Assembly (NCBI GenBank): GCA_963846945.1
Contig: CAWJXX010000005.1
Location: 70,838-134,837 of the forward strand
Reading direction: 5' to 3'
Origin: an uncultured Gemmatimonadales bacterium
Lineage (GTDB): Bacteria > Gemmatimonadota > Gemmatimonadetes > Gemmatimonadales > GWC2-71-9
DNA: 64,000 nt
The position numbers were made by a program, and so were the translations under genes. Below, one piece after another: positions 1 through 64,000 of the stretch (its first letter is position 1; every line of letters begins with the position of its first letter). Below the pieces are notes generated by a model that was not told where the DNA came from, made no database searches, and was given only the letters and a program-made list of their open reading frames with translations.

Positions 1-587
1 CAGGCCAGCGCGGGCGTGCCGGCAAGCCGGCGCGCTAGCTCCTTCGCATGCAGCACGTTCATCAGCTTGGTCTGGGCGTACTCGCGAAAACCGGACTGCA
101 CCGGACTCGCTCGCCGCTCGAGCCCATGCCAGTCGATCGCCTTGACCGACATCTGCGCCGTGCTCGCGATGTTCACGATGCGCGGCGCGCCGCGTTCCCG
201 CATCCGCGGCAGCAGCAGGTTCGTGAGCAGGAAGGGGCCGAGGTGATTGGTGGCGAAGGTGATGTCGAAGCCCTGACGGGTGAGCCCGCTGGTGCCGGCC
301 ACCCCGGCGTTGTTGATCAGGACATCGAGTGGCCGGCCGGTCGCGAGGTACTCGCCGGCAGCCCGGCGGACAGAGTCGAAATCGGACATGTCCACCGCCA
401 GGAAACGCACATCGACCGTCGGACTGCGCGCCCGGATTGCCTCCACGACCGGCAAGGTGCGCTCCGCCGAGCGGCCGGCCAGGACGACATCATGGCCCAT
501 CGCGGCGAGGGCCCCAGCCGTCGCACGGCCGATGCCCGAACTGGCACCCGTCACGAGGATCGTCCGGGAAGCGCTGGTGTTGGACAT
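1..587 (-). CDS. Short-chain dehydrogenase/reductase, partial (runs off the window start)
   Basis: Manual minus-strand translation from ATG 587: MSNTSASRTILVTGASSGIG (TGxxxGIG), LINNAG, YAQTK (YxxxK). Absent from the ORF track because it has no stop inside the window. Confidence 0.9.
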   Translation of the reverse strand, partial: MSNTSASRTILVTGASSGIGRATAGALAAMGHDVVLAGRSAERTLPVVEAIRARSPTVDVRFLAVDMSDFDSVRRAAGEYLATGRPLDVLINNAGVAGTSGLTRQGFDITFATNHLGPFLLTNLLLPRMRERGAPRIVNIASTAQMSVKAIDWHGLERRASPVQSGFREYAQTKLMNVLHAKELARRLAGTPALA

Positions 588-646
588 GAGTGAGCAAGTT
601 ACCAGACTGGCCAGCTATTTTCAGTCCACACTTTTTTCCCGGTGCC

Positions 647-1495
647 ATGACGCAATACGAACTGCTGCGGGGCGGCGTGGAGCTCGCGCTCGGCGCGGCA
701 CTCCTCGCCTTCGTCGTGAGCGAGGTGTCGCACAACTACAGCCAGGTCGACCGCCTCTGGAGCATTCTCCCGGGCGTGTTCGCCTGGTATTTCGCGGCCG
801 GCTCGGGTTGGATGCCCCGCCCCGTGCTCATGGCCACGCTGGTGACCCTCTGGGGCGCCCGACTGACCTTCAATTTCTGGCGGCGCGGTGGCTATGGCTG
901 GCCGCCGTGGACCGGAGTCGAGGACTATCGGTGGGCGGTACTTCGCGCGAAGCCGCCACTCGATACGCGCTGGGGCTGGCTCCTCTTCAACCTGTTCTTC
1001 GTGTCCCTGTACCAGGTCGGCCTGCTGCTCCTGATCACGCTGCCCTCCGTTGCAGCCGCGGGAGCGGCGCGCCCGCTGTCGCGCCTGGACCTCATCGCCA
1101 CGCTGATGTTCCTGGGATTCGTGGTCGTGGAAGCGATTGCGGACCAGCAGCAGTACGACTTCCAGACCGAGAAGGCGAAGCAGCGTGCGAGCGGGGAGAA
1201 GCTCACCGGCGACGTGAAGCGGGGATTCCGTACCACCGGCCTCTTTGGGCTGGCCCGGCATCCCAATTTTGCCGCCGAGCAGATGATCTGGGTTGCGTAC
1301 TACCTGTTCAGCGTGGCTGCTACCGGCAGCTGGGTCACCTGGTATGGCGCAGGTGCGGTCCTGCTGGTCCTGCTCTTCCAGGGCAGCACCAGCTTCACCG
1401 AATCGATCTCGATGGGAAAGTATCCGGAGTACGCGGAGTATCGGCGGCAGGTGCCGAGGTTTATTCCGAAGATTCTGGCGGGAGTCAGGCGCTAG
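647..1495 (+). CDS. DUF1295 / steroid 5-alpha-reductase-like membrane protein
   Basis: NYSQVDRLWS, WGARLTFNF, EDYRW, ADQQQ, GLFGLARHPNF motifs; multiple TM segments. Confidence 0.85.
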   Translation: MTQYELLRGGVELALGAALLAFVVSEVSHNYSQVDRLWSILPGVFAWYFAAGSGWMPRPVLMATLVTLWGARLTFNFWRRGGYGWPPWTGVEDYRWAVLRAKPPLDTRWGWLLFNLFFVSLYQVGLLLLITLPSVAAAGAARPLSRLDLIATLMFLGFVVVEAIADQQQYDFQTEKAKQRASGEKLTGDVKRGFRTTGLFGLARHPNFAAEQMIWVAYYLFSVAATGSWVTWYGAGAVLLVLLFQGSTSFTESISMGKYPEYAEYRRQVPRFIPKILAGVRR

Positions 1496-1532
1496 GCAGG
1501 GCGGCAAGGCGGCAAGGCGGCAGGGCGGCAAG
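1495..1532 (+). repeat. Short tandem 8-mer repeat (GGCA[A/G]GGC) x about 4.7
   Basis: GGCAGGGC GGCAAGGC GGCAAGGC GGCAGGGC GGCAAG read directly; related units at about 23871-23886 and, inverted, 52711-52740. Confidence 0.8.
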
Positions 1533-1562
1533 AGGATTTCGCGTCGCGCCCCCGCACAACCC

Positions 1563-1620
1563 TTGACACGCCGGCGAGCCGGATGTATTTAACCTGCAGG
1601 TTACTTAACCGGATGGTTAA
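1563..1620 (+). promoter_or_regulatory. Sigma70-type promoter with two tandem palindromic operators, probably ArsR autoregulation
   Basis: TTGACA 1563-1568, 17 bp, TATTTA 1586-1591. TTAACC-tgca-GGTTAc at 1589-1604 and TTAACC-ggat-GGTTAA at 1605-1620, the second overlapping the ATG. Confidence 0.75.
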
Positions 1621-2023
1621 TTTGCTCGCTGCCCAACGCACCGCCGATCGACTCAGCACCACCTTCGCCGCTCTCGCCGATCCCACGCGGCGAGCGTTGC
1701 TCAAGCGGCTGTCCACGGGCGAGGCCACCGTCACCGAACTGGCGCAGCCGTTCGCCATGAGCCTTCCCGCCGTATCCAAGCACCTGAAAGTGCTGGAAAA
1801 GGCCGGGCTCATCAGCCGGGGCCGGGAGGCGCAGTGGCGGCCCTGCCGGCTGGACGCGAAGCCGCTGCAGGAAGTCTCCACGTGGACCCAGCAGTACCGG
1901 CGCCATTGGGAGGCGCGGCTCGAACGGCTCGATGACTACCTGCAGGAGTACCAGAAGAACCTGCGACAGACCCAGAAGCGCGACAACCAGAAACGGGAGC
2001 AGAGAAATGGTCGAGACAAATAA
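1613..2023 (+). CDS. ArsR/SmtB-family transcriptional regulator
   Basis: FAALADPTRRALL...ELAQPFAMSLPAVSKHLKVLEKAGLI winged HTH. Confidence 0.92.
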   Translation: MVNLLAAQRTADRLSTTFAALADPTRRALLKRLSTGEATVTELAQPFAMSLPAVSKHLKVLEKAGLISRGREAQWRPCRLDAKPLQEVSTWTQQYRRHWEARLERLDDYLQEYQKNLRQTQKRDNQKREQRNGRDK

Positions 2024-3002
2024 GGCCGCTGCGCGGGCGATGCCTGCCGCCGGCGCCACCGCCGAGCGCGAGATCACCGTGACGCGCGTCATCGACGCGC
2101 CACGCGAACTGGTATGGGAGGCGTTCACCCGCCCCGAGCATGTCGTGCACTGGTGGGGTCCGCGCGGATTCTCCAACACGATTCACGAGATGTCGGTGAC
2201 GCCGGGCGGGACCTGGCGATTCATGATGCACGGGCCCGACGGCGTGGACTATCCCAACAAGATCGTCTTTCACGAAGTGACGCGGCCCGAGCGCCTCACC
2301 TACTGGCACGGGGATGACACCCCGGACTCGCCCGCGCACTTCGAGGCCTCGATCGAGCTCACGCCGGAGGGCCGCAAGACGCGCGTGACCCTGACCCTGC
2401 TCTTCGAGACGAAGGCGCATCGCGACATGACGGCCGACAAGTACGGCGCCATCGACGGCGGAAAGCAGACGCTGGCGCGGCTCGAGGAATACGTGGCGAT
2501 GCAGCCGCCGGCCGACGTGTTCGTCATCTCACGCACGTTCGATGCGCCTCGCGACCTGGTCTTCAAGGCGTGGACCGAAGCCGAGCGGCTCTCCCAGTGG
2601 TGGGGGCCCACGGGTTTCACGGTGGAGGTGGCCACGATGGACCTGCGCCCGGGCGGCGCATTCCACTACGGACTCAAGTCTCCCACGGGCCAGATGATGT
2701 GGGGCAAGTGGCTGTTTCGCGACATCGTGGCGCCCGGCCGCCTGGTCTGGATCACGACCTTCTCCGACGCGGAGGGCGGCGTGACCCGCCATCCCGGCAG
2801 CGACACGTGGCCGCTGGAAATGCTCGGTGCCATGACGCTCACGGAGAAGAACAACAAGACCACGCTGACCGTCCGCACGGTCGCGCACGCGGCGACCCCG
2901 GAGGAGCGCGCCACGTTTGCCGGCAGTTTCGCATCGATGGAAGGTGGATTTGGCGGCACGTTCGACCAGCTGGCCGCCTACCTCAGGACCGCGAGGCCCT
3001 AG
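2007..3002 (+). CDS. Tandem SRPBCC (AHSA1/CalC-like) domain protein
   Basis: Two domains, each with (I/F)DAPR.LV..A(F/W)T....WWGP.GF; classic ArsR-SRPBCC pairing. Confidence 0.9.
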   Translation: MVETNKAAARAMPAAGATAEREITVTRVIDAPRELVWEAFTRPEHVVHWWGPRGFSNTIHEMSVTPGGTWRFMMHGPDGVDYPNKIVFHEVTRPERLTYWHGDDTPDSPAHFEASIELTPEGRKTRVTLTLLFETKAHRDMTADKYGAIDGGKQTLARLEEYVAMQPPADVFVISRTFDAPRDLVFKAWTEAERLSQWWGPTGFTVEVATMDLRPGGAFHYGLKSPTGQMMWGKWLFRDIVAPGRLVWITTFSDAEGGVTRHPGSDTWPLEMLGAMTLTEKNNKTTLTVRTVAHAATPEERATFAGSFASMEGGFGGTFDQLAAYLRTARP

Positions 3003-3016
3003 GACGACTGCGGGAG

Positions 3017-3505
3017 TCAACGCTGCAGCGTGCGGAACGCCTCCGCGCGTCCCCGGGCCAAAACGGCCTTGGGTATTGTGATCAGCGAGGCGCTCCGTGC
3101 CCCCGCGGTGTCCCAGTAGTCGACGAACTCGACGCCCACCCGGATGAGACGGATGCCGGGATCCTCCGGGCCATCGAACCAGGTGCGCAACGCGGCGGTC
3201 CACACCGCCCTGATGCGCGGACGGTCATTCAGGATTTCCGCACGACCGGTGAGCGAGACGTAGGTGCTGCGCCCCTCCGCGGCATAGCCGAGATTCACCA
3301 CGGGATTGGCCCGGATATCACGGACCTTCGTCGACTCCTCGCGCGTCAGGAACCAGACGTGCCCATCGAATTCTGCCTCCTGGGTCAACATCGGGCGGCT
3401 TCGGGGTGCGCCCTCGGGCGTCCGCGTCACGAACATGGCCACGCGGACATCACGGATGAGGTCCGCGACTTTCCGGAGATCTTCCATCGTCTGCATATCG
3501 ACCAT
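3017..3505 (-). CDS. General stress protein 26-like FMN-binding split barrel (pyridoxamine 5'-phosphate oxidase family), paralog 1
   Basis: RSRPM...FDGHVWFLT...ANPVVNLGY...YVSLTGRA...WFDGPEDP...YWD. Start may be 3511. Confidence 0.88.
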   Translation of the reverse strand: MVDMQTMEDLRKVADLIRDVRVAMFVTRTPEGAPRSRPMLTQEAEFDGHVWFLTREESTKVRDIRANPVVNLGYAAEGRSTYVSLTGRAEILNDRPRIRAVWTAALRTWFDGPEDPGIRLIRVGVEFVDYWDTAGARSASLITIPKAVLARGRAEAFRTLQR

Positions 3506-3552
3506 GCGCATGCCCCCAGCGGCGGAGCCTCACCGGCCTGCAAGACCCCGCG

Positions 3553-3650
3553 AAAGAAAAAAGGGCGCGAGGGGCATTCGGTCGCCCGCGCTCGCGCCCG
3601 CATTGACGGCTCCCGAACAGCCGTCCATAAGGCCAGGTTCAATTTTCCTG
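3553..3650 (-). ncRNA. Candidate attenuator leader RNA, copy 1 (upstream of split-barrel paralog 1)
   Basis: Minus strand: CAGG..CCTG, then GCCTTAT g GACGGCT-loop-AGCCGTC a ATG c GGGC, overlapping terminator GGGCGCGAG...CTCGCGCCC TTTTTTCTTT. Confidence 0.6.
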
Positions 3651-3675
3651 CACCTGCACGTCGTCGCTCACTTGC

Positions 3676-3787
3676 AGTATGACGAGCCCTGTCGGAGGCG
3701 GCAAGCCGTGATGTGACGCCTGTCACGCACTTCATGATCGACGCCAGGATCGCGAATCTTGCGCGCATTCCTGGTTCGCACTAACGT
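3676..3787. promoter_or_regulatory. Divergent promoters with a central CRP/FNR-like box
   Basis: Minus: TTGCCG (3704-3699)-17-CATACT (3681-3676). Box TGTGA-cgcctg-TCACG at 3712-3727. Plus: TTGCGC (3759-3764)-17-TAACGT (3782-3787). Confidence 0.6.
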
Positions 3788-3794
3788 GGACGCA

Positions 3795-3894
3795 CGTCGC
3801 GACGACTGGCGTCGCGACGGTCCGATCGGCGAGAACCTGATCTCGCAGTTGCGGGCGCACCGGGGGAAAGTCCCTCGCGAGCGCCCGCTTTTTT
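3795..3894 (+). ncRNA. Candidate attenuator leader RNA, copy 2
   Basis: CGTCGCGACG-actgg-CGTCGCGACG, then GTCCGAT cg GCGAGA-acctga-TCTCGC a GTT g CGGGC, overlapping terminator GCGGGCGC...GCGCCCGC TTTTTT. Confidence 0.62.
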
Positions 3895-3908
3895 CATTGG
3901 AGGGAGTC

Positions 3909-4103
3909 ATGCCACGCGGTGACAAGAGCGCCTACACCAGCAAGCAGCGTCGCAAGGCGCAGCACATCGAAGAGGGTTACGAAGATCGCGGCGTGTCCAG
4001 CAAGGAGGCGGAGCGGCGGGCCTGGGCGACCGTGAACTCCGAGGACGGCGGCGGCAAGAAGCACGGCAGCGGCCGCAAGCATTCGCGGAAGCGCTCGACC
4101 TGA
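3909..4103 (+). CDS. Small basic conserved protein (MPRGDK...KQRRKA.HIEEGYE..G...EAERRAWATVN family)
   Basis: Recognisable conserved small-protein motif; RBS GGAGGGAG upstream. Confidence 0.8.
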   Translation: MPRGDKSAYTSKQRRKAQHIEEGYEDRGVSSKEAERRAWATVNSEDGGGKKHGSGRKHSRKRST

Positions 4104-4174
4104 CGCGCGCCGGGCATCGTCCCAGTCGGCAGGAGACGGCGCGGCGTGCATCGCTGCGCCCTCTCACCGACGAC

Positions 4175-5200
4175 GTGCCCGGCATTTCGCGCAAGCGCCG
4201 GGGCAGCACCTTCCACTACTTCCACCCGTCAGGCCGTCGCGTGCGCGACCAGCCCACGCTCGATCGCATCCGACATCTGGCCATACCGCCCGCATGGATC
4301 GAGGTCTGGATCGCGCCGGATGCCCGCGCCCACATCCAGGCGACGGGCCGCGACGCCCGGCGGCGAAAGCAGTATCGATATCACGCCGAATGGCAGGTCG
4401 CGCGACACCACGCCAAGTATCACCGACTGGGCGATTTCGGGGAGCAGCTGCCCCTGGTGCGGCGGCGCCTCAGGAAGGACCTCCGGGGCAGCCGCACCTC
4501 GCGACCGCAGGTCCTGGCGCTGGCGGTCAGCATCCTGGAGCAAACCTTCATTCGTGTCGGCAATCGCGAGTATGCGAGGACCAATGGCTCCTACGGCCTC
4601 ACGACGCTGCTCGACCGGCACGTGTCGATCGGCAAGCGCACCGCACACCTCTCCTACCGCGGCAAGGGCGGCCTCCATCGTGACGTGACAGTAGAGGGCG
4701 CCGAGCTGGCACGGCTTCTCGCCGCATGCCGGCGCATTCCTGGATCGCAGCTGCTGCAGTATGTGGACGATGCCGGGCGGAGGCATCAGCTCACGTCGTC
4801 GGAAGTGAACCGCTACATCGCCGAGATTGCGGGGAGGGATTTCACCGCCAAGGATTTCAGGACCTGGGGTGCCACACTCACGGCGGCGGCGTGCCTCGAG
4901 CAGCACCGTGCCATTGGCATCGGCGTGCCCGGCAAGGTGGCCATGCGCGCCGACATCGCGACGGTCGCGGAACGGCTGGGCAACACGCCCGCCATCTGCC
5001 GCAAGAGCTACATCCACCCTTCCGTCCTCGAGGCCTATCAGGACGAGACCCTCTGGCGCGCCTGGATGCGCACCGGCGTGAAGACGAGCATCACGCCGCG
5101 CGGACTGTCATCGCGCGAGCGCCGACTCCTGCAGTTCCTCCGCCGTGCAGCCGCAGCGGCCCCGGTGCGACGCCCGGTCGCCGGACGCTCGCGCGGCTAG
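4175..5200 (+). CDS. Bacterial DNA topoisomerase IB
   Basis: IPPAW..VWI, HIQATGRDARRRKQYRYH, IRVGN..Y, GKGG, TAKDFRTW, LGNTPAICRKSYIHP (catalytic Tyr). The frame is open upstream to a CTG at 4100, so the true start may be earlier. Confidence 0.93.
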   Translation: MPGISRKRRGSTFHYFHPSGRRVRDQPTLDRIRHLAIPPAWIEVWIAPDARAHIQATGRDARRRKQYRYHAEWQVARHHAKYHRLGDFGEQLPLVRRRLRKDLRGSRTSRPQVLALAVSILEQTFIRVGNREYARTNGSYGLTTLLDRHVSIGKRTAHLSYRGKGGLHRDVTVEGAELARLLAACRRIPGSQLLQYVDDAGRRHQLTSSEVNRYIAEIAGRDFTAKDFRTWGATLTAAACLEQHRAIGIGVPGKVAMRADIATVAERLGNTPAICRKSYIHPSVLEAYQDETLWRAWMRTGVKTSITPRGLSSRERRLLQFLRRAAAAAPVRRPVAGRSRG

Positions 5201-5697
5201 GCGATCTCCACCGTATCGTGCTCGGACCGGCTGCTGGCGCGATTGCCCGTGAGGGCCGCTTTCGCGATCGCCAGCATGGATGCCACCTTCCCCCCGCGCG
5301 TGTCCCAGTACTCGGCCGTCTCCACGTCCACCCGGATAACGCAGATGTTCGGGTCGTCGGGGCCGTCGAACCATGCGTTGTACAACGGGTGCCAGAAGTC
5401 GTGCACCAGGACGCGGTCATCCAGCACCTCAGCGCGACCGGTGAGCGAGACGAATGTCTCCCTGGCAAGCGATGCGTAGCCCAGGTTCACCACCGGGTTC
5501 GCGATGATCTCGCGAACCATGGCGGATTCCTGGTTGGTCAGGAACCAGACGTGGCCGTCGAAGGGCACGTCCTGCATCGACATCGGCCGGCTCCGGGGCC
5601 GGCCGTCCGCATCCAGCGTGACGAGCATGGTGATCCTGATCTCCTTGATCAGGTCCCCGACCTTGCGCGTACCATCATCACCTTCAGTGGGCAGCAT
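5197..5697 (-). CDS. General stress protein 26-like split barrel, paralog 2
   Basis: RSRPM...FDGHVWFLT...ANPVVNLGY...FVSLTGRA...WFDGPDDP...EYWD; clearly similar to 3017-3505. Confidence 0.88.
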   Translation of the reverse strand: MLPTEGDDGTRKVGDLIKEIRITMLVTLDADGRPRSRPMSMQDVPFDGHVWFLTNQESAMVREIIANPVVNLGYASLARETFVSLTGRAEVLDDRVLVHDFWHPLYNAWFDGPDDPNICVIRVDVETAEYWDTRGGKVASMLAIAKAALTGNRASSRSEHDTVEIA

Positions 5698-5911
5698 GAA
5701 TGGGTCCTCCGTGGCGCAGACAATGGTCGCAGCAGAACATGGCGTCGTCCTTTTCCACGCCGTGCCCGATGATGTGGCATCCACAGTGCTCGCACCGGGG
5801 CGCCAGCACCTGGATGGCGCACTCGAAGCTGTCGAACACATGCTCCTCGCCATCCATGGTCACGGCAAAGGACCTGGCGTAGTCGTTGCCGCAGAGTTCG
5901 CAGACGGCCAT
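5684..5911 (-). CDS. Small Cys/His-rich metal-binding protein (prokaryotic metallothionein-like)
   Basis: CELCGNDY...FDSFECAI..LAPRCEHCGCHIIGHGVE....FCCDHC; RBS GGAGG. Confidence 0.8.
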   Translation of the reverse strand: MAVCELCGNDYARSFAVTMDGEEHVFDSFECAIQVLAPRCEHCGCHIIGHGVEKDDAMFCCDHCLRHGGPIHAAH

Positions 5912-5955
5912 TGGAACCTCCACATGGAGATGAGCGCCCGGGGCTGACGAACAGC

Positions 5956-6055
5956 AAAAAGGCGCACCGGCCCAGGGGGGCACTGATGCGCCTTCGAATC
6001 CGAGGAGCCAGAGTCACTCCCCCATCAAGGCGGACATGGAGCTTTCCCTGCTCCA
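5956..6055 (-). ncRNA. Candidate attenuator leader RNA, copy 3
   Basis: Minus: TGGAGC..GCTCCA, then GCCTTGAT g GGGGAGT-loop-GCTCCTC gg ATT cg AAGGC, overlapping terminator AAGGCGCATC...GGTGCGCCTT TTT. Confidence 0.58.
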
Positions 6056-6066
6056 GTCTCCAACTC

Positions 6067-6186
6067 ACAATAGGGTTCGCCGTGCGGCTGCGCAAGACCG
6101 CAATTGCGCCCAAAAAGAAGTGTGTGACGGGCCGCACCAAAGGACCGAGCAAACACTTGCGCGAATCTCCGGCCCACCCGTAATTG
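6067..6186. promoter_or_regulatory. Divergent promoters with a CRP/FNR-like half-match
   Basis: Minus: TTGCGC (6095-6090)-17-TATTGT (6072-6067). TGTGA-cgggcc-GCACC at 6123-6138. Plus: TTGCGC at 6157-6162 with a weak -10 near 6180-6186. Confidence 0.5.
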
Positions 6187-6203
6187 AAGCAGCGAGAATA
6201 CCG

Positions 6204-6305
6204 GGCTCCATCGAAACACGGATGGAGCCGCCTACGGTCGGGGCGACAGGGCTCCGAGCGGGTGGGCGCAAACGGCACGGGTGCCGGGTGCGCCCTTCTT
6301 TTTTT
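6204..6305 (+). ncRNA. Candidate attenuator leader RNA, copy 4
   Basis: GGCTCCATC..GATGGAGCC, then GCCTAC gg TCGGGGC-gacagg-GCTCCGA gcgg GTGGGC, overlapping terminator GGGCGCA...TGCGCCC TTCTTTTTTT. Confidence 0.6.
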
Positions 6306-6342
6306 ACTGTGATCGCGATCACTCAATGAGGGGATAGCAACA

Positions 6343-6711
6343 ATGATGAACCGAATCCTGAAGTCCGTCGGCCTTTCCGTCGGCGCCTTGATCCTCGTCG
6401 CCGGCGTTGCCTCGGCCCAGGACTCCACGTCGGGCTACAAGAAGCCAGCGGACAGCGCAGCCGCGAAGTCACCGGCGCAGAAGGACGCTGCCGCGCCGAC
6501 GATGGGTGCGATGAATACCGTGGACGTGAACACGGCCACGAAGGAGCAACTGGCGGCCGCGGGCTGGGGCCCGTATGCTGACAAGATCATCGCAGGCCGG
6601 CCGTACAAGAGCATGGATGAGCTGTACCAGAAGCAGATCGTGCCGAAGGACGTGTACGACAAGGGCGCCAACCAGTTTGGCGTGGTCTCCAGCACCAGCA
6701 GCACCAAGTAG
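6343..6711 (+). CDS. Secreted protein with a ComEA-like helix-hairpin-helix domain
   Basis: Signal peptide ending ASA-Q; VDVNTATKEQL...G.GPYADKIIAGRPYKSMDEL. Confidence 0.8.
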   Translation: MMNRILKSVGLSVGALILVAGVASAQDSTSGYKKPADSAAAKSPAQKDAAAPTMGAMNTVDVNTATKEQLAAAGWGPYADKIIAGRPYKSMDELYQKQIVPKDVYDKGANQFGVVSSTSSTK

Positions 6712-6818
6712 CCGTAGGATCAAAGACCGCGGCGGGCCGGGTCATCCGAACAGGGTGGCCCGCGCCGGCCCGGTGTAAGTTCAGCTGAGCAGGGCCCGCT
6801 TCACGAGAGGATCCCGCC

Positions 6819-9800
6819 ATCCCCATTTCGCTGCTCAGTCGTCGGTCCGCCCGTCGCGCCCGTGCGATCGATCCCCCGCTCCGCGCCGAGTTGCTCAGTG
6901 TCGAGCGCCTGGAAGAACAGGCGAAGCTGCTGGCGGCAACCACCACGGTCTCGCGCGAGGCGGAAAGCGACGGTCGCGCCTTTTTCCAGCGGCTCGACGA
7001 CAACGCGACGGTCCTGCGCGAGGCCTATCGGCTGCTGGCGGATGACGTGCATGGCGGGGACTTCGTGCCGCCCGCCGCCGAATGGTTGCTCGACAACTTC
7101 CATCTCATCGAGTTCGAGATTCGCGCCGTGCAGCACGACCTGCCGCCCGCGTATCAGCGGCAGTTGCCGGTGCTGGACGGGCGCCAGCACGGGGGCGCGA
7201 CGCGCGCCTATGCGCTGGCGGTCGAGCTGGTGCGACACACGGATGGACGACTCGACCGGAACCTGCTGCACCGGTTCATGGCGGCCTACCAGACCGTGGC
7301 CCCTCTGACGATCGGCGAGTTGTGGGCGTGGCCGCTGATGCTCAAGGTGGCGCTGCTGGAGAACCTCCGCCGGCTCGCCGAGGAGACGCTGCAGGGTCGC
7401 CGGGCCCGGCACGAGGCAAACGCACTGCTCGACCGGCTGGAGGCCGGCACCGAGGTCCAGTCGCAGCCGCTGCCCGAGACGATGAACACGGCATGGGTGG
7501 TCCAGGTGCTGCAGCGGCTGCGCGAATTCGGGCCATCCGCCGCGCCGCTGCGCGCAAGCATCGAGGGGCGCCTCGCGGCACAGGCACAGACCGTCGAGGA
7601 CGTCATCCGCGCGGAACACCAGGCGCTCGCCATGGGCCAGGTCTCGGTCGCCAACTCGATCACCAGCCTCCGCTTCTGCGGCACACTCGACTGGTCGGAA
7701 TACTTCGAGAGCGTGAGCCTGGTCGAGCAGGCGCTGCGGCGTGACCCCGCGGCCGTCTACGGCCGGATGGACTTCCTCAGCCGGGACCGCTACCGCCAGG
7801 CGGTGGAGCAGCTGGCGCAACCGACCGGCGAGGCCCAGGTGGGCGTTGCCCTGCGATGTGTCGAGAGCGCACGCGAGGCGGCCGAGCGCACGTCGAGCCA
7901 GGATCGCATCGCACACATCGGCTACCACTTGATCGGACAGGGTCGGGCCCGCTTCGAGTCGGAGGTGTCCTACCGGCCGTATTTCATGGCCCGGCTGCGG
8001 CGCTTCCTCACGGCGCGCGCGACGGTCGCCTACCTCGGAGCCATTGGCGCCGTCACGGCACTCCTCGTTGCCGGGGCATTGCGCTACGCAGTGGAGCATG
8101 AGGCGGGGCCGCTCGGCCTGGTATCCATGGCCCTCTTGCTGCTGCTTCCGGCCAGCGAGCTCGCCATTGCGCTGGTGCAGCGGCTGGTCGCGCTCATCAT
8201 GCCGCCGCAGCGCCTGCCGCGCCTCGAACTCGCCGACGGGGTCCCGCCGGAGTCACGAACATTCGTCGTCATCCCGGCCCTGGTCGCCAGCGTCGCCGCC
8301 GCCCAGGAATTGCTGGCGCACCTGCAGGTGCTGGCCCTCGGCAACGCGGACCGCAACGTGCATTTCAGCATCCTGAGCGACTTTGTCGACGCCCCGCGAC
8401 AGGTAATGCCCGAGGACCAGGCGATTCTCGCGAGCCTGCAGGAGGGCATCGATGCACTGAACGCGACGAGCGACCCCGAGCGCGGTGACATTTTCCACCT
8501 GTTCCATCGCGTACGGCAGTGGAACGCCAACGAAGGTTGCTGGATGGGATGGGAGCGCAAGCGCGGAAAGCTGGAGGAGTTCAACCGGCTGCTGCGCGGC
8601 GCCACCGACACCAGCTTTGCGGTGCACGTGGGCGATGCAGCGCTGCTCGACGGGCGGGTGGCCTATTGCATCACCCTCGACAGCGACACGCGGCTTCCGC
8701 GCGACGCGGCGCGTGAACTGATCGGCATTGCATCCCATCCACTCAATCGCGCCGTCTTCGATCCAGCCGTCGGGCGCGTCACCGATGGCTACGGCATTCT
8801 CCAGCCCCGGGTCAGCGTCACCATGGCGAGCGCGGCCGGGTCGCTGTTCGCGCGCGTCTACGCCGGGCATACCGGCGTTGACCCGTATACCACCGCCGTG
8901 TCGGATACCTACCAGGACCTTTTCGGCGAGGGGCTGTTCACCGGCAAGGGCCTGTACGATGTCGACGCGTTCGCCGCGGCGCTCGCGGGGCGCGTGCCGG
9001 ACAACGCCCTGCTCTCGCACGACCTGTTCGAGGGCCTGCACGCACGTCCCGCCCTCGTCACCGACGTGGAGGTCGTCGACGACTACCCGGCGAGCGTCCT
9101 CACCCATGCACGGCGGCAGCACCGCTGGGCCCGGGGCGACTGGCAGATTCTCTTCTGGCTGTTTCCGCTGGTCCCCACCCGCCAGGGACTCGCCCGCAAC
9201 CGCCTGCCGATCATCGGTCGCTGGAAGATCCTGGACAACCTGCGGCGCACCCTGGTCGCGCCCGCCACCGTGCTCGCGTTTGCGGCGGGATGGCTCGTCC
9301 TTCCCGGCAGCCCGCTGGCGTGGACGCTCTTCGTCCTCGCGACCCTGGCCTTCCCCATCTATCCGATCCTCGGCCGACTGTTCGCGGGTCCTGAGCCGAA
9401 GCAGCCGGCACGCGTCTTCTTCCGCCTCATTGGCGAGGACCTTGCCGCCGCGGCCGCGCAGGTCATCCTGCAGGTGACGTTCCTCGCGTACCACGCGTAC
9501 GAGATGGCCCATGCCATCGTGCTGACGCTGGTGCGGCTGATCGTGACGCAGCGCCGCCTCCTCGAGTGGGAAACGGCAGCCGCAGCGGCCGCGCGCGCCA
9601 CCGGACTCACCGGCCGCGGGACCGCACTGCTCTTTTTCGGCGCCATGTCTGCCAGTCCGGCGATTGCCGGCGTGATGGCCATCCTGATCCTCGCGGGACG
9701 ACCTGCGGCGTTCGCGGTAGCGGCCCCGGTCCTGACCCTCTGGGTCATCGCACCGGTCGTTGCCTGGTGGCTGAGCCGGCCGGTCGCAGCGCGGCCCCGC

Positions 9801-12800
9801 CAGCTCACCGAGGATGATCGCCTCTACCTGCGGAGCGTGGCGCGGAAGACCTGGCGGTACTTCGAGCTCTTCATGGGCGCGGAAGACCATGGGCTTCCGC
9901 CGGACAACTTCCAGGAAGTCCCGGCGCCGGTGGTGGCACACCGGACTTCCCCCACCAACATCGCGATGGGCATGCTGTCGACGCTCGCCGCACACGACCT
10001 GGGCTACATCCGCACGCCGCACCTGGTTGCCCGGCTCGAGGCATTGCTCGACACGACCGAGGCACTGGAGCAGCACGAGGGACACCTGCTCAACTGGTAT
10101 GACACGCAGACACTGATGCCGCTGTTACCGCGGTACGTGTCCACCGTGGACAGCGGCAACCTCGCCGGAGCCCTGCTGGCACTCGCGGCTGGCCTCGACG
10201 AGGTGCGGCGGGCCCCGCAGCCGGCGGAGGTCCTGCGCGCGGGGCTTGCAGATACCGCCCGGGTGGCACGGCGCGCCGCGGTATCCCTCTGGGCCATCGA
10301 CGGCAGCCACACGGAAGCGGCATCGCGCCTGGTGGACCTCGTGACCACGCGTGTCCGACACGCTGGAGGAGGATCCGGACGCCGCCGAACGATCAATGCA
10401 GAAGGCCATGGACCTGCGGGGCACGCTGGTCGGCGCCACCAATGACTTCGAGGCGGAAGCCGGCCAGTCGGCGGAATCGCGCGAGCTGCGCGACTGGGCG
10501 CGGGCGCTCGCGGCGGCACTTGCCCGCGACAGCATGCCCGACGCGAATCTCGATGCCCGGCTGGCGTCGCTGGAGCAGCGGTCGTTGCGGCTCGCGGCCC
10601 GCATGAACTTCGGGTTTCTCTACGATCGGCAGCGGCAGATCTTTGCGATTGGATACCGGCTGGCCGACGCCGAGGGACCGGGCCGGCTCGACTCCTCCTT
10701 CTACGACCTGCTGGCTTCCGAAGCGAGGCTCGCGAGCTTTGCCGCGATCGCGAAGGGCGACGTGCCCGAGCGGCACTGGTTCCACCTGGGCCGGTTGCTG
10801 ACCAGCGTGCATGGCGCGCCGACGCTCCTCTCCTGGAGCGCCACGCTGTTCGAATACCTCATGCCGCTGCTGGTCATGCGCAGCTTCCCCGACACGCTGC
10901 TGGACCAGTCGTGCCGCATGGCCGTGCAGCGACAGGTCGACTATGGCCGCCAGCGCGGGGTTCCCTGGGGCATCTCCGAATCGGGGTTCAACCTGGTGGA
11001 CCGGCACGGCAACTACCAGTACAAGGCGTTCGGTGTTCCAGGACTCGGGCTCAAGCGCGGACTCGGCGACGAGCTCGTCATCGCACCCTACGCGACGGCG
11101 CTTGCGGCAATGGTCGACCCGTCCGAGGCGGCGGACAACTTCAGGCAACTCGCGCGCGCGGGCGCCGAGGGACCCTGTGGGTTCTACGAGGCCATCGACT
11201 ACACCAACCGGCGGGACAACGACGACCATGACGTCGCAAGCGGGCGTCGCGGCGTGATCGTCCGCGCGTTCCTGGCACATCACCAGGGCATGAGCCTTGT
11301 CGCCATCGCCAACGCCGTGCTGGGCGATCCGATGGTCCGGCGGTTTCATGCCAATCCGGGCGTCGAGGCGACGGTGCTGCTGCTGCAGGAACGGCCGCCG
11401 CGCCATGCGGCGATCACGCAGCCGCGACCGGTCGAGGAGACCCGGAGCACCGCTCCGGTGCCGGCAGCAAACCTGCGCCGGTTCCGCACGCCGCACAGTC
11501 GTCACCCGCACGCGCAGTTCCTCACCAACGGGGCCTACTGTGCCATCGTCACCAGCGCCGGCGGCGGGGCCAGCAGCTGCCGTGGCGTATCGGTCACCCG
11601 TTATCGCGAGGACGAGACGCGCGATCTCGGCAGCCAGTTCGTGTACCTGCGCGACGTGCGCAGCGGCCTGGTCTGGTCGGCCGCGTACCATCCGACGGCT
11701 CGCGAGCCGGAGGACTACTTCGTCACGCTGCAGTCGGAGAAGGTCACCTTCCGGCGGCACGACGAGGGGATCGCGACGCAGCTGGAGATCGCCGTCTCGA
11801 CCGAGGACGACATGGAGGTGCGGCGGATTTCGCTCACCAACCAGACCGACCGGCCGCGGGAGCTGGAGGTCACCAGCTACGCGGAGATCGCCCTGGCATC
11901 GGCCGCCGAGGACCTGGCGCACCCGGCCTTCGGCAAGCTGTTCATCGAGACGGAGTACCTGGCGGACAGCACGGCGCTGCTCTGCCATCGCCGCCCACGC
12001 TCACACGAGGACGCCGGGCAGTGGGCGGTGCACGTGCTCAGCGTCGAGGGCCGTGCCCGCGGTGCCGTGGAATGGGAGACCGACCGGCTTCGCTTCCTGG
12101 GCCGGGGTCACGATGCCAGCAACCCGGTGGCGCTCGACGGCCGCGCGCTGAGCGGTACCACCGGCGCGGTCCTCGATCCGATCGTGAGCCTGCGCCAGCG
12201 CATCCGGCTCGCGCCCGGCGGCTTCGTGCGGTTGTCCTTCGCGACCGGCATCGCGAGCCGCCAGCGAGGATGCGCTGGCACTGGCGCAGAAGTATCACGA
12301 TCCCAGTGCGGCCGCCCGCACGTTCGCCCTCGCCTTCGCGCAGTCGCAGAGCATGCTGCGCCATGTCGGGGTCAGCAGCGAGCAGGCGCAACTCTTCGAG
12401 CGCCTCGCGTCCCGCGTCCTCTACCTCGATTCGTCGCTCCGGGCCGAGCCCGCCATCCTGGCGCGCAACGTCCTGGGCCAGCCGGGGCTCTGGGCCCACG
12501 GGATCTCGGGCGACCTCCCCATCCTGCTCGTGCGCATCGGTGAGGAGGACGGCATGTCGCTCGTCCGCCAGGTGCTGCAGGCCCAGGAGTACTGGCGCAT
12601 CAAGGGGCTCACCGCCGACGTCGTGATCCTCAACGACAAGCCGGTGAGCTACCAGGACGAGATGCAGGTGCAGTTGACCTCGCTCATCGATACCGGGCCG
12701 TGGGCGGCATGGAAACACCAGCCGGGCGGCGTATTCCTCCTGCGCGGGGACCGGATGGGCGAAGCCGAGCGTGTCCTGCTCGCGAGCGTCGCGCGGGCCA

Positions 12801-15400
12801 TACTGAGCGGGGACCGCGGTGACCTGGCTTCGCAACTCGATCATCCGTACGAGGAGCCGCGGTCGCGTGCGCGAAGTGCCACGGGCACCGGCCGGTAGTT
12901 GCGCGCGTGCCCGATCGCGACGTCGAGGTGCCGTCCCTGATCCTGGCGAACGGCACTGGAGGCTTTGCGGACGCGGGGCGCGAGTACGTGGTCGTGCTCG
13001 AGGGCGAACAGGAGACGCCGTTGCCCTGGGTCAACGTCATGGCCAATCCCCAGTTCGGCACCGTGGTGTCTGCGTCGGGGTCCGCCTATACGTGGAGCGA
13101 GAACAGTCGCGAGAACCGCCTCACACCCTTCGCCAATGACCCCGTGTCGGACCCGACGGGCGAGGCCCTGCTGCTCCGTGACGAGGAGAGCGGCGACATC
13201 TGGTCTCCACTGGCGGGCGTGCTGCCGCGGCACCCCGACAGCGGTCGCTTCGTCATACGACATGCTGCCGGCATCCACGCGCTGCGAGCACGCGAGCCAC
13301 GGGATCGAGCACGCCGTGGAGATCGGCGTCGACGCGCTCGACCCGGTGAAGGTGTCGCTGGTCACGCTCACCAATCGATCCGACCGGCCGCGACACCTGA
13401 GCCTGTACGCCTTCGCCGAATGGCGGCTGGGGCCACCGCGCAGCAGCGATCACCTCCAGGTCCAGACCTCGTTCGACGCGGACCGCTCAGCCGTGCTCGC
13501 CATCAATCCGTTCAACCAGGCGTTCGCGGGGCGCACCGCATTCCTCGCGCGCGAGCGAACCGCTCGCCTCGGCCACCGGAAGCCGTCTCGCGTTTCTCGG
13601 GCGCAATGGATCACTGGTCACCGCCGCCGGCCTGACCCGGCGCACGCTCTCGGGTGAGTTCGGGGCCGGGCTCGATCCCTGCGCTGCCTTGCAGGTATCG
13701 GTGCGGCTGGAGCCGGGCGAGAGCCGGCGCGTCGCGTTCGTCCTGGGCCAGGGTCGCGACCTGCGCCATGCCCGGGACCTGCTGGCGCGACACCGGAGCG
13801 TTGCCGACGCCGATGCGACGTTGCGCGAGGCGACGGCCGCGTGGGATGACCTCGTCGGGGCCATCACGGTGTCGACCCCGGACGACTCATTTGACGTGCT
13901 GGTCAACCGGTGGCTCCTGTACCAGAACGTGAGCTGCCGCCTCTGGGCCCGCACCGGCTTCTACCAGCCAGGCGGCGCGTACGGCTATCGCGACCAGCTG
14001 CAGGACGTGCTCGCCCTGCTGCTCTCGCGCCCCGATCTCGCGCGCGAGCATATCGTGCGGGCCGCCGGGCGGCAATTCCCCGAGGGCGATGTGCAGCACT
14101 GGTGGCATGAGCCCTCCGGTCGCGGCACGCGAACGCGCTGCTCGGATGATCTTCTCTGGCTGCCCTATCGTGACCGCGAGCTACCTCGCCGCGACCGGCG
14201 ACGATGCGCTGCTGGAGCAGCAGGTCCCATGGCTGGAGGGCCGGCTGCTCGAGCCCGGGGAAATGGAGGCGTACCTCGAGCCGCAGGTTGCTGCCGAGTC
14301 CGCCACCGCTGCGGGAACACTGCCTGCGGGCGATCGATCACGCGCTGACGGCGGGGCCGCACGGGCTGCCGCTGATGGGAAGCGGTGACTGGAACGACGG
14401 CATGAACCGCGTGGGACAGGAGGGGCGGGGCGAGAGCGTATGGCTCGGGTGGTTCCTGCGCACGGTGCTGGACCAGTTCATTCCGCTGTGCGAGGCGGCC
14501 GGCGATGGCGCGCGCGTCGCCCGATATGCGGCGGAAGCCGCCCGTCTCGGTACCATGCTCGAACTCGCATGGGACGGGGACTGGTATCGCCGGGCGTACT
14601 ACGACGACGGCACGCCGCTCGGGTCGGCACAGGGGGACGAGTGCCGCATCGACTCCATTTCCCAGGCCTGGGCCGTGCTGTCACGCGCGGCCTCGCCCGG
14701 CCGGGCGGAACGCGCCATGGATGCGGTTCGCACCCATCTCGTGCGCCGCGCCACCAGGAGCGTCCTGCTGCTGACGCCACCGTTCGACCAGGGCCTTCGC
14801 GATCCCGGCTACATCCGCGGGTATCCGCCCGGCCTGCGAGAGAACGGCGGCCAGTACACGCACGCCGCCGTCTGGACGGTGATGGCGGTGGCACAGCTCG
14901 GGAACGGCGACGAGGCGATGGAACTCTTTCACATGCTGAACCCGATCAACCACGCGCGCACCGCAGCCGATGTGGAGCGCTACAAGACGGAGCCGTACGT
15001 CACGGCCGGGGACGTGTATGCGCATCCACAGCACGCGGGACGGGGGGGGTGGACCTGGTACTCCGGTTCCTGCGGATGGATGTACCGCGCCGCGGTGGAA
15101 AGCATCCTGGGACTGCGCCGGCATGGGGATACGTTCGAGGTCGATCCCTGCATTCCGACCTCGTGGCCGTCGTTCCGGATGACCTGGCGTCACGGCCGGT
15201 CAACTTACCGGATCGTCGTCACCAATCCCGAGCATCGCGCACGTGGGGTCATGTCCGTGGAACTGGACGGCCGTTCATGTCCTGTCAATGCGATTCCCCT
15301 GGTGGACGACGGAGTGATACACGAGGTCGAGGTTACCGTGGGGAGTCCCAAGTCACGCGAGACGAGCACCTTCCCCATCCGGGGTACGGCGCGACGCTGA
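6819..15400 (+). CDS. ndvB: Cyclic beta-1,2-glucan synthase-like giant protein (NdvB/ChvB/Cgs family: GT84 region plus C-terminal GH94 region), split by several indels
   Basis: [128 protein letters not shown] appear in order across frames. The start is uncertain (ATC 6819 after GAGAGG, or TTG 6891). Confidence 0.88.
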
Positions 15401-15422
15401 GCGATCTGTCATCTTCCTTACG

Positions 15423-15485
15423 GGTGATGAACGTCACAAAAGTTATCAGTTGCGACTTGCGCGCCTGAGGTCAATGCCGTAGCAT
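15423..15485 (+). promoter_or_regulatory. CRP/FNR-like box plus promoter
   Basis: gGTGA-tgaacg-TCACA at 15423-15438, an 18 bp gap, then TTGCGC (15457-15462)-17-TAGCAT (15480-15485). Confidence 0.62.
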
Positions 15486-15499
15486 AGTACCAGAAGACA

Positions 15500-15609
15500 G
15501 GGTGTTGCTGCCGTCTGGCATTACCCAAGTTCGAATGGGCGAGAGAGTGGTCTCGCGCGTTGCGGACGTACGAAGGGCCAAGGGCCCGGAGTGCGTCCGC
15601 TTTTGTTTT
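15500..15609 (+). ncRNA. Candidate attenuator leader RNA, copy 5
   Basis: GGGTG..TACCC, then GTTCG AAT gg GCGAGA-gagtgg-TCTCGC gc GTT g CGGAC, overlapping terminator GCGGACGTAC...GTGCGTCCGC TTTTGTTTT. Confidence 0.65.
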
Positions 15610-15635
15610 GTGCACCAGCGGGGAAGGAGGCCGGA

Positions 15636-16100
15636 ATGGACAGCTGGATCGGGCCCGGCATCGAGCCGGCTGCAGAAGCGCGAGCAGGAATGCTGAGGCA
15701 TGTGAGCCTCTGTTCGATAACGACCACCGATGCTGATGGCGCCTTTCGCACCCGCACGGCGCTGGTCGAGCCGGCGCAGCCCATGGGCGAGGGCCTGACG
15801 GTGCGGCTTCTCGCCGATAACGTCGAGCGTGAACTGGTTGCCAATCCGCGGGTGGTCGTCAGCGCCCTGTATCAGGCGGATTCGCCGATCTTCCTGGTCG
15901 TCAACGGGCTGGCGCATATCACCTCGGTCCTCTCGGCGGGCAGCCAGCAACTGGTGCTCCTGGAGGTCGCGGTACAACGAATGGAGTACTGGAGTGCGCC
16001 GGCGGTCCTGCGGCTGGTCAACTTCGGCCGCAAGCTGTTCCAGACCGGTCGCGACGTGGTCGGCGCACCATCTCGCGAATTCGCGGCAGGTCACCCATGA
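15636..16100 (+). CDS. Divergent split-barrel (GSP26-like) protein, paralog 3
   Basis: TTDADG..RTR...ELVANPRV...VVNGLA...LLEVAV..MEYW aligns loosely with paralogs 1 and 2; RBS AAGGAGG. Confidence 0.55.
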   Translation: MDSWIGPGIEPAAEARAGMLRHVSLCSITTTDADGAFRTRTALVEPAQPMGEGLTVRLLADNVERELVANPRVVVSALYQADSPIFLVVNGLAHITSVLSAGSQQLVLLEVAVQRMEYWSAPAVLRLVNFGRKLFQTGRDVVGAPSREFAAGHP

Positions 16101-16495
16101 AAATCGACATGCCTCCCCTCGAGCCGAGCCCGTTGCTGGCGGCGCTGCAGCAGCGCCAGTACCGGCCGCAGCATCAGGTCTGCCTCGTCATCGGATACAC
16201 CTGGGTAAAGCATTGTGATCGAGCGGTACTGTTTCTCGCCTGCGGCACGGCGCAGGCAGGCCGGGTGCGCTACGTCGGACGCGCGGTCCTGGATCTGGGC
16301 ACACGGCAGGCACGGCGCCGCTTTGCGCAGCAGCTTCGACCCCTTCGCCTGCCGATCCATCCGCCGCTGATTGCGTCGCCGCTGCCTGAGGGCATCAACT
16401 GGATCGCCCCGGAGCTGCGGGTCCGGGTGCGGCATCATGGATGGTCGGAGGCGGGCCTGCTGCGGCAGCCACAGGCCGAGATGGTGATCCCGTGA
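16097..16495 (+). CDS. Stand-alone ATP-dependent DNA ligase C-terminal OB-fold-like protein
   Basis: VIGYT...LFLAC....RYVGR...WIAPEL.V.V...W...GLLRQP resembles the LigD/LigC OB domain; ATGA overlap with the upstream gene. Confidence 0.6.
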   Translation: MKIDMPPLEPSPLLAALQQRQYRPQHQVCLVIGYTWVKHCDRAVLFLACGTAQAGRVRYVGRAVLDLGTRQARRRFAQQLRPLRLPIHPPLIASPLPEGINWIAPELRVRVRHHGWSEAGLLRQPQAEMVIP

Positions 16496-17493
16496 GGCAG
16501 GCGCTGCGTCCTCGCATGCGCCGTCCGCTGCGGGACCAGGTGCTGGTGATCACGGGTGCATCGAGCGGTATCGGGCTGGCGACGGCCCAATACGGAGCGA
16601 TTGCAGGGGCGCGCATCGTGATGGTGTCGCGCAACGAGGCGATCCTGCGTGAGCGATCCGAGGAGTTGAATCGCGACGGTGCGACGACGATCGCCGTGAG
16701 TGGCGACGTGACCAGCCTTGACCAGATGCACGCCGTGGCCAGCAGGACGATCGAGGCGTTCGGCCGCATCGACACCTGGATCAACAACGCCGGCGTCTGT
16801 CTCTTCGGGCCGCTGGCCGAGGTCCCGGCACAGGATGCACGGCGCCTCTTCGAGGTGAACTACTTCGGTGTGGTGCACGGCACGCTCGCGGCGCTGCCAT
16901 ATCTCCGGGAGTCCGGTGGCACCGTGATCAACGTCGGCGGCGACGTGGCCCGCGGTGACGCCCCCAGGGGCACTACGCCGCCTCGAAGGCCGCGGTGCGG
17001 ACATTCTCGAACGCCATGCGCGCCGAGCTGCAGGCCGCCGGCGTCAGTATCGTCGTGGTCGAGCCTTCCTCCATGGATACGCCGTTCCGCCTTCACGCAC
17101 GCAGCTATCTCGGCTTTACGCCGCCGTTCACCGAGCCGGTTTACGTGCCGGAAGTCGCGGCCGGCGTGATCCTCCGCTGCGCCGTGCAACCACGGCACGA
17201 AGTACGGATCGGCCCGGGGGCCGCGGCGTGGGGTCGCGCGGCGTTGCCCCGGCCGGAGGGAGCTAACGAAACGACGCCGCGCCTCGTCAGTCGTGGTGAG
17301 CGGGCGAAAGCCCGGCAACCTGATCGAATGGTCGGTACCGGCGGGACAGCTGCGAGGTGGTCATTCGGGACATGTGCGGGTCAATAGTGCCCTGACAGCG
17401 CTGTCCCTCCGGCTCAGTCCCTCTTTTGTCTCGATGGCCTCGGCGGCCATGACGGTCGTGAGTGTGGCAGCGCTGTTGCTGTTGTCATACTGA
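16492..17493 (+). CDS. SDR family oxidoreductase with a hydrophobic C-terminal tail (indels near 16950 and 17290)
   Basis: VLVITGASSGIG, IDTWINNAG, FEVNYFG, then Y-A-A-S-K after the frameshift. Confidence 0.8.
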
Positions 17494-17576
17494 ACCTGCG
17501 TACAACCCAATCCCTCCCCTCTTCGCCGCCCGGTACCGCTGCCTGCAGCGGCCACCGGACGGTCCTGCCTTTCCCG

Positions 17577-19253
17577 TCACTTGATGAAGACCCGGCCCAG
17601 CCCCTGGCGCAGCGCAAACCAGAGAACCTGCGGCAATGACGCACGGCCGTTCCACTGCACGTCGATCAGCCCGACGCGCGGTGGCTTGTCACCATCCGGA
17701 TTGTCATGCCGCAGCTTGAAGGCGTTGGCGTAGAGCGTGGCGAAGGCGAAGCCGATGCTCTTGAAGAACCCGGCCTGCTTGTCCTCGATATCGACCTTGA
17801 AATCCGCGTATTTCGGGATGATGCGCCCCACCGAGCGTCCCTTCCTGATGGTGACGTCGTAGGTGACGACCTGCAGCGACCCCTGAACGACGTGCGCCGG
17901 GAGTGCCTCGGCGATGAAGCTGTTGAGGGCCGTCATGTCCATCGGCCCCATCTGGCCCTTGTAGGCCATGTCAAACTGGGTCGCGGTCAGCGGGACCGTG
18001 AAGGTGACGTCGATCTTTCCCTTCCCCTGCAGGTAGGCGATCGCGTGCATCACCATCGGAGGCACTGCATCACCCCGTCGCACGGGAATCGTGCGCGCAC
18101 CGACAATCTGCGACTCGATCCGTTCCCACGTCATGGTGCCCGTTCCCACGCGGCCCACGCCATGCTCGTGATAGGCCACGCGGGAGTCCCGCACCTCGAT
18201 CGTGTCGATGGCGAGCGGATGGCCCAGCCCCGCGATCCATTGCTGCGGCGAGGCGCGCTTGTGGGACGGCCCATTCGGGAGGCGCTTGTCCGAGAGCACG
18301 TCGATGGTCAGCCCCGACACCGTCACGCGCCGGATGCCGATCGGCCCGGCGACCGTCCGGAGCTTCGCAAAGTCGACACCGTGGAACCGAGCGCTGTCGA
18401 GGGTCACGCGCACCCGATCGCGCCGTACCTTCTGCTGCCGGGTCCACTCCGCGTCCGGCTGCACCGGCCCGAGACGCACGCTGTCGAGGGCAACCGATGA
18501 GTCGGTGAGGTTGACGCGCAAGCGCCCCATGGAGAACGCCGTCTGCCCCGAGCCCAGGACCTGGAGGGTGTCGGCGCTCAGCAAGGCGACCTCACTCATC
18601 AGCGGCCGGCGCCGTTCGAGCGGCACCGACGGGTCGATACGGGTGTTGCGCAGTTCGATGGCCAGGCGCTGCAGGTCGAAAACACTGGCAGTGCTGTCGG
18701 CGAAGCGCTGGGTGAACTGGAGTGCGAGCCTGGGCAGTGACGTACGTCCCACGATGATCACCGGAATGGCGCCGGGAAGGTGCAGCGAATCGCCCAGGAT
18801 GGGCACGCCGGGACGTGCGCTCGCCGCGGAGGACTGGACCGGCACCTCCGGGCGCACCGTCTCGAGTGCCGATGCCGTGATGCTGTCGCAGCCGATGGAG
18901 CTCGCCACCAGGCCCTGCTGGAAGACCAGGCGCAGGGTGTTGATGCCGGTGACGCGGCAGCCCGTGGCCTTCACCGTCAGGACCGGCAGCCGCACCGCGC
19001 GATACTCGTTGCGTGCAGTATCCGTGGTCAACTGGAGCGTATCGACGACGATCCGGCCCGGGAACGCCGTGACCCGGAGCCGGCTCACGGACAGGTGGTA
19101 GACGCTGTCGGATGCGCTCGCGATCGCGCTGATGGCCCAGTCGCGCAGCACGTTGTCGAGGAAGGCGTTGCGCTGCGTCAACGCGACGAAGCCGATGATC
19201 GCGGCGACGACGGCCAGTATCGGGAGGAGAACGCCGCGTCGAATGGCCTTCAT
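17577..19253 (-). CDS. Membrane-anchored beta-rich hypothetical protein (possibly AsmA/DUF748-like)
   Basis: N-terminal TM segment followed by a long beta-strand-rich ORF with good codon bias; the family call is tentative. Confidence 0.6.
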   Translation of the reverse strand: MKAIRRGVLLPILAVVAAIIGFVALTQRNAFLDNVLRDWAISAIASASDSVYHLSVSRLRVTAFPGRIVVDTLQLTTDTARNEYRAVRLPVLTVKATGCRVTGINTLRLVFQQGLVASSIGCDSITASALETVRPEVPVQSSAASARPGVPILGDSLHLPGAIPVIIVGRTSLPRLALQFTQRFADSTASVFDLQRLAIELRNTRIDPSVPLERRRPLMSEVALLSADTLQVLGSGQTAFSMGRLRVNLTDSSVALDSVRLGPVQPDAEWTRQQKVRRDRVRVTLDSARFHGVDFAKLRTVAGPIGIRRVTVSGLTIDVLSDKRLPNGPSHKRASPQQWIAGLGHPLAIDTIEVRDSRVAYHEHGVGRVGTGTMTWERIESQIVGARTIPVRRGDAVPPMVMHAIAYLQGKGKIDVTFTVPLTATQFDMAYKGQMGPMDMTALNSFIAEALPAHVVQGSLQVVTYDVTIRKGRSVGRIIPKYADFKVDIEDKQAGFFKSIGFAFATLYANAFKLRHDNPDGDKPPRVGLIDVQWNGRASLPQVLWFALRQGLGRVFIK

Positions 19254-19403
19254 TGGCCGCGGCAGCAGGGCGTGGACGCGACAATCGGGAGTGCCGGAGC
19301 GCTCCCGATGTCGCATGGCTCAGCGGAGTGGCCTCCGCAGGGCCTCATGCGCGTGCGATTCCCGTCTCCGCACCTGAAGGTGTGAACGCTACCCTCCGAG
19401 TCA

Positions 19404-19577
19404 TCACAGGGCTTTCCTGCCGCCGATGAGGCCCATGACAAAGGTAACGAGGAACACGACGAGGAACACGAAGAAAAGCGTCTTGGCGATGTCCGCGGAC
19501 GCAACCGCAATCCCGCCAAACCCGAAGAAGGCGGCTACCAGCGCGAGCACGAGAAACGCGAGTGCCCAGCGTATCAT
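19404..19577 (-). CDS. DUF1328 (YtjA-like) small membrane protein
   Basis: Manual translation MIRWALAFLVLALVAAFFGFGGIAVASADIAKTLFFVFLVVFLVTFVMG; RBS GGAGG. Confidence 0.9.
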   Translation of the reverse strand: MIRWALAFLVLALVAAFFGFGGIAVASADIAKTLFFVFLVVFLVTFVMGLIGGRKAL

Positions 19578-19579
19578 GT

Positions 19580-19795
19580 TTACCTCCCCGCGGCCGCGTT
19601 GAAGCGCCGCTCGAATTCAGAGACCTGCTTTTCTGCCGCATCGCGGGTCGTGCCATAGCGATACTGGATCTGGCCGATCAGCTGGTCGCGCCGGCCGCCG
19701 ATCACGTCGAGGTCGTCGTCCGTGAACCGGCCCCACTGCTCGCGCACCTTCCCGCTGAATTGCTTCCAGGACCCCTTGATCTCATCCCAGTTCAT
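19580..19795 (-). CDS. csbD: CsbD/YjbJ family stress protein
   Basis: MNWDEIKGSWKQFSGKVREQWGRFTDDDLDVIGGRRDQLIGQIQYRYG; RBS AAGGAGG. Confidence 0.92.
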   Translation of the reverse strand: MNWDEIKGSWKQFSGKVREQWGRFTDDDLDVIGGRRDQLIGQIQYRYGTTRDAAEKQVSEFERRFNAAAGR

Positions 19796-19909
19796 CCTGA
19801 CCTCCTTGAAGCCGCCGAATGCGGCGCGGTCGCCGCAGTGAGCCCCCCAGTCTGGCTCACCGCAGCGCCGGCCTTCAACTATGCGCTGCACCCGGCGGCA
19901 GGACACCGG

Positions 19910-20003
19910 AAACGAAAAAGGCGCTGGAGATCAACTTGCTGATCTCGACAGCGCCTTCGGCTTGCGGAACGCTCCGCCCGCCAAGGTGGCCCGAAACGCG
20001 GCC
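19910..20003 (-). ncRNA. Candidate attenuator leader RNA, copy 6 (csbD leader)
   Basis: Minus: GGCC..GGCC, then CCTTGGC gg GCGGA-gcgt-TCCGC aa GCC g AAGG, overlapping terminator AAGGCGCTG...CAGCGCCTT TTTCGTTT. Confidence 0.68.
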
Positions 20004-20023
20004 TATGTCCTTCCTGCACTTCC

Positions 20024-20075
20024 ATACTATGGCGGATCGATATCGTGCGCAAGCCGTCTTGTGACGCCAGTCACG
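20024..20075 (-). promoter_or_regulatory. Promoter with a CRP/FNR-like box
   Basis: TTGCGC (20052-20047)-17-TAGTAT (20029-20024). TGTGA-cgccag-TCACG at 20060-20075. Near-identical to 3701-3729. Confidence 0.65.
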
Positions 20076-20106
20076 CATCTCGACATCGAGCCAGTTTCAG
20101 CCTGCG

Positions 20107-20832
20107 TCATACATGATCCAGCAGCAGCTCCAGTCGATGCCTGAGGTCGCCCAGTGTCTTCGACTTGAAGGCCGTCCGCGTCTCCTCCAGCACCCGCACC
20201 GTCTCCTGGATGGCGGACTGCAGCTGCGCGCCGCGGGGGCAATTCATGAGCTGGCAGGGATTGCCCTCCACCGGCTGGCGGTTGAGTGCCTTGCTCAGCT
20301 GCTCGAGGTCCGTGAGTGATCCCATCACGTTGCGCAGGGTGAGGGCAAGGAAGACATCCGGCGATGCGCCCATGCCGGCTGCGGGCGGAATGGTGAGTGA
20401 CTGGAACTCCTCGCGCCACGCCTTGAGCCGCTGTTCGGTGCGCTGCATGGCCTGATAGGCCTGGAACCGGCCCACCGAGGTCGTCGACCTTTTCGAGCAG
20501 CTCCTCGAACACCACCGGCTTGGTGAGATAGGCCGCCACCGGCAACTCGATGCAGGCGATGGCGGAGCGGACCGAGGGATAGCCCGTCAGGATGATGACG
20601 GGAAGTCCGCCGCTGCGCTCGGCGATCTGGCGCACAAGCTGAAGGTCGGAGTTTCCCGGCATCTCCAGGTCGGTGATGAGCAGGTCGAAAGCTCCTCACC
20701 CACCTTCGCGATCGCCGCCGCGCCATCCTCGACGGTGACGCACTCGTAGCCATCCCGTCGCAGCAGGTCCGCGGTGGCGTTCAGGAAGATGGGCTCGTCG
20801 TCGGCCATCAGGATGCGGCCCTTGCTGCTCAT
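20107..20832 (-). CDS. Response regulator: REC domain plus an unrecognised helical C-terminal domain (indels near 20690 and 20480)
   Basis: RILMADDEP...DLLITDLEMPG...ILTGYPS...YLTKP. The C-terminus has CQLMNC and no obvious HTH. Confidence 0.85.
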
Positions 20833-23731
20833 GTTGTTCCTCCACGTTGCCGACGGAACGGAATGCTCACGATGAATCTCCGCTCCGCCTGCTTCATTGT
20901 CGCCGATCCGGATCTGGCCGTGCGCGGCCGTGACGGTGCGTCGCACCAGGGCCAGGCCAAGGCCCATGCCGCCGGTCTGCAGTCGCTTGTCCTTCGTGGT
21001 GAAGAACGGCTCGAAGATCCGCTCGCGCAGTGCGGCCGGCACCCCGGGCCCCTGGTCGAGGACCTGCAGCTCCAGCGTCTCGTCGCGCACCTGGGCACTG
21101 ACCCGGATGCAGGCGCCCGGGGGCGATGCGTCGGCCGCGTTCTGGACCAGGTTGTAGATGATCTGCCGCAGCATGGCGGCCGAGAGCGGAACCGTGGTCG
21201 GCACGGCGCTCAGGTCCGTCTCGATAAGCAGCTTGTTGCCCCGGTTCACCTGCTCGAGGAAAGCCACGGCGTCCCCGACGACGGTGTGGAGTGACGCCTC
21301 GCCGGTACTCTCGGTTTCGGGGCGATAGGTCTCGTAGAGCTGCCGCGTGACGCGTGCGATGCGGCCGATTTCCCGCTCGATGGCCCCCACGTACTTGTGG
21401 TGCGGATGGCTCTCCGGCACCGCGTCCTTGATCAGGAGGAAGGAATTCTGGATGCCGGCCAGCGGATTGTTGATCTCGTGCGCGACGCGGGCGGCCACGC
21501 GACCCATGGCCGTGAGGGTGTCGACTTCCTGCAGCGTCGCGGCCGCCTGGCGCGCCTCGGTGACATCGCGCGCCTCCACCAGGATCTGGGTCGCCTTTCC
21601 CTCGGCGTTCAGGATCGGCTTCACGGCGATCTCGATCACGAGCATGCGGCCGGTGCCGTCCTGGGCCTGCTGCTCGTAGATCCTCGCCGTCCCGCTGTTC
21701 GCACCCTCACACGCCTCCTGCAGCAGCTGCTGCGCCGCCGGGTCGGATTTCCACCAGAGCGCTTCCCACCCGAACAATCCCGTCACCTGTTCGGCCGTCA
21801 GGCCGGCACGGTCGAGCGTGGTCCGGTTCGCCTCCAGCACGCGACCATCACAATCGAGGAGCAGCTGGAACTGGAAACCGCTGTCGAAGATGGCCCGGAA
21901 CCGTCGTTCGCTCGCTTCTCTTGCCGCGTTGGTGCTCCGCGCCTCGGTGACGTCGGCGCTGATGCCGAGCATCCGGACCGGTCGGCCGGCCTGGTCCCGG
22001 TCCACCACGCGCCCGCGATCCACGATGGTGTGCCAGTCTCCCTTGCCACTCAGGACACGATACTCGGCCTCGAAGCTCTCGCTCTGGCCGCGGATGTGCG
22101 ACTCGAGCTCGTTCTCGACCCGTTCCCGGTCCTCGGGATGCACCAGTGACGTCCATCCCTCGAGGTACGGATCGGCACGCGCGGGATCGTAGTGCAGGTA
22201 GGTCCACAGTGCCGGGCTCCGCGTCGCGAGACCGGTAATGAGGTCCCACTCCCAGATGCCGTCGGTGGTCCGCTCGAGCGCCGCGGAGAGCCGCGAGCGC
22301 TCGCTCTCGCGCGCGCTGCGCCAGGCGGTGCGTCCCAGCCGCAGGGTCACCGGGAGCAGGCCCGTGACGACGAGGCCCATGAAGAGCACGGCAGCGGGCA
22401 GCTCGGTGCGCGGGCCCGCATTCGCGACCCCGCTCACCGCGGCGCGGAGCGACCAGTGCATGTCACCGGCCCGGACCGGGACCTCGCCGACCCAGCCACC
22501 TTCGGTCGGTGCAGCATCACCCGCGACCGCCGTATCCGTACCGAAGGCGGTGAAGCGATAGCCACCGAGGGTGTCGGCAATCGCCTCGGCGAAGAGCCGC
22601 TCGGCACGCATCACGCCGGCCAGTGCGCCGGCGCAGGAGAGGGAGTCGCAGATCGGCGCGACGATGGCGAAGTAGCGCAGCTCGAGGTCGAGCGGCAGGA
22701 CCGCGACCGTATCGCCCGGGCGCAGGGGCATGCGGCCCGCGTGGCGCTGCCAGGCCTCGCGCACGCTCGCAACGTCGTACGGCGTGGTCACCCGGCACCA
22801 CCAGTTCATCGCTCCCGGCGTTGCGCAGGAGCATGGCGGTGTCGAGGGCCGGGATGTCGCGGGCGAGCGAGCGCAGGTTGCGCTCCTGCTCGCCTGCCGA
22901 CGTGTCACGCGTGGCGCGCTCCGCCGCGCGCCGCATCGACCGCACTGCCACGTCGACCTCCCGCAGGACCCCGCGGCGCTCCGCATCGAGCGCCTGCGAA
23001 GCACCGCTGCGGGCAATCTCCCGTTCACGGTGCTCCAGGGCGCGCCACAGGAAGAGGACCGTCATGAGGCTCGCCGCGCCCGCGACCACCGGCAGCCACG
23101 CGGGCGGTTCCGTGATGGTGATCCCGCGTGCCCAGACGATCACCACCAGCATGACCCCCATCAGCAGGCCGCTGATGAGCGTCTGCACCGACGCGCCGGT
23201 AATGGCGGCACCCGACCCGGTCGTCGCCACACCCACGGACCGCGCAAAAAACACGGTGAGCGACAGCGCGACCAGCACGAAGCCCGCGAGAAGCATGGTG
23301 AGCTGTACCACGTCCGAGCGGCGCTCGATGGTGGAGACGTACAGGGCGAGGGCCGCCGCGCCCATGATGAGCACCGACGCCACGGTCAGGCCGCCTGCGG
23401 GAATCGGGATTGCCGCGACGAAGAACAGCAGCGCCGTGGCGCACATGGCAAGCGCAAAGGCCGACGCGAGCAACATCCGCCAGCGATCGCCCTCGACCAG
23501 GTTCCACAGGCCGACCGCGAGTGCCACGAGCCCGAGGGACGAGAGCAGCGGCAGCGGCGGCCACGCCGGTGCCGGCGACACGAGCCAGTCCAGATGAAGG
23601 ATATGACCGGCGAAGCCCGCGAACCCGAGTACGAAGACCGTCACCGCGACCACGCGCGCCAGCCCGTGGGCGAGCGCGATGCGGCCGCTGCGGTGAATCG
23701 GTGCGACGCTGCGAAGCGCAGGATCGGTCAT
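20829..23731 (-). CDS. Multi-TM sensor histidine kinase with two PAS domains (indels near 22790 and 20880)
   Basis: About 7 N-terminal TMs, PAS (GIWEWD..VHPED), VAHEINNPL H-box, NLVQNA, DQGPG, FEPFFTTK, GMGLGL. Confidence 0.9.
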
Positions 23732-23746
23732 GAGTTACCCCAAATG

Positions 23747-23837
23747 AAAAAGCACGGATACCGCGCAAGCTGCGCGGCCCCCGTGCCTTCGGCTTGCGAC
23801 CCAGCCACTCGCCCGCCAAGGCCAGCACTTCTGGCCT
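23747..23837 (-). ncRNA. Candidate attenuator leader RNA, copy 7 (sensor kinase leader)
   Basis: Minus: AGGCCAG..CTGGCCT, then GCCTTGGC gg GCGA-loop-TCGC aa GCC g AAGGC, overlapping terminator AAGGCACGG...CCGTGCTTT TT. Shares CCTTGGCGGGCG...CGCAAGCCGAAGGC with copy 6. Confidence 0.68.
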
Positions 23838-23856
23838 GTGTCATATCCAACGTTGC

Positions 23857-23885
23857 AGCTTACCGCCCCGGCGGCAAGGCGGCAA
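23857..23885 (-). promoter_or_regulatory. Promoter for the kinase/regulator operon
   Basis: TTGCCG (23885-23880)-17-TAAGCT (23862-23857). Confidence 0.55.
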
Positions 23886-23901
23886 GCAGGAGCAGCGATT
23901 G

Positions 23902-24321
23902 CTACTTGGAGCCGCGCTTCTTCGCTGTGATGTCCTCCTGCACGATCTGGCCGGTGAGGGCATCGGCCTTCTCTTCCGGCAGCATGCCAAGCTTCCGGTA
24001 GTGGTCGAGCTTCCGGAGCTCGAGGACCGCTTCCCAACCCGACCCGAGATGTCTCCGGATCGGCTCGAAAAACCATCCAAGCATGGCGTCGAACAACCGG
24101 CTCGCCACCACGCCACTTCCCATGCCGAGGCTCAGGACCGCTTCGGCCGGCCATCCCTCGGGGACGAGCTGGGGTGCGAGCCAGAGAATGCCGCCCGCCA
24201 GGACGATGCCGACGGCGCCGCCGAATGGAAGCTTCCGAAAGGCATTCAGGCCCGCGGCAGTGACCAGGTTGAAACGCGAGGTGGCGCGGCCGCTCAGCGG
24301 CGTGGAACTCCCGACACCCAT
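23902..24321 (-). CDS. Small membrane hypothetical protein
   Basis: Strong purine-rich RBS; two TM segments and a charged C-terminus. Confidence 0.6.
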   Translation of the reverse strand: MGVGSSTPLSGRATSRFNLVTAAGLNAFRKLPFGGAVGIVLAGGILWLAPQLVPEGWPAEAVLSLGMGSGVVASRLFDAMLGWFFEPIRRHLGSGWEAVLELRKLDHYRKLGMLPEEKADALTGQIVQEDITAKKRGSK

Positions 24322-24482
24322 GATGCCCTCCCCCTCCCGAGGCCGACCCCATGCATCCGTCGGGCAGCATGACGGCGCAACGTGAACGGCAGGAAGCGAA
24401 GGCATGCGGCGTGCCGCGCCAGGCAGGCGGCGCGGCGCGGCTTTCGGGCACGCAATTGTCTCCGGGATGCGACGATGTGCGT

Positions 24483-25544
24483 CTAGCTATCGAGAAAAAC
24501 CGCAACGTTCTCGAGCCCGTCGATGTGGGCGCATATGACCTGCACCATCACCGTCATCGGCACCGCGAGCACGGCACCGGCCACTCCCCAGATCCAGCCC
24601 CAGAAGACGAGCCCGACGAAGAGTGCAACGACATTGAGCGGCAGGCGTCTCCCGAGGAGTGCCGGTGTCAGCAGGTTGCCGACCAGCAGGTGCAGCACCA
24701 GGAAGCCGGCGGCAATGATGAGCGCCTTGTCCGGCGTGTCGAACGACACCAGCGCGGCCGTGCCGACGAGTCCCACCGTGGCGACGCCGCCGACGTACGG
24801 GATGTAGTTGAGCACGCCGGCCAGGGCGCCCCACAGCGCCGGGTTCGGCATGTCGAGCAGCGCGAGGAAACCCCAGGACACCAGGCCGAAGACGATGTTG
24901 ATGAGTGTGGTCATCAGGAGGTAGCGCGACATGTGGGACTCGATCTCCCCCAGGGCCTCCTCCACCTTGGCGCGCTCGCGGCGGCTGGGCAGCACGGCCG
25001 CGAGCTTCTGCCGGAACAAGGTGCCGGTCGCGAGCAGGAAGTAGGTCAGGAACACCACCGTGATCACCGATCCCGCAAAATCGATCCCGGTACCTGACGC
25101 TCGCTCCGCCAGGCTGGGCCGGGCAATCTCGACCTTCTGCGGGCGCATCCTTCGCCGCGCCGGGAGCTGCCGTCGTCGTCGCCTGATCCACCTTTGCCGC
25201 CGTCTGCTGAATGGTCTGCAGCGGCTTTGTGACGCGACGGAGCTTCCGCTCCACCTGGTTCATGGTCTCCGGGGCGCGCTGCAGCCACTCGGCTGCCGGC
25301 CCCGAGAGCTGGTAGATGCCAAACGCGATGAACGCGACCGCGCCAAACACCACGACACCCGCGCCGATCGACTCGGGAATGTGCAGGCGGCGCAACCATC
25401 GCACCGGCGCCCCGAGGAGAAAGGTGAAGAGCACCGAGATGACGATGGGGAGAATCAGCGCGCTTCCCATCTTGAGTGCGCCGATGGCGAGGATGACAAA
25501 GATGCCGAGGATCGGCCAGGTCACGTGCGCACCGGAACTCTCAT
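24483..25544 (-). CDS. AI-2E (PerM/UPF0118) family transporter (indel near 25145; start approximate)
   Basis: LILPIVIS..F.FLL.APVRWL, LNYIPYVG, GNLLTP.LLG, FWGWIWGVAGAVLAVP. Confidence 0.88.
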
Positions 25545-26389
25545 GAATAGGTCCTTTCGAGCATCCCTGCCGCAGACTCGTCGAGCAGGTCCTCATTGCG
25601 CATGGCGTTGAACTGGTCCAGCAGCTCCTCGGCCCGCAACCGTCGCTTGCTGCCGCCGCGATAGTCCCGCACCACCTCGCCCCGATGCATCATCAGCACA
25701 CGATCGCCCAGGCGCACCGCCTGCGCCAGTGAATGGGTGACCATGAGCGTGGTGAGCCGGCGCTTCTGTACCACCTCGCCCGTGAGCGCCAGCACCATTT
25801 CCGCACTGTTGGGGTCGAGGGCCGCGGTGTGCTCGTCGAGCAGCAGGATCTGCGGGCTCACCAGGGTCGCCATGAGCAGGGTGAGCGCCTGGCGCTCGCC
25901 GCCGGAGAGCAGACCCATCGGCGAGTCGAGCCGCTGCTCGAGGCCCATGCCCAGCTCGTGCACCTGCTCGATGAACGCATCACGGCGAGTACGCGAGAGG
26001 GCCCGGCGCAGGTCGGGCCAGCGTCGCCCGCGCTGCGTTGCCAGCGACAGATTCTCGGCGACCGTGAGGCGTGGCGCGGTCCCGCTGAGCGGATCCTGGA
26101 AGACGCGGCCGACCAGCCCGGCCCGGCGGAACTCCGGCACCTGGGTGACGTCACTGCCATCGATGAAGACCTTCCCGTGCTGCGGCACCAGCGATCCCGC
26201 CACGGCATTGAGGAGCGACGTCTTCCCCGATCCGTTGAAGCCAAGTACCACCACGAACGCGCCGGGTTCCATGGTGAGGCTCACGCCCCGAAGGGCATGG
26301 ACCTCGCTGGCCGTGCCCGCATTGAAGGTGTGGCGGAGGTCGACGACCTCGAGGGCCTTTGGTTCAGGCACGAGCTGCGCGCCGTTCAC
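25541..26389 (-). CDS. ABC transporter ATP-binding protein (COG1101-type)
   Basis: GFNGSGKT, VFQDP..GT, LSGGERQALTL, LLLDEHTAALDP. Start may be 26371. Confidence 0.92.
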   Translation of the reverse strand: MNGAQLVPEPKALEVVDLRHTFNAGTASEVHALRGVSLTMEPGAFVVVLGFNGSGKTSLLNAVAGSLVPQHGKVFIDGSDVTQVPEFRRAGLVGRVFQDPLSGTAPRLTVAENLSLATQRGRRWPDLRRALSRTRRDAFIEQVHELGMGLEQRLDSPMGLLSGGERQALTLLMATLVSPQILLLDEHTAALDPNSAEMVLALTGEVVQKRRLTTLMVTHSLAQAVRLGDRVLMMHRGEVVRDYRGGSKRRLRAEELLDQFNAMRNEDLLDESAAGMLERTYS

Positions 26390-27308
26390 CGCCGTGCTGG
26401 AAGAGGGTACGCACCACGCTCGGCACCACCAGCACGCCGAGCACGAACAGCGCGGTCAGCAGCTTGAGCGCGTTGGGGGCCACGCCGGCACGGATGGCCC
26501 CGGCGACCAGCAAGCGGAAGAGAATCGTGCCGAGCACGACGCCCGCGATCCGGCGGCCGAGCGGTCGCCCGCGCGAGAGCGCCTCGCCCAGGATGACACA
26601 GCCGAGGGCCGTGACGAGACTCCCGAAACTCATCTGGATGTTGGCGAACGACTGGTATTGCGCGAAGAGGCCGCCGCTCAGTCCCACCATGCCGTTGGCC
26701 GCCAGCAGCCCAAGGACGAACATCGAGTCGACGTCAATGCCCACGGCTGTGGCCATGGTGCGGTTGTCGCCGGTCGCGCGCAGCGCGAGCCCGAGCGAGG
26801 TGCGGAAGAAGCGGTCCAGGAGGAAGACGGGGACGCCTGCCGCAGGAATGAGCGCGAGCAGCGTCGCCAGGCTCCGGGCGCTTACCCGGGTCCCCCACAG
26901 CACCATGCCCTCTGCGGGAAGCCCGGCCGCAACCCACAGATGCTCAGCGGTGACCGGCAGCGCAGCGGTGCCGGCGAGCGCGATGTCACCGCCCTTCATG
27001 AGATACAGGTCGACCGAGTAAAGCGCCGTGGTGACGAGAATGCCGGCGAGCAGGATGTCCACCTTGAGGCGCCCGTTGAGGAAACCGGTCATGGCGCCGG
27101 CGGCGGCACCGGCAAGGCCGGCCATGATGGTCGCCGTGGTGGGGTCCGCGCCGCGCACCAGCAATCCGGCTGCCACCACTGCCCCAAGGCCGAAGGAGCC
27201 ATCGACAGTGAGGTCGTAGATGCCCAGGATGCGGTAGGTCACGAACACGCCGAGGGCCAGCAGCGACAGCAGGAGCCCCATCGAGATGGCGCCGACGAGC
27301 AGGTTCAC
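26364..27308 (-). CDS. ABC transporter permease (COG4120-type)
   Basis: DLTVDGSF.LG, LAGILVTTALYS, GLALRATGDN; GTGA overlap with the upstream gene. Confidence 0.9.
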   Translation of the reverse strand: MNLLVGAISMGLLLSLLALGVFVTYRILGIYDLTVDGSFGLGAVVAAGLLVRGADPTTATIMAGLAGAAAGAMTGFLNGRLKVDILLAGILVTTALYSVDLYLMKGGDIALAGTAALPVTAEHLWVAAGLPAEGMVLWGTRVSARSLATLLALIPAAGVPVFLLDRFFRTSLGLALRATGDNRTMATAVGIDVDSMFVLGLLAANGMVGLSGGLFAQYQSFANIQMSFGSLVTALGCVILGEALSRGRPLGRRIAGVVLGTILFRLLVAGAIRAGVAPNALKLLTALFVLGVLVVPSVVRTLFQHGGERRAARA

Positions 27309-28618
27309 GTCAGGGCCTCGATCTGACCGACCGGGGAGGACCAGCAGATACCGCGCAGGAACTCGCTCTCGCCGGCACCCGTCGGTCCGCGGTCGTCGGT
27401 CAGCAGGTGCAGGACCGCACGCACGCGCTGCTGCGTGAAATACTTGGTCACGAGCACTCGCGGCTGGACCGTACGCAACGGAACCGGCCGGAAGGAGAAC
27501 ACGGACGCATGAAAGTGGCCTACGCATTCCGTACGGCCGCCCAGGGGACGAAGCCACGGCGCGAGCGCACCCGCCGACTTTTCCTTCGCCACGACACCAA
27601 CGACCAGGGCGGAGGTGCCTTCCTGGATCCGGGCCGGCGTCAGGGCCAGCCAGTCGCGCACGGCGGGCGCGCGAGTTGTGAACCCGGGCTTGTCGCCTCC
27701 GGGTGACCGGCGCAGCCACGCGCCAACCAGTCCCGACACCTCCGCCATCATCACGATGGCCGTGGGAACGCCCTTGGCAATTTCGCAGCAAACGTTGGCG
27801 ACTTCCGAAAGTGAGACCGCGTCGTGGTCGGGAAGCCGCGTGAACCGGATTGTGCGGGCAAAGGGCCCTTCGAGGAGCATGCCGCTCCCCATGACCGCGG
27901 GAGCGGCGTGTCCGTGCGGGCCAAGGAGAAAATCCGGCAGCGTGGCACCGCCGGTTGGCTGCGCTGCAACGACACCCTGCGCGCCCACCAGCTCGCCCAG
28001 GCGCGGCAGGGCCTGGTCGACATCGCTGCCCAGGGCACCGATGCCGAGCCCGAACGTCTGCTCGCTGAATGACACTGCCCTGAGCTTCGACCGGGGAATC
28101 TCACCTGTGCCGGCCCACGAGGGATCGCCGACCAGGCGGCAGGATACCGTTGCCGCCGCGAGGGCGAACGGGGGCTCGGCAACTTCGTAGCGCGCGCGGA
28201 CAAGGAAATTGCGCGCAACTTCCCAGGAATTGGTGCCCGCAAGGCTCGACAACGTCGGGTTGGTGGAGCGCCGCAGGAACCCGGAGCGGAGGGATGCCTC
28301 GATGCCGCCGGGGGAGGTGGTGCCACTGATCAGGCCAAGCATCTCTGCCGCCTCGAACGCTTCCCGGACGGTGGGGGATGCAGCGGTGACGCGCAGGTGT
28401 CCCCGAATCGCGGCGAATTCCTGCTGCGCCCCCGCGATGGCCTGCAGCCCTGGGGTACTGATGTAGTCTATGTCGCGGAGGTCGAGAACCGCCTCGCGCG
28501 ACCCGTCACGGAGGAGTTGTTCGAGGGCATCGGCCAGCTGGGCTGCGCTGTCGCCGTCCAGCCGGCCGGACAGCCGCACGACGGCCACCGCACCGTCGTG
28601 CGCTACGCTCAAGGGCAT
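27305..28618 (-). CDS. STAS (anti-anti-sigma-like) domain fused to an unknown ~300 aa domain
   Basis: VVRLSGRLDG...VLDLRDIDYISTPGL N-terminal STAS. Confidence 0.8.
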   Translation of the reverse strand: MPLSVAHDGAVAVVRLSGRLDGDSAAQLADALEQLLRDGSREAVLDLRDIDYISTPGLQAIAGAQQEFAAIRGHLRVTAASPTVREAFEAAEMLGLISGTTSPGGIEASLRSGFLRRSTNPTLSSLAGTNSWEVARNFLVRARYEVAEPPFALAAATVSCRLVGDPSWAGTGEIPRSKLRAVSFSEQTFGLGIGALGSDVDQALPRLGELVGAQGVVAAQPTGGATLPDFLLGPHGHAAPAVMGSGMLLEGPFARTIRFTRLPDHDAVSLSEVANVCCEIAKGVPTAIVMMAEVSGLVGAWLRRSPGGDKPGFTTRAPAVRDWLALTPARIQEGTSALVVGVVAKEKSAGALAPWLRPLGGRTECVGHFHASVFSFRPVPLRTVQPRVLVTKYFTQQRVRAVLHLLTDDRGPTGAGESEFLRGICWSSPVGQIEALT

Positions 28619-28620
28619 GG

Positions 28621-29613
28621 CTACTTCGAGGCGCTCGCGCCCGAGTCTCCCGCCATCGCTTCTTTCGAGGTCTTCAGCATGTAGAACGGGATCTGCGCCG
28701 GGCTCTCCCCCTTGAGGATCCGCCCGATCATGTGGCCGGCGACGACGCCGCCCTCCTGGAAGTCGGGATAGAGCGCCGCGGTGGCGCCCTTCATGATCTC
28801 GAACGGCGAGGGCGAGAAGACCGGAATCTTCTTCTCCCTGGCAACGGCGATCACGCTCTCGAAGGCCGCATGGGATGCGTTGCCGTAGATCTCGATGGCG
28901 TCCACATGCTTCGCAACCAGCGCCTGGGTCGCCTCCGTGCCATCGCTCGCCGTGTTGATCGGTACCGCCACCACGGTCAGTCCTGCCTTGCGGGCCGTCG
29001 CCGTGAACTTGTCCTTGAGCGAGACCGACAGGGCCTCGCCCGGGGTGAAGAGCACGCCGATCACCTTGGCCCTGGGCACCACCTTCTTGATCAGCGCCAC
29101 GCGACGCTCCTGCTCCGGGTCGCCGAAGCCGGGCGAATACACACCGGTGACATTGGCGAGATGCGATGAGTCACTGGTGCCGGCCCCAGCGGCAAACGGA
29201 TCGGACAGCACGTCAAACACGATCGGCCGGTCCTTGATCCGCTCCACCGCCGCCTTCAGGGTCTCGTCCTGCAGGGTCACGATGACGGCGGCGTTCTGGT
29301 CGACCGCGGCGTCGAGGAGGCTGGGCAGGGTAGCCAGGTCACCCTGGGCACTGGACAGCTTGAAATCGTAGTCCTTGCCACGTTCGAGCCCCTCTTCCGA
29401 AAGCCCGACCCGCAGCGCGTCCTCGCTCCACTCGGCCCCGATCCAGTCGGCTGCGCGAATGATGGCAACGATCTTGGGGGCGTGAGCCGCTGCCGCCATC
29501 GCCGCCGAGTCGGGAGCCGGCGCACCCTTGTCGCCCGTCTTGCTGCAGGCGGCCGTGCCGCCGAGGATGCCAAGAACGGCCAGACGGGCAAGCGGTCGAA
29601 GCGGTAGAACCAT
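28621..29613 (-). CDS. ABC transporter substrate-binding lipoprotein (COG2984 / ABC_sub_bind)
   Basis: Lipobox TAAC; AQGDLATL, PIVF...DPFAAG, NVTGV, IGVLFTPGE. Confidence 0.88.
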   Translation of the reverse strand: MVLPLRPLARLAVLGILGGTAACSKTGDKGAPAPDSAAMAAAAHAPKIVAIIRAADWIGAEWSEDALRVGLSEEGLERGKDYDFKLSSAQGDLATLPSLLDAAVDQNAAVIVTLQDETLKAAVERIKDRPIVFDVLSDPFAAGAGTSDSSHLANVTGVYSPGFGDPEQERRVALIKKVVPRAKVIGVLFTPGEALSVSLKDKFTATARKAGLTVVAVPINTASDGTEATQALVAKHVDAIEIYGNASHAAFESVIAVAREKKIPVFSPSPFEIMKGATAALYPDFQEGGVVAGHMIGRILKGESPAQIPFYMLKTSKEAMAGDSGASASK

Positions 29614-29764
29614 GGTGCCTCCTGGAAGCGTCGGGACAATCGGTGGGCAAGCGACGCAATTTTCCCTCATCGACGCTCCGGCGCCAGTGCGACGGGGCAC
29701 CGGCTCGGCACGCTGCATCCCGGATTCCGGTTCAGGGTATTGTCCTTGAAGGAGGAAGACCCGA

Positions 29765-32248
29765 ATGGCGGACGACATCCGAAGTGCATCGGACACCATG
29801 ACACCGGCGATCGACCCCCACAGGCTGCTGGCGGAGGGCTTCTTCCCGTGCTACGCGCCGCGGTCGATCGGCAGGGTCGAGGTCGGCGAGGCGCTCCGGA
29901 ATGCGCTGGACCAGAGCTGCGCCGCCAGCGCAGCGATGGACCCCCGGGCGTTGCTGGCCCAGCCGCCACTGGAAACGACTCTTGCCACGATCCGGCATGG
30001 CTCCCACGCTGCCGCCGGCTTTCCCGCCATCGTCAGCTCGTTTGCCAAGGCGCTTCCCCGCCTGGGCGTCATCGACACCGGCCGGGTCTTTCTGCAGGTG
30101 AATCAGAAGGATGGCTTCGACTGCCAGAGTTGCGCGTGGCCGGCACCCGACGGCAAGCGGCACACCTTCGAGTTCTGTGAGAACGGTGCCAAGGCGATGG
30201 CCAGCGAGGGCGGCAAGCGCACCATCGGCGCCGAGTTCTTCCGGCAATGGTCGATCGACCAGCTCGCGGGCCAGCCGGACGTGTGGCTCGACGCGCAGGG
30301 ACGCCTGGTGCAGCCGATGTTCCGCCGCGAAGGCGCTGCGCACTACGAGCCGATCACCTGGGACGACGCGTTCACGCATATCGGCTCGACGCTCAAGGCG
30401 CTGCCGACCGCGGATCACGCGACGTTCTACACCTCGGGACGGACCAGCAACGAGGCAGCGTTCCTCTACCAGCTCTTCGTCCGGCAGTTCGGCACCAACA
30501 ACCTCCCCGATTGCTCCAACATGTGCCACGAATCCTCCGGCACTGCGCTGGTGGAGAGCCTGGGCATAGGCAAGGGCACGGTGACCCTCGAGGATTTCGA
30601 GCAGACCGACATGATCCTCATCGTGGGGCAGAATCCGGGGACGAACCATCCCCGGATGCTCACGTCGCTGGAGCATGCGAAGAAGCACGGCGCCAGGATC
30701 ATTGCGATCAACCCACTGGCGGAACCGGGCTTCACCCGGTTCACCGACCCGAACCCGGAGGAATACTCCAACATCATTTCATTCGGGGCGCATGTGCTGA
30801 CGGGCGCAAGCATCAAGCTCGCCGACCAGCACCTCGCGGTCCGGGTCAATGGCGACATCGCGCTCTGCAAGGGCCTGATGAAGGTGATGCTCGATGAGGA
30901 AGCCACCAACGGCGGTGTGGTGGATCACGACTTCATTCGCGAGCACACGGCGGGATTCGACCAGGTCGTGCAGGATGTGCAGGCGACGTCGTGGCAGCAA
31001 ATCGTCGATGGATCGGGTGTCTCGCGCGAGGAAATCGAGCAGGCCGGGCGCGCAATTGCTCACTCGAAGCGAATGATTGCCTGCTGGGCCATGGGGCTCA
31101 CCCAGCATCGCGATTCCGTCGCGACGATCCGCGTACTGGTGAACCTGCTGCTGATGGGCGGGCACATCGGCCGCCCGGGCGCCGGTACCTGCTGCGTGCG
31201 GGGGCACTCCAACGTGCAGGGCGATCGCACCATGGGCATCTGGGAACGTCCCGCCGGCCCCTTCCTCGATGCGCTCGAGCGCGAGTTCCGCTTTCCCCCG
31301 CCGCGCCACAATGGGCACGACACGGTGGACAGCATTGCCGCGATGCATGCGGGGGAGATCCAGGTGTTCATCGGGCTGGGGGGCAACTTTCTGTCGGCCA
31401 CGCCCGACACGGTCTGCACCGCCATGGCCATGCGCCGCCTGGGCCTGAGCGTGCAGATCGCGACCAAGCTCAACCGTGGGCACCTCGTCACCGGCCGCGA
31501 GGCGCTGCTCCTTCCCTGCCTGGGTCGCTCGGAAGCAGATCCCGCAGGATTCGTGACGGTGGAGGACGCGATGGGCGTGGTGAGCTCGTCACGCGGCCGG
31601 CTGCGGCCGGCGGGGCCCGAGTTGCGGAGCGAGACCGCCATCATCGCCGGAATCGCCATGGCGACGCTGGGCGCACATTCGAACATCGACTGGATGCGCC
31701 TCGCGTCCGACTACTCCCTCATCCGCGATCACATCAGCCACGTGATACCGGGGTTCGCCGACTTCAACGACAGGATTGCGAAGGGGCCGTTCTACCTGCC
31801 GAACCCGGCCCGGGAGCGCCACTTTGTCACCGCAAGCGGCAAGGCGCAGTTCGCCGTGGCGCCCATTTCCTCGCACGACCTGAGCGGCGACCGATTCATC
31901 CTCACGACGATCCGGAGTCACGACCAGTTCAATACCACCGTGTACGGCTTGCACGACCGCTACCGCGGGGTGCACGGCGGCCGGCGGGTGTTGTTCATGA
32001 ACCCGGACGACATGGCGGCCCGCGGATGGACCGCGAACATGCGCGTCGACATTACCAGTCATTTCGAGGGAGAAGAGCGAGTGGCGCGACGGTACCAGCT
32101 GGTGCCGTACGGCATTCCGCGCCGCTGCCTCGCTGCGTACTACCCGGAAGCCAACGTGCTCGTGCCGCTCGGGAGTGTCGCGCTCGAGAGCAACACGCCG
32201 ACGTCAAAATCGATTCACGTGAGCCTGGCGCGGAGCGAGGCCGCCTAG
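29765..32248 (+). CDS. FdhF/YdeP family molybdopterin oxidoreductase
   Basis: GFDCQSCAWP, EFCENGAKA, FYTSGRTSNEAAF, NNLPDCSNMCHE, RGHSNVQGDRTMG, RSHDQFNTT. Confidence 0.93.
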   Translation: MADDIRSASDTMTPAIDPHRLLAEGFFPCYAPRSIGRVEVGEALRNALDQSCAASAAMDPRALLAQPPLETTLATIRHGSHAAAGFPAIVSSFAKALPRLGVIDTGRVFLQVNQKDGFDCQSCAWPAPDGKRHTFEFCENGAKAMASEGGKRTIGAEFFRQWSIDQLAGQPDVWLDAQGRLVQPMFRREGAAHYEPITWDDAFTHIGSTLKALPTADHATFYTSGRTSNEAAFLYQLFVRQFGTNNLPDCSNMCHESSGTALVESLGIGKGTVTLEDFEQTDMILIVGQNPGTNHPRMLTSLEHAKKHGARIIAINPLAEPGFTRFTDPNPEEYSNIISFGAHVLTGASIKLADQHLAVRVNGDIALCKGLMKVMLDEEATNGGVVDHDFIREHTAGFDQVVQDVQATSWQQIVDGSGVSREEIEQAGRAIAHSKRMIACWAMGLTQHRDSVATIRVLVNLLLMGGHIGRPGAGTCCVRGHSNVQGDRTMGIWERPAGPFLDALEREFRFPPPRHNGHDTVDSIAAMHAGEIQVFIGLGGNFLSATPDTVCTAMAMRRLGLSVQIATKLNRGHLVTGREALLLPCLGRSEADPAGFVTVEDAMGVVSSSRGRLRPAGPELRSETAIIAGIAMATLGAHSNIDWMRLASDYSLIRDHISHVIPGFADFNDRIAKGPFYLPNPARERHFVTASGKAQFAVAPISSHDLSGDRFILTTIRSHDQFNTTVYGLHDRYRGVHGGRRVLFMNPDDMAARGWTANMRVDITSHFEGEERVARRYQLVPYGIPRRCLAAYYPEANVLVPLGSVALESNTPTSKSIHVSLARSEAA

Positions 32249-32673
32249 CCCGCGCCGACGGCCTGGCGCTTCCTGAGCCAGAGGACCAGCCCGACAATGC
32301 CGCCCAGCACAAACCCGAGCGGGCCGGTAATGAAGATGCCGAGCAGGGGTCCTTGATTGGCGTCCGGCGCCAGGATTATCGGCCCGAAGAAACCCGCCGC
32401 GAAACCGACTCCGCCCAGGATCAACGCCCAGCGCAACATGCTTCGCGCCGCATCGAAGTTGATGCCTCCGCCGGCGTTCCACATCAGGCGCCCCGCAAGG
32501 ATTGCCACCGCGAGCGAGAGCCCCAGTGCCAGGAAAACCGGCATCTCGATCATCGCAAACGGGAACCAGTACATGAGGAAGAACGTGACGATGCCGACCG
32601 CAACGGACGCGACCGTGCGCATCCCGCTTTGCGGGGATCGGCGATCCTGCGGTACTTCCCGATGGAGATTCAC
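32245..32673 (-). CDS. Small multi-pass membrane protein
   Basis: Four TMs; GFFGPIILAPDANQGPLLGIFITGPLG motif. Start uncertain. Confidence 0.7.
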   Translation of the reverse strand: MNLHREVPQDRRSPQSGMRTVASVAVGIVTFFLMYWFPFAMIEMPVFLALGLSLAVAILAGRLMWNAGGGINFDAARSMLRWALILGGVGFAAGFFGPIILAPDANQGPLLGIFITGPLGFVLGGIVGLVLWLRKRQAVGAG

Positions 32674-32686
32674 GGTCCCGAATAGT

Positions 32687-34492
32687 TCAGCTTCCCCAGC
32701 CTGAGAGCAAGCCCGGCATGGTGAACCGGACGCGCATGGTCCGCTCGCGGCGCTGCTCCGCCTCCAGGTTCAGGGTCCGCGCCTTCAACAGGTCCTCCAG
32801 GCCGACCATCCCGACCAGCTTGCGCCGCTCGCCACGCTCGACCACGGGGAAGTGGGTGAGTGACCTCGCCGCCATGCGGTGGGCAATGGCCCTGAGGGGC
32901 TCGTCGGGATAGGCCACCGCGGGGGCGGGTCGCAGGACGTCGCCAAGCCGGGCAGCGGGCTCGCTCCCGGCCCGTTCCGCCAGCTGGCGAAGGTCGAGCC
33001 GGGTCACGACGCCGCGCAGGCAACCCTGGGTGTCCACCACGGGGAAAAGCCGCTGCGATTCAGCCATCGGGTCCGCGAGGATGGGAACGATCACCGACTC
33101 GAGCGACGCATCGACGGGGAGCACGACGAGGGCGCTGCCCATCACCTCCCGCACATACAGAACCTCCAGCGGATCGGTGGCATACTCGCGACTGAGGTGG
33201 TAGCCGCGGCGCGCGATCTTCTCGGTGAGGATGGAGCGCTTGAGTACCAGCACCGTCACGAGATAGGCGCTTGTCACCGAAATGAGCAGCGGCAGGAGCA
33301 TGTTGATGTCATGCGTCACCTCGAGCGAGAACACGATGCCGGTGAAGGGCGCGCCCATCGTGCTGCCCAGGACCGCGCCCATGCTGACAAGTGGCCAGAA
33401 GCCAACCCCGAGATGCGGCAGCCACCACGCCTCGACACCACCCAGCGCGCCACCGATGAGAAGCAGCGGCGCGAGCACGCCTCCGGACGTTCCTGAACCC
33501 AGCGCGACTGCCCAGATCACCGCCTTCACCAGCAGCAGCCCGAAGATGGTCCGGTGCGCGACATCACCCTGCAGCAACTCGCCGATCGTGTTGTAGCCCA
33601 CGCCCAGGGCCTGGGGAAAGAAGTAGCCGCCGATTCCGACCACGATGCCACCGAGAGCCGGCCACCACATCCAGTGTACCGGAAGACGGTGGAAGGCATC
33701 CTCCGCTCCGTAGACCGCCTTGGTCATCACCACCGACAGCGCGCCAGCCAGAAGGCCGGACACCAGGCATCCGGCCAGCCCTGCGGCGCCGACATAGTCC
33801 GGATGTGACGGGACCGGGAAGAGCGGCCCCGGACCTATCAAGGTGTGGCGCACCGCGGCGGCGGCGGCGCTTGCAAGGGCCACCGGCACGAAGCTCCGCG
33901 GCTTCCACTCGAAGAGGAGCAGTTCCACTGCGAGCAGCACGGCCGCCACCGGCGCCGCAAAGGTGGCGGACATGCCCGCCGCGGCGCCGGCCGCAAGCAG
34001 CGTCTTCCGCTCGGTGCTCGTGAGGTGGAAGAACTGGGCGACCACGGATCCCACGGCGCCACCGGTCATGATGATCGGGCCCTCCGCGCCGAAGGGACCG
34101 CCGGATCCGATGGAAATGGCCGATGAGATCGGCTTGAGGAACGCGACTCGCGGCTGGACCCGGCTGCCGTTGATCAGGATTGCCTCGATCGCCTCGGGGA
34201 TTCCGTGTCCCCTGATCCGCTCCGATCCATACCGGGCCATCAGGCCGATGATGAGCCCGCCGACCACCGGAACGGCAATCGCCAGGACGCCGAGCGTGGT
34301 GTCGGCCGGCGTCACCAGCTGGGTGGAAATCCGGTGCAGGAAGAAGAGGTTGGTACAGGCATTGATGAGGGTGAGCAGCAGCCTGGCCAGGAAGGCGCCG
34401 ATCACGCCGATGCCAAGTGCCAGGGCACTGATGGCAATGACCCGCGGCGTGGTGGTAAAGTCGCCCTGCTCCGCACCGGTTTCGTCATGCAT
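32687..34492 (-). CDS. ClC chloride channel/antiporter with C-terminal CBS pair
   Basis: GHGIPE, GAEGP, GTSGGVLAP signature motifs and CBS domains. Confidence 0.92.
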   Translation of the reverse strand: MHDETGAEQGDFTTTPRVIAISALALGIGVIGAFLARLLLTLINACTNLFFLHRISTQLVTPADTTLGVLAIAVPVVGGLIIGLMARYGSERIRGHGIPEAIEAILINGSRVQPRVAFLKPISSAISIGSGGPFGAEGPIIMTGGAVGSVVAQFFHLTSTERKTLLAAGAAAGMSATFAAPVAAVLLAVELLLFEWKPRSFVPVALASAAAAAVRHTLIGPGPLFPVPSHPDYVGAAGLAGCLVSGLLAGALSVVMTKAVYGAEDAFHRLPVHWMWWPALGGIVVGIGGYFFPQALGVGYNTIGELLQGDVAHRTIFGLLLVKAVIWAVALGSGTSGGVLAPLLLIGGALGGVEAWWLPHLGVGFWPLVSMGAVLGSTMGAPFTGIVFSLEVTHDINMLLPLLISVTSAYLVTVLVLKRSILTEKIARRGYHLSREYATDPLEVLYVREVMGSALVVLPVDASLESVIVPILADPMAESQRLFPVVDTQGCLRGVVTRLDLRQLAERAGSEPAARLGDVLRPAPAVAYPDEPLRAIAHRMAARSLTHFPVVERGERRKLVGMVGLEDLLKARTLNLEAEQRRERTMRVRFTMPGLLSGWGS

Positions 34493-34994
34493 TGTCGACT
34501 GCTCCCGGGCGGCGCCGCTCACGCTTCTCGAAGAACATCGCCGGTGCCCCCGCCCCGGCATCCATGGCGCGGGCGAGCTCCCCCAGCGCGCTGGCGAGGA
34601 GCCGGCGACGCGTGGCCGGCAGCCGCTCGATGCCCTGCACCAGGAGGCCCTGTGCGACATCGGGCGCCTCGGCGATCGCCTGGCGGCCCCGCGCCGTCAG
34701 CGACAACTCCAGCCGGCGACGGTCGGCAGAGGACGCCGCGCGCCGCACGAGCCGGCGCCGCACCAGGCGCGAGACGACGACGGACACGCTGCTCTGGTGA
34801 GTATGGGTCTGCGCGGCGAGGTCGTTGACCGACATGACCGGCGCATTGGCAAGGGCCTGCAGCACGTACAGCTGCGCTCCCGTGAGGCCGACCTGCTGCT
34901 CGGCCCGGCGTGACGACTCGTGCAGCGAGTGGACGATGCGGCGCACCGAATCCAGCACGGTGCGCGTGTCTCCGGATGATGTATGGGCTCCCAT
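34485..34994 (-). CDS. MarR family transcriptional regulator
   Basis: GLTGAQLYVL...SVNDLA...HQSSVSVVVSRLV...DRRRLELSLT. Confidence 0.9.
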   Translation of the reverse strand: MGAHTSSGDTRTVLDSVRRIVHSLHESSRRAEQQVGLTGAQLYVLQALANAPVMSVNDLAAQTHTHQSSVSVVVSRLVRRRLVRRAASSADRRRLELSLTARGRQAIAEAPDVAQGLLVQGIERLPATRRRLLASALGELARAMDAGAGAPAMFFEKRERRRPGAVDNA

Positions 34995-34997
34995 ACA
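34980..34997. promoter_or_regulatory. Palindrome over the MarR start codon (probable operator)
   Basis: TGTATGGG-ct-CCCATACA. Confidence 0.6.
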
Positions 34998-35145
34998 ATA
35001 CATCTACAAGGCCAGGGCCGGCCGGCGCAAGGTGGGCCTGCCGCGGCGAACCGGAGTCAGCCTCCGCCGAATCCCGCGGCGCCGGAGATAGTCCCGCAAG
35101 TGCTTATGACAGAAGCACATATATGGCGTCGAGAAAACTGGTCCC

Positions 35146-35180
35146 TTGACTTTTGCCCTTCAGTGTTGAAATATCAGCAC
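35146..35180 (+). promoter_or_regulatory. Promoter and probable BlaI-family operator
   Basis: TTGACT at 35146-35151; GTGTTGA-aata-TCAGCAC at 35163-35180 abutting the ATG. Related copy at 37783-37800. Confidence 0.65.
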
Positions 35181-35579
35181 ATGACAAAGCGCCCCGCTAC
35201 CGAAGACCTGAGCCGCCGCGAGCGGCAGGTCATGGAAATCCTCCACCATCGTGGCGAATCGACGGTGTCGGAGATCATGGCTGCCCTGCCCGACCCGCCG
35301 ACCTACTCGGCGGTGCGGTCCATCCTCCGGATCCTGGGCGAGAAGAAGCTGATCGCCCACCGCGAGGACGGTCCCCGCTACGTGTACTTCCCGGCGAAGC
35401 CCACCGAGAAGGCGCGGGAGGACATGCTGGCGCACGTGGTGGATACGTACTTCGCAGGGTCGACGGAGCAGGCGGTCACCGCCTTGCTGCGACTGTCCGA
35501 CACCGACCTGAGCGAGGCCGATATCGAGCGCCTCCGGAACACCATCCGTCGCACCCGGCGGAGTGAGGGGACGAGCTGA
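35181..35579 (+). CDS. BlaI/MecI/CopY family repressor
   Basis: LSRRERQVMEIL...TYSAVRSILRILGEK...GPRYVYFP...YFAGS. Confidence 0.92.
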   Translation: MTKRPATEDLSRRERQVMEILHHRGESTVSEIMAALPDPPTYSAVRSILRILGEKKLIAHREDGPRYVYFPAKPTEKAREDMLAHVVDTYFAGSTEQAVTALLRLSDTDLSEADIERLRNTIRRTRRSEGTS

Positions 35580-37713
35580 TGCCAACCACGACCGCAGTTC
35601 CCATGGTCCTGATGCTGCTCAAGGCCACCTGCCTGCTGCTGATCGCGCTCTGCGCGACGCTGGCGATGGCCCGGGCATCGGCGGGGTCACGTCACCTGGT
35701 GTGGCTCACGGCGCTCGGTGCCCTGCTCATCATGCCGGTGCTGGCCTACTGGAGTCCGCTGCAGATGCCGATCCTGCCGCAGGGATGGGCGCAGCGCGCC
35801 GAATCGGGCGTGTCCGATGTGGCCACGGGCCGCGCGGTGGGCCCGATCACGACAGCGCCGAGCGTGTCCCCGTCGGCGGTCGCGACGCCGGTGGACGCAG
35901 TGACGCCTGCCCCGTCCACCACAACCGCCAGCCGGGTGCCGCTCTCGATCGGTGCCATCCTGCTGCTGGTGTGGGCGCTGGTAGCGGCCGGCTTGCTCGC
36001 GTGGCTCGCCTACGGCGCGCTCTCGGTGCGCCGCATCGTTCGCCGCGCGCAGCCGCTGGATGAGTCCCGCTGGCAGGTGCCCCTGTACGAGATCGCCGAC
36101 CGGCTCGGGCTGGAGACGGTTCCCGCAGCTGGTGCGCAGCGCCGACGTGATGATGCCGTTTGCCGCCGGACGTTGGCCACACGACGATCGTGCTTCCGGC
36201 CGCCAGCGATGACTGGAACGCCGAGCGCCGGAGCGCCGTGCTCATCCACGAGCTCGGCCACGTGCGCCGTCACGACCTGGTCGGCCACACGCTCGGCCGC
36301 ATCGCCTGCGCGCTCTACTGGTTCCATCCGCTGGTGTGGACGGCGGCGCGGCACCTTCGCGCGGAGAGCGAGCGCGCCTGCGATGACCTCGCGCTCGAGT
36401 TCGGTACGCGCCCGAGCGAGTACGCCGAGCACCTGCTCGACATCGTGACCTGTGTACGGGATCACCGCACGCCGGCCATTGCGCTGGCCATGGCACACCG
36501 CAAGGAGTTCGAGGGACGGATGCTCGCCATCCTCAACCCCGAGCTGCAACGGAAGGGAATGGGACGGATGCAGACCGTGGCAATGGTGGGATCACTGGGC
36601 TTGCTCGCCGTGGTAGTTGGTGCCGCGGCGCCTTCATCGGCGCCGCGCCAGGCCGAGCCGACTCCGGTCGTGGCGGCGCCCGCCGGCGCACCAGGCGATG
36701 CGCCGCGCGCCGATCGCCCGGCATCGATCGGCCTCGTCGGCATGGATGGCGATGTGGCCGGCAGCAGCAAGGCCGCAGCTCACGAGCAGAAGCGCGAGGC
36801 GACGAATGAACGGAAGGACGTGCAGCAGGCCACCTCGGCGCAGGTGCAGAAGGTCGAGCTGAAGGCCGAGGCACGGAGCGAAACGAAGAACGAGGCGAAG
36901 CACGAAATCGAGCACCAGAATGTTCAGGCGGTGACGGCGGCGGCGCTGGCAACGATCGCGAAGGCAGGCGTCACCGCGAACCAGACGCCGGATGAGCGTG
37001 CGGCGGTGCTGGCCAAGACGCTGCGCACCGACTCGAGCGCGGCGATTCGCCGGATCGCCGCGTGGGGGCTGCAGAACTACGCGGAGACCGAGGTGGCCTC
37101 GAGCGCCCTGGTCTACGCGCTGGGGAGCGACAGCGACGCGGAGGTGCGCGAGATGTCGGCCTGGGCGCTGGCTGATGCAAAGGCCTCGACCACCGTGATC
37201 AGTGCGTTGTCGAAGGCCGCGGAGACGGACAAGGACCCGAAAGTGCGCGAGAAGGCGGTCTGGGCCCTGGGCAACATCGGTGACGAGGCAGCCGTGCCGG
37301 CGCTGGTAACAGCGCTCGCGAGCCCGGACGCAAACGTGCGCTCGACGGCCGCGTGGGCCATCGGCAACTGTGGCCCGAAGCAGGCGCCGCCCGCCCTGAT
37401 CAAGCTCCTGTCGGACAGCGATCCGAACGTGCGGAAGACCGCCGCCTGGGCGTTGTACAACATCGAGGATCCAGCGGCGTTGCCGGCGCTCGAGGCGGCG
37501 TTCAACAAGGAGACCGACCAGGAAATCCGCCGCGACCTGATCCGTGCCATCGGCGCCTCCGCCAACGATGATGCGGCGGTGTCGGTGCTGCAGCGCCTGG
37601 TGACGTCGCCCGATCCGGAAATCCGGAAGGCGGCCGTGACCGCGCTTGCCGGCGGTCATGGTGGTGGCGGCCCGTGGCCGCAGCCCCGCCCGGAGCCGCG
37701 CCCCTATCCCTGA
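35579..37713 (+). CDS. BlaR1-like M56 metallopeptidase fused to HEAT repeats (indels near 36125-36170)
   Basis: HELGHVRRHD, YWFHPLVW, ESERACDD, then repeated VR..AAWALG HEAT units. Confidence 0.88.
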
Positions 37714-37782
37714 ACGGCGTCCAGTACACGGGCGCCGGGTGACGGAACAGCGTCGCCTGTCGCCCGTTTCTTTCGACAGTTA

Positions 37783-37800
37783 GTGCTGATTTTTCACCAT
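37783..37800 (+). promoter_or_regulatory. Second BlaI-like operator copy
   Basis: GTGCTGA-tttt-TCACCAT just before the RBS of the HEAT gene. Confidence 0.55.
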
Positions 37801-37812
37801 AGAGGTAACCCA

Positions 37813-39152
37813 ATGTTGCGAAGCCTTGCCATCACCCTGGCGCTGTACCTGGTCCTGCCGCACACGCCGCACGAGACGAAGGTGCACGGCGACGCGATCG
37901 ACGTGCATGCGTTGATGACCGCGGCCAAGGGAGCGCCCCGGCGATCTGCCGGCTGGCGGCCAACTCGGTGAACAACTGGAACTGGGGCGCCTGGCGGGAC
38001 GCCCCGGCGACGCCGCTCGGCCGCGAGGACCTGCGCGAGCGTCGCGGGCGGCACGACAGCCTCACCTCCGACCAGGTCAGCTACCTGTTCACAAGTCTTG
38101 GCGTGGATGATCCGTGCGTCCGCGAGCTCGCCACGCGGTTGCTGGGTGGTGACGATGGAGTGCAGGTGGTGAATGGTTTCGTCGAGCGCCTGGCATCAGC
38201 CGACTCCGCCATCCGCGAAGTGGCGGCGCTGGGCCTGGGGCTCGTCGGGCCGGACGCCGCGGTGGACCCGCTCATCAAGTCGCTGCACGACCCGGCGACC
38301 GGGGTGCGCGCCGACGGCGCCTGGGCCCTGGGTCGCATCGGCAACGGCAAGGCGCTGCCGGCGGTCACGAAGGCGCTGACGGATCCGTCACCGATGGTGC
38401 GCGAAGCGGCTGCCGGTGCACTCGGGCACCTCGATTCCAGCAGTGCGGTTCCCGCATTGCTCAAGATCCTCAGGGAGGATGACGTGGCACGGGTTCGCCT
38501 CACTGCCGCATGGGCACTCGGCAATCTCGAGGCGAAATCTGCGGGTGATGCACTCGCGCAGGCGCTCCGCGCCGACAAGGATGCGACGGTGCGTGAGATG
38601 TGCGCCTGGGCCCTGGGCAACATCGAGGCAACGGGAACTGCGCCAACCGACGCGCTGCTTGCCGCGGCCAAGGGCGATGCGAGCGAGGATGTGCGGGAGA
38701 CCGCAGTGTGGGCGCTGGGAAATGCCGAGGACAAGGGCGCCGTGAGCGGCCTCGCCATGGTGCTGGCCAGCGACAAGAACCCCAAGGTGCAGTCACAGGC
38801 TGCGTGGGCCATCGGGAACATCGAGCCGGATCGTGCGCCTCGCGCACTCATCGACGCGGTCAAGTCGAGCAATGAGGATGTGCGGATGATGGCGGCGTGG
38901 GCGCTGTCGCAGATCGGGGACAGCGCGGCCATTCCGGCGCTCCGGACGGCGCTCGCTACGGAGAAGGACCCGCAGGCGCGGAAGGCCGAGCTGCGCGCAC
39001 TGATTCACTCGGGCGAATCATCAGAACAGCTCACCGCTCTGCTGCAATCGAAGGATCCGGCGGTCCGGGAGGCCGCGATCCGCGGCATCACAGGGAACTC
39101 GGGCGTCGACCCCTGGCCGATGCCGATGCCGCGGCCACGACCGTTCCCCTGA
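37813..39152 (+). CDS. Probably exported HEAT-repeat protein (indel near 37940)
   Basis: Hydrophobic N-terminus and many VRE.AAWALG repeats; ends PWPMPMPRPRPFP. Confidence 0.82.
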
Positions 39153-39290
39153 GTGCGACATTTTGTCCCATCGCTCGTCAAAAAAAGGCCAAGCTGACCA
39201 ATGGCGCGGAATCACTGCGCCTCCCACCTTGAATACGCGGCATAACGTCTGGCCGCGCCCCACCAAAGTCGAGCCCTCGAGGAGGATCGT

Positions 39291-39932
39291 ATGGTCAGAT
39301 GGTCTGGTATGGTCGCACTGCTGCTGCTCGCGCCCGCACTGGTAACGACACAGGCGTCGGCGCAGGCGGCCGCAGCCGCGACCGTCACGTGTACGGATGG
39401 GTCGACATCCACCGCGGGCAAGGGCGCCTGTTCGCATCACGGTGGCGTCGCGAAATCGGCACCGGCGGCAAAGAGCACTGCGGCGGCCAAGCCCGCGCCG
39501 GCCAGCAAGTCAACAGCAGCTGCAAAGACTCCCCCGGCCAACTCATCGATGACGGCGAAGCCGGTGGAGCCGGCCCCCGTCGCGGCCAAGAGCCCGACCA
39601 GCGCGGCGTCGGTTACCTGCAAGGACGGGACGACCGGCACATCCGGCAAGGGCGCCTGCTCGCATCATGGCGGTGTTGGTGCTTCGACGCCGCCGGCGAT
39701 GGGCACGGGTACGACCGGGAAGTCACCAGCTCCGGCTCCGGCTGCGACCAAGGCGCCGGCGACGAAGACCGGTGGCAGTACCGCGCCGGCCAAGGCAACG
39801 CCGACGAAGTCGGACGGCAGCGCACCCGCCGGGGCGACGGCGCAATGCAAGGACAAGTCGTATTCGAAGAGCAAGCAGCATGAAGGTGCCTGTTCGCATC
39901 ACGGTGGCGTGGATCACTGGATCAGTTCATGA
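39291..39932 (+). CDS. Secreted DUF3761-like protein with three C-x-D-...-GACSHHGGV modules
   Basis: Signal peptide; three GACSHHGGV motifs separated by Ala/Pro/Lys/Thr-rich linkers. Confidence 0.8.
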   Translation: MVRWSGMVALLLLAPALVTTQASAQAAAAATVTCTDGSTSTAGKGACSHHGGVAKSAPAAKSTAAAKPAPASKSTAAAKTPPANSSMTAKPVEPAPVAAKSPTSAASVTCKDGTTGTSGKGACSHHGGVGASTPPAMGTGTTGKSPAPAPAATKAPATKTGGSTAPAKATPTKSDGSAPAGATAQCKDKSYSKSKQHEGACSHHGGVDHWISS

Positions 39933-39964
39933 TTCGGGGGTAGCCCTCCCCGCCGGTTCAACAC

Positions 39965-39992
39965 TGAACGGCCTCCGGAAGGGGGCCGTTCA
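39965..39992 (+). terminator. Hairpin after the DUF3761-like gene
   Basis: TGAACGGCCTCC-ggaa-GGGGGCCGTTCA; weak U tract. Confidence 0.45.
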
Positions 39993-40028
39993 TGTGTCTG
40001 GATGGTTTACACGGAAAGGAAGTTTCGC

Positions 40029-40379
40029 ATGAGCATGCTCGAGGACATGATGAACAAGCTGGGGCTGAGCGGGTCGCACCAGAACCTGACGACGGCGATC
40101 GGTGAGCTGGTCGGTGGCGCGCAGGGCCAGGGACTCAACAGCCTGGTGGAGCAGTTCAAGGCGCATGGCCTCGATGGCATCGTGCACAGCTGGATCGGGA
40201 CCGGTGCCAATCAGCCGATCACGGCGGAGCAGATCACAAGGGTGATCGGGCCCGACAAGCTGAACATGATCGCGTCGATGCTGAAGTTGCCGCCGGAGAC
40301 GGTGAGCGCGAAGCTGGCGGAATACCTGCCGCAGGTGGTGGACCGGCTCACGCCGAACGGAAAGGTGCCGACCGCCTAG
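40029..40379 (+). CDS. YidB (DUF937) family protein
   Basis: GL..LV..F...GL..IV.SWIGTGANQPIT...LAEYLPQVVDRLTPNG. Confidence 0.88.
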   Translation: MSMLEDMMNKLGLSGSHQNLTTAIGELVGGAQGQGLNSLVEQFKAHGLDGIVHSWIGTGANQPITAEQITRVIGPDKLNMIASMLKLPPETVSAKLAEYLPQVVDRLTPNGKVPTA

Positions 40380-40400
40380 GAAGATCCCGGCCGCGGCGTG

Positions 40401-40884
40401 CTATGCGCTTGCGGCGGCGGGATCGGCCAGGGTGGCGAGGTCCTGCTTGTCCACGAAGTTGAGCGACTCGGAATTGACGCAGAAGCGAAGGCCGGTCGGC
40501 TTGGGCCCGTCAGGAAAGACGTGACCCAGGTGGCAGTCGCAGCGGGTACAGAGGATCTCGATACGGCGCATGCCGTAGGCGCGGTCCTCTTCGTTTCACG
40601 TTCTCCTCCGCGATGGGCTGGAAGAAGCTGGGCCAGCCGGTGCCGGAATTGAACTTGTTGTCCGAGGTGAAGAGCGGCAGCGCGCAGCAGATGCAGGTGT
40701 AGACACCCTCACGCTTGTTGTCGAGCAGGGTGCCGCAGAAGGGACGCTCGGTCCCCTTCCCTCGCGCGATTTCGTATTGCTCGGCCGTGAGCTGCTTCTT
40801 CCACTCGTCGTCGGTCTTGACGACCGCCGGAGACTCGACCGGACCGACGAGGAGGCCCTTGGCGTTGAAGACGCGGACTTTCAT
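40401..40884 (-). CDS. msrB: Peptide-methionine (R)-S-oxide reductase (indel near 40595)
   Basis: [21 protein letters not shown], then [24 protein letters not shown]. Confidence 0.92.
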
Positions 40885-40940
40885 GACCCAAAGCTAGCGC
40901 GCTCGTCAAGGAGCCGGTCAGGGTTGGTGAACGCGGTGTC

Positions 40941-41426
40941 CTAGAAGGGCGTTCGCCGCATGACCCAGGTGCCGTACCGGCCATTCCAGGATGTCGACGG
41001 TTGCATCCCCGACATGATTTGGGCACTCCGAATCTTGCCCACGAGCGAAATGGAACTGATGGCCATGAAACTGATGCTGTCTCCCGTCACCGGCGTGGGG
41101 TTGACTGCGGTATACACGATGTAGGGACCGCCCATGGTCACCGTGTCTCCCGGCACCCCGTTGAACTTGCAACGACTGGTGCCCCCGTCCTGCTCCTCGC
41201 CGACCCAGGTGGATTCGGGCGCGTAATAGCTGAAAAGCACCGGCCGGTTTACCCGCACACAGCTGCTGGACTGCCCGCTGAACGCAAGATCGGTCGAGTC
41301 GCTGAGATACCAGATTCCCGCGAGATCAACTGGCGACCCGGGATCCGGGCCCTCACTCGAACAGGAGCTCGCCAGCGACAGCAGGACCGTCGACGCAACT
41401 GTCAGGTCTCTCCAGCATTTCCTCAT
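40941..41426 (-). CDS. Hypothetical lipoprotein
   Basis: Signal peptide with LASSC; no family recognised. Confidence 0.55.
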   Translation of the reverse strand: MRKCWRDLTVASTVLLSLASSCSSEGPDPGSPVDLAGIWYLSDSTDLAFSGQSSSCVRVNRPVLFSYYAPESTWVGEEQDGGTSRCKFNGVPGDTVTMGGPYIVYTAVNPTPVTGDSISFMAISSISLVGKIRSAQIMSGMQPSTSWNGRYGTWVMRRTPF

Positions 41427-41803
41427 GTACCACCCGTGGTGAAGTCGCAAGGGCCTCGCCGCAAACTGTTCTTCATGAGCTGGTGGCATTGCGACGGAAA
41501 AGAATGGCGTGACGAACGGTATAGCTCCGTACCTGGCCGCAGTAGGGCTATCACTTCGACGCCCATGGAAGACCGGGACCAAACCGTCGTCGTCTGTCAC
41601 TGTGCTGGGACGGCCCGCATGGGCACCCTCACCGACCCCGGCACTTACACAGGACATTGCCCCGCGGCGTGGGCTTGGACCCTGCGGTGGGATTCCGCCC
41701 TGAGTCGGATCGCCCATGGTCAGCAGAGGTCCCGACTTGTAGCCTTCCAGGTGCCGGACCCCAGCGTTCGATTCCAACCTGAGTGAACCCCGCAGGAGTC
41801 GTC

Positions 41804-43581
41804 ATGCGCTTCAAGCGTTGCCTCTCACCAGGCAAGCGTTCGTCACAGCGTGGGTCGATCGCCCGATCGTTTGTTGCCGCGAGCATCGGTTGTGTCTTGC
41901 TCAGCGCATGTGGCGACAACTCGAGTTCGGGCCCGAGCGCGCCTGCTCCCGTCGCTACCGTGGAGATAACGCCATCATCCGACCCGGCGATATCAATTGG
42001 GGGCACCGCCCAGCTGACCGCCAGTCTCAAGGGTGCCAGCGGCCAGACGTTGACCAATCGAGTGATTTCCTGGACGAGCTCCGATGGTCAGGTGGCCCGA
42101 GTCTCGTCCGATGGGCTGGTGACTGCCTACGAGTCCGGGATCATCACCATTGTGGCGACGAGCGAGGGAAAGTCTGCACAAATGCAGATGTTGATTCACA
42201 CCGGCCAGCCGGTAGCGTTGGTGGAGATCGTACCGGACGGGAAACCGGTGCTGGCTGGCTCCCTCTTCTCCCTCAATATCATCGCGCGTGATGCGTCGAG
42301 CACTACGTTGCCGAACATACAAGCCGCCTGGACCTCGCTTGATCCCGCAGCGGCGAAGCTGGACGACCATGCCACGCTCGTCAACGACTTTCTGCCATAC
42401 ATCACGGTTGGTCCCGCAGGAACCGCGCGGATCAGCGCAAACGTTGATGGAATCATTCAGGAAGAATCTTTTCCGATCAGCCAGGCAACCTGGACGGACA
42501 TCTCTGGAGGGACTTCCTTCACATGTGGCCTGACGGTCGCGGGAGTGGCCTACTGCTGGGGAAGAGGAGGTGGTGGGACCCTCGGGACCGGAACCACGGC
42601 CGATCAGGACGCCCCCACGCTCGTCGCGGGCGGCATGACATTCAGCAAGGTGAGCGCCGGTGGCGACATTGCGTGCGGAATCGCGGCCGGAGGAGTCGTG
42701 TACTGCTGGGGGGCGCAGAATGGTCGCGGCGTGAGCGAGGGTGCCCCTCCCCAGGTCAACGTGCCGACTCTCGTCTCCGGACTGGCCCAGTCGGTTGCAA
42801 TCACTGCAGGGCTGGACCACGCATGCGCACTCGAGACTGACGGCATCGCATACTGTTGGGGACAGAACCTGACGGGACAAGCCGGAACAGGGACCGGACT
42901 GACAAGAGGAGATCCGGTCACAGTCGCGGGTGCTCGTCACTTCGCCCAGATCTCTGCCGGGCCGGCTCCATACCTGCGGCGTTACAGTGGAAGGGGCCAT
43001 CTACTGTTGGGGCTCGGACGAACACGGTCAGCTCGGCAACGACGCGAGCTTCCACTGCCTGCCCTGGGACTCGACAGTGCAATGCAGTTACTACCCTCTG
43101 CCCGTTTCCAGCACCCTCACCTTCACCTCCGTCTCGGCAGGCTTCGACCATACCTGTGCGCTCGCTACAGACGGTACGGCGTGGTGCTGGGGTTCCAGCG
43201 CCACGGGTGCGCTCGGTCACGGCCCGACCGCGGGTCTCGACATCAGGACGCCGGTCGTGGTCGAAAGGAGGTCTGCACTTCAAGGCGATATCCGCCGGCA
43301 AGTGGTTTACCTGCGGGCTCACCACTGATGGCCAGGCTTATTGCTGGGGGGCCAACGATGCATACCAGATGGGGAACAGCACCGCGCCACTCAACGGCGC
43401 CGTCACCAGCCCCGTCCCGGTCGCAACCTCCGAGCGGTTTGTCAGCATCGATGCAGGGGAGCACCACACCTGCGCCACCACGGCGGACGGCGTCGCCTGG
43501 TGCTGGGGAACCAGCGGCCTTTGGAAGCCGGGACGAGGGCAGCCCGGGGGGTATGATTCACCGGTCCGGGTGCCAGGCTGA
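41804..43581 (+). CDS. Lipoprotein with an Ig-like (Big_2) domain and RCC1 repeats (indels near 42960 and 43270)
   Basis: LSAC lipobox; WTSSDGQVARVSSDGLVTA; repeated TC(G/A)...G.AYCWG units. Confidence 0.85.
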
Positions 43582-43614
43582 TGCCTTTCAGGGGTTGCCG
43601 CACGTGGGATTGCC

Positions 43615-44702
43615 ATGACGCGCTGGAATGAAAACAGGCTGACCGCACTGCTCGGGATCGAGTATCCCATCATCCAGGGCCCGCTCGGAGGCCTCTCCTC
43701 GCAGCGACTCGCTGCCATCGTTTCCAACGGAGGCGGACTGGGCTCCTTCGGCGCCCACACCCTGACTCCGGCCGCAATCGCAGAAACCGTCGATCAGGTT
43801 CGCGCGCTGACATCGAAGCCGTTTGCGGTGAATCTCTGGGTTTCGATGGAAGACGCCGGGGCCCGCGATTCGAACGAGCAGGATTTCCAGCACAGCCTTT
43901 CGCCGATCGCGCCGTTCCTGACTGAACTCGGTGCGCCGACGCCAGCGTACCAGGGCTACATCCCGGCATCGTTCGATGACCAGGCTCGTGCCGTCCTGCA
44001 GGCGAAGGTCCCCGTCTTCAGCTTCATCTTCGGCGTTCCGCCGGTCGAGCTCGTGAAGCAATGCCGGACCCTCGGGATCGTAACCATCGGCACGGCGACC
44101 ACGGTCGAGGAAGCGGTGGCGCTGGAGCGACGCGGGCATGGATGCCATCGTGGCCTCGGGCTTCGAGGCGGGCGGCCATCGGGGAGCCTTTCTCCGGCGC
44201 GCCGAAGATTCCCTGATCGGCACGATGTCGCTGGTTCCGCAGGTGGTGGATGCGGTGAAAGTGCCGGTCATCGCGGCCGGCGGCATCGCCGACGCCCGGG
44301 GCGTGATGGCTGCCCTGGCGCTCGGGGCCGAGGGAGTCCAGATCGGGACGGCCTTCCTCGCATCGGAGGAATCGGGCGCGAATCCGCTGCACCGGGCCGC
44401 ATTGCGTGGCCCGGCCGCGAGGGACACCGGCCTCACCCGCGGCTTCTCCGGGCGACTCGCCCGCGGGATCCGCAACAGGTTGATGGAGGAACTGAACCGC
44501 GACGGAACGCCGACCCTTCCCTACCCGTCTGCAGCGCGCGCTGATCAAGAGTGTTGCCGTCGCCGGCTGAGCAGGCGGGCGGTCCGACCTGATGCCGCTC
44601 TGGGCCGGACAGAGTGCGGGACTATCGACCAACCCGGATGCCGCTGCATTCCTGCACTCGCTGATCGAGAAGGTTACCGTCGCTGCCAATACCGGTCACT
44701 GA
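43615..44702 (+). CDS. Nitronate monooxygenase family flavoprotein (indels near 44130 and 44530-44580)
   Basis: YPIIQGPLGG, GGLGSFG, FEAGGHRG, VIAAGGIAD.RG, VQIGTAFL, LWAGQS. Confidence 0.9.
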
Positions 44703-44816
44703 GGACTCACCGCAACGCAGGAGCCTTTCCGGGGTAGCCTCGAAATGGGGGGTTACAACCCTCCCACCCCGTTCCGTCACCCCATGCAGTGGCCGAGAGG
44801 TCAGGAGAGGTGTCCC

Positions 44817-45263
44817 ATGCGAGCTATTCCCAGCATTCTCATCGTCGGCGTCGCCGTAGCAGGTCTGGCGGGCGCGTCGGCCGCATTCAAGCCGGAATGG
44901 AAAACCCAGTTGAAGCCGGTCGCTGGTTCGGGAATCACCGGCGAGGCTGAAGTCGAGGAAAAGGGCAAGAACGAAAGTGAGGCCGAAATCAGCATCAAGG
45001 GGGCAACGGCCGGCGCGGAGTTGCCGTGGCACGTTCACTCGGGGAAGTGCGGGACCGGTGGCGGCATCGTCGGCCCGGCCACGGCCTACAAGCCGCTCAA
45101 GGTGGGCAAGGATGGCAAGGCCAAGGAAGAAGCCAAGCTCGCCATGGCGACGCCAACGGCAGGAGACTATTCCGTGAACGTCCACAAGTCCGCTGCAGAC
45201 GAGAAGACGATCGTGGCGTGCGGCGACCTGGCGCTGGACACGGGCGGCAAGTCCGGGTACTGA
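44817..45263 (+). CDS. Small secreted protein with a CHRD/Cu-Zn SOD-like His motif
   Basis: Signal peptide; PWHVHSGKC...YSVNVHKS...VACGDL. Confidence 0.65.
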   Translation: MRAIPSILIVGVAVAGLAGASAAFKPEWKTQLKPVAGSGITGEAEVEEKGKNESEAEISIKGATAGAELPWHVHSGKCGTGGGIVGPATAYKPLKVGKDGKAKEEAKLAMATPTAGDYSVNVHKSAADEKTIVACGDLALDTGGKSGY

Positions 45264-45293
45264 CCGCGCAGGATGGGCGATTCCACCATGAAG

Positions 45294-45334
45294 GAGCGGG
45301 GCGACCAGTGTACTGATCGCCCCGCTCTGATTTT
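45294..45334 (+). terminator. Probable intrinsic terminator
   Basis: GAGCGGGGCGA...TCGCCCCGCTC followed by tgatttt. Confidence 0.55.
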
Positions 45335-45417
45335 CTGCTGCAATCTTGCGGGACCTGCAACCGCCAACTTGATTGACGCTGAGAAGTGCCAACCGGGTCA
45401 TTGATCAGGAGAACAGC

Positions 45418-47232
45418 GTGAAATTCGGCATGCTGGGTTCGAGCGCCGTCGTGGTACTCAGTCTGGCGCTTGTCACCGGCGCCATGCTCGGAGGATGCCG
45501 CGCTCGAGGGAGTGACGCCAGCAACTGGAAGCAGCGCGCCCGACAGCACGAAGAATGTGACCGTCGCGACCACACCGGCGTGTGCGAGCGACAACGGCGG
45601 GCTGACACTGCCCGCCGGGTTCTGCGCCACCGTCTTTGCCGACAGCATCGGGCACGCGCGGCACCTCACCGTCGCTTCCGATGGCACGGTCTACGTGAAC
45701 ACGTGGAGCGGGGAGTACTACGGCAAGGACAAGCCTCACGCCGGCGGCTTCCTGGTGGCACTGCGTGATACGACGGCCGACGGCCGGGCGGATGTCATTG
45801 CCCGGTTCGGGGACAGCGTCGCGAGCGGCGGCCATGGCGGCACCGGGATCGCGCTGTACCAGGGCGCGCTGTACGCCGAGTCGAATGACAGGATCCTGCG
45901 ATACGCGGTGGCGCCCGGAAGCTCTGGCGCCGACCGCGGCGCCGGAGGTGATCGTCGACGGCCTGCCGCTCACCGGCGACCACCCCATGCATCCCTTCGC
46001 GATGGACTCGAGCGGGGGCATGTATGTGGACCTTGGCTCCGCGTCGAATGCCTGCCAGCTCAAGAATCGGATCGCGCTCTCGCCGGGAAACGATCCATGC
46101 ACCGAGCTGGAGACCCGCGGGGGCATCTGGCGCTACGACGCGAACCAGCCCGGGCAGCATTTCTCGCCGAAGGAGCGATACGCGACTGGCATCCGGAACG
46201 CTGTCGGCATCGCGGTGGACGCAGCAGGCCAGGTCTATTCCACCCAGCATGGACGGGACCAGCTCGCGGAGAACTGGCCCAAGCTCTACACCGCGGCTCA
46301 AGGCCAGAACTTTCCCGCTGAAGAGTTGCTGCGGATCGAGAAGGGCGCGGATTTCGGCTGGCCGGAATGCTACTTCGATTCGGCCCAGGTGAAGCTGGTG
46401 CTCGCACCCGAGTACGGCGGTGATGGCGGCAAGGCGATCGGACCGTGCGCAAAGAAGCAGGCGCCCGCGGCGTATTTCCCGGCTCACTGGGCGCCGGACG
46501 CGCTGCTCTTCTACAGCGACAGCCTTTTTCCAGCGCCGTATCATGGCGGGGCATTCATCGCGTTTCACGGGTCCTGGAACCGTGCACCAGGGCCTCAAGG
46601 CGGATACAACGTGGTGTACGTACCCTTCGCCATGGGAAAGCCCACGGGGCAATACGAAGTCTTCGCCGACGGGTTTGCCGGGGCGAAGAAGGACCCTGGC
46701 AAGGCAGCCCATCGCCCAGCGGGACTCGCTGTGGGGCCTGATGGAGCGTTGTACATCAGCGATGACCTGCACGGGCGCATCTGGCGGGTGGTGTATGGTG
46801 GCGGGCGCTGTCCCGGCGCCCACTGCATCGGTCAGTCCGCCCGAAGGCATCCACCCCGATGCGGGCGTGAACCCGGGCGGCACCGGGCCGGGCGTTGCGG
46901 AATCACTGAGTGCCGCAGCGAAGGCCGCCGGCATCACGCCAGCGATGGTGGCACTGGGAGACAGTGTCTATCACGGCCAGGTCGCCAACGGCACGTGCGC
47001 CGGCTGTCACGGCAGCGACGCGAAGGGGTCGCCGCTCGCGCCCGACCTGACCGACAACAAGTGGTTGTGGAGTGATGGGAGCTATCAGTCGATCGTGAAG
47101 ACGATCAAGGCAGGGGTGCCGGCCCCGAAGGAGCACACCGGTGTCATGCCGCCCATGGGCGGGGCGCAACTCACGCCGTCGCAGGTCGGGGCTGTGGGTG
47201 CGTATGTGTTCGCGCTGAGCCACCCCAACTGA
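45418..47232 (+). CDS. PQQ-dependent sugar/sorbosone dehydrogenase (beta-propeller) fused to C-terminal cytochrome c (several indels)
   Basis: LTLPAGFCATVFA, YATGIRN.VG, QHGRDQL, FGWP.CY, AFHGSWNR, GPDGALYISDD; CAGCH heme motif with MPPMG. Confidence 0.85.
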
Positions 47233-47295
47233 ACAGGCAAGCGCCCCGGACAGCACCGGCTTGAGTACGGCGGTGCTGCCCGGTTTGCAAACCGG

Positions 47296-47709
47296 CTACC
47301 GCCTCCTTGCCCGACGCCTCACCGCCTTCCTGGCGACGCGACGCTTCACGGCCTTCTTCGCCACGCGACGCTTTACGGCCTTCTTCGCGACGCGACGCTT
47401 CACGGCCCGGCGCTTGAGGGCCTTCTTCGCAACCCGGCGCTTGACGGCCTTCTTTGCAACGGCCCTCTTCACCACGCGACGCTTCACGGCCTTCTTCGCG
47501 ATGCGACGCTTCACGGCCTTCTTCGCGACGCGACGCTTCACAGCCCGGCGCTTGAGGGCCTTCTTCGCAACCCGCCGCTTGACGGCCTTCTTCGCAATGG
47601 CCTTCTTCACCAGGCGACGCTTCAGCGCCTGCTTCACCACTCTCCGACGCAACGCATCCTCGAGCTCTCCGCCCCCGTCCTCACCCAACATGCTCATCAT
47701 GTCAGCCAT
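47296..47709 (-). CDS. Lys/Arg/Ala/Val-rich histone H1/Hc2-like repeat protein
   Basis: RBS GGAGGAG; short acidic leader followed by repeated KKAVKRRVA-type units with synonymous codon variation. Confidence 0.8.
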   Translation of the reverse strand: MADMMSMLGEDGGGELEDALRRRVVKQALKRRLVKKAIAKKAVKRRVAKKALKRRAVKRRVAKKAVKRRIAKKAVKRRVVKRAVAKKAVKRRVAKKALKRRAVKRRVAKKAVKRRVAKKAVKRRVARKAVRRRARRR

Positions 47710-47815
47710 GATCTCGCTCCTCCACTTTGAATGCCGTTCGCGGGCGTGTTGCGACTGCGTCTGGAACCATAAGAGGAGCCAGCCAGATGTAAAGCGGCAA
47801 TTGGCAGAAAACGGA

Positions 47816-47847
47816 AGCGGGGCGACCGATCCCTCGGTCGCCCCGCT
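47816..47847 (-). terminator. Terminator after rplS, possibly bidirectional
   Basis: AGCGGGGCGACCGA-tccc-TCGGTCGCCCCGCT flanked by A and T runs. Confidence 0.7.
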
Positions 47848-47874
47848 CGCTTTTCCCTGCCATTTGAAGCCGCT

Positions 47875-48221
47875 CTACGCGTCGCGCTTTTCCCGGATGC
47901 GGGCCGCCTTGCCGCTCAGCGCACGCAGGTAGTAGAGCTTCGCGCGGCGGACCTGGCCGCGGCGCACCACCTCGACCGTCGCGATCGACGGGCTGTGCAT
48001 CGGGAAGATGCGCTCGACGCCCACGCCCGCCGATACCTTGCGGACCGTGAAGTTCTCGCTGACCCCACCGCCCCGCTTCGCGATGACGATCCCCTCGAAC
48101 GCCTGGAGGCGCTCCTTGTCACCCTCACGCACGCGCACCATGACGCGGATGGTGTCGCCGGCCCCGAAGCCCGGAAGTCGCTGCGCAATCCTTCCCGGCT
48201 CAGTTCAATCATGTCCTGCAT
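47875..48221 (-). CDS. rplS: 50S ribosomal protein L19 (indel near 48175)
   Basis: [41 protein letters not shown]. Confidence 0.96.
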
Positions 48222-48289
48222 GGTCGTATCCTCGTCTGGTGTCCGTGTACTGCGCAGAGGGCGCGAAGGGCGCAGAACGCGCCGAATAC

Positions 48290-49027
48290 TCACTCGCCGT
48301 GCTCGTGCGCCGCCCAGAGATCGGGCCGGCGGTCCTTCGTCAACTTCTCAGCCTTCTCGCGGCGCCATGCCTCGATCTTCGCATGGTTGCCGCTCAACAA
48401 CTCGTCCGGAACCTTCATCCCGCGATACTCAGGCGGCCGGGTATAGCTCGGCGGGCTGAGCAATCCATCGTAGTGCGAGTCGCTGCTGGCCGACTCATGA
48501 TCCCCCAGCACCCCGGGCAGCAATCGCACCACCGCGTCGATGATGCAGAGCGCCGCCGGCTCACCACCCGTGAGGACGAAGTCACCCAGGGACAGCTCCT
48601 CCGTCGCCAGCCCCTCGGCCACCCGCTGGTCCACGTCCTTGTAGTGGCCGCAGAGCAACGTGACCTGGCTCTCCAGGGAGAGCCGCACCGCATCGGCGTG
48701 CCCGAACTTCCTTCCCCGCGCCGAGAGGAGGATGACCGGTCCGGTACGCGGACCCAGGCTCTCCACCGCCTCGAAGAACGGCTCCGGCTTGAGCACCATC
48801 CCCGCCCCGCCACCATAGGGATAGTCGTCCACCGTGTTGTGCCTGTCGTGCGTGAAGTCCCGGAGCTGAACCAGCCCGAACTCCACCTTTCCGGCCTGCC
48901 GCGCGCGTCCCGTGATGCTGGCCGAGAGATACGGCTCGAAGACCTCGGGGAACAGCGTTACGACATCGATTCGCAGACGGTCGTGAGTCGTGAGTCGTGA
49001 GTCGTGAGCAGCTGATTCCTCACTCAT
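48290..49027 (-). CDS. trmD: tRNA (guanine37-N1)-methyltransferase
   Basis: IDVVTLFPE, VDDYPYGGGAGMVLKPEP, SLGDFVLTGGE, YTRP, LLSGNH. Confidence 0.96.
   Translation of the reverse strand: MSEESAAHDSRLTTHDRLRIDVVTLFPEVFEPYLSASITGRARQAGKVEFGLVQLRDFTHDRHNTVDDYPYGGGAGMVLKPEPFFEAVESLGPRTGPVILLSARGRKFGHADAVRLSLESQVTLLCGHYKDVDQRVAEGLATEELSLGDFVLTGGEPAALCIIDAVVRLLPGVLGDHESASSDSHYDGLLSPPSYTRPPEYRGMKVPDELLSGNHAKIEAWRREKAEKLTKDRRPDLWAAHEHGE
48981..49008 (+). repeat. Heptamer tandem repeat (TCGTGAG)x4 inside the trmD N-terminus
   Basis: Read directly; related (T/C)CG(G/T)GAG units at 49269-49289 in rimM. Confidence 0.85.
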
Positions 49028-49555
49028 CGATCAGCCCATCCGGTGGCGTGACGATCAGCCGTCGCGCTTCCCGATCGACCTCGGGCACGAACTCCTTCTT
49101 GAACGGCAACAGGAACTCACGCTTCGGTCCCTGCACCTCGATCAGGATCCCGCGCGCCGGTCTCGTACCACGCCGTTACCAGTCCGAGCGCCGTTCCATC
49201 GGGCTGTCCGCACCGCGAAGCCCTCGAGCTCGTGCAGCCAGACTTCACCGTCGGACGGGGCGCCGGAGCCGGGAGTCGGGAGTCGTGAGAAAAAGACCCC
49301 TGACCCACTCCGACGTCCTCGACCCGATCCATCCCCTTGAACTTCAGCAGCCATTCGCGATGGTAGGGCTTGGCTCCACTCCACCGTCAGCGGCTCACCG
49401 ACGAACTCACCTGCGAGATCCTTGACCCACACTTCCTGGCCGGCCGCGAACACCTTGTCAGGATCATTCGTGAGCGGAAAGACCGTGACATTCCCTTCAG
49501 ACCCGTGCGGCTTGCGGAGCCGTCCCACCACCAGGTGGCGGACCGGTTCCGTCAT
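49020..49555 (-). CDS. rimM: Ribosome maturation factor RimM (several indels)
   Basis: VVGRLRKPHG, WLHELEGF, ...PPDGLIDE; lies between rpsP and trmD. Confidence 0.9.
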
Positions 49556-49825
49556 CACTTGGTCGCGCGCCCCTGCAGCCAGACGCCCGGCGTTCTTCAG
49601 CAGCGCAATGACGGTGTCAGTCGGGGTGGCGCCGCGCGCGATCCAGTCCTTGGCCTTGTCCACGTCGAGAACGATCTTCTCGGCGGGCGTGGCGCCCTTC
49701 GGGTTGTACGTGCCGAGAATCTCGATGAACCGCCCATCGCGCGGAGACTGCTGGTCGGCGACGACAATACGGTACAGCGGGAGCTTCTTGCGACCGACGC
49801 GGCGAAGACGAATGCGAGTAGCCAT
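49555..49825 (-). CDS. rpsP: 30S ribosomal protein S16 (indel near the 3' end)
   Basis: MATRIRLRRVGRKKLPLYRIVVAD..SPRDGRFIEILGTYNP. Confidence 0.96.
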
Positions 49826-49911
49826 GCTGTTCAACTTCCTCTCGTGAAGTGCTTCCAGACAACGTTGACCTGTACGGACGAAACTCATACCACGATCGCG
49901 GAACCCGCGAG

Positions 49912-51251
49912 CTAGCCCGGGAAACCCCTTCCCCAAACGGAAGTCGCATGCCCGGCTTCCCTGCCGACTTCATCATCTTCTGCATCTGCTTGAACTGCGT
50001 CAGCAGCTGAATTCACTTCCTGCACCGTACGACCTGAACCCTTGGCCACGCGGATCTTGCGCGGTTGCCGTTGAGCAGGTCGGGATTCCTTCCGTTCCTT
50101 CGCCGTCATGCGAGAGCACGATCGCCTCGACATGCTTGACGCGCTTCTCGTCCAGGTTGGCCGATCTTGAGCGTCTGCGCATTCATGCCCGGCAGCATGC
50201 CCAGGACATTCTTGAGCGGCCCCATCTTCTGCATCTGCCGCATGGCCGCGAGGAAGTCGTCCAGATCGAGCGACTTCTTCTGGCCCATCTTCTTCGCGAG
50301 CTCTCGGCTTCCTTCTCGTCGACCGTGGCCTGGGCCTGCTCCACGAGCGAGAGGATATCGCCCTGCTGCAGAATGCGGCCCGCCAAGCGGTCGGGATGGA
50401 ACGGCTCGAGCGCGTCGAGCTTCTCGCCGACACCGATGTACTTGATCGGCGCCTTCGTGATGCCGTAGACGGAGAGCGCGGCACCGCCGCGGGCTGTCGC
50501 CGTCCATCTTGGTCAGGATGACGCCGGTAATGCCGAGCGCGTCATGGAAACCCTTCGCCACGCGCACCGCGTCCTGGCCCGTCATGCCGTCGGCCACGAA
50601 GAGGATTTCATGAGGAGTGACGGCGGACTTGAGCTTCCGCAGTTCATTCATCATCTCTTCGTCGATCTGCAACCGGCCCGCGGTGTCGATGATGACGGTG
50701 CGCGCGCGATCCTTCGCGCTGCGGCAATGCCCGCCTCACGAGCTTCACCACGTCCTTCTCGCCCGGCGCCATGGTAGACGCCGACCTGCGCCTGGCCCGC
50801 GAGCGTCGCCAGCTGCTCGGCGGCGGCGGGACGATAGACATCGGCCGCGACCAGGAACGGCGCCTTCTGCTCCAGCTTCAACCGCTTCGCGAGCTTGCCC
50901 GCGGTGGTGGTCTTGCCGGATCCCTGCAGGCCGACCACGAGGATGATCGTGGGCGGCACCGACGCAAAGGCGAGCGGCGCGGACTTCTCGCCGAGCAGCG
51001 TGACCAGCTCGTCGTAGACGATCTTGACGAGTCTGGTGCCCGGGGCGGACATCCTTGATCTGCAGCGCGCCAACGGCGCGCGCCTGCACTTTTTCGAGAA
51101 ACTCGCGGGTGAGTTCGAAGCTGACGTCGGCTTCGAGCAGGATCCGGCGAACTTCGCGCAAACCCTCGCGGACAGCATCCTCAGTGAGGACGCCACGACC
51201 GGCCAATTGGCGCAGTGTGGCGGTCAGCTTTCCGGAGAGCTCGTCGAACAT
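49912..51251 (-). CDS. ffh: Signal recognition particle protein (many indels)
   Basis: [60 protein letters not shown]-domain. Confidence 0.95.
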
Positions 51252-51377
51252 AAGCCTCGGAAGATAGCGGGGTTACGGGGCTTCTTCAAGTTCCGCGTGC
51301 AGCGGGGCGTGTATTGAGCCGGGGTGGATGGGCCTCCCACCCCGGCTCTGGAAAGCCCCGCCGTTAGGTTTCTGAAC

Positions 51378-52679
51378 ATGACTCTGGTCCCGGTCGAACA
51401 ACCCCCGGCAATCACACCCGCCGGCGTTCCGCTCCCCGAGGTTCGGAACGAGGCCATCAAAGCCGCCGAACTGGCGGACATGAAGCGCAAAGCCACTGGG
51501 CTCTTGTGCTTAGCCGCGGCGATCTTCCTCGTGGCCGCGATCCTCGAATCCAGGTACCCCTGGCTGAGCTGGGTCCGCGCCGGCGCCGAGGCAGCCATGG
51601 TGGGCGGCCTGGCCGACTGGTTCGCCGTCACTGCCCTCTTCCGCTATCCCCTCGGCATTCCGATTCCGCACACCGCGATCATTCCGACCCGCAAGGAACG
51701 GATCGCGCGAATCCTGGCCGATTTCTTCGAGAAGAACTTCTTCACCCGCGAAGTCCTCGCCGCGCGACTGCACCAGCTCGGTCTTGCCGAACGCGTCGGC
51801 AGCTGGCTCTCCAGTCCGGAGAACAGCCGCATACTCGCCCGTCAACTGGTGAAGGCTGCCGCCAGCGCCGCCGAGGCGGTGCCCGAGGAGACCGCCCGCA
51901 ACTTCGTCGATCGCAGCATCGTGGGTCGCCTGCGTGCAATTCCCGCAGCACCAGTCGCGGCGCGTGCTGTCGAGGGATTGATGAAGGGTGGACGGCACCA
52001 GGAGCTGCTCGACCGCATCCTCGGGGTCATCAACAACGTGCTGGAACGGAACGAGGGATTCATCCGGCAGCGGATCGGCGAAGAGTCGCCATGGTGGGTA
52101 CCGGATGCCGCCGAAGAACGGTTGCATGAAAAGGTGGTCGGTGCCATCGAGCGGACCCTCGGCGCAATCGTGGCCGATCCCTCGCATCCGGTCCGCGGCC
52201 AGTTCGACGTCGCGCTGAACGAGTTTGTCGAACGGCTCAAGACGGCGCCCGACACCATCGAGCGCGCCGAGGAGATCAAGGAGGACCTGCTTCGCTCGCC
52301 GGCCATCCTCAACCTGAGCGCCAGGCTCTGGAGCGACGTACGCGACGCACTCCGGCGATACGCGGACGACGCCGACGGCGAACCGCCGCCGGAGCTGGAG
52401 CGTGCAATCCAGGCATTCGGGACGGCTATGCTGGCCGACGAAGCGCTCCGAATGAAGATCGACCAGGGAATTGCACGGGCCGTGGCGGGCCTGGCCGAAA
52501 AGCATCGCAGTCACGTAGGCGAACTGATCACCGAAACGGTGTCACGCTGGGACGGTGCCGAGACCGCCCGGCGACTGGAGTTGCAGGTCGGGAGAGACTT
52601 GCAGTATGTGCGCATCAACGGGACCCTCGTCGGCGGACTTGTGGGGCTGCTGCTGCAGGTCCTGCGGCAGATCCTCTAG
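51378..52679 (+). CDS. DUF445 family membrane protein
   Basis: AEAAMVGGLADWFAVTALFR.P.GIPIPHTAII; C-terminal GRDLQYVRINGTLVGG. Confidence 0.92.
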   Translation: MTLVPVEQPPAITPAGVPLPEVRNEAIKAAELADMKRKATGLLCLAAAIFLVAAILESRYPWLSWVRAGAEAAMVGGLADWFAVTALFRYPLGIPIPHTAIIPTRKERIARILADFFEKNFFTREVLAARLHQLGLAERVGSWLSSPENSRILARQLVKAAASAAEAVPEETARNFVDRSIVGRLRAIPAAPVAARAVEGLMKGGRHQELLDRILGVINNVLERNEGFIRQRIGEESPWWVPDAAEERLHEKVVGAIERTLGAIVADPSHPVRGQFDVALNEFVERLKTAPDTIERAEEIKEDLLRSPAILNLSARLWSDVRDALRRYADDADGEPPPELERAIQAFGTAMLADEALRMKIDQGIARAVAGLAEKHRSHVGELITETVSRWDGAETARRLELQVGRDLQYVRINGTLVGGLVGLLLQVLRQIL

Positions 52680-52767
52680 CCCCGTGTGCCGTCGCCCTGC
52701 CGGCTCGGCGCCCTGCCGCCCTTTCCGCCTTGCCTCCTGCGGGCCTGACGCCCGATCTTAGGCCATC

Positions 52768-55119
52768 ATGCGAAAGCCACAACATCAGATGACCGGCCGG
52801 CGCCTGCGGGATTCCCTCCCGCTGCCCCAGGAGTACGCCTGTCTCCTGACACCGGACGGCTTCCTGGCGCGCGTGAGTCCAGATCTCGAACGCGACTTCG
52901 GTCCCGCGGCGGTCATGCTGCACGGCCAGCCGTTCGCTGAACTGGTGCACGAAGGCGATCGCATCGGTGTGCGCGCGGCGCTCTCGTGGATTCGCGATGA
53001 TGGCGCGCCGGTCGTCTTCGAGTGTCGCTGGCACCAGAACGACGGGAGCTGGCGCTGGCTCGAGTGGACGGTGGCCCGGCGTCCCGGCGAATCGGTGCTG
53101 GTTGCGGTCGGTCGCGACGTGACGCGCTGGCGCGAAGACGAGGCCATGGCGCTCGGCCAGTCGCGCGTGCTGGAACAGATCGTGAGCGGCGCCGCGCTGG
53201 CCGACGTGCTGGCGCAGGTGTGTGCCACACTCGAGGGTGCCTCCGATCGCATCCGCGCGGCGGTGCACCTGGTCGATGCACCGTCGCGCACGCTCCGGCT
53301 TGCCGCGGCACCGGCCCTGGATGAGGGTCTTCGCCGGGTGATGATGACCCTTCCGCTGGACGATGGCCCCGGTGCCGCGGTGGCGGCCGCCCGTCGGCGG
53401 GAACTGGTCGTGAGCGATGACCTCGCGGCGCCGGCGACACTCTGGTCGGCACAGCGCGAGGTGCCCCTGGCGCACGGTCTGCGCGCGGAGTGGGCGCTGC
53501 CGGTCCTCACTCCAACCGGCGACCTCCTTGCAGTCGTGGCGGCCTACCTCACGGTGCCGGGCGAGCCCCTGCCGCGGGAACGACAGGCGCTCGGCGCCGC
53601 CGCCGAGCTCGTGCGTCAGGCGCTCACCAGCGAAAAGCGCAGCCACCAGAGCGCACTTCTCGGTGACGCCCTCTTTGCCGCTGGCGATGTCGTCCTCGTG
53701 CTCGATCCCGCGCTCACGCCGGACGGCCGGCGCATCCGCTGGGTCAACGCCTCCTTCGAGCGCCGGCTGGGCGTGACGCGCGCCGACGTGCTCGGCAAGA
53801 CGCTGGACACCCTCGCCGGTCCCGAAAGTGATCGCACGGCCCTCGACCGCATCCAGCAGTCCATGGATGCGGGGCTGCCGGTGCTGCAGGACATGCTCAG
53901 CTACGGCAGGGATGGTTCGCCGATCTGGCTGGAGCTCGACGTGAGTCCGGTGCGTGACGGGCGCGGCATCACCAGCGCCTGGGTGGCGGTCGGGCGCGAC
54001 ATCACCGGCCCGAAGCTCGCCGACGAGGCGCTGGCACGCAGCGAGGAACACGTCCAGCGCGCGCTGGCGGCGGCGAGCATGGCGACATGGGAATGGGACG
54101 TCGAGCGTCGCTCGCTCGACTGCTCCGAGACTTTCGGGCCATTGTTCGGCCTGCCGCACGGCGCGGCCTTCGCCAATTTCGACGAGCTGCTGGAACGCTG
54201 TCACGCGGAAGACCGCCCGCTCCTGCGCAGGACACAGCGCGCCGTGTACCGGGAGAGCGGCGTGCGCGAGATCGAATGGCGCGCGGTGACCCCCGAGGGC
54301 GAAGTGCGCTGGCTCCGTGCGCGCCTCCGCCCGGAGCGCGCGCCGGGCGGCTGGCTTCGCCGCGTGGCCGGCGTAGTTGAAGAACGCGGTGAGGTGGCCG
54401 GCCCCGGGATCCTCGGCGACGCGGACCACGAGGCGGATGCCGGTACGATCGACGAGGTGGAGGAACTGGTGGTGCCGGAGCCAGCCATGCAGGGTGCCGG
54501 GGAGATCGACGAACTGATCGACCTCTCGTCCCTGGTCGCCGCCTGGAGCCCCTCGTTCCGGGGATACACGGCGCGCGCGGCATCACTGCACCTGCGCCTG
54601 GCCCCGGGCCTCACGTCGGTATTCGGCGATGCCGAGTCGCTTCGAGTCGCCGTAGTCGAGCTGGTCAAGAATGCGGCCGAGGGACTGGAAGAGGGCGGAG
54701 GGGTGATCTCGCTCGCGACCGGGACGGTGGAGGCGACGCGCGCCTTTCTCGCGTCGGCGTACTTCGATGATTCGCTGCCCCCGGGACGATACGCATACAT
54801 CGAGGTGTCCGATACCGGGCGCGGCATGGACGCGGCATCAGTGTCCCGCATTTTCGAGCCGTCGTTCAGTACGCGGGGTGCGGGACGCGGACTGGGCCTG
54901 CCCCGCGTCCTTGCGGTCGTGCGGGCGCACAGGGGCGCGGTCCAGGTTTACAGCAAGCCCGACATCGGCACGACGGTGCGTGTGCTGATTCCCACCGAGG
55001 TGCTCGTCCGGTCCGGCCGCAATGGCGCGATCGTCGGTGACGTGGCCCCGGTGGACGTGACGCGGGACCGGCTGGTCGCGCTGACCGTAGCGCTGCGGCA
55101 GACCGATCTCGCGAGCTGA
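52768..55119 (+). CDS. PAS-GAF-PAS-PAS-HATPase_c sensor lacking an evident H-box
   Basis: PAS/GAF motifs and ELVKNA, DTGRGM, IFEPSFST, GRGLGL; an acidic linker sits where DHp is expected. Confidence 0.8.
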   Translation: MRKPQHQMTGRRLRDSLPLPQEYACLLTPDGFLARVSPDLERDFGPAAVMLHGQPFAELVHEGDRIGVRAALSWIRDDGAPVVFECRWHQNDGSWRWLEWTVARRPGESVLVAVGRDVTRWREDEAMALGQSRVLEQIVSGAALADVLAQVCATLEGASDRIRAAVHLVDAPSRTLRLAAAPALDEGLRRVMMTLPLDDGPGAAVAAARRRELVVSDDLAAPATLWSAQREVPLAHGLRAEWALPVLTPTGDLLAVVAAYLTVPGEPLPRERQALGAAAELVRQALTSEKRSHQSALLGDALFAAGDVVLVLDPALTPDGRRIRWVNASFERRLGVTRADVLGKTLDTLAGPESDRTALDRIQQSMDAGLPVLQDMLSYGRDGSPIWLELDVSPVRDGRGITSAWVAVGRDITGPKLADEALARSEEHVQRALAAASMATWEWDVERRSLDCSETFGPLFGLPHGAAFANFDELLERCHAEDRPLLRRTQRAVYRESGVREIEWRAVTPEGEVRWLRARLRPERAPGGWLRRVAGVVEERGEVAGPGILGDADHEADAGTIDEVEELVVPEPAMQGAGEIDELIDLSSLVAAWSPSFRGYTARAASLHLRLAPGLTSVFGDAESLRVAVVELVKNAAEGLEEGGGVISLATGTVEATRAFLASAYFDDSLPPGRYAYIEVSDTGRGMDAASVSRIFEPSFSTRGAGRGLGLPRVLAVVRAHRGAVQVYSKPDIGTTVRVLIPTEVLVRSGRNGAIVGDVAPVDVTRDRLVALTVALRQTDLAS

Positions 55120-55242
55120 GCCCGTGGCACGCTCTCGCAGCTTGAACGTACCCACCGCGTCAGCGCAGCTTCGGCGGGCCGTCCGCGTCTCGCTTGCTCG
55201 CTCGGATCCGGCGCTCAAGTCCCAGGGCTCGCCGAAGCGTCC

Positions 55243-55843
55243 GTGACCGGATGGATCCGTCGGCGGCCCGGCCTTGAGCGCCGCCACTCGCTCGCTCGAC
55301 GCGAACGACCCACCTGTACTGCGCTCGCCGCGGCCTCTGCGCTGTGGGTCGCGCTTCTCGCGACCGCGCCACTCGCCGCGCAGGATGTGCGCTACGGTGG
55401 CCCGCCCAGGCCGGTCCGCGTCACGGAATCCGTGCCGCGTCACCCGCATCACCGACGGCGATTCGATCGAATGCGAGGGCATCGGCCGGATCCGTCTCAT
55501 CGGTATCGACGCACCGGAGCTGAGCCAGAAGCCCTACGGCAAAATGTCGGGCAGTGAACTCGCGAAGCGGATCCCGGTCGGCACCACTACCCAGCTCGAA
55601 CACGACGTGCAGGCACGCGACCGGAACGGCCGTACCCTTGGCTACGTCTGGTATCGCGGTGAACTCATCAACTGGTGGATGGTACGACAGGGGTGGGCTC
55701 TGACGCTCACGTATGCCCCGGACGTGCAGTACGTTTCCTGGTTTGCCCAGGCCGTGAAGGCCGCACGCGGCGACCAGCTGGGACTCTGGGCCATCGACGG
55801 CTTCGCCTGCGAGCCGTACGACCATCGTCACGGACGCTGCTGA
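55243..55843 (+). CDS. Thermonuclease (SNase-like), secreted (indel near 55430)
   Basis: ITDGDSI, IRLIGIDAPE, DRNGRTLGYV, GLW. Confidence 0.85.
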
Positions 55844-55871
55844 CGCCGCGTCAAGCTGGAGGACCGTTCTC

Positions 55872-56357
55872 ATGACTGCCACCGCCACCGCCACAATCAC
55901 TGTCATCACGCCAGAGCAGCTGCTCGAGCACTGGCAGGGCCACCGGCGCGTCACGCGACGCATGATCGGGCAATTCCCGGAGAAGGAACTCTTCAGCTAT
56001 TCCATCGGCGGCATGCGGCCTTTTGTCGAGCTGGCGATGGAGATGGTCGGCATGGCGGTCTCGACGCTCGAAGGCGTGGCCACCGGCAGCTGGAATTACG
56101 CGTCACCCGCCAAGCCGGCGACCAAGACCGACCTGTTGCACGTCTGGGACGAGAACACCGCGGCCATTGCCAGGCTCTGGCCCGAAATCCCGGGGAAGCG
56201 TTTTCAGGAAGTGGATTCGGCGTTCGGCCAGTGGAAGGCGCCGTGCATCACGACGCTGCTATACGTGATCGACAATGAGATCCATCATCGCGCCCAGGGC
56301 AGCGTCTACCTTCGATCACTGGGCATCGAGCCGACGGCGTTCTACGACCGCAGCTGA
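55872..56357 (+). CDS. DinB family protein
   Basis: HWQGHRR.TRR.I..FPE, GGMRPF, YVIDNEIHHRAQG.VYLR.LG. Confidence 0.9.
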   Translation: MTATATATITVITPEQLLEHWQGHRRVTRRMIGQFPEKELFSYSIGGMRPFVELAMEMVGMAVSTLEGVATGSWNYASPAKPATKTDLLHVWDENTAAIARLWPEIPGKRFQEVDSAFGQWKAPCITTLLYVIDNEIHHRAQGSVYLRSLGIEPTAFYDRS

Positions 56358-56368
56358 GGCGGGCCGGG

Positions 56369-56755
56369 TCACACCACCTTGGTGGCAATCCACCAGGTGG
56401 TGCCCCCCCCGTCGGCGACACCTCCGCGCTTGTCGTCGTCATCCTTCTTGACCGGCTCCTGCACCGATGTCGCACCGGCCTCGAGCGCCAGCTTGAACGT
56501 GGCGTCCACGTCGGTGACGTAGATGTGAACGTTGGATGGCGTGGACGGCCAGCCCGGCTGGTGGTCCGCCAGCATGATCACGCTGTCGCCCACCTTGACC
56601 TCTGCATGACCGATCTTCCCATCGGGCGTGTCGAAGTGCCGGACGAGCACCCCGTCAAAGACCAGCCGGAGGAACTCGATCGTGCCATGCGCGCCGTTGA
56701 CGATCAGGTAGGGTGAGACCGTCGAGTAGCCGGCGGGCTTGAAGGTCACTGTCAC
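56369..56755 (-). CDS. VOC/glyoxalase (PhnB-like) protein
   Basis: GYSTVSPYL, HAEVKVGDSVIML, IYVTDVDA, GGV.D..G..WWIAT. Confidence 0.88.
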   Translation of the reverse strand: MTVTFKPAGYSTVSPYLIVNGAHGTIEFLRLVFDGVLVRHFDTPDGKIGHAEVKVGDSVIMLADHQPGWPSTPSNVHIYVTDVDATFKLALEAGATSVQEPVKKDDDDKRGGVADGGGTTWWIATKVV

Positions 56756-56970
56756 TACGCACTCTTCCTGAAGCCGGCCGCTGCCATCGCGACACCGGCC
56801 ACCAATGCCACTGCACCCGTCCATGGCGGAACCGCGTGCTCTTCCGGCGCCGTGAGCTTGACGTCCCCCACCTTCACCACGTCCTTCCGGGTCGTGAACC
56901 CACCTCCCCGCACCAGTACGAAAATGCCAAGCAGGGCCAACAGCACACCGATGATCGACGACGGGCGCAT
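56755..56970 (-). CDS. Small two-TM membrane protein
   Basis: TM, T..DV.KVG.VKL loop, PPW, TM; RBS AGGAGG. Confidence 0.7.
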   Translation of the reverse strand: MRPSSIIGVLLALLGIFVLVRGGGFTTRKDVVKVGDVKLTAPEEHAVPPWTGAVALVAGVAMAAAGFRKSA

Positions 56971-57116
56971 ACGCCCCTCCTTTGAGTGAGCCGCTCCGGA
57001 CGCCTTGCGGTACCCCGCGCGACAGGCGGTTGTGCCTCGGCTGATTGCTCCCCGGCCCGGCGCGTCATATGATGCGAATGCTCGCGTTGTTCCCTCCCTC
57101 CCTCGGAGCCGGTCCT

Positions 57117-57668
57117 ATGCGGTCCACCACGTCGCGCCTCCCCGTCGCACTCCTGTTCCTGCCGGTTGTCCTTCACGCCCAGGCCTTGTCCCCCGCCAAG
57201 AAGGATTCACTCATCCAGGCGGCGGTGCGCGCCGCCCCGGCCGACATCGGGGCGCACGCAGCGGTCGTGCTGCCAGGCCCCGACGGCAAGATGGTGACGC
57301 TGCGACCGGGCACGAACGGCTTCACCTGCTTCCCCGACAACCCGGAAACCCCTGGTCCCGACCCGATGTGTGCCGATGCCAACGCCATGCTCTGGGGTCA
57401 GGCGTACATGTCGCATGCCGCGAAGCCCGCCAACACAACCCCGGGAGTCGCGTACATGCTGGCCGGGGGCAGTGATGTCAGCAACACCGATCCGTATGCC
57501 AAGCCGGGGAAGGACACGAAATGGATCCAGACGGGCCCGCATTGGATGCTGATGTGGCCAATGGATCCCAAGACCACTGGCCTCCCGACCACGCCGAGCA
57601 ACACCGGCGCCTACATCATGTGGGCAGGAACGCCGTGGGCCCACGTGATGATCAACGGACAGCCGTGA
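57117..57668 (+). CDS. Secreted hypothetical protein
   Basis: Signal peptide; LRPGTNGFTC.PD, PMC.D, YMLAGG, GPHWM, GTPWAHVM. Confidence 0.75.
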   Translation: MRSTTSRLPVALLFLPVVLHAQALSPAKKDSLIQAAVRAAPADIGAHAAVVLPGPDGKMVTLRPGTNGFTCFPDNPETPGPDPMCADANAMLWGQAYMSHAAKPANTTPGVAYMLAGGSDVSNTDPYAKPGKDTKWIQTGPHWMLMWPMDPKTTGLPTTPSNTGAYIMWAGTPWAHVMINGQP

Positions 57669-57675
57669 GTCGCTC

Positions 57676-58134
57676 CTAGGACTTGAGCGGCGGACACGCG
57701 GGTCCGCGCACCTGCTTGTCATGGAAGAGCACGGACCCCGGATCCGCCGGCACCGCAATGATGTCCACCGGCATCGTCTTCGTGGTGGACTTGCAGAAGT
57801 GATAGGTGGTGACCAGGAATGTTCCCCCGGACTTCGCGTTGGGCTCCCACGCGAGCACCACGGAATCACCCGCAAAGCCGGGGCTCGCGGCCACGATCAC
57901 CATCTTGCGGCTGAAGTTGATTCTTGGCGCGGGCCTGCCCGCCTTGCCGGTCGCCGAACTCCCGCCGGTCGTCGCCCACTGGTCCTGCCACTCCGAGGAG
58001 TCGCGCACCACTTCCTGATAGGCCTTGAGGAAGTCGCTGTCCGCCCCGCGGTAGACCTGCTGCCACTTGGGAACGGCACCGACTCCGGCCAGCAGCATCG
58101 ACGACAGGATGGCGAGTGCGCGCATGGTGACCAT
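57676..58134 (-). CDS. Secreted hypothetical protein (weak PrcB C-terminal-like pattern)
   Basis: Signal-like N-terminus; W...W...P.INFS..MVI. Confidence 0.55.
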   Translation of the reverse strand: MVTMRALAILSSMLLAGVGAVPKWQQVYRGADSDFLKAYQEVVRDSSEWQDQWATTGGSSATGKAGRPAPRINFSRKMVIVAASPGFAGDSVVLAWEPNAKSGGTFLVTTYHFCKSTTKTMPVDIIAVPADPGSVLFHDKQVRGPACPPLKS

Positions 58135-59188
58135 TCAATATCCCGCGAGTTTCGTGATGCGCCCCTTGCCGCCTACCAGCCATCCCGCCCGCGGTGACGC
58201 GAAGCCCACACTCCAGTAATTGAGGCTGTCGATCGGGACCCAGGTCGCTCCCTCATCACGGGACCAGGCCGCGCCGCCGGGCCCCGCCGCAACCACGGTC
58301 GGCAGGCGTGCGCCGGGCACGTAGACCCCGCCCCATGCACCGGGCGTAAAGGGCAGCCGCCCACGCAGCGACCAGGTTGCACCGCCGTCCGAGGTGATGG
58401 CAACGTCCTCGTCTCCGGCCACCGCGGTCGTGCCGCCTCCGAGCACCATGCCATGCTTCGCATCGCGGAACGCGATCGATTGCGCGCCGGTGCCGCCGCG
58501 CGACGAGGTGAGTGGGACGATCACCGAGCTCCAGGTGCGGCCGTAGTCCGCCGAGTGCAGCACCCGCGAGCGCACGCTGTCGGCGGCCACGATCCAGACG
58601 AGACCCCCAGGCTGCGTCACCAGACAGGTGCCGCTGGCGGCGAAGCTTCCCTCGCCCTCGGGTGCCGCGGGCAGCCCGGCCGGGTCGAGGCGGGTCCAGT
58701 GCGCACCGCCATCCTCCGTGCTGAGGATGTCCGTGTGCCCCTTCACGGCATCGCCGACGACGATACCGCGTCGCGCATCCCAGAAATCGAAGCAATCGTA
58801 GAAGGCGGCCGAGTCGGCGTTCTGGTACTGCAGGGCCCAGGTGGCGCCGCCATCGTGGGTGAAGTAGATGCGCGAGGCAGCGACCATTGCCGATGCTGAG
58901 CAGCCAGGCCGTGTTCGCGTCCAGGGCGTGCACATCACGGAATTGCAGCGAGTCGGCACCGGCGACCTTGCCGGCCTGCCAGGTCGCGCCGCCATCCAGC
59001 GTGCGCAGCCAGGTGCCACCGGTGCCGCTTGCCCACACGATCGTGTCATTGACGGGACTCACGCTGATGAGCAGCGCGCTGGTGTTGCTCTGCTGGGGCG
59101 TGTGCGAGATGCTGGCGGGAGATGGTGCGGCAGCAGGTTGCGAGCAGGCGGCGATGAGGATCGCCATGATGGTGACCAGGCGTGGCAT
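58135..59188 (-). CDS. BNR/Asp-box (YCF48-like) beta-propeller lipoprotein (indel near 58880)
   Basis: IAAC lipobox; repeated T.DGGATW Asp-boxes; FAASGT. Confidence 0.85.
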
Positions 59189-59296
59189 TGCTGCTCCGTG
59201 GGATTGATCGCCACAATCTACAGCCGCCGGGCACCGGGCCGTCCCGCCAGGGGGCGACCGCGCACGAGCGTGCGCGGCCGCGAACCGCGATACTGG

Positions 59297-59695
59297 CTAG
59301 GGTACGGTCACCGTCAGAATCGTGGTGGCATCCGGTACCCCGCTCCCCGTCGCAGTGATCGTCAGTGGATAGCTGCCTGACACGGCGTCCGCTGCCACCG
59401 TGACGGTGGCCGTGGACGTGTTCGTGCCTGACGGCACGGAAGTGAACCCGACCGTGATGGACGTCGGACCACCGCTGGTCGCGAGGGCGACCGAGCCGGA
59501 GAAGGAGCCGCCCCTGTCGACGGTGACGACCGTCGTGCCGCTCGCTCCCTTGTCGACGCTGAGGCTGGCGGGCGCGACCGAGATCGAAAGTGTAGCTGCA
59601 TTGTCGCTGCACGCCGAAATGGATACGGCGGCAGCGCCCAGGGTGAGCCCGGCAAGCAGCAGGGCACGACGTCGCGTCGGAACAAGGAGTCGCAT
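59297..59695 (-). CDS. Small Ig-like lipoprotein
   Basis: ISAC lipobox; Thr/Val/Ser-rich beta-sandwich pattern (G.Y.LTITATG). Confidence 0.7.
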   Translation of the reverse strand: MRLLVPTRRRALLLAGLTLGAAAVSISACSDNAATLSISVAPASLSVDKGASGTTVVTVDRGGSFSGSVALATSGGPTSITVGFTSVPSGTNTSTATVTVAADAVSGSYPLTITATGSGVPDATTILTVTVP

Positions 59696-59727
59696 GGTTT
59701 TCTCCGGAAGAAATGGGCGATCGCTCG

Positions 59728-61050
59728 TCACGGCCGAATCGACGACCACGAAATGGGTCGCTTGTAAGAATGCCTCCCGCCGAGCAGCGATGCAACCTGC
59801 AGCGTCCCGCACCTGCCGGCCGGTCCCTGCGATGCAGCTATCGCACTACCCGGGCTCCGTGCGCTGTCGGGCAGCACCACGGCTCCAGGAAGGGCATGCC
59901 AGCCGGTCCAGGTCTCCTTGGCAAAGACGTAGCGCAGGCCGGCGCGTCCACCGGCAGTGAGTGTGTCGACCTGCACCCGGAAGCCCGGTTTCACCCGGGC
60001 CTTGAACTTCTGTCCCGTGGCGGCAAGGAACCAGTCGCGATGACGCGGTTCATCCCAGACGGAGACCCAGATGATGGCTGGCCCCCCGTTGCCTTCATCC
60101 AGCCGGAACCGGTCGCCTCCCCAGCCGATCGGGAGGGAGCTGTCGCTGGCCTTCCTGCCCGTCAGCTCCTGCATCAGCAGGCGGATGTCGAACTCGCCCA
60201 GCACGTCCTCGTAGCTGCCGGGCACGCTGTCGGTGAAGCGAACGTCGATGGGCTGGTCCCCACTCGCATAGCGCTCGGGATGGAGGATCTGCTCGGTGGA
60301 TTGCGGCATCCGCGGGCCGTAGGGGAGCGTGTCCCGCCACCTGGACGTGTTCCACCAGACCATGAACTCGGCACCCGAGAGATAGGGGAACAGCAGGCCT
60401 TCGCGCAGCACTGCCGGCACCTTCTCCTGTCCGGCGTTCAGCAGTTCATCACCGGTCTTCCGGAACTCGTCCCAGAACTCCCGGCTCTGGGCCACCTCGG
60501 CCCCCTGGAGCATCACGATGGAGGCGTAGTTGGCCTGGCCCTCGAGAATTGCCTGCGCCGCCGCCGAACGATCGTTGCTGCTCTTGTCCTTGAGGATCGA
60601 GTCGAGGGGCATGTACTGGTCCTGCAGCGCGTGCACCAGCTCATGCGCCACGGTGAGGCGAAGCACCGCCGGCTCGGCACCCTCGGCGGCGTAGAGCGTG
60701 GTCGAATCCGGGTCGTAGTAGCCGGCGATCTGTTGCGACAGCATGTCTTCCATGATGGCGCGCAGGTTGATCGAATCGGGAAGCAGGCCGAGCATGGTGT
60801 ACGCCCGGGTCAGCTGCAGAAACCGCTCCGGCGGCATTTCCTGCGAGAGCTTGGCGCTGACGAAGCTGCGCACCTGCTCGTGCGTGCGCAGGGCGGACCG
60901 CGGGCGGGTATGGAACTTGAGGCCGACGCTGCGCTCCACGGATGGCATCAGGCTGTCGACCAGGCGAACCAGGCTCCGGTCCTCGTTCGTTTCCCTCGGG
61001 GTGCCACGGCACGCCGCGAGCAGCAGCACCAGGCAGGCGAGGCGGCGCAT
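59728..61050 (-). CDS. Lipoprotein, putative zinc metallopeptidase (HExxH)
   Basis: LAAC lipobox; AGYYDP, AHELVHALQDQ, AILEGQA, FPY..G, STEQILHP, GWGGD. The 3' end is uncertain. Confidence 0.75.
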   Translation of the reverse strand: MRRLACLVLLLAACRGTPRETNEDRSLVRLVDSLMPSVERSVGLKFHTRPRSALRTHEQVRSFVSAKLSQEMPPERFLQLTRAYTMLGLLPDSINLRAIMEDMLSQQIAGYYDPDSTTLYAAEGAEPAVLRLTVAHELVHALQDQYMPLDSILKDKSSNDRSAAAQAILEGQANYASIVMLQGAEVAQSREFWDEFRKTGDELLNAGQEKVPAVLREGLLFPYLSGAEFMVWWNTSRWRDTLPYGPRMPQSTEQILHPERYASGDQPIDVRFTDSVPGSYEDVLGEFDIRLLMQELTGRKASDSSLPIGWGGDRFRLDEGNGGPAIIWVSVWDEPRHRDWFLAATGQKFKARVKPGFRVQVDTLTAGGRAGLRYVFAKETWTGWHALPGAVVLPDSARSPGSAIAASQGPAGRCGTLQVASLLGGRHSYKRPISWSSIRP

Positions 61051-61845
61051 CACCCGCCGATGTACCTGTTCAGGTACCACCCGATGAGGGCCGGGCCCCA
61101 GAGAAATGCGACGGCGGCACCGAGTGCCAGGAAGATGCCGAATGGCACAAGCTTCTTTTCACGCATGAGGTGAATCGGGACGAAGACGAGCGTCCCGATC
61201 AGCGCCCCGAGGAAGATGGTGAGCAGGACACCGGTCCAGCCGACGAACACGCCGACCATCGCCATCATCTTGATGTCGCCACCGCCCATCGCATCCTGCT
61301 TGAGCATCGCGCTGCCGATCGCACCCACTCCCCAGAGCAGGCCGAACCCGACCGCCGCACCGGCGAGTGCCAGGACGAGGCCGTGGTTGCCTGCACCGAG
61401 CCAGGTGAGCACCGAGCCCGATCACGAACCCGCCGATGGTGAACTCATCGGGGATGATGTAGGCGCGCGCATCACTCACCAGGATGCCGAGCAGCAGCGT
61501 GAAGAAGGCGGCGCCACGCAAGGCCTCGATCGTGGGACCCGACTTCCAGACGAAGCCCGCCCAGATGAGTGCGGTGGCCAGCTCGACGAGCGGATACATG
61601 GGTGAGATGGGCTGGTGGCAATGGCGACAACGGGCCCGCAGGACGAGCCAGGAGAGCACCGGGATGTTGTCGTACCAGGCGATCTGGTGGCCACACTTCG
61701 GGCAGCGCGAACGCGGCCGGCGAACCGATTCCTTCGGCTCGACGCCCCAGCTCAGGATGCAGACGTTGAGGAAACTGCCAAGAAGCAGGCCGAATACAGC
61801 GGCCACGACCACGAAGAATCCGACCCCAAGTCCTTCAGTCTCCAC
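61050..61845 (-). CDS. pilD: Prepilin peptidase (A24) (indel near 61410)
   Basis: GSFLNV, RSRCPKC, NIP..SW....RC..C, MGGGDIK, PFGIFL. Confidence 0.9.
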
Positions 61846-62603
61846 GCAATACCTCGTACAGGAGAATCCCGGCAGCGACCGCCACATTGAGCGACTCTGC
61901 TCCGGGTGCAAGGGCGATGCCGACCCTGTGCGTCGCGCGGGCGGTCGAGAGCCTCGGTGACGCCTGCCCCCTCATTGCCCAGCACCAGAAGGACCGGCGC
62001 GCCACGCGGTCGACGCGGCATGGGGCCGGCCGCGGCGTCCGTGATCCATGTCTCCGCGCCATGTGCCGTTGCCCAGGCCCCGAGTGCCTCTGCGTCGGTG
62101 GCGATGCATGGCAGGCGAAAGAAGGCTCCCATGCTCCCGCGCAACACTTTCGGGTTGGTCAGGTCGGCGGTACCCGGCAATGCGACGACACCGGCTGCGC
62201 CGAGCGCGAACGCCGTGCGCAACATGGTGCCGGCATTGCCGGGATCCTGCACGGCGTCGAGCACCAGGAGCACGGCACGCGGGCCGGCCACGACGTCATC
62301 GAGCGTCCACGTCCTCGGCTCGATCACGGCGACGATACCCTGGGGATGGTCCGTGTCGGACAGCGTGGCGAGGGCCTGGTCATCTGTGCGCTCGATCTTC
62401 GTGCCGGCCGCAACCAGCGCTCTTTCCAGCGCCTCGCCTCGACGGGTACTTTCGAGCGTCGGCGAAATGACCACGCCGCGGATCGGCACACCGACGGCGA
62501 GGACCTCCTCCACCAGCCGGACGCCTTCCGCCAGCGCGAGTCCGCGGCGTTCCCGGCCGCGGCGGCGCTTCAAGTCACGAATGAGGGTTTCGAGGGCACT
62601 CAT
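61835..62603 (-). CDS. TrmH/SpoU family RNA methyltransferase (indel near 61945)
   Basis: AEGVRL, PQGIVAV, LDAVQDPGNAGTMLR, GNEG.G, ESLNVAVAAGILLYE. Confidence 0.9.
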
Positions 62604-63420
62604 GCGCGTTGCGTTGACGATCGCCGGATCGGACCCCAGCGGGGGGGCCGGTATCCAGGCCGACCTCAAGACCTTTCATCAATTCGGGGTCTACGGCATG
62701 GCCGCGCTCACCGCGCTGACCGCACAGAACACGCTGGGCGTCTTCGGCGTGCACCCGATACCGGCCGCGTTCCTGCAGCTGCAGCTCGAGGCACTGGCCT
62801 CCGACATTCCGCCGAACGCGCTGAAGACCGGCATGCTCGCCAGTGCTGAACTCGCCGCCATGACCGTCGATTGCATCGCCGGGTTCCGCTGGACGCCGCT
62901 GGTCGTCGACCCCGTGATGATCGCGACGTCGGGTGATCGCCTGCTCTCACCCGATGCGGAGCGCATCATCCGGGACCGGTTGCTCCCGCTGGCGGCGCTG
63001 GTGACGCCCAACCTGGAAGAGGCATCGCTGCTCACCGGCCAGCCAGTTCACGATGCGAACGGCATGGAGAAGGCTGGACTCGCCCTGCGCGACGCAGGCG
63101 CTGCCGCGGTGCTCATCAAGGGGGGTCACCTGGCCGACGAAACAATAGTGGACCTGCTCGTGACACAGAATGGGGTACGGCGGTTTGTACATCCGCGGAT
63201 CCGGACGACCTCAACGCACGGAACCGGCTGCACGCTGTCCGCTGCGATTACCGCCGGCCTGGCGCAGGGCGCGCCCCTCGACACGGCGGTGGAACGGGCA
63301 CTGGAGTATGTCGTTCGCGCGATCGCCCAGGCACCCGGCCTGGGTGCCGGGCACGGTCCCCTCGATCACACGGCCGAGGTCCAACCCCCGGCCGCGCCCC
63401 GGCCCGAAGGCAGGGGCTAG
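62602..63420 (+). CDS. thiD: Hydroxymethylpyrimidine/phosphomethylpyrimidine kinase
   Basis: ALTIAGSDPSGGAGIQADLKT, TAQNT.GV, KTGML, VDPVM, TPNL.EA, HGTGCTLS, G.GHGP. Confidence 0.95.
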   Translation: MRVALTIAGSDPSGGAGIQADLKTFHQFGVYGMAALTALTAQNTLGVFGVHPIPAAFLQLQLEALASDIPPNALKTGMLASAELAAMTVDCIAGFRWTPLVVDPVMIATSGDRLLSPDAERIIRDRLLPLAALVTPNLEEASLLTGQPVHDANGMEKAGLALRDAGAAAVLIKGGHLADETIVDLLVTQNGVRRFVHPRIRTTSTHGTGCTLSAAITAGLAQGAPLDTAVERALEYVVRAIAQAPGLGAGHGPLDHTAEVQPPAAPRPEGRG

Positions 63421-63713
63421 TAGTCCGTCACATCCCAGGGATGACGCAGGTGTGTCGACACCATGGCAACCTGCGTGCGCTGCGGCTGGGTCTGCGGCGC
63501 CGTCGCGAGGCGTCGTTCCAGCTGGGACAGCGCCGCGACGGGCATCGACTTGAAGCCATAGGCGCTGTCACGAGCCACACTTTCGCCCGCCACGATGCCG
63601 GGGTTGGCCGGTGCACTCTCGCGCGGGAAATCGGATTTCTTGCTGGCACAGGCGGAGGCGACTAGCACTGCCATCGCCATCGACGCCCGACTGATCAGAG
63701 TTGTGCTGCTCAT
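63417..63713 (-). CDS. Hypothetical small lipoprotein
   Basis: Signal-like segment with ASAC; RBS GGGGGAG. Confidence 0.45.
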   Translation of the reverse strand: MSSTTLISRASMAMAVLVASACASKKSDFPRESAPANPGIVAGESVARDSAYGFKSMPVAALSQLERRLATAPQTQPQRTQVAMVSTHLRHPWDVTDY

Positions 63714-63777
63714 CACACTTCTCCCCCCGTAAGGGTCCATGCAGTACTACCCCCGGGGTGAGCGACCGTTCAGGAAA

Positions 63778-64000
63778 TCACTCCTCGAAGGGCTCCATGT
63801 GGATGAGCACACCGGAAACCTCCGGCACCGCGGCGCGGATGGCCGACTTCACCATCCCGCTAAGGATGTGCGCCCGGTGCAGCGAGAGCGCGGGATCCGC
63901 CTGTACATGAAGATCCACGTAGTAGGTGGTCCCGGCGCGCCGCATCTTGAGCTTCTCGGTCGCGCGTACTCCGGCCACGGAATGGGCCGCACGTTCCACG
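63778..64000 (-). CDS. Cation diffusion facilitator (FieF-like), C-terminal dimerisation domain, partial
   Basis: R.AG..YYVDLHVQ.D...SL..AH...V.IH.EP. Confidence 0.85.
   Translation of the reverse strand, partial: VERAAHSVAGVRATEKLKMRRAGTTYYVDLHVQADPALSLHRAHILSGMVKSAIRAAVPEVSGVLIHMEPFEE

Follow-up and report, generated by a model that had tools for sequence, protein, structure and literature searches.

What decides whether RNA polymerase passes the intrinsic terminators that lie between promoter and start codon in seven 5' leaders of an uncultured Gemmatimonadales bacterium? We analyzed a 64,000-nucleotide stretch of its genome (GenBank assembly GCA_963846945.1, contig CAWJXX010000005.1), here called the window. 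A sequence-only reading had placed a promoter, a first hairpin (P1), a second hairpin (P2), a terminator and a gene in the same order in every leader, and folding of all seven leaders bore this out. The features are as follows.

3017 to 3505, minus strand: copy 1 target, a pyridoxamine-oxidase-like protein (PF16242), which we take to be the product that goes by a GSP26/YdaG-type name
3556 to 3633, minus strand: copy 1, P2 (3596-3633) plus terminator; promoter at about 3676-3704
3713 to 3726, no strand: palindrome GTGA-N6-TCAC, presumably of the CRP/FNR-like family, with the divergent promoters of copies 1 and 2 on either side
3820 to 3895, plus strand: copy 2, P2 (3820-3856) plus terminator; promoter at 3759-3787
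3909 to 5200, plus strand: copy 2 targets, a 64-aa basic protein without a Pfam match, then bacterial topoisomerase IB
5197 to 5911, minus strand: copy 3 targets, a 75-aa Cys-rich protein without a Pfam match, then a second PF16242 protein
5955 to 6031, minus strand: copy 3, P2 (5990-6031) plus terminator; promoter at 6067-6095
6230 to 6304, plus strand: copy 4, the loosest, P2 (6230-6267) plus terminator; -35 element at 6157
6343 to 6711, plus strand: copy 4 target, a protein that is likely exported and weakly matches helix-hairpin-helix
15529 to 15607, plus strand: copy 5, P2 (15529-15567) plus terminator; promoter at 15457-15485, GTGA-N6-TCAC at 15424
15636 to 17169, plus strand: copy 5 targets, a 154-aa protein of no assigned function, a DNA-ligase C-terminal-like protein and a short-chain dehydrogenase
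19580 to 19795, minus strand: copy 6 target, a CsbD-like protein
19914 to 19987, minus strand: copy 6, P2 (19953-19987) plus terminator; promoter at 20024-20052, GTGA-N6-TCAC at 20061
20107 to 20832, minus strand: response regulator and candidate antiterminator, with a receiver, a long helix and an unassigned C-terminal domain
20830 to 23731, minus strand: membrane PAS histidine kinase, encoded by the first gene after copy 7, frameshifted in the assembly
23745 to 23822, minus strand: copy 7, P2 (23785-23822) plus terminator; promoter at about 23857-23885

In all seven leaders, the 3' strand of P2 doubles as the start of the terminator. Segments cut before the terminator folded into P1 and P2 in 7/7 copies, and full-length segments folded into the terminator, which captures the 3' strand of the P2 base (7/7), as expected from the competition proposed earlier. 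By predicted energies, the terminator form beats the alternative by 2.0 to 9.3 kcal/mol in each of the seven copies. The strings said to be shared by copies 6 and 7 and by copies 2 and 5 are present as quoted, and the rest of the genome holds another three or four copies. P1 is variable in sequence and enriched only as a hairpin (92/100 versus 49 in shuffled sequences); what is conserved is P2 together with its overlap with the terminator.

In six window copies, a TTGC..-17-TAnnnT promoter precedes P2, the -10 element ending 27 to 43 nt ahead of it; in copy 4 the -35 element is present and the -10 is poorer. Since the -10 element lies so close to P2, leader-peptide attenuation is unlikely by inspection. 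The TTGC promoter recurs in 48 of 99 Gemmatimonadales leaders (1.5 in shuffled sequences), and sigma28-like promoters precede 11 of 58 leaders in other phyla (0.1 in shuffled sequences). A generic sigma-70/terminator scan of positions 2500 to 22000 recovered no promoter and one of six terminators and was uninformative. In one soil metatranscriptome, we observed seven low-depth contigs from relatives, six of them on or just behind csbD; one contig spans the copy 6 terminator (19782-19965). These contigs were not counted as support because they give neither strand nor ends and may derive from DNA.

Next to the folds stands the conservation of the RNA. With a covariance model, we counted 100 copies in Gemmatimonadales. 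The claim that P2 pairing is kept while the sequence changes was upheld: 90.6% of P2 cells were paired in these copies (70.3% in shuffled sequences), with 276 two-sided changes (87 shuffled), although kin among the aligned copies and genomes are not independent and fitting the alignments to the model inflates both the pair counts and the excess of G-U over A-C mismatches (56:9 and 45:6 in two hit sets). Among 69 hits from loci outside the training set, 89.5% of cells were paired, compared with 79.2%. Where the P2 base changes from UU/AA to CG/CG, the 3' arm of the terminator changes along with it (CCGC-type ends in 18/23 versus 2/71). The bulged G is kept in 99 of 100 Gemmatimonadales copies and in 58 of 58 copies from other phyla. 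Copies differ in the length and sequence of the apical loop, and conservation is concentrated in the lower stem. The core amounts to a single small hairpin in which some four unpaired positions are conserved and the apical loop is free. Before model R2 was built, weak R1 hits (L028, L029, L030, L082 and L001:7188) and the rows of L067/L022 were dropped; R2 misses one copy, C9:182221, that the descriptor found.

We also counted P2-like overlaps among the 561 terminator-like hairpins of the genome. The overlap was found in 15, an upstream promoter in 13 and both in 6 (Fisher p=1.8e-7, from a descriptor that was tuned on the window copies and missed copy 4), more than expected by chance. Because of that tuning and that miss, covariation is the stronger evidence. 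The absence of a known RNA family also held up: Rfam 15 gave no match in the window at the gathering threshold, and none by E-value on any copy in positions 3000 to 24500 or in nine distant loci. At the level of titles and the starts of abstracts, we found no description of the antiterminator RNA or of the regulator domain, and the term "response regulator" is absent from the main text of the motif surveys PMC8632094 and PMC11109978.

Which factor could act on P2? The motif keeps company with the response regulator. In Gemmatimonadota, it was present in 31 of 32 regulator-positive genomes (best E<=5e-6) versus 0 of 48 regulator-negative ones (E<7e-4), and in an unrelated second class in 5 of 5 versus 1 of 66, the regulator-negative exception being a shortened motif-like match (E=1e-5); genome G005 is classed as regulator-negative solely by a search with a tail query in the wrong reading frame, which still retrieved the same gene in the 12 genomes with at least two motif matches. 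Presence and absence of the motif track the regulator within five genera, and 9 of 10 regulator-positive genomes outside the training set carry it. G042, with a divergent regulator, is regulator positive and motif free.

The association extends to about ten phyla. We searched 80 regulator loci, the majority from other phyla: 50 contained the motif, and 43 hits fell no more than 600 nt behind the gene for the regulator, where 1.4 were expected; the other 30 loci had no motif within 7 kb. Seven of 40 whole genomes gave no motif match, two of which matched in the locus search. The regulator (80/80) and kinases (62/80) were all that these loci had in common. A Shine-Dalgarno sequence and an open reading frame lie within 300 nt of only 27 of the 53 hits in the distant set. 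The targets in Gemmatimonadales are stress genes, among them those for CsbD, DUF1328, DUF892, Ku, topoisomerase IB and PF16242 proteins, and those in other phyla are chemotaxis, gas-vesicle and signaling genes; the general-stress label given by the sequence-only reading thus holds for Gemmatimonadales and not beyond. The architecture, the covariation, the overlap and the co-occurrence of RNA and regulator are established. Co-occurrence as such could also arise if the two were transferred together as a cassette and the regulator acted indirectly.

The only Pfam match of the regulator is the receiver domain (PF00072), in which Asp, Thr and Lys are invariant. Its C-terminal output domain (about 20110-20400) is helical and basic, spans roughly 90 residues and carries CxxxxCPR and TKxxFKSKxLxxLR motifs; it matched nothing in Pfam or NCBIfam, including helix-turn-helix and enzyme families. 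Four basic residues are conserved (K93%, K92%, R99% and R87%), the median net charge is +4 over 18 residues, and the family comprises 541 clusters at 50% identity. Fold searches with the output domain returned generic helical matches dominated by long helices, none above background, a PDB sequence search of the regulator returned receiver domains only among the matches listed, and neither search by itself proves a new fold. An Atlas search gave one weak lead (0.81). The regulator here carries two 1-nt frameshifts in the receiver part, probably assembly errors; relatives are intact. Its in-frame join to the kinase is probably an indel error as well, because six relatives show separate starts. 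The PAS kinase is likely the cognate sensor. Copy 7 heads the kinase-regulator operon, so the two-component system is a target, as had been suggested; it is probably the controller too, because the unassigned output domain co-occurs with the RNA across phyla.

Known antiterminators offer a measure for this pair. According to two reviews (PMC12471899; PMC12591593), the RNA-binding outputs of two-component regulators are ANTAR and CsrA, and the RNA-binding antiterminators are CAT, ANTAR and HutP. ANTAR two-component regulators are described as acting on many leaders, their own operon included, through a hairpin overlapping with an intrinsic terminator (PMC3369931; PMC12591593), and EutV as a receiver, a coiled coil and a small helical domain (PMC3369931). 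The present regulator resembles EutW/EutV of Enterococcus faecalis, PdtaS/PdtaR, AmiR and NasR in its kinase-paired receiver, coiled coil and helical output, and the leaders resemble ANTAR leaders in carrying a target hairpin across the terminator, also before their own operon. ANTAR RNAs, however, have two small hairpins read at hexanucleotide loops, and the present RNA is marked by a bulged G and an internal loop, both in a single longer stem whose apical loop is free. No pair of hairpins with conserved hexanucleotide loops was found in our copies, as both P1 and the apical loop vary. ANTAR (PF03861) was absent from the regulator, from genome G000 and from five motif-rich genomes that are 96 to 100% complete, and the same search matched in two of five other genomes; hhalign of the regulator family against one ANTAR domain gave a probability of 1%, with the receiver as the aligned stretch. 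With no PF03861 in six motif-bearing genomes, ANTAR was rejected as the trans factor.

The closest match in RNA anatomy, going by the published description, is the RAT hairpin of BglG/SacY/LicT, one hairpin whose apical loop is variable, whose stem is broken at two points and whose 3' end (8 nt in licS) starts the terminator (PMC5393181). In contrast to BglG/SacY, the candidate protein has no PRD domain, its sole known domain being the receiver, and no PTS control; it takes its input from a histidine kinase, and stress, chemotaxis and gas-vesicle genes take the place of sugar uptake among the targets. The CAT domain (PF03123) was found in 0/1 and 0/5 motif-bearing genomes, with the control search positive in 4 of 14 known genomes, and CAT was likewise rejected as the trans factor. 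A role for CsrA was dropped because CAGG(A/G) close to the 5' end shows mild enrichment in Gemmatimonadales (27/100 versus 10) and not elsewhere (2/58 versus 5); csrA is also present in only one of five motif-rich genomes. By analogy, the system likely works like ANTAR or BglG/RAT antitermination while using neither domain.

We are reasonably confident that the leaders are a conserved antiterminator overlapping an intrinsic terminator, switched by the neighboring response regulator through putative hairpin binding of its C-terminal domain after phosphorylation by the PAS kinase. RNA binding by that domain is our inference. Without a bound factor, expression would be off by default because the terminator is favored by a predicted 2 to 9 kcal/mol. 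Activation of the kinase would phosphorylate the receiver, whose Asp, Thr and Lys do not vary, and the regulator would dimerize through its long helix. Its basic, Cys-containing helical hairpin may then grip P2 where the G is bulged and at the G/A loop next to it. With the shared 5 to 8 nt held in P2, the leftover hairpin would be off the U tract and polymerase would read on. Copy 7, ahead of the kinase-regulator operon, would give positive feedback, and the output would be the general-stress regulon in Gemmatimonadales and chemotaxis, gas-vesicle and signaling genes under the same pair in other phyla.

P2 could instead be bound by an unlinked, widespread RNA-binding or RNA-polymerase-associated protein that the regulator controls by contact, as an adaptor or anti-repressor. 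The output domain resembles no known RNA-binding fold, and contacts between proteins are often made by helical domains with Cys residues. Such a partner would have to be conserved over about ten phyla yet never linked, CsrA occurs in only one of five motif-rich genomes, and the most conserved surface of the output domain is basic, which together make this account improbable. We give slightly less credence still to a riboswitch whose ligand is a small signal that the kinase-regulator pair makes or controls, with the protein acting indirectly. It would likewise account for the co-occurrence, the targets resemble second-messenger regulons, and transcriptional riboswitches (Rfam 15) likewise have an antiterminator and a terminator that exclude each other in a 5' leader. 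They differ in that the present RNA has no Rfam match, few conserved unpaired nucleotides (a single hairpin is small for an aptamer) and tight linkage to one protein family; moreover, the output domain has no enzyme-family match and the 80 loci share no synthase gene. The sequence-only reading had left the antitermination regulon as protein or ligand dependent; the regulon is supported, and dependence on a protein is the most likely form.

Two further accounts dispense with a switch at P2. DNA binding is the norm for response regulators, and the regulator might activate at the GTGA-N6-TCAC box, or at the repeat as DNA, with the leader a constitutive attenuator or short sRNA. The exact box occurs in 34 of 99 Gemmatimonadales leaders (0.2 in shuffled sequences) but in 0 of 58 leaders from other phyla, though RNA and regulator stay together there; we read it as a predicted second, lineage-specific DNA element, of CRP/FNR-like type, at many Gemmatimonadales promoters. 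As the output domain matches no helix-turn-helix family, and the G-U bias and three-way covariation indicate single-stranded RNA with two alternative pairings, DNA activation is very unlikely. Ordinary 3' terminators, with the overlap due to chance or duplication, would fit the position of most distant-phyla hits, directly behind the regulator gene as an operon terminator would be. Against this, 6 of 7 window copies have no same-strand gene immediately upstream, the promoter and box of copy 6 both lie past the regulator stop codon, as many as 17 copies in a genome sit far away from the regulator, and the overlap is rare among terminators genome-wide. This account is extremely unlikely.

Control by the regulator through P2 would also set the lineage apart from sigma-factor general stress regulons (SigB, RpoS and EcfG). 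The gene set in Gemmatimonadales is the same, whereas the promoters here look like the housekeeping sigma-70 type, and control would follow initiation. Probably, the system is a third family, next to ANTAR and CAT, of RNA-binding antiterminators under signal control, pairing a new response-regulator output domain with a bulged-G hairpin target in about ten phyla and running the Gemmatimonadales general stress response by antitermination and not by an alternative sigma factor. If true, a new domain with a defined 35- to 40-nt target would lengthen the short list of RNA-binding antiterminators, and a large unannotated protein family would gain a function. The small RNA-regulator pair could serve as an orthogonal kinase-to-RNA switch. 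The RNA model lets the regulon be read straight from the genomes of uncultured phyla, and for Gemmatimonadales the system offers a first concrete hypothesis of how stress genes are switched on.

When cut before the terminator, all seven leaders folded into P1 followed by P2, the putative antiterminator hairpin, as the sequence-only reading had described. At full length, the terminator took the 3' strand of the P2 base in all seven predicted folds. Retaining P2 cost a predicted 2.0 to 9.3 kcal/mol and left a residual hairpin that was shorter and lay away from the U tract. Termination is the predicted default state of these leaders. The motif (P2 plus the overlapping intrinsic terminator) occupies a leader position, with TTGC..-17-TAnnnT promoters closely 5' of the window leaders. 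An Rfam search of the leaders gave 0 matches.

A descriptor scan of the genome assembly (G000; 2.76 Mb, 60% complete) returned three extra motif copies, two on contig C9 and one on contig C12. The genes behind them were a DUF1328 gene, a short ORF resembling ferritin-like/DUF892 starts, and a gene for a 134-amino-acid (aa) protein; neither the short ORF nor the 134-aa protein had a Pfam match. Of 41 related genomes, 12 had at least two hits to our first covariance model (R1), which was built from 11 sequences, and 4 had a single weak one. The final model (R2) was built from 100 aligned copies after R1-hit regions and regulator loci had been fetched. It found ten strong copies in G000: the seven in the window, two of the three descriptor finds, and one at C5:32323, which precedes a DUF892-like gene on the contig that carries the window at 70838-134837. 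Three fetched loci carried tandem motif-terminator units within one leader, i.e., two gates in series (L046:9563-9780, L073:8253-8540, and L100:1849-2064), with csbD behind the units in L046 and L073.

The motif core, approximately RCCUU-GNC-G-G-stem-loop-stem-N-A-GNC-G-AAGGC, precedes the terminator. Of 100 Gemmatimonadales copies, 99 had the 3' bulged G and 91 had the internal-loop G. Across 13 P2 pairs in 100 copies, 90.6% of cells were paired (70.3% in shuffles) and two-sided changes numbered 276 (87 in shuffles). Slid-pairing controls dropped to 27 to 58%, and G-U outnumbered A-C by 56:9. The competing terminator pairing on the same P2 3' strand was kept in 86.9% of cells, and the terminator 3' arm changed along with the P2 base from UU/AA to CG/CG (18/23 versus 2/71). 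All of these counts are biased toward the model because the alignments were model fitted and the genomes are related. The two competing folds are under joint selection.

The candidate trans factor is a response regulator encoded in the window. Immediately upstream of its gene is the kinase gene, itself preceded by copy 7, and immediately downstream is copy 6, which has a separate promoter.

Regulator, kinase, and palindromes in the window
20107-20832, minus strand: response regulator gene, with two compensating 1-nt shifts
20830-23731, minus strand: PAS histidine kinase gene, presumed partner of the regulator
3713, 15424, 20061, and 6309: GTGA-N6-TCAC palindromes, all four adjoining motif leaders

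The reading-frame breaks in the regulator and kinase are probably sequencing errors, because other genes in G000 are also split, including a GH94 gene in several pieces. This large GH94/glucoamylase-domain gene (6891-15400, within the stress island), which we take to be cyclic beta-1,2-glucan synthase-like, lies in several broken frames. An intact regulator (L089:1061-1774) has 238 aa, comprising a canonical receiver and about 120 more residues that matched no Pfam or NCBIfam family. This tail has 717 homologs at 90% clustering (541 at 50%) and two near-invariant motifs, CxxxxCPR and TKxxFKSKxLxxLRxxLE, the latter carrying a net charge of +4 (median). AlphaFold2 predicted a long helix, a second helix, a Cys loop, and a helix-loop-helix (pLDDT 85, pTM 0.53). 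The kinase has several predicted membrane helices plus PAS domains. In some Planctomycetota loci (L148, L162, L164, and L183), a divergent regulator paralog with a YKSKQL variant stood in tandem directly 5' of the regulator.

Clustering of fetched islands placed the kinase-regulator cluster in 12 of 12 motif-rich genomes. Of 301 genomes in the phylum, 36 encoded the output domain; we ran R2 on 32 of these and on 48 regulator-negative genomes. Hits were found in 31 of the 32 positives (best E ≤ 5e-6), with as many as 17 copies per genome. Of the 48 negatives, 4 gave a single weak hit each (7.7e-4 to 8e-3) and the other 44 gave no hit. The contrast held inside five genera (g1, g13, g31, g40, and g62). 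R2 training took hits from 22 of the regulator-positive genomes; among positives outside it, the motif was found in 9 of 10. The sole motif-less positive genome (G042) has a divergent regulator.

This linkage to one regulator family extends beyond the phylum. Scanning GTDB genomes with a distant regulator alignment yielded 80 loci, two of them from Gemmatimonadota; titles included KSB1, Planctomycetota, "Ca. Scalindua," Ignavibacteria, Deltaproteobacteria, Nitrospiraceae, Methylococcales, Holophagales, Verrucomicrobiota, Chloroflexota, Eisenbacteria, and Zixibacteria, among others. The Gemmatimonadales-trained R2 gave 58 hits (E ≤ 7.5e-4) in 50 of these loci and none in 30, and the bulged G, loop A, and UU/AAG core were invariant in all 58. 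On the same strand and within 600 nt behind the regulator, there were 43 hits versus 1.4 expected. Whole-genome searches for 40 of the 80 loci found the motif in 33 genomes (up to 11 copies), a count that takes in one weak hit in an unpublished genome (G323). In a class unrelated to Gemmatimonadota, the regulator was present in 5 of 71 genomes, with the motif adjoining it in all five; in the 66 regulator-negative genomes, the motif occurred in 1 at E ≤ 1e-3 and in 6 at E ≤ 0.01. One genome in which the regulator was not found (G401) carried a shortened motif-like hairpin overlapping a terminator (L241:1501-1560), with the basal stem and bulged G retained and the apical stem almost gone.

In Gemmatimonadales, the genes behind the motif include those for CsbD, DUF1328, DUF892, DUF5670, Ku, topoisomerase IB, PF16242 proteins, a short-chain dehydrogenase, exported proteins of small size, and sensor kinases; their general-stress label is presumed from the SigB, RpoS, and EcfG regulons. 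Two small conserved proteins encoded immediately downstream of copies 2 and 3, a basic 64-aa protein (3909-4103) and a Cys-rich 75-aa protein (5684-5911), had no Pfam match and no convincing NCBIfam match. In 7 genomes of one genus, an ECF sigma factor gene (L055:3840-4436 and orthologous loci) lies near a motif-bearing leader and may form a lower tier of the regulon. Beyond Gemmatimonadales, genes for gas-vesicle protein, chemoreceptors, CheW, PAS kinases, and additional response regulators are among the targets. Promoters that we take to be sigma28-like preceded the motif there in 11 of 58 cases (0.1 in shuffles). Six such loci (L161, L205, L165, L149, L191, and L196) were titled Pirellulales, Planctomycetota, Zixibacteria, or Eisenbacteria, and three had gvpA-like gas-vesicle genes behind the motif.

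We consider regulator-driven antitermination likely as a whole. The kinase would phosphorylate the regulator, whose long helix may mediate dimerization; the basic hairpin of the output domain would then bind P2 and permit read-through, and copy 7, ahead of the kinase-regulator genes, could provide positive feedback. The regulator might instead act indirectly, through another protein, which is improbable, or through a small ligand, which is marginally more so. The only genes commonly shared among the 80 loci were the regulator (80) and kinases (62); no other cluster exceeded 11 loci, barring apparent antisense shadow frames of these two. It is very unlikely that the regulator binds DNA and the leaders are constitutive. 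The palindrome GTGA-N6-TCAC, presumably CRP/FNR-like, stood 5' of 34 of 99 Gemmatimonadales copies (0.2 in shuffles) but 0 of 58 leaders in other phyla. That this box is lineage specific and does not follow the regulator family speaks against the regulator as its binder; perhaps a CRP/FNR-family protein binds it. That the hairpins are ordinary terminators is the least credible alternative, with hardly any weight: among 561 terminator-like hairpins in G000, 15 had a P2-like overlap, 13 an upstream promoter, and 6 both.

As far as the available text of the cited papers describes them, EutW/EutV shares the protein logic of the kinase-regulator pair (PMC3369931), and RAT is closest to the motif in RNA anatomy (PMC5393181, PMC12591593). 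The present system differs from ANTAR systems in missing both the ANTAR domain and the hexaloop pair and from BglG/RAT systems in missing the CAT domain, and it therefore belongs to neither the EutW/EutV type nor the RAT type. Searches that were positive in controls found neither ANTAR nor CAT in G000 or, for each domain, in five further motif-bearing genomes. In the accessible part of a 2025 review, the RNA-binding regulator outputs named are ANTAR proteins and CsrA (PMC12471899). A search of the openly accessible literature and a term search of the main text of two motif surveys gave no description of this RNA or domain. The antiterminator RNA is real and undescribed, and the regulator output is probably a new RNA-binding response-regulator domain.
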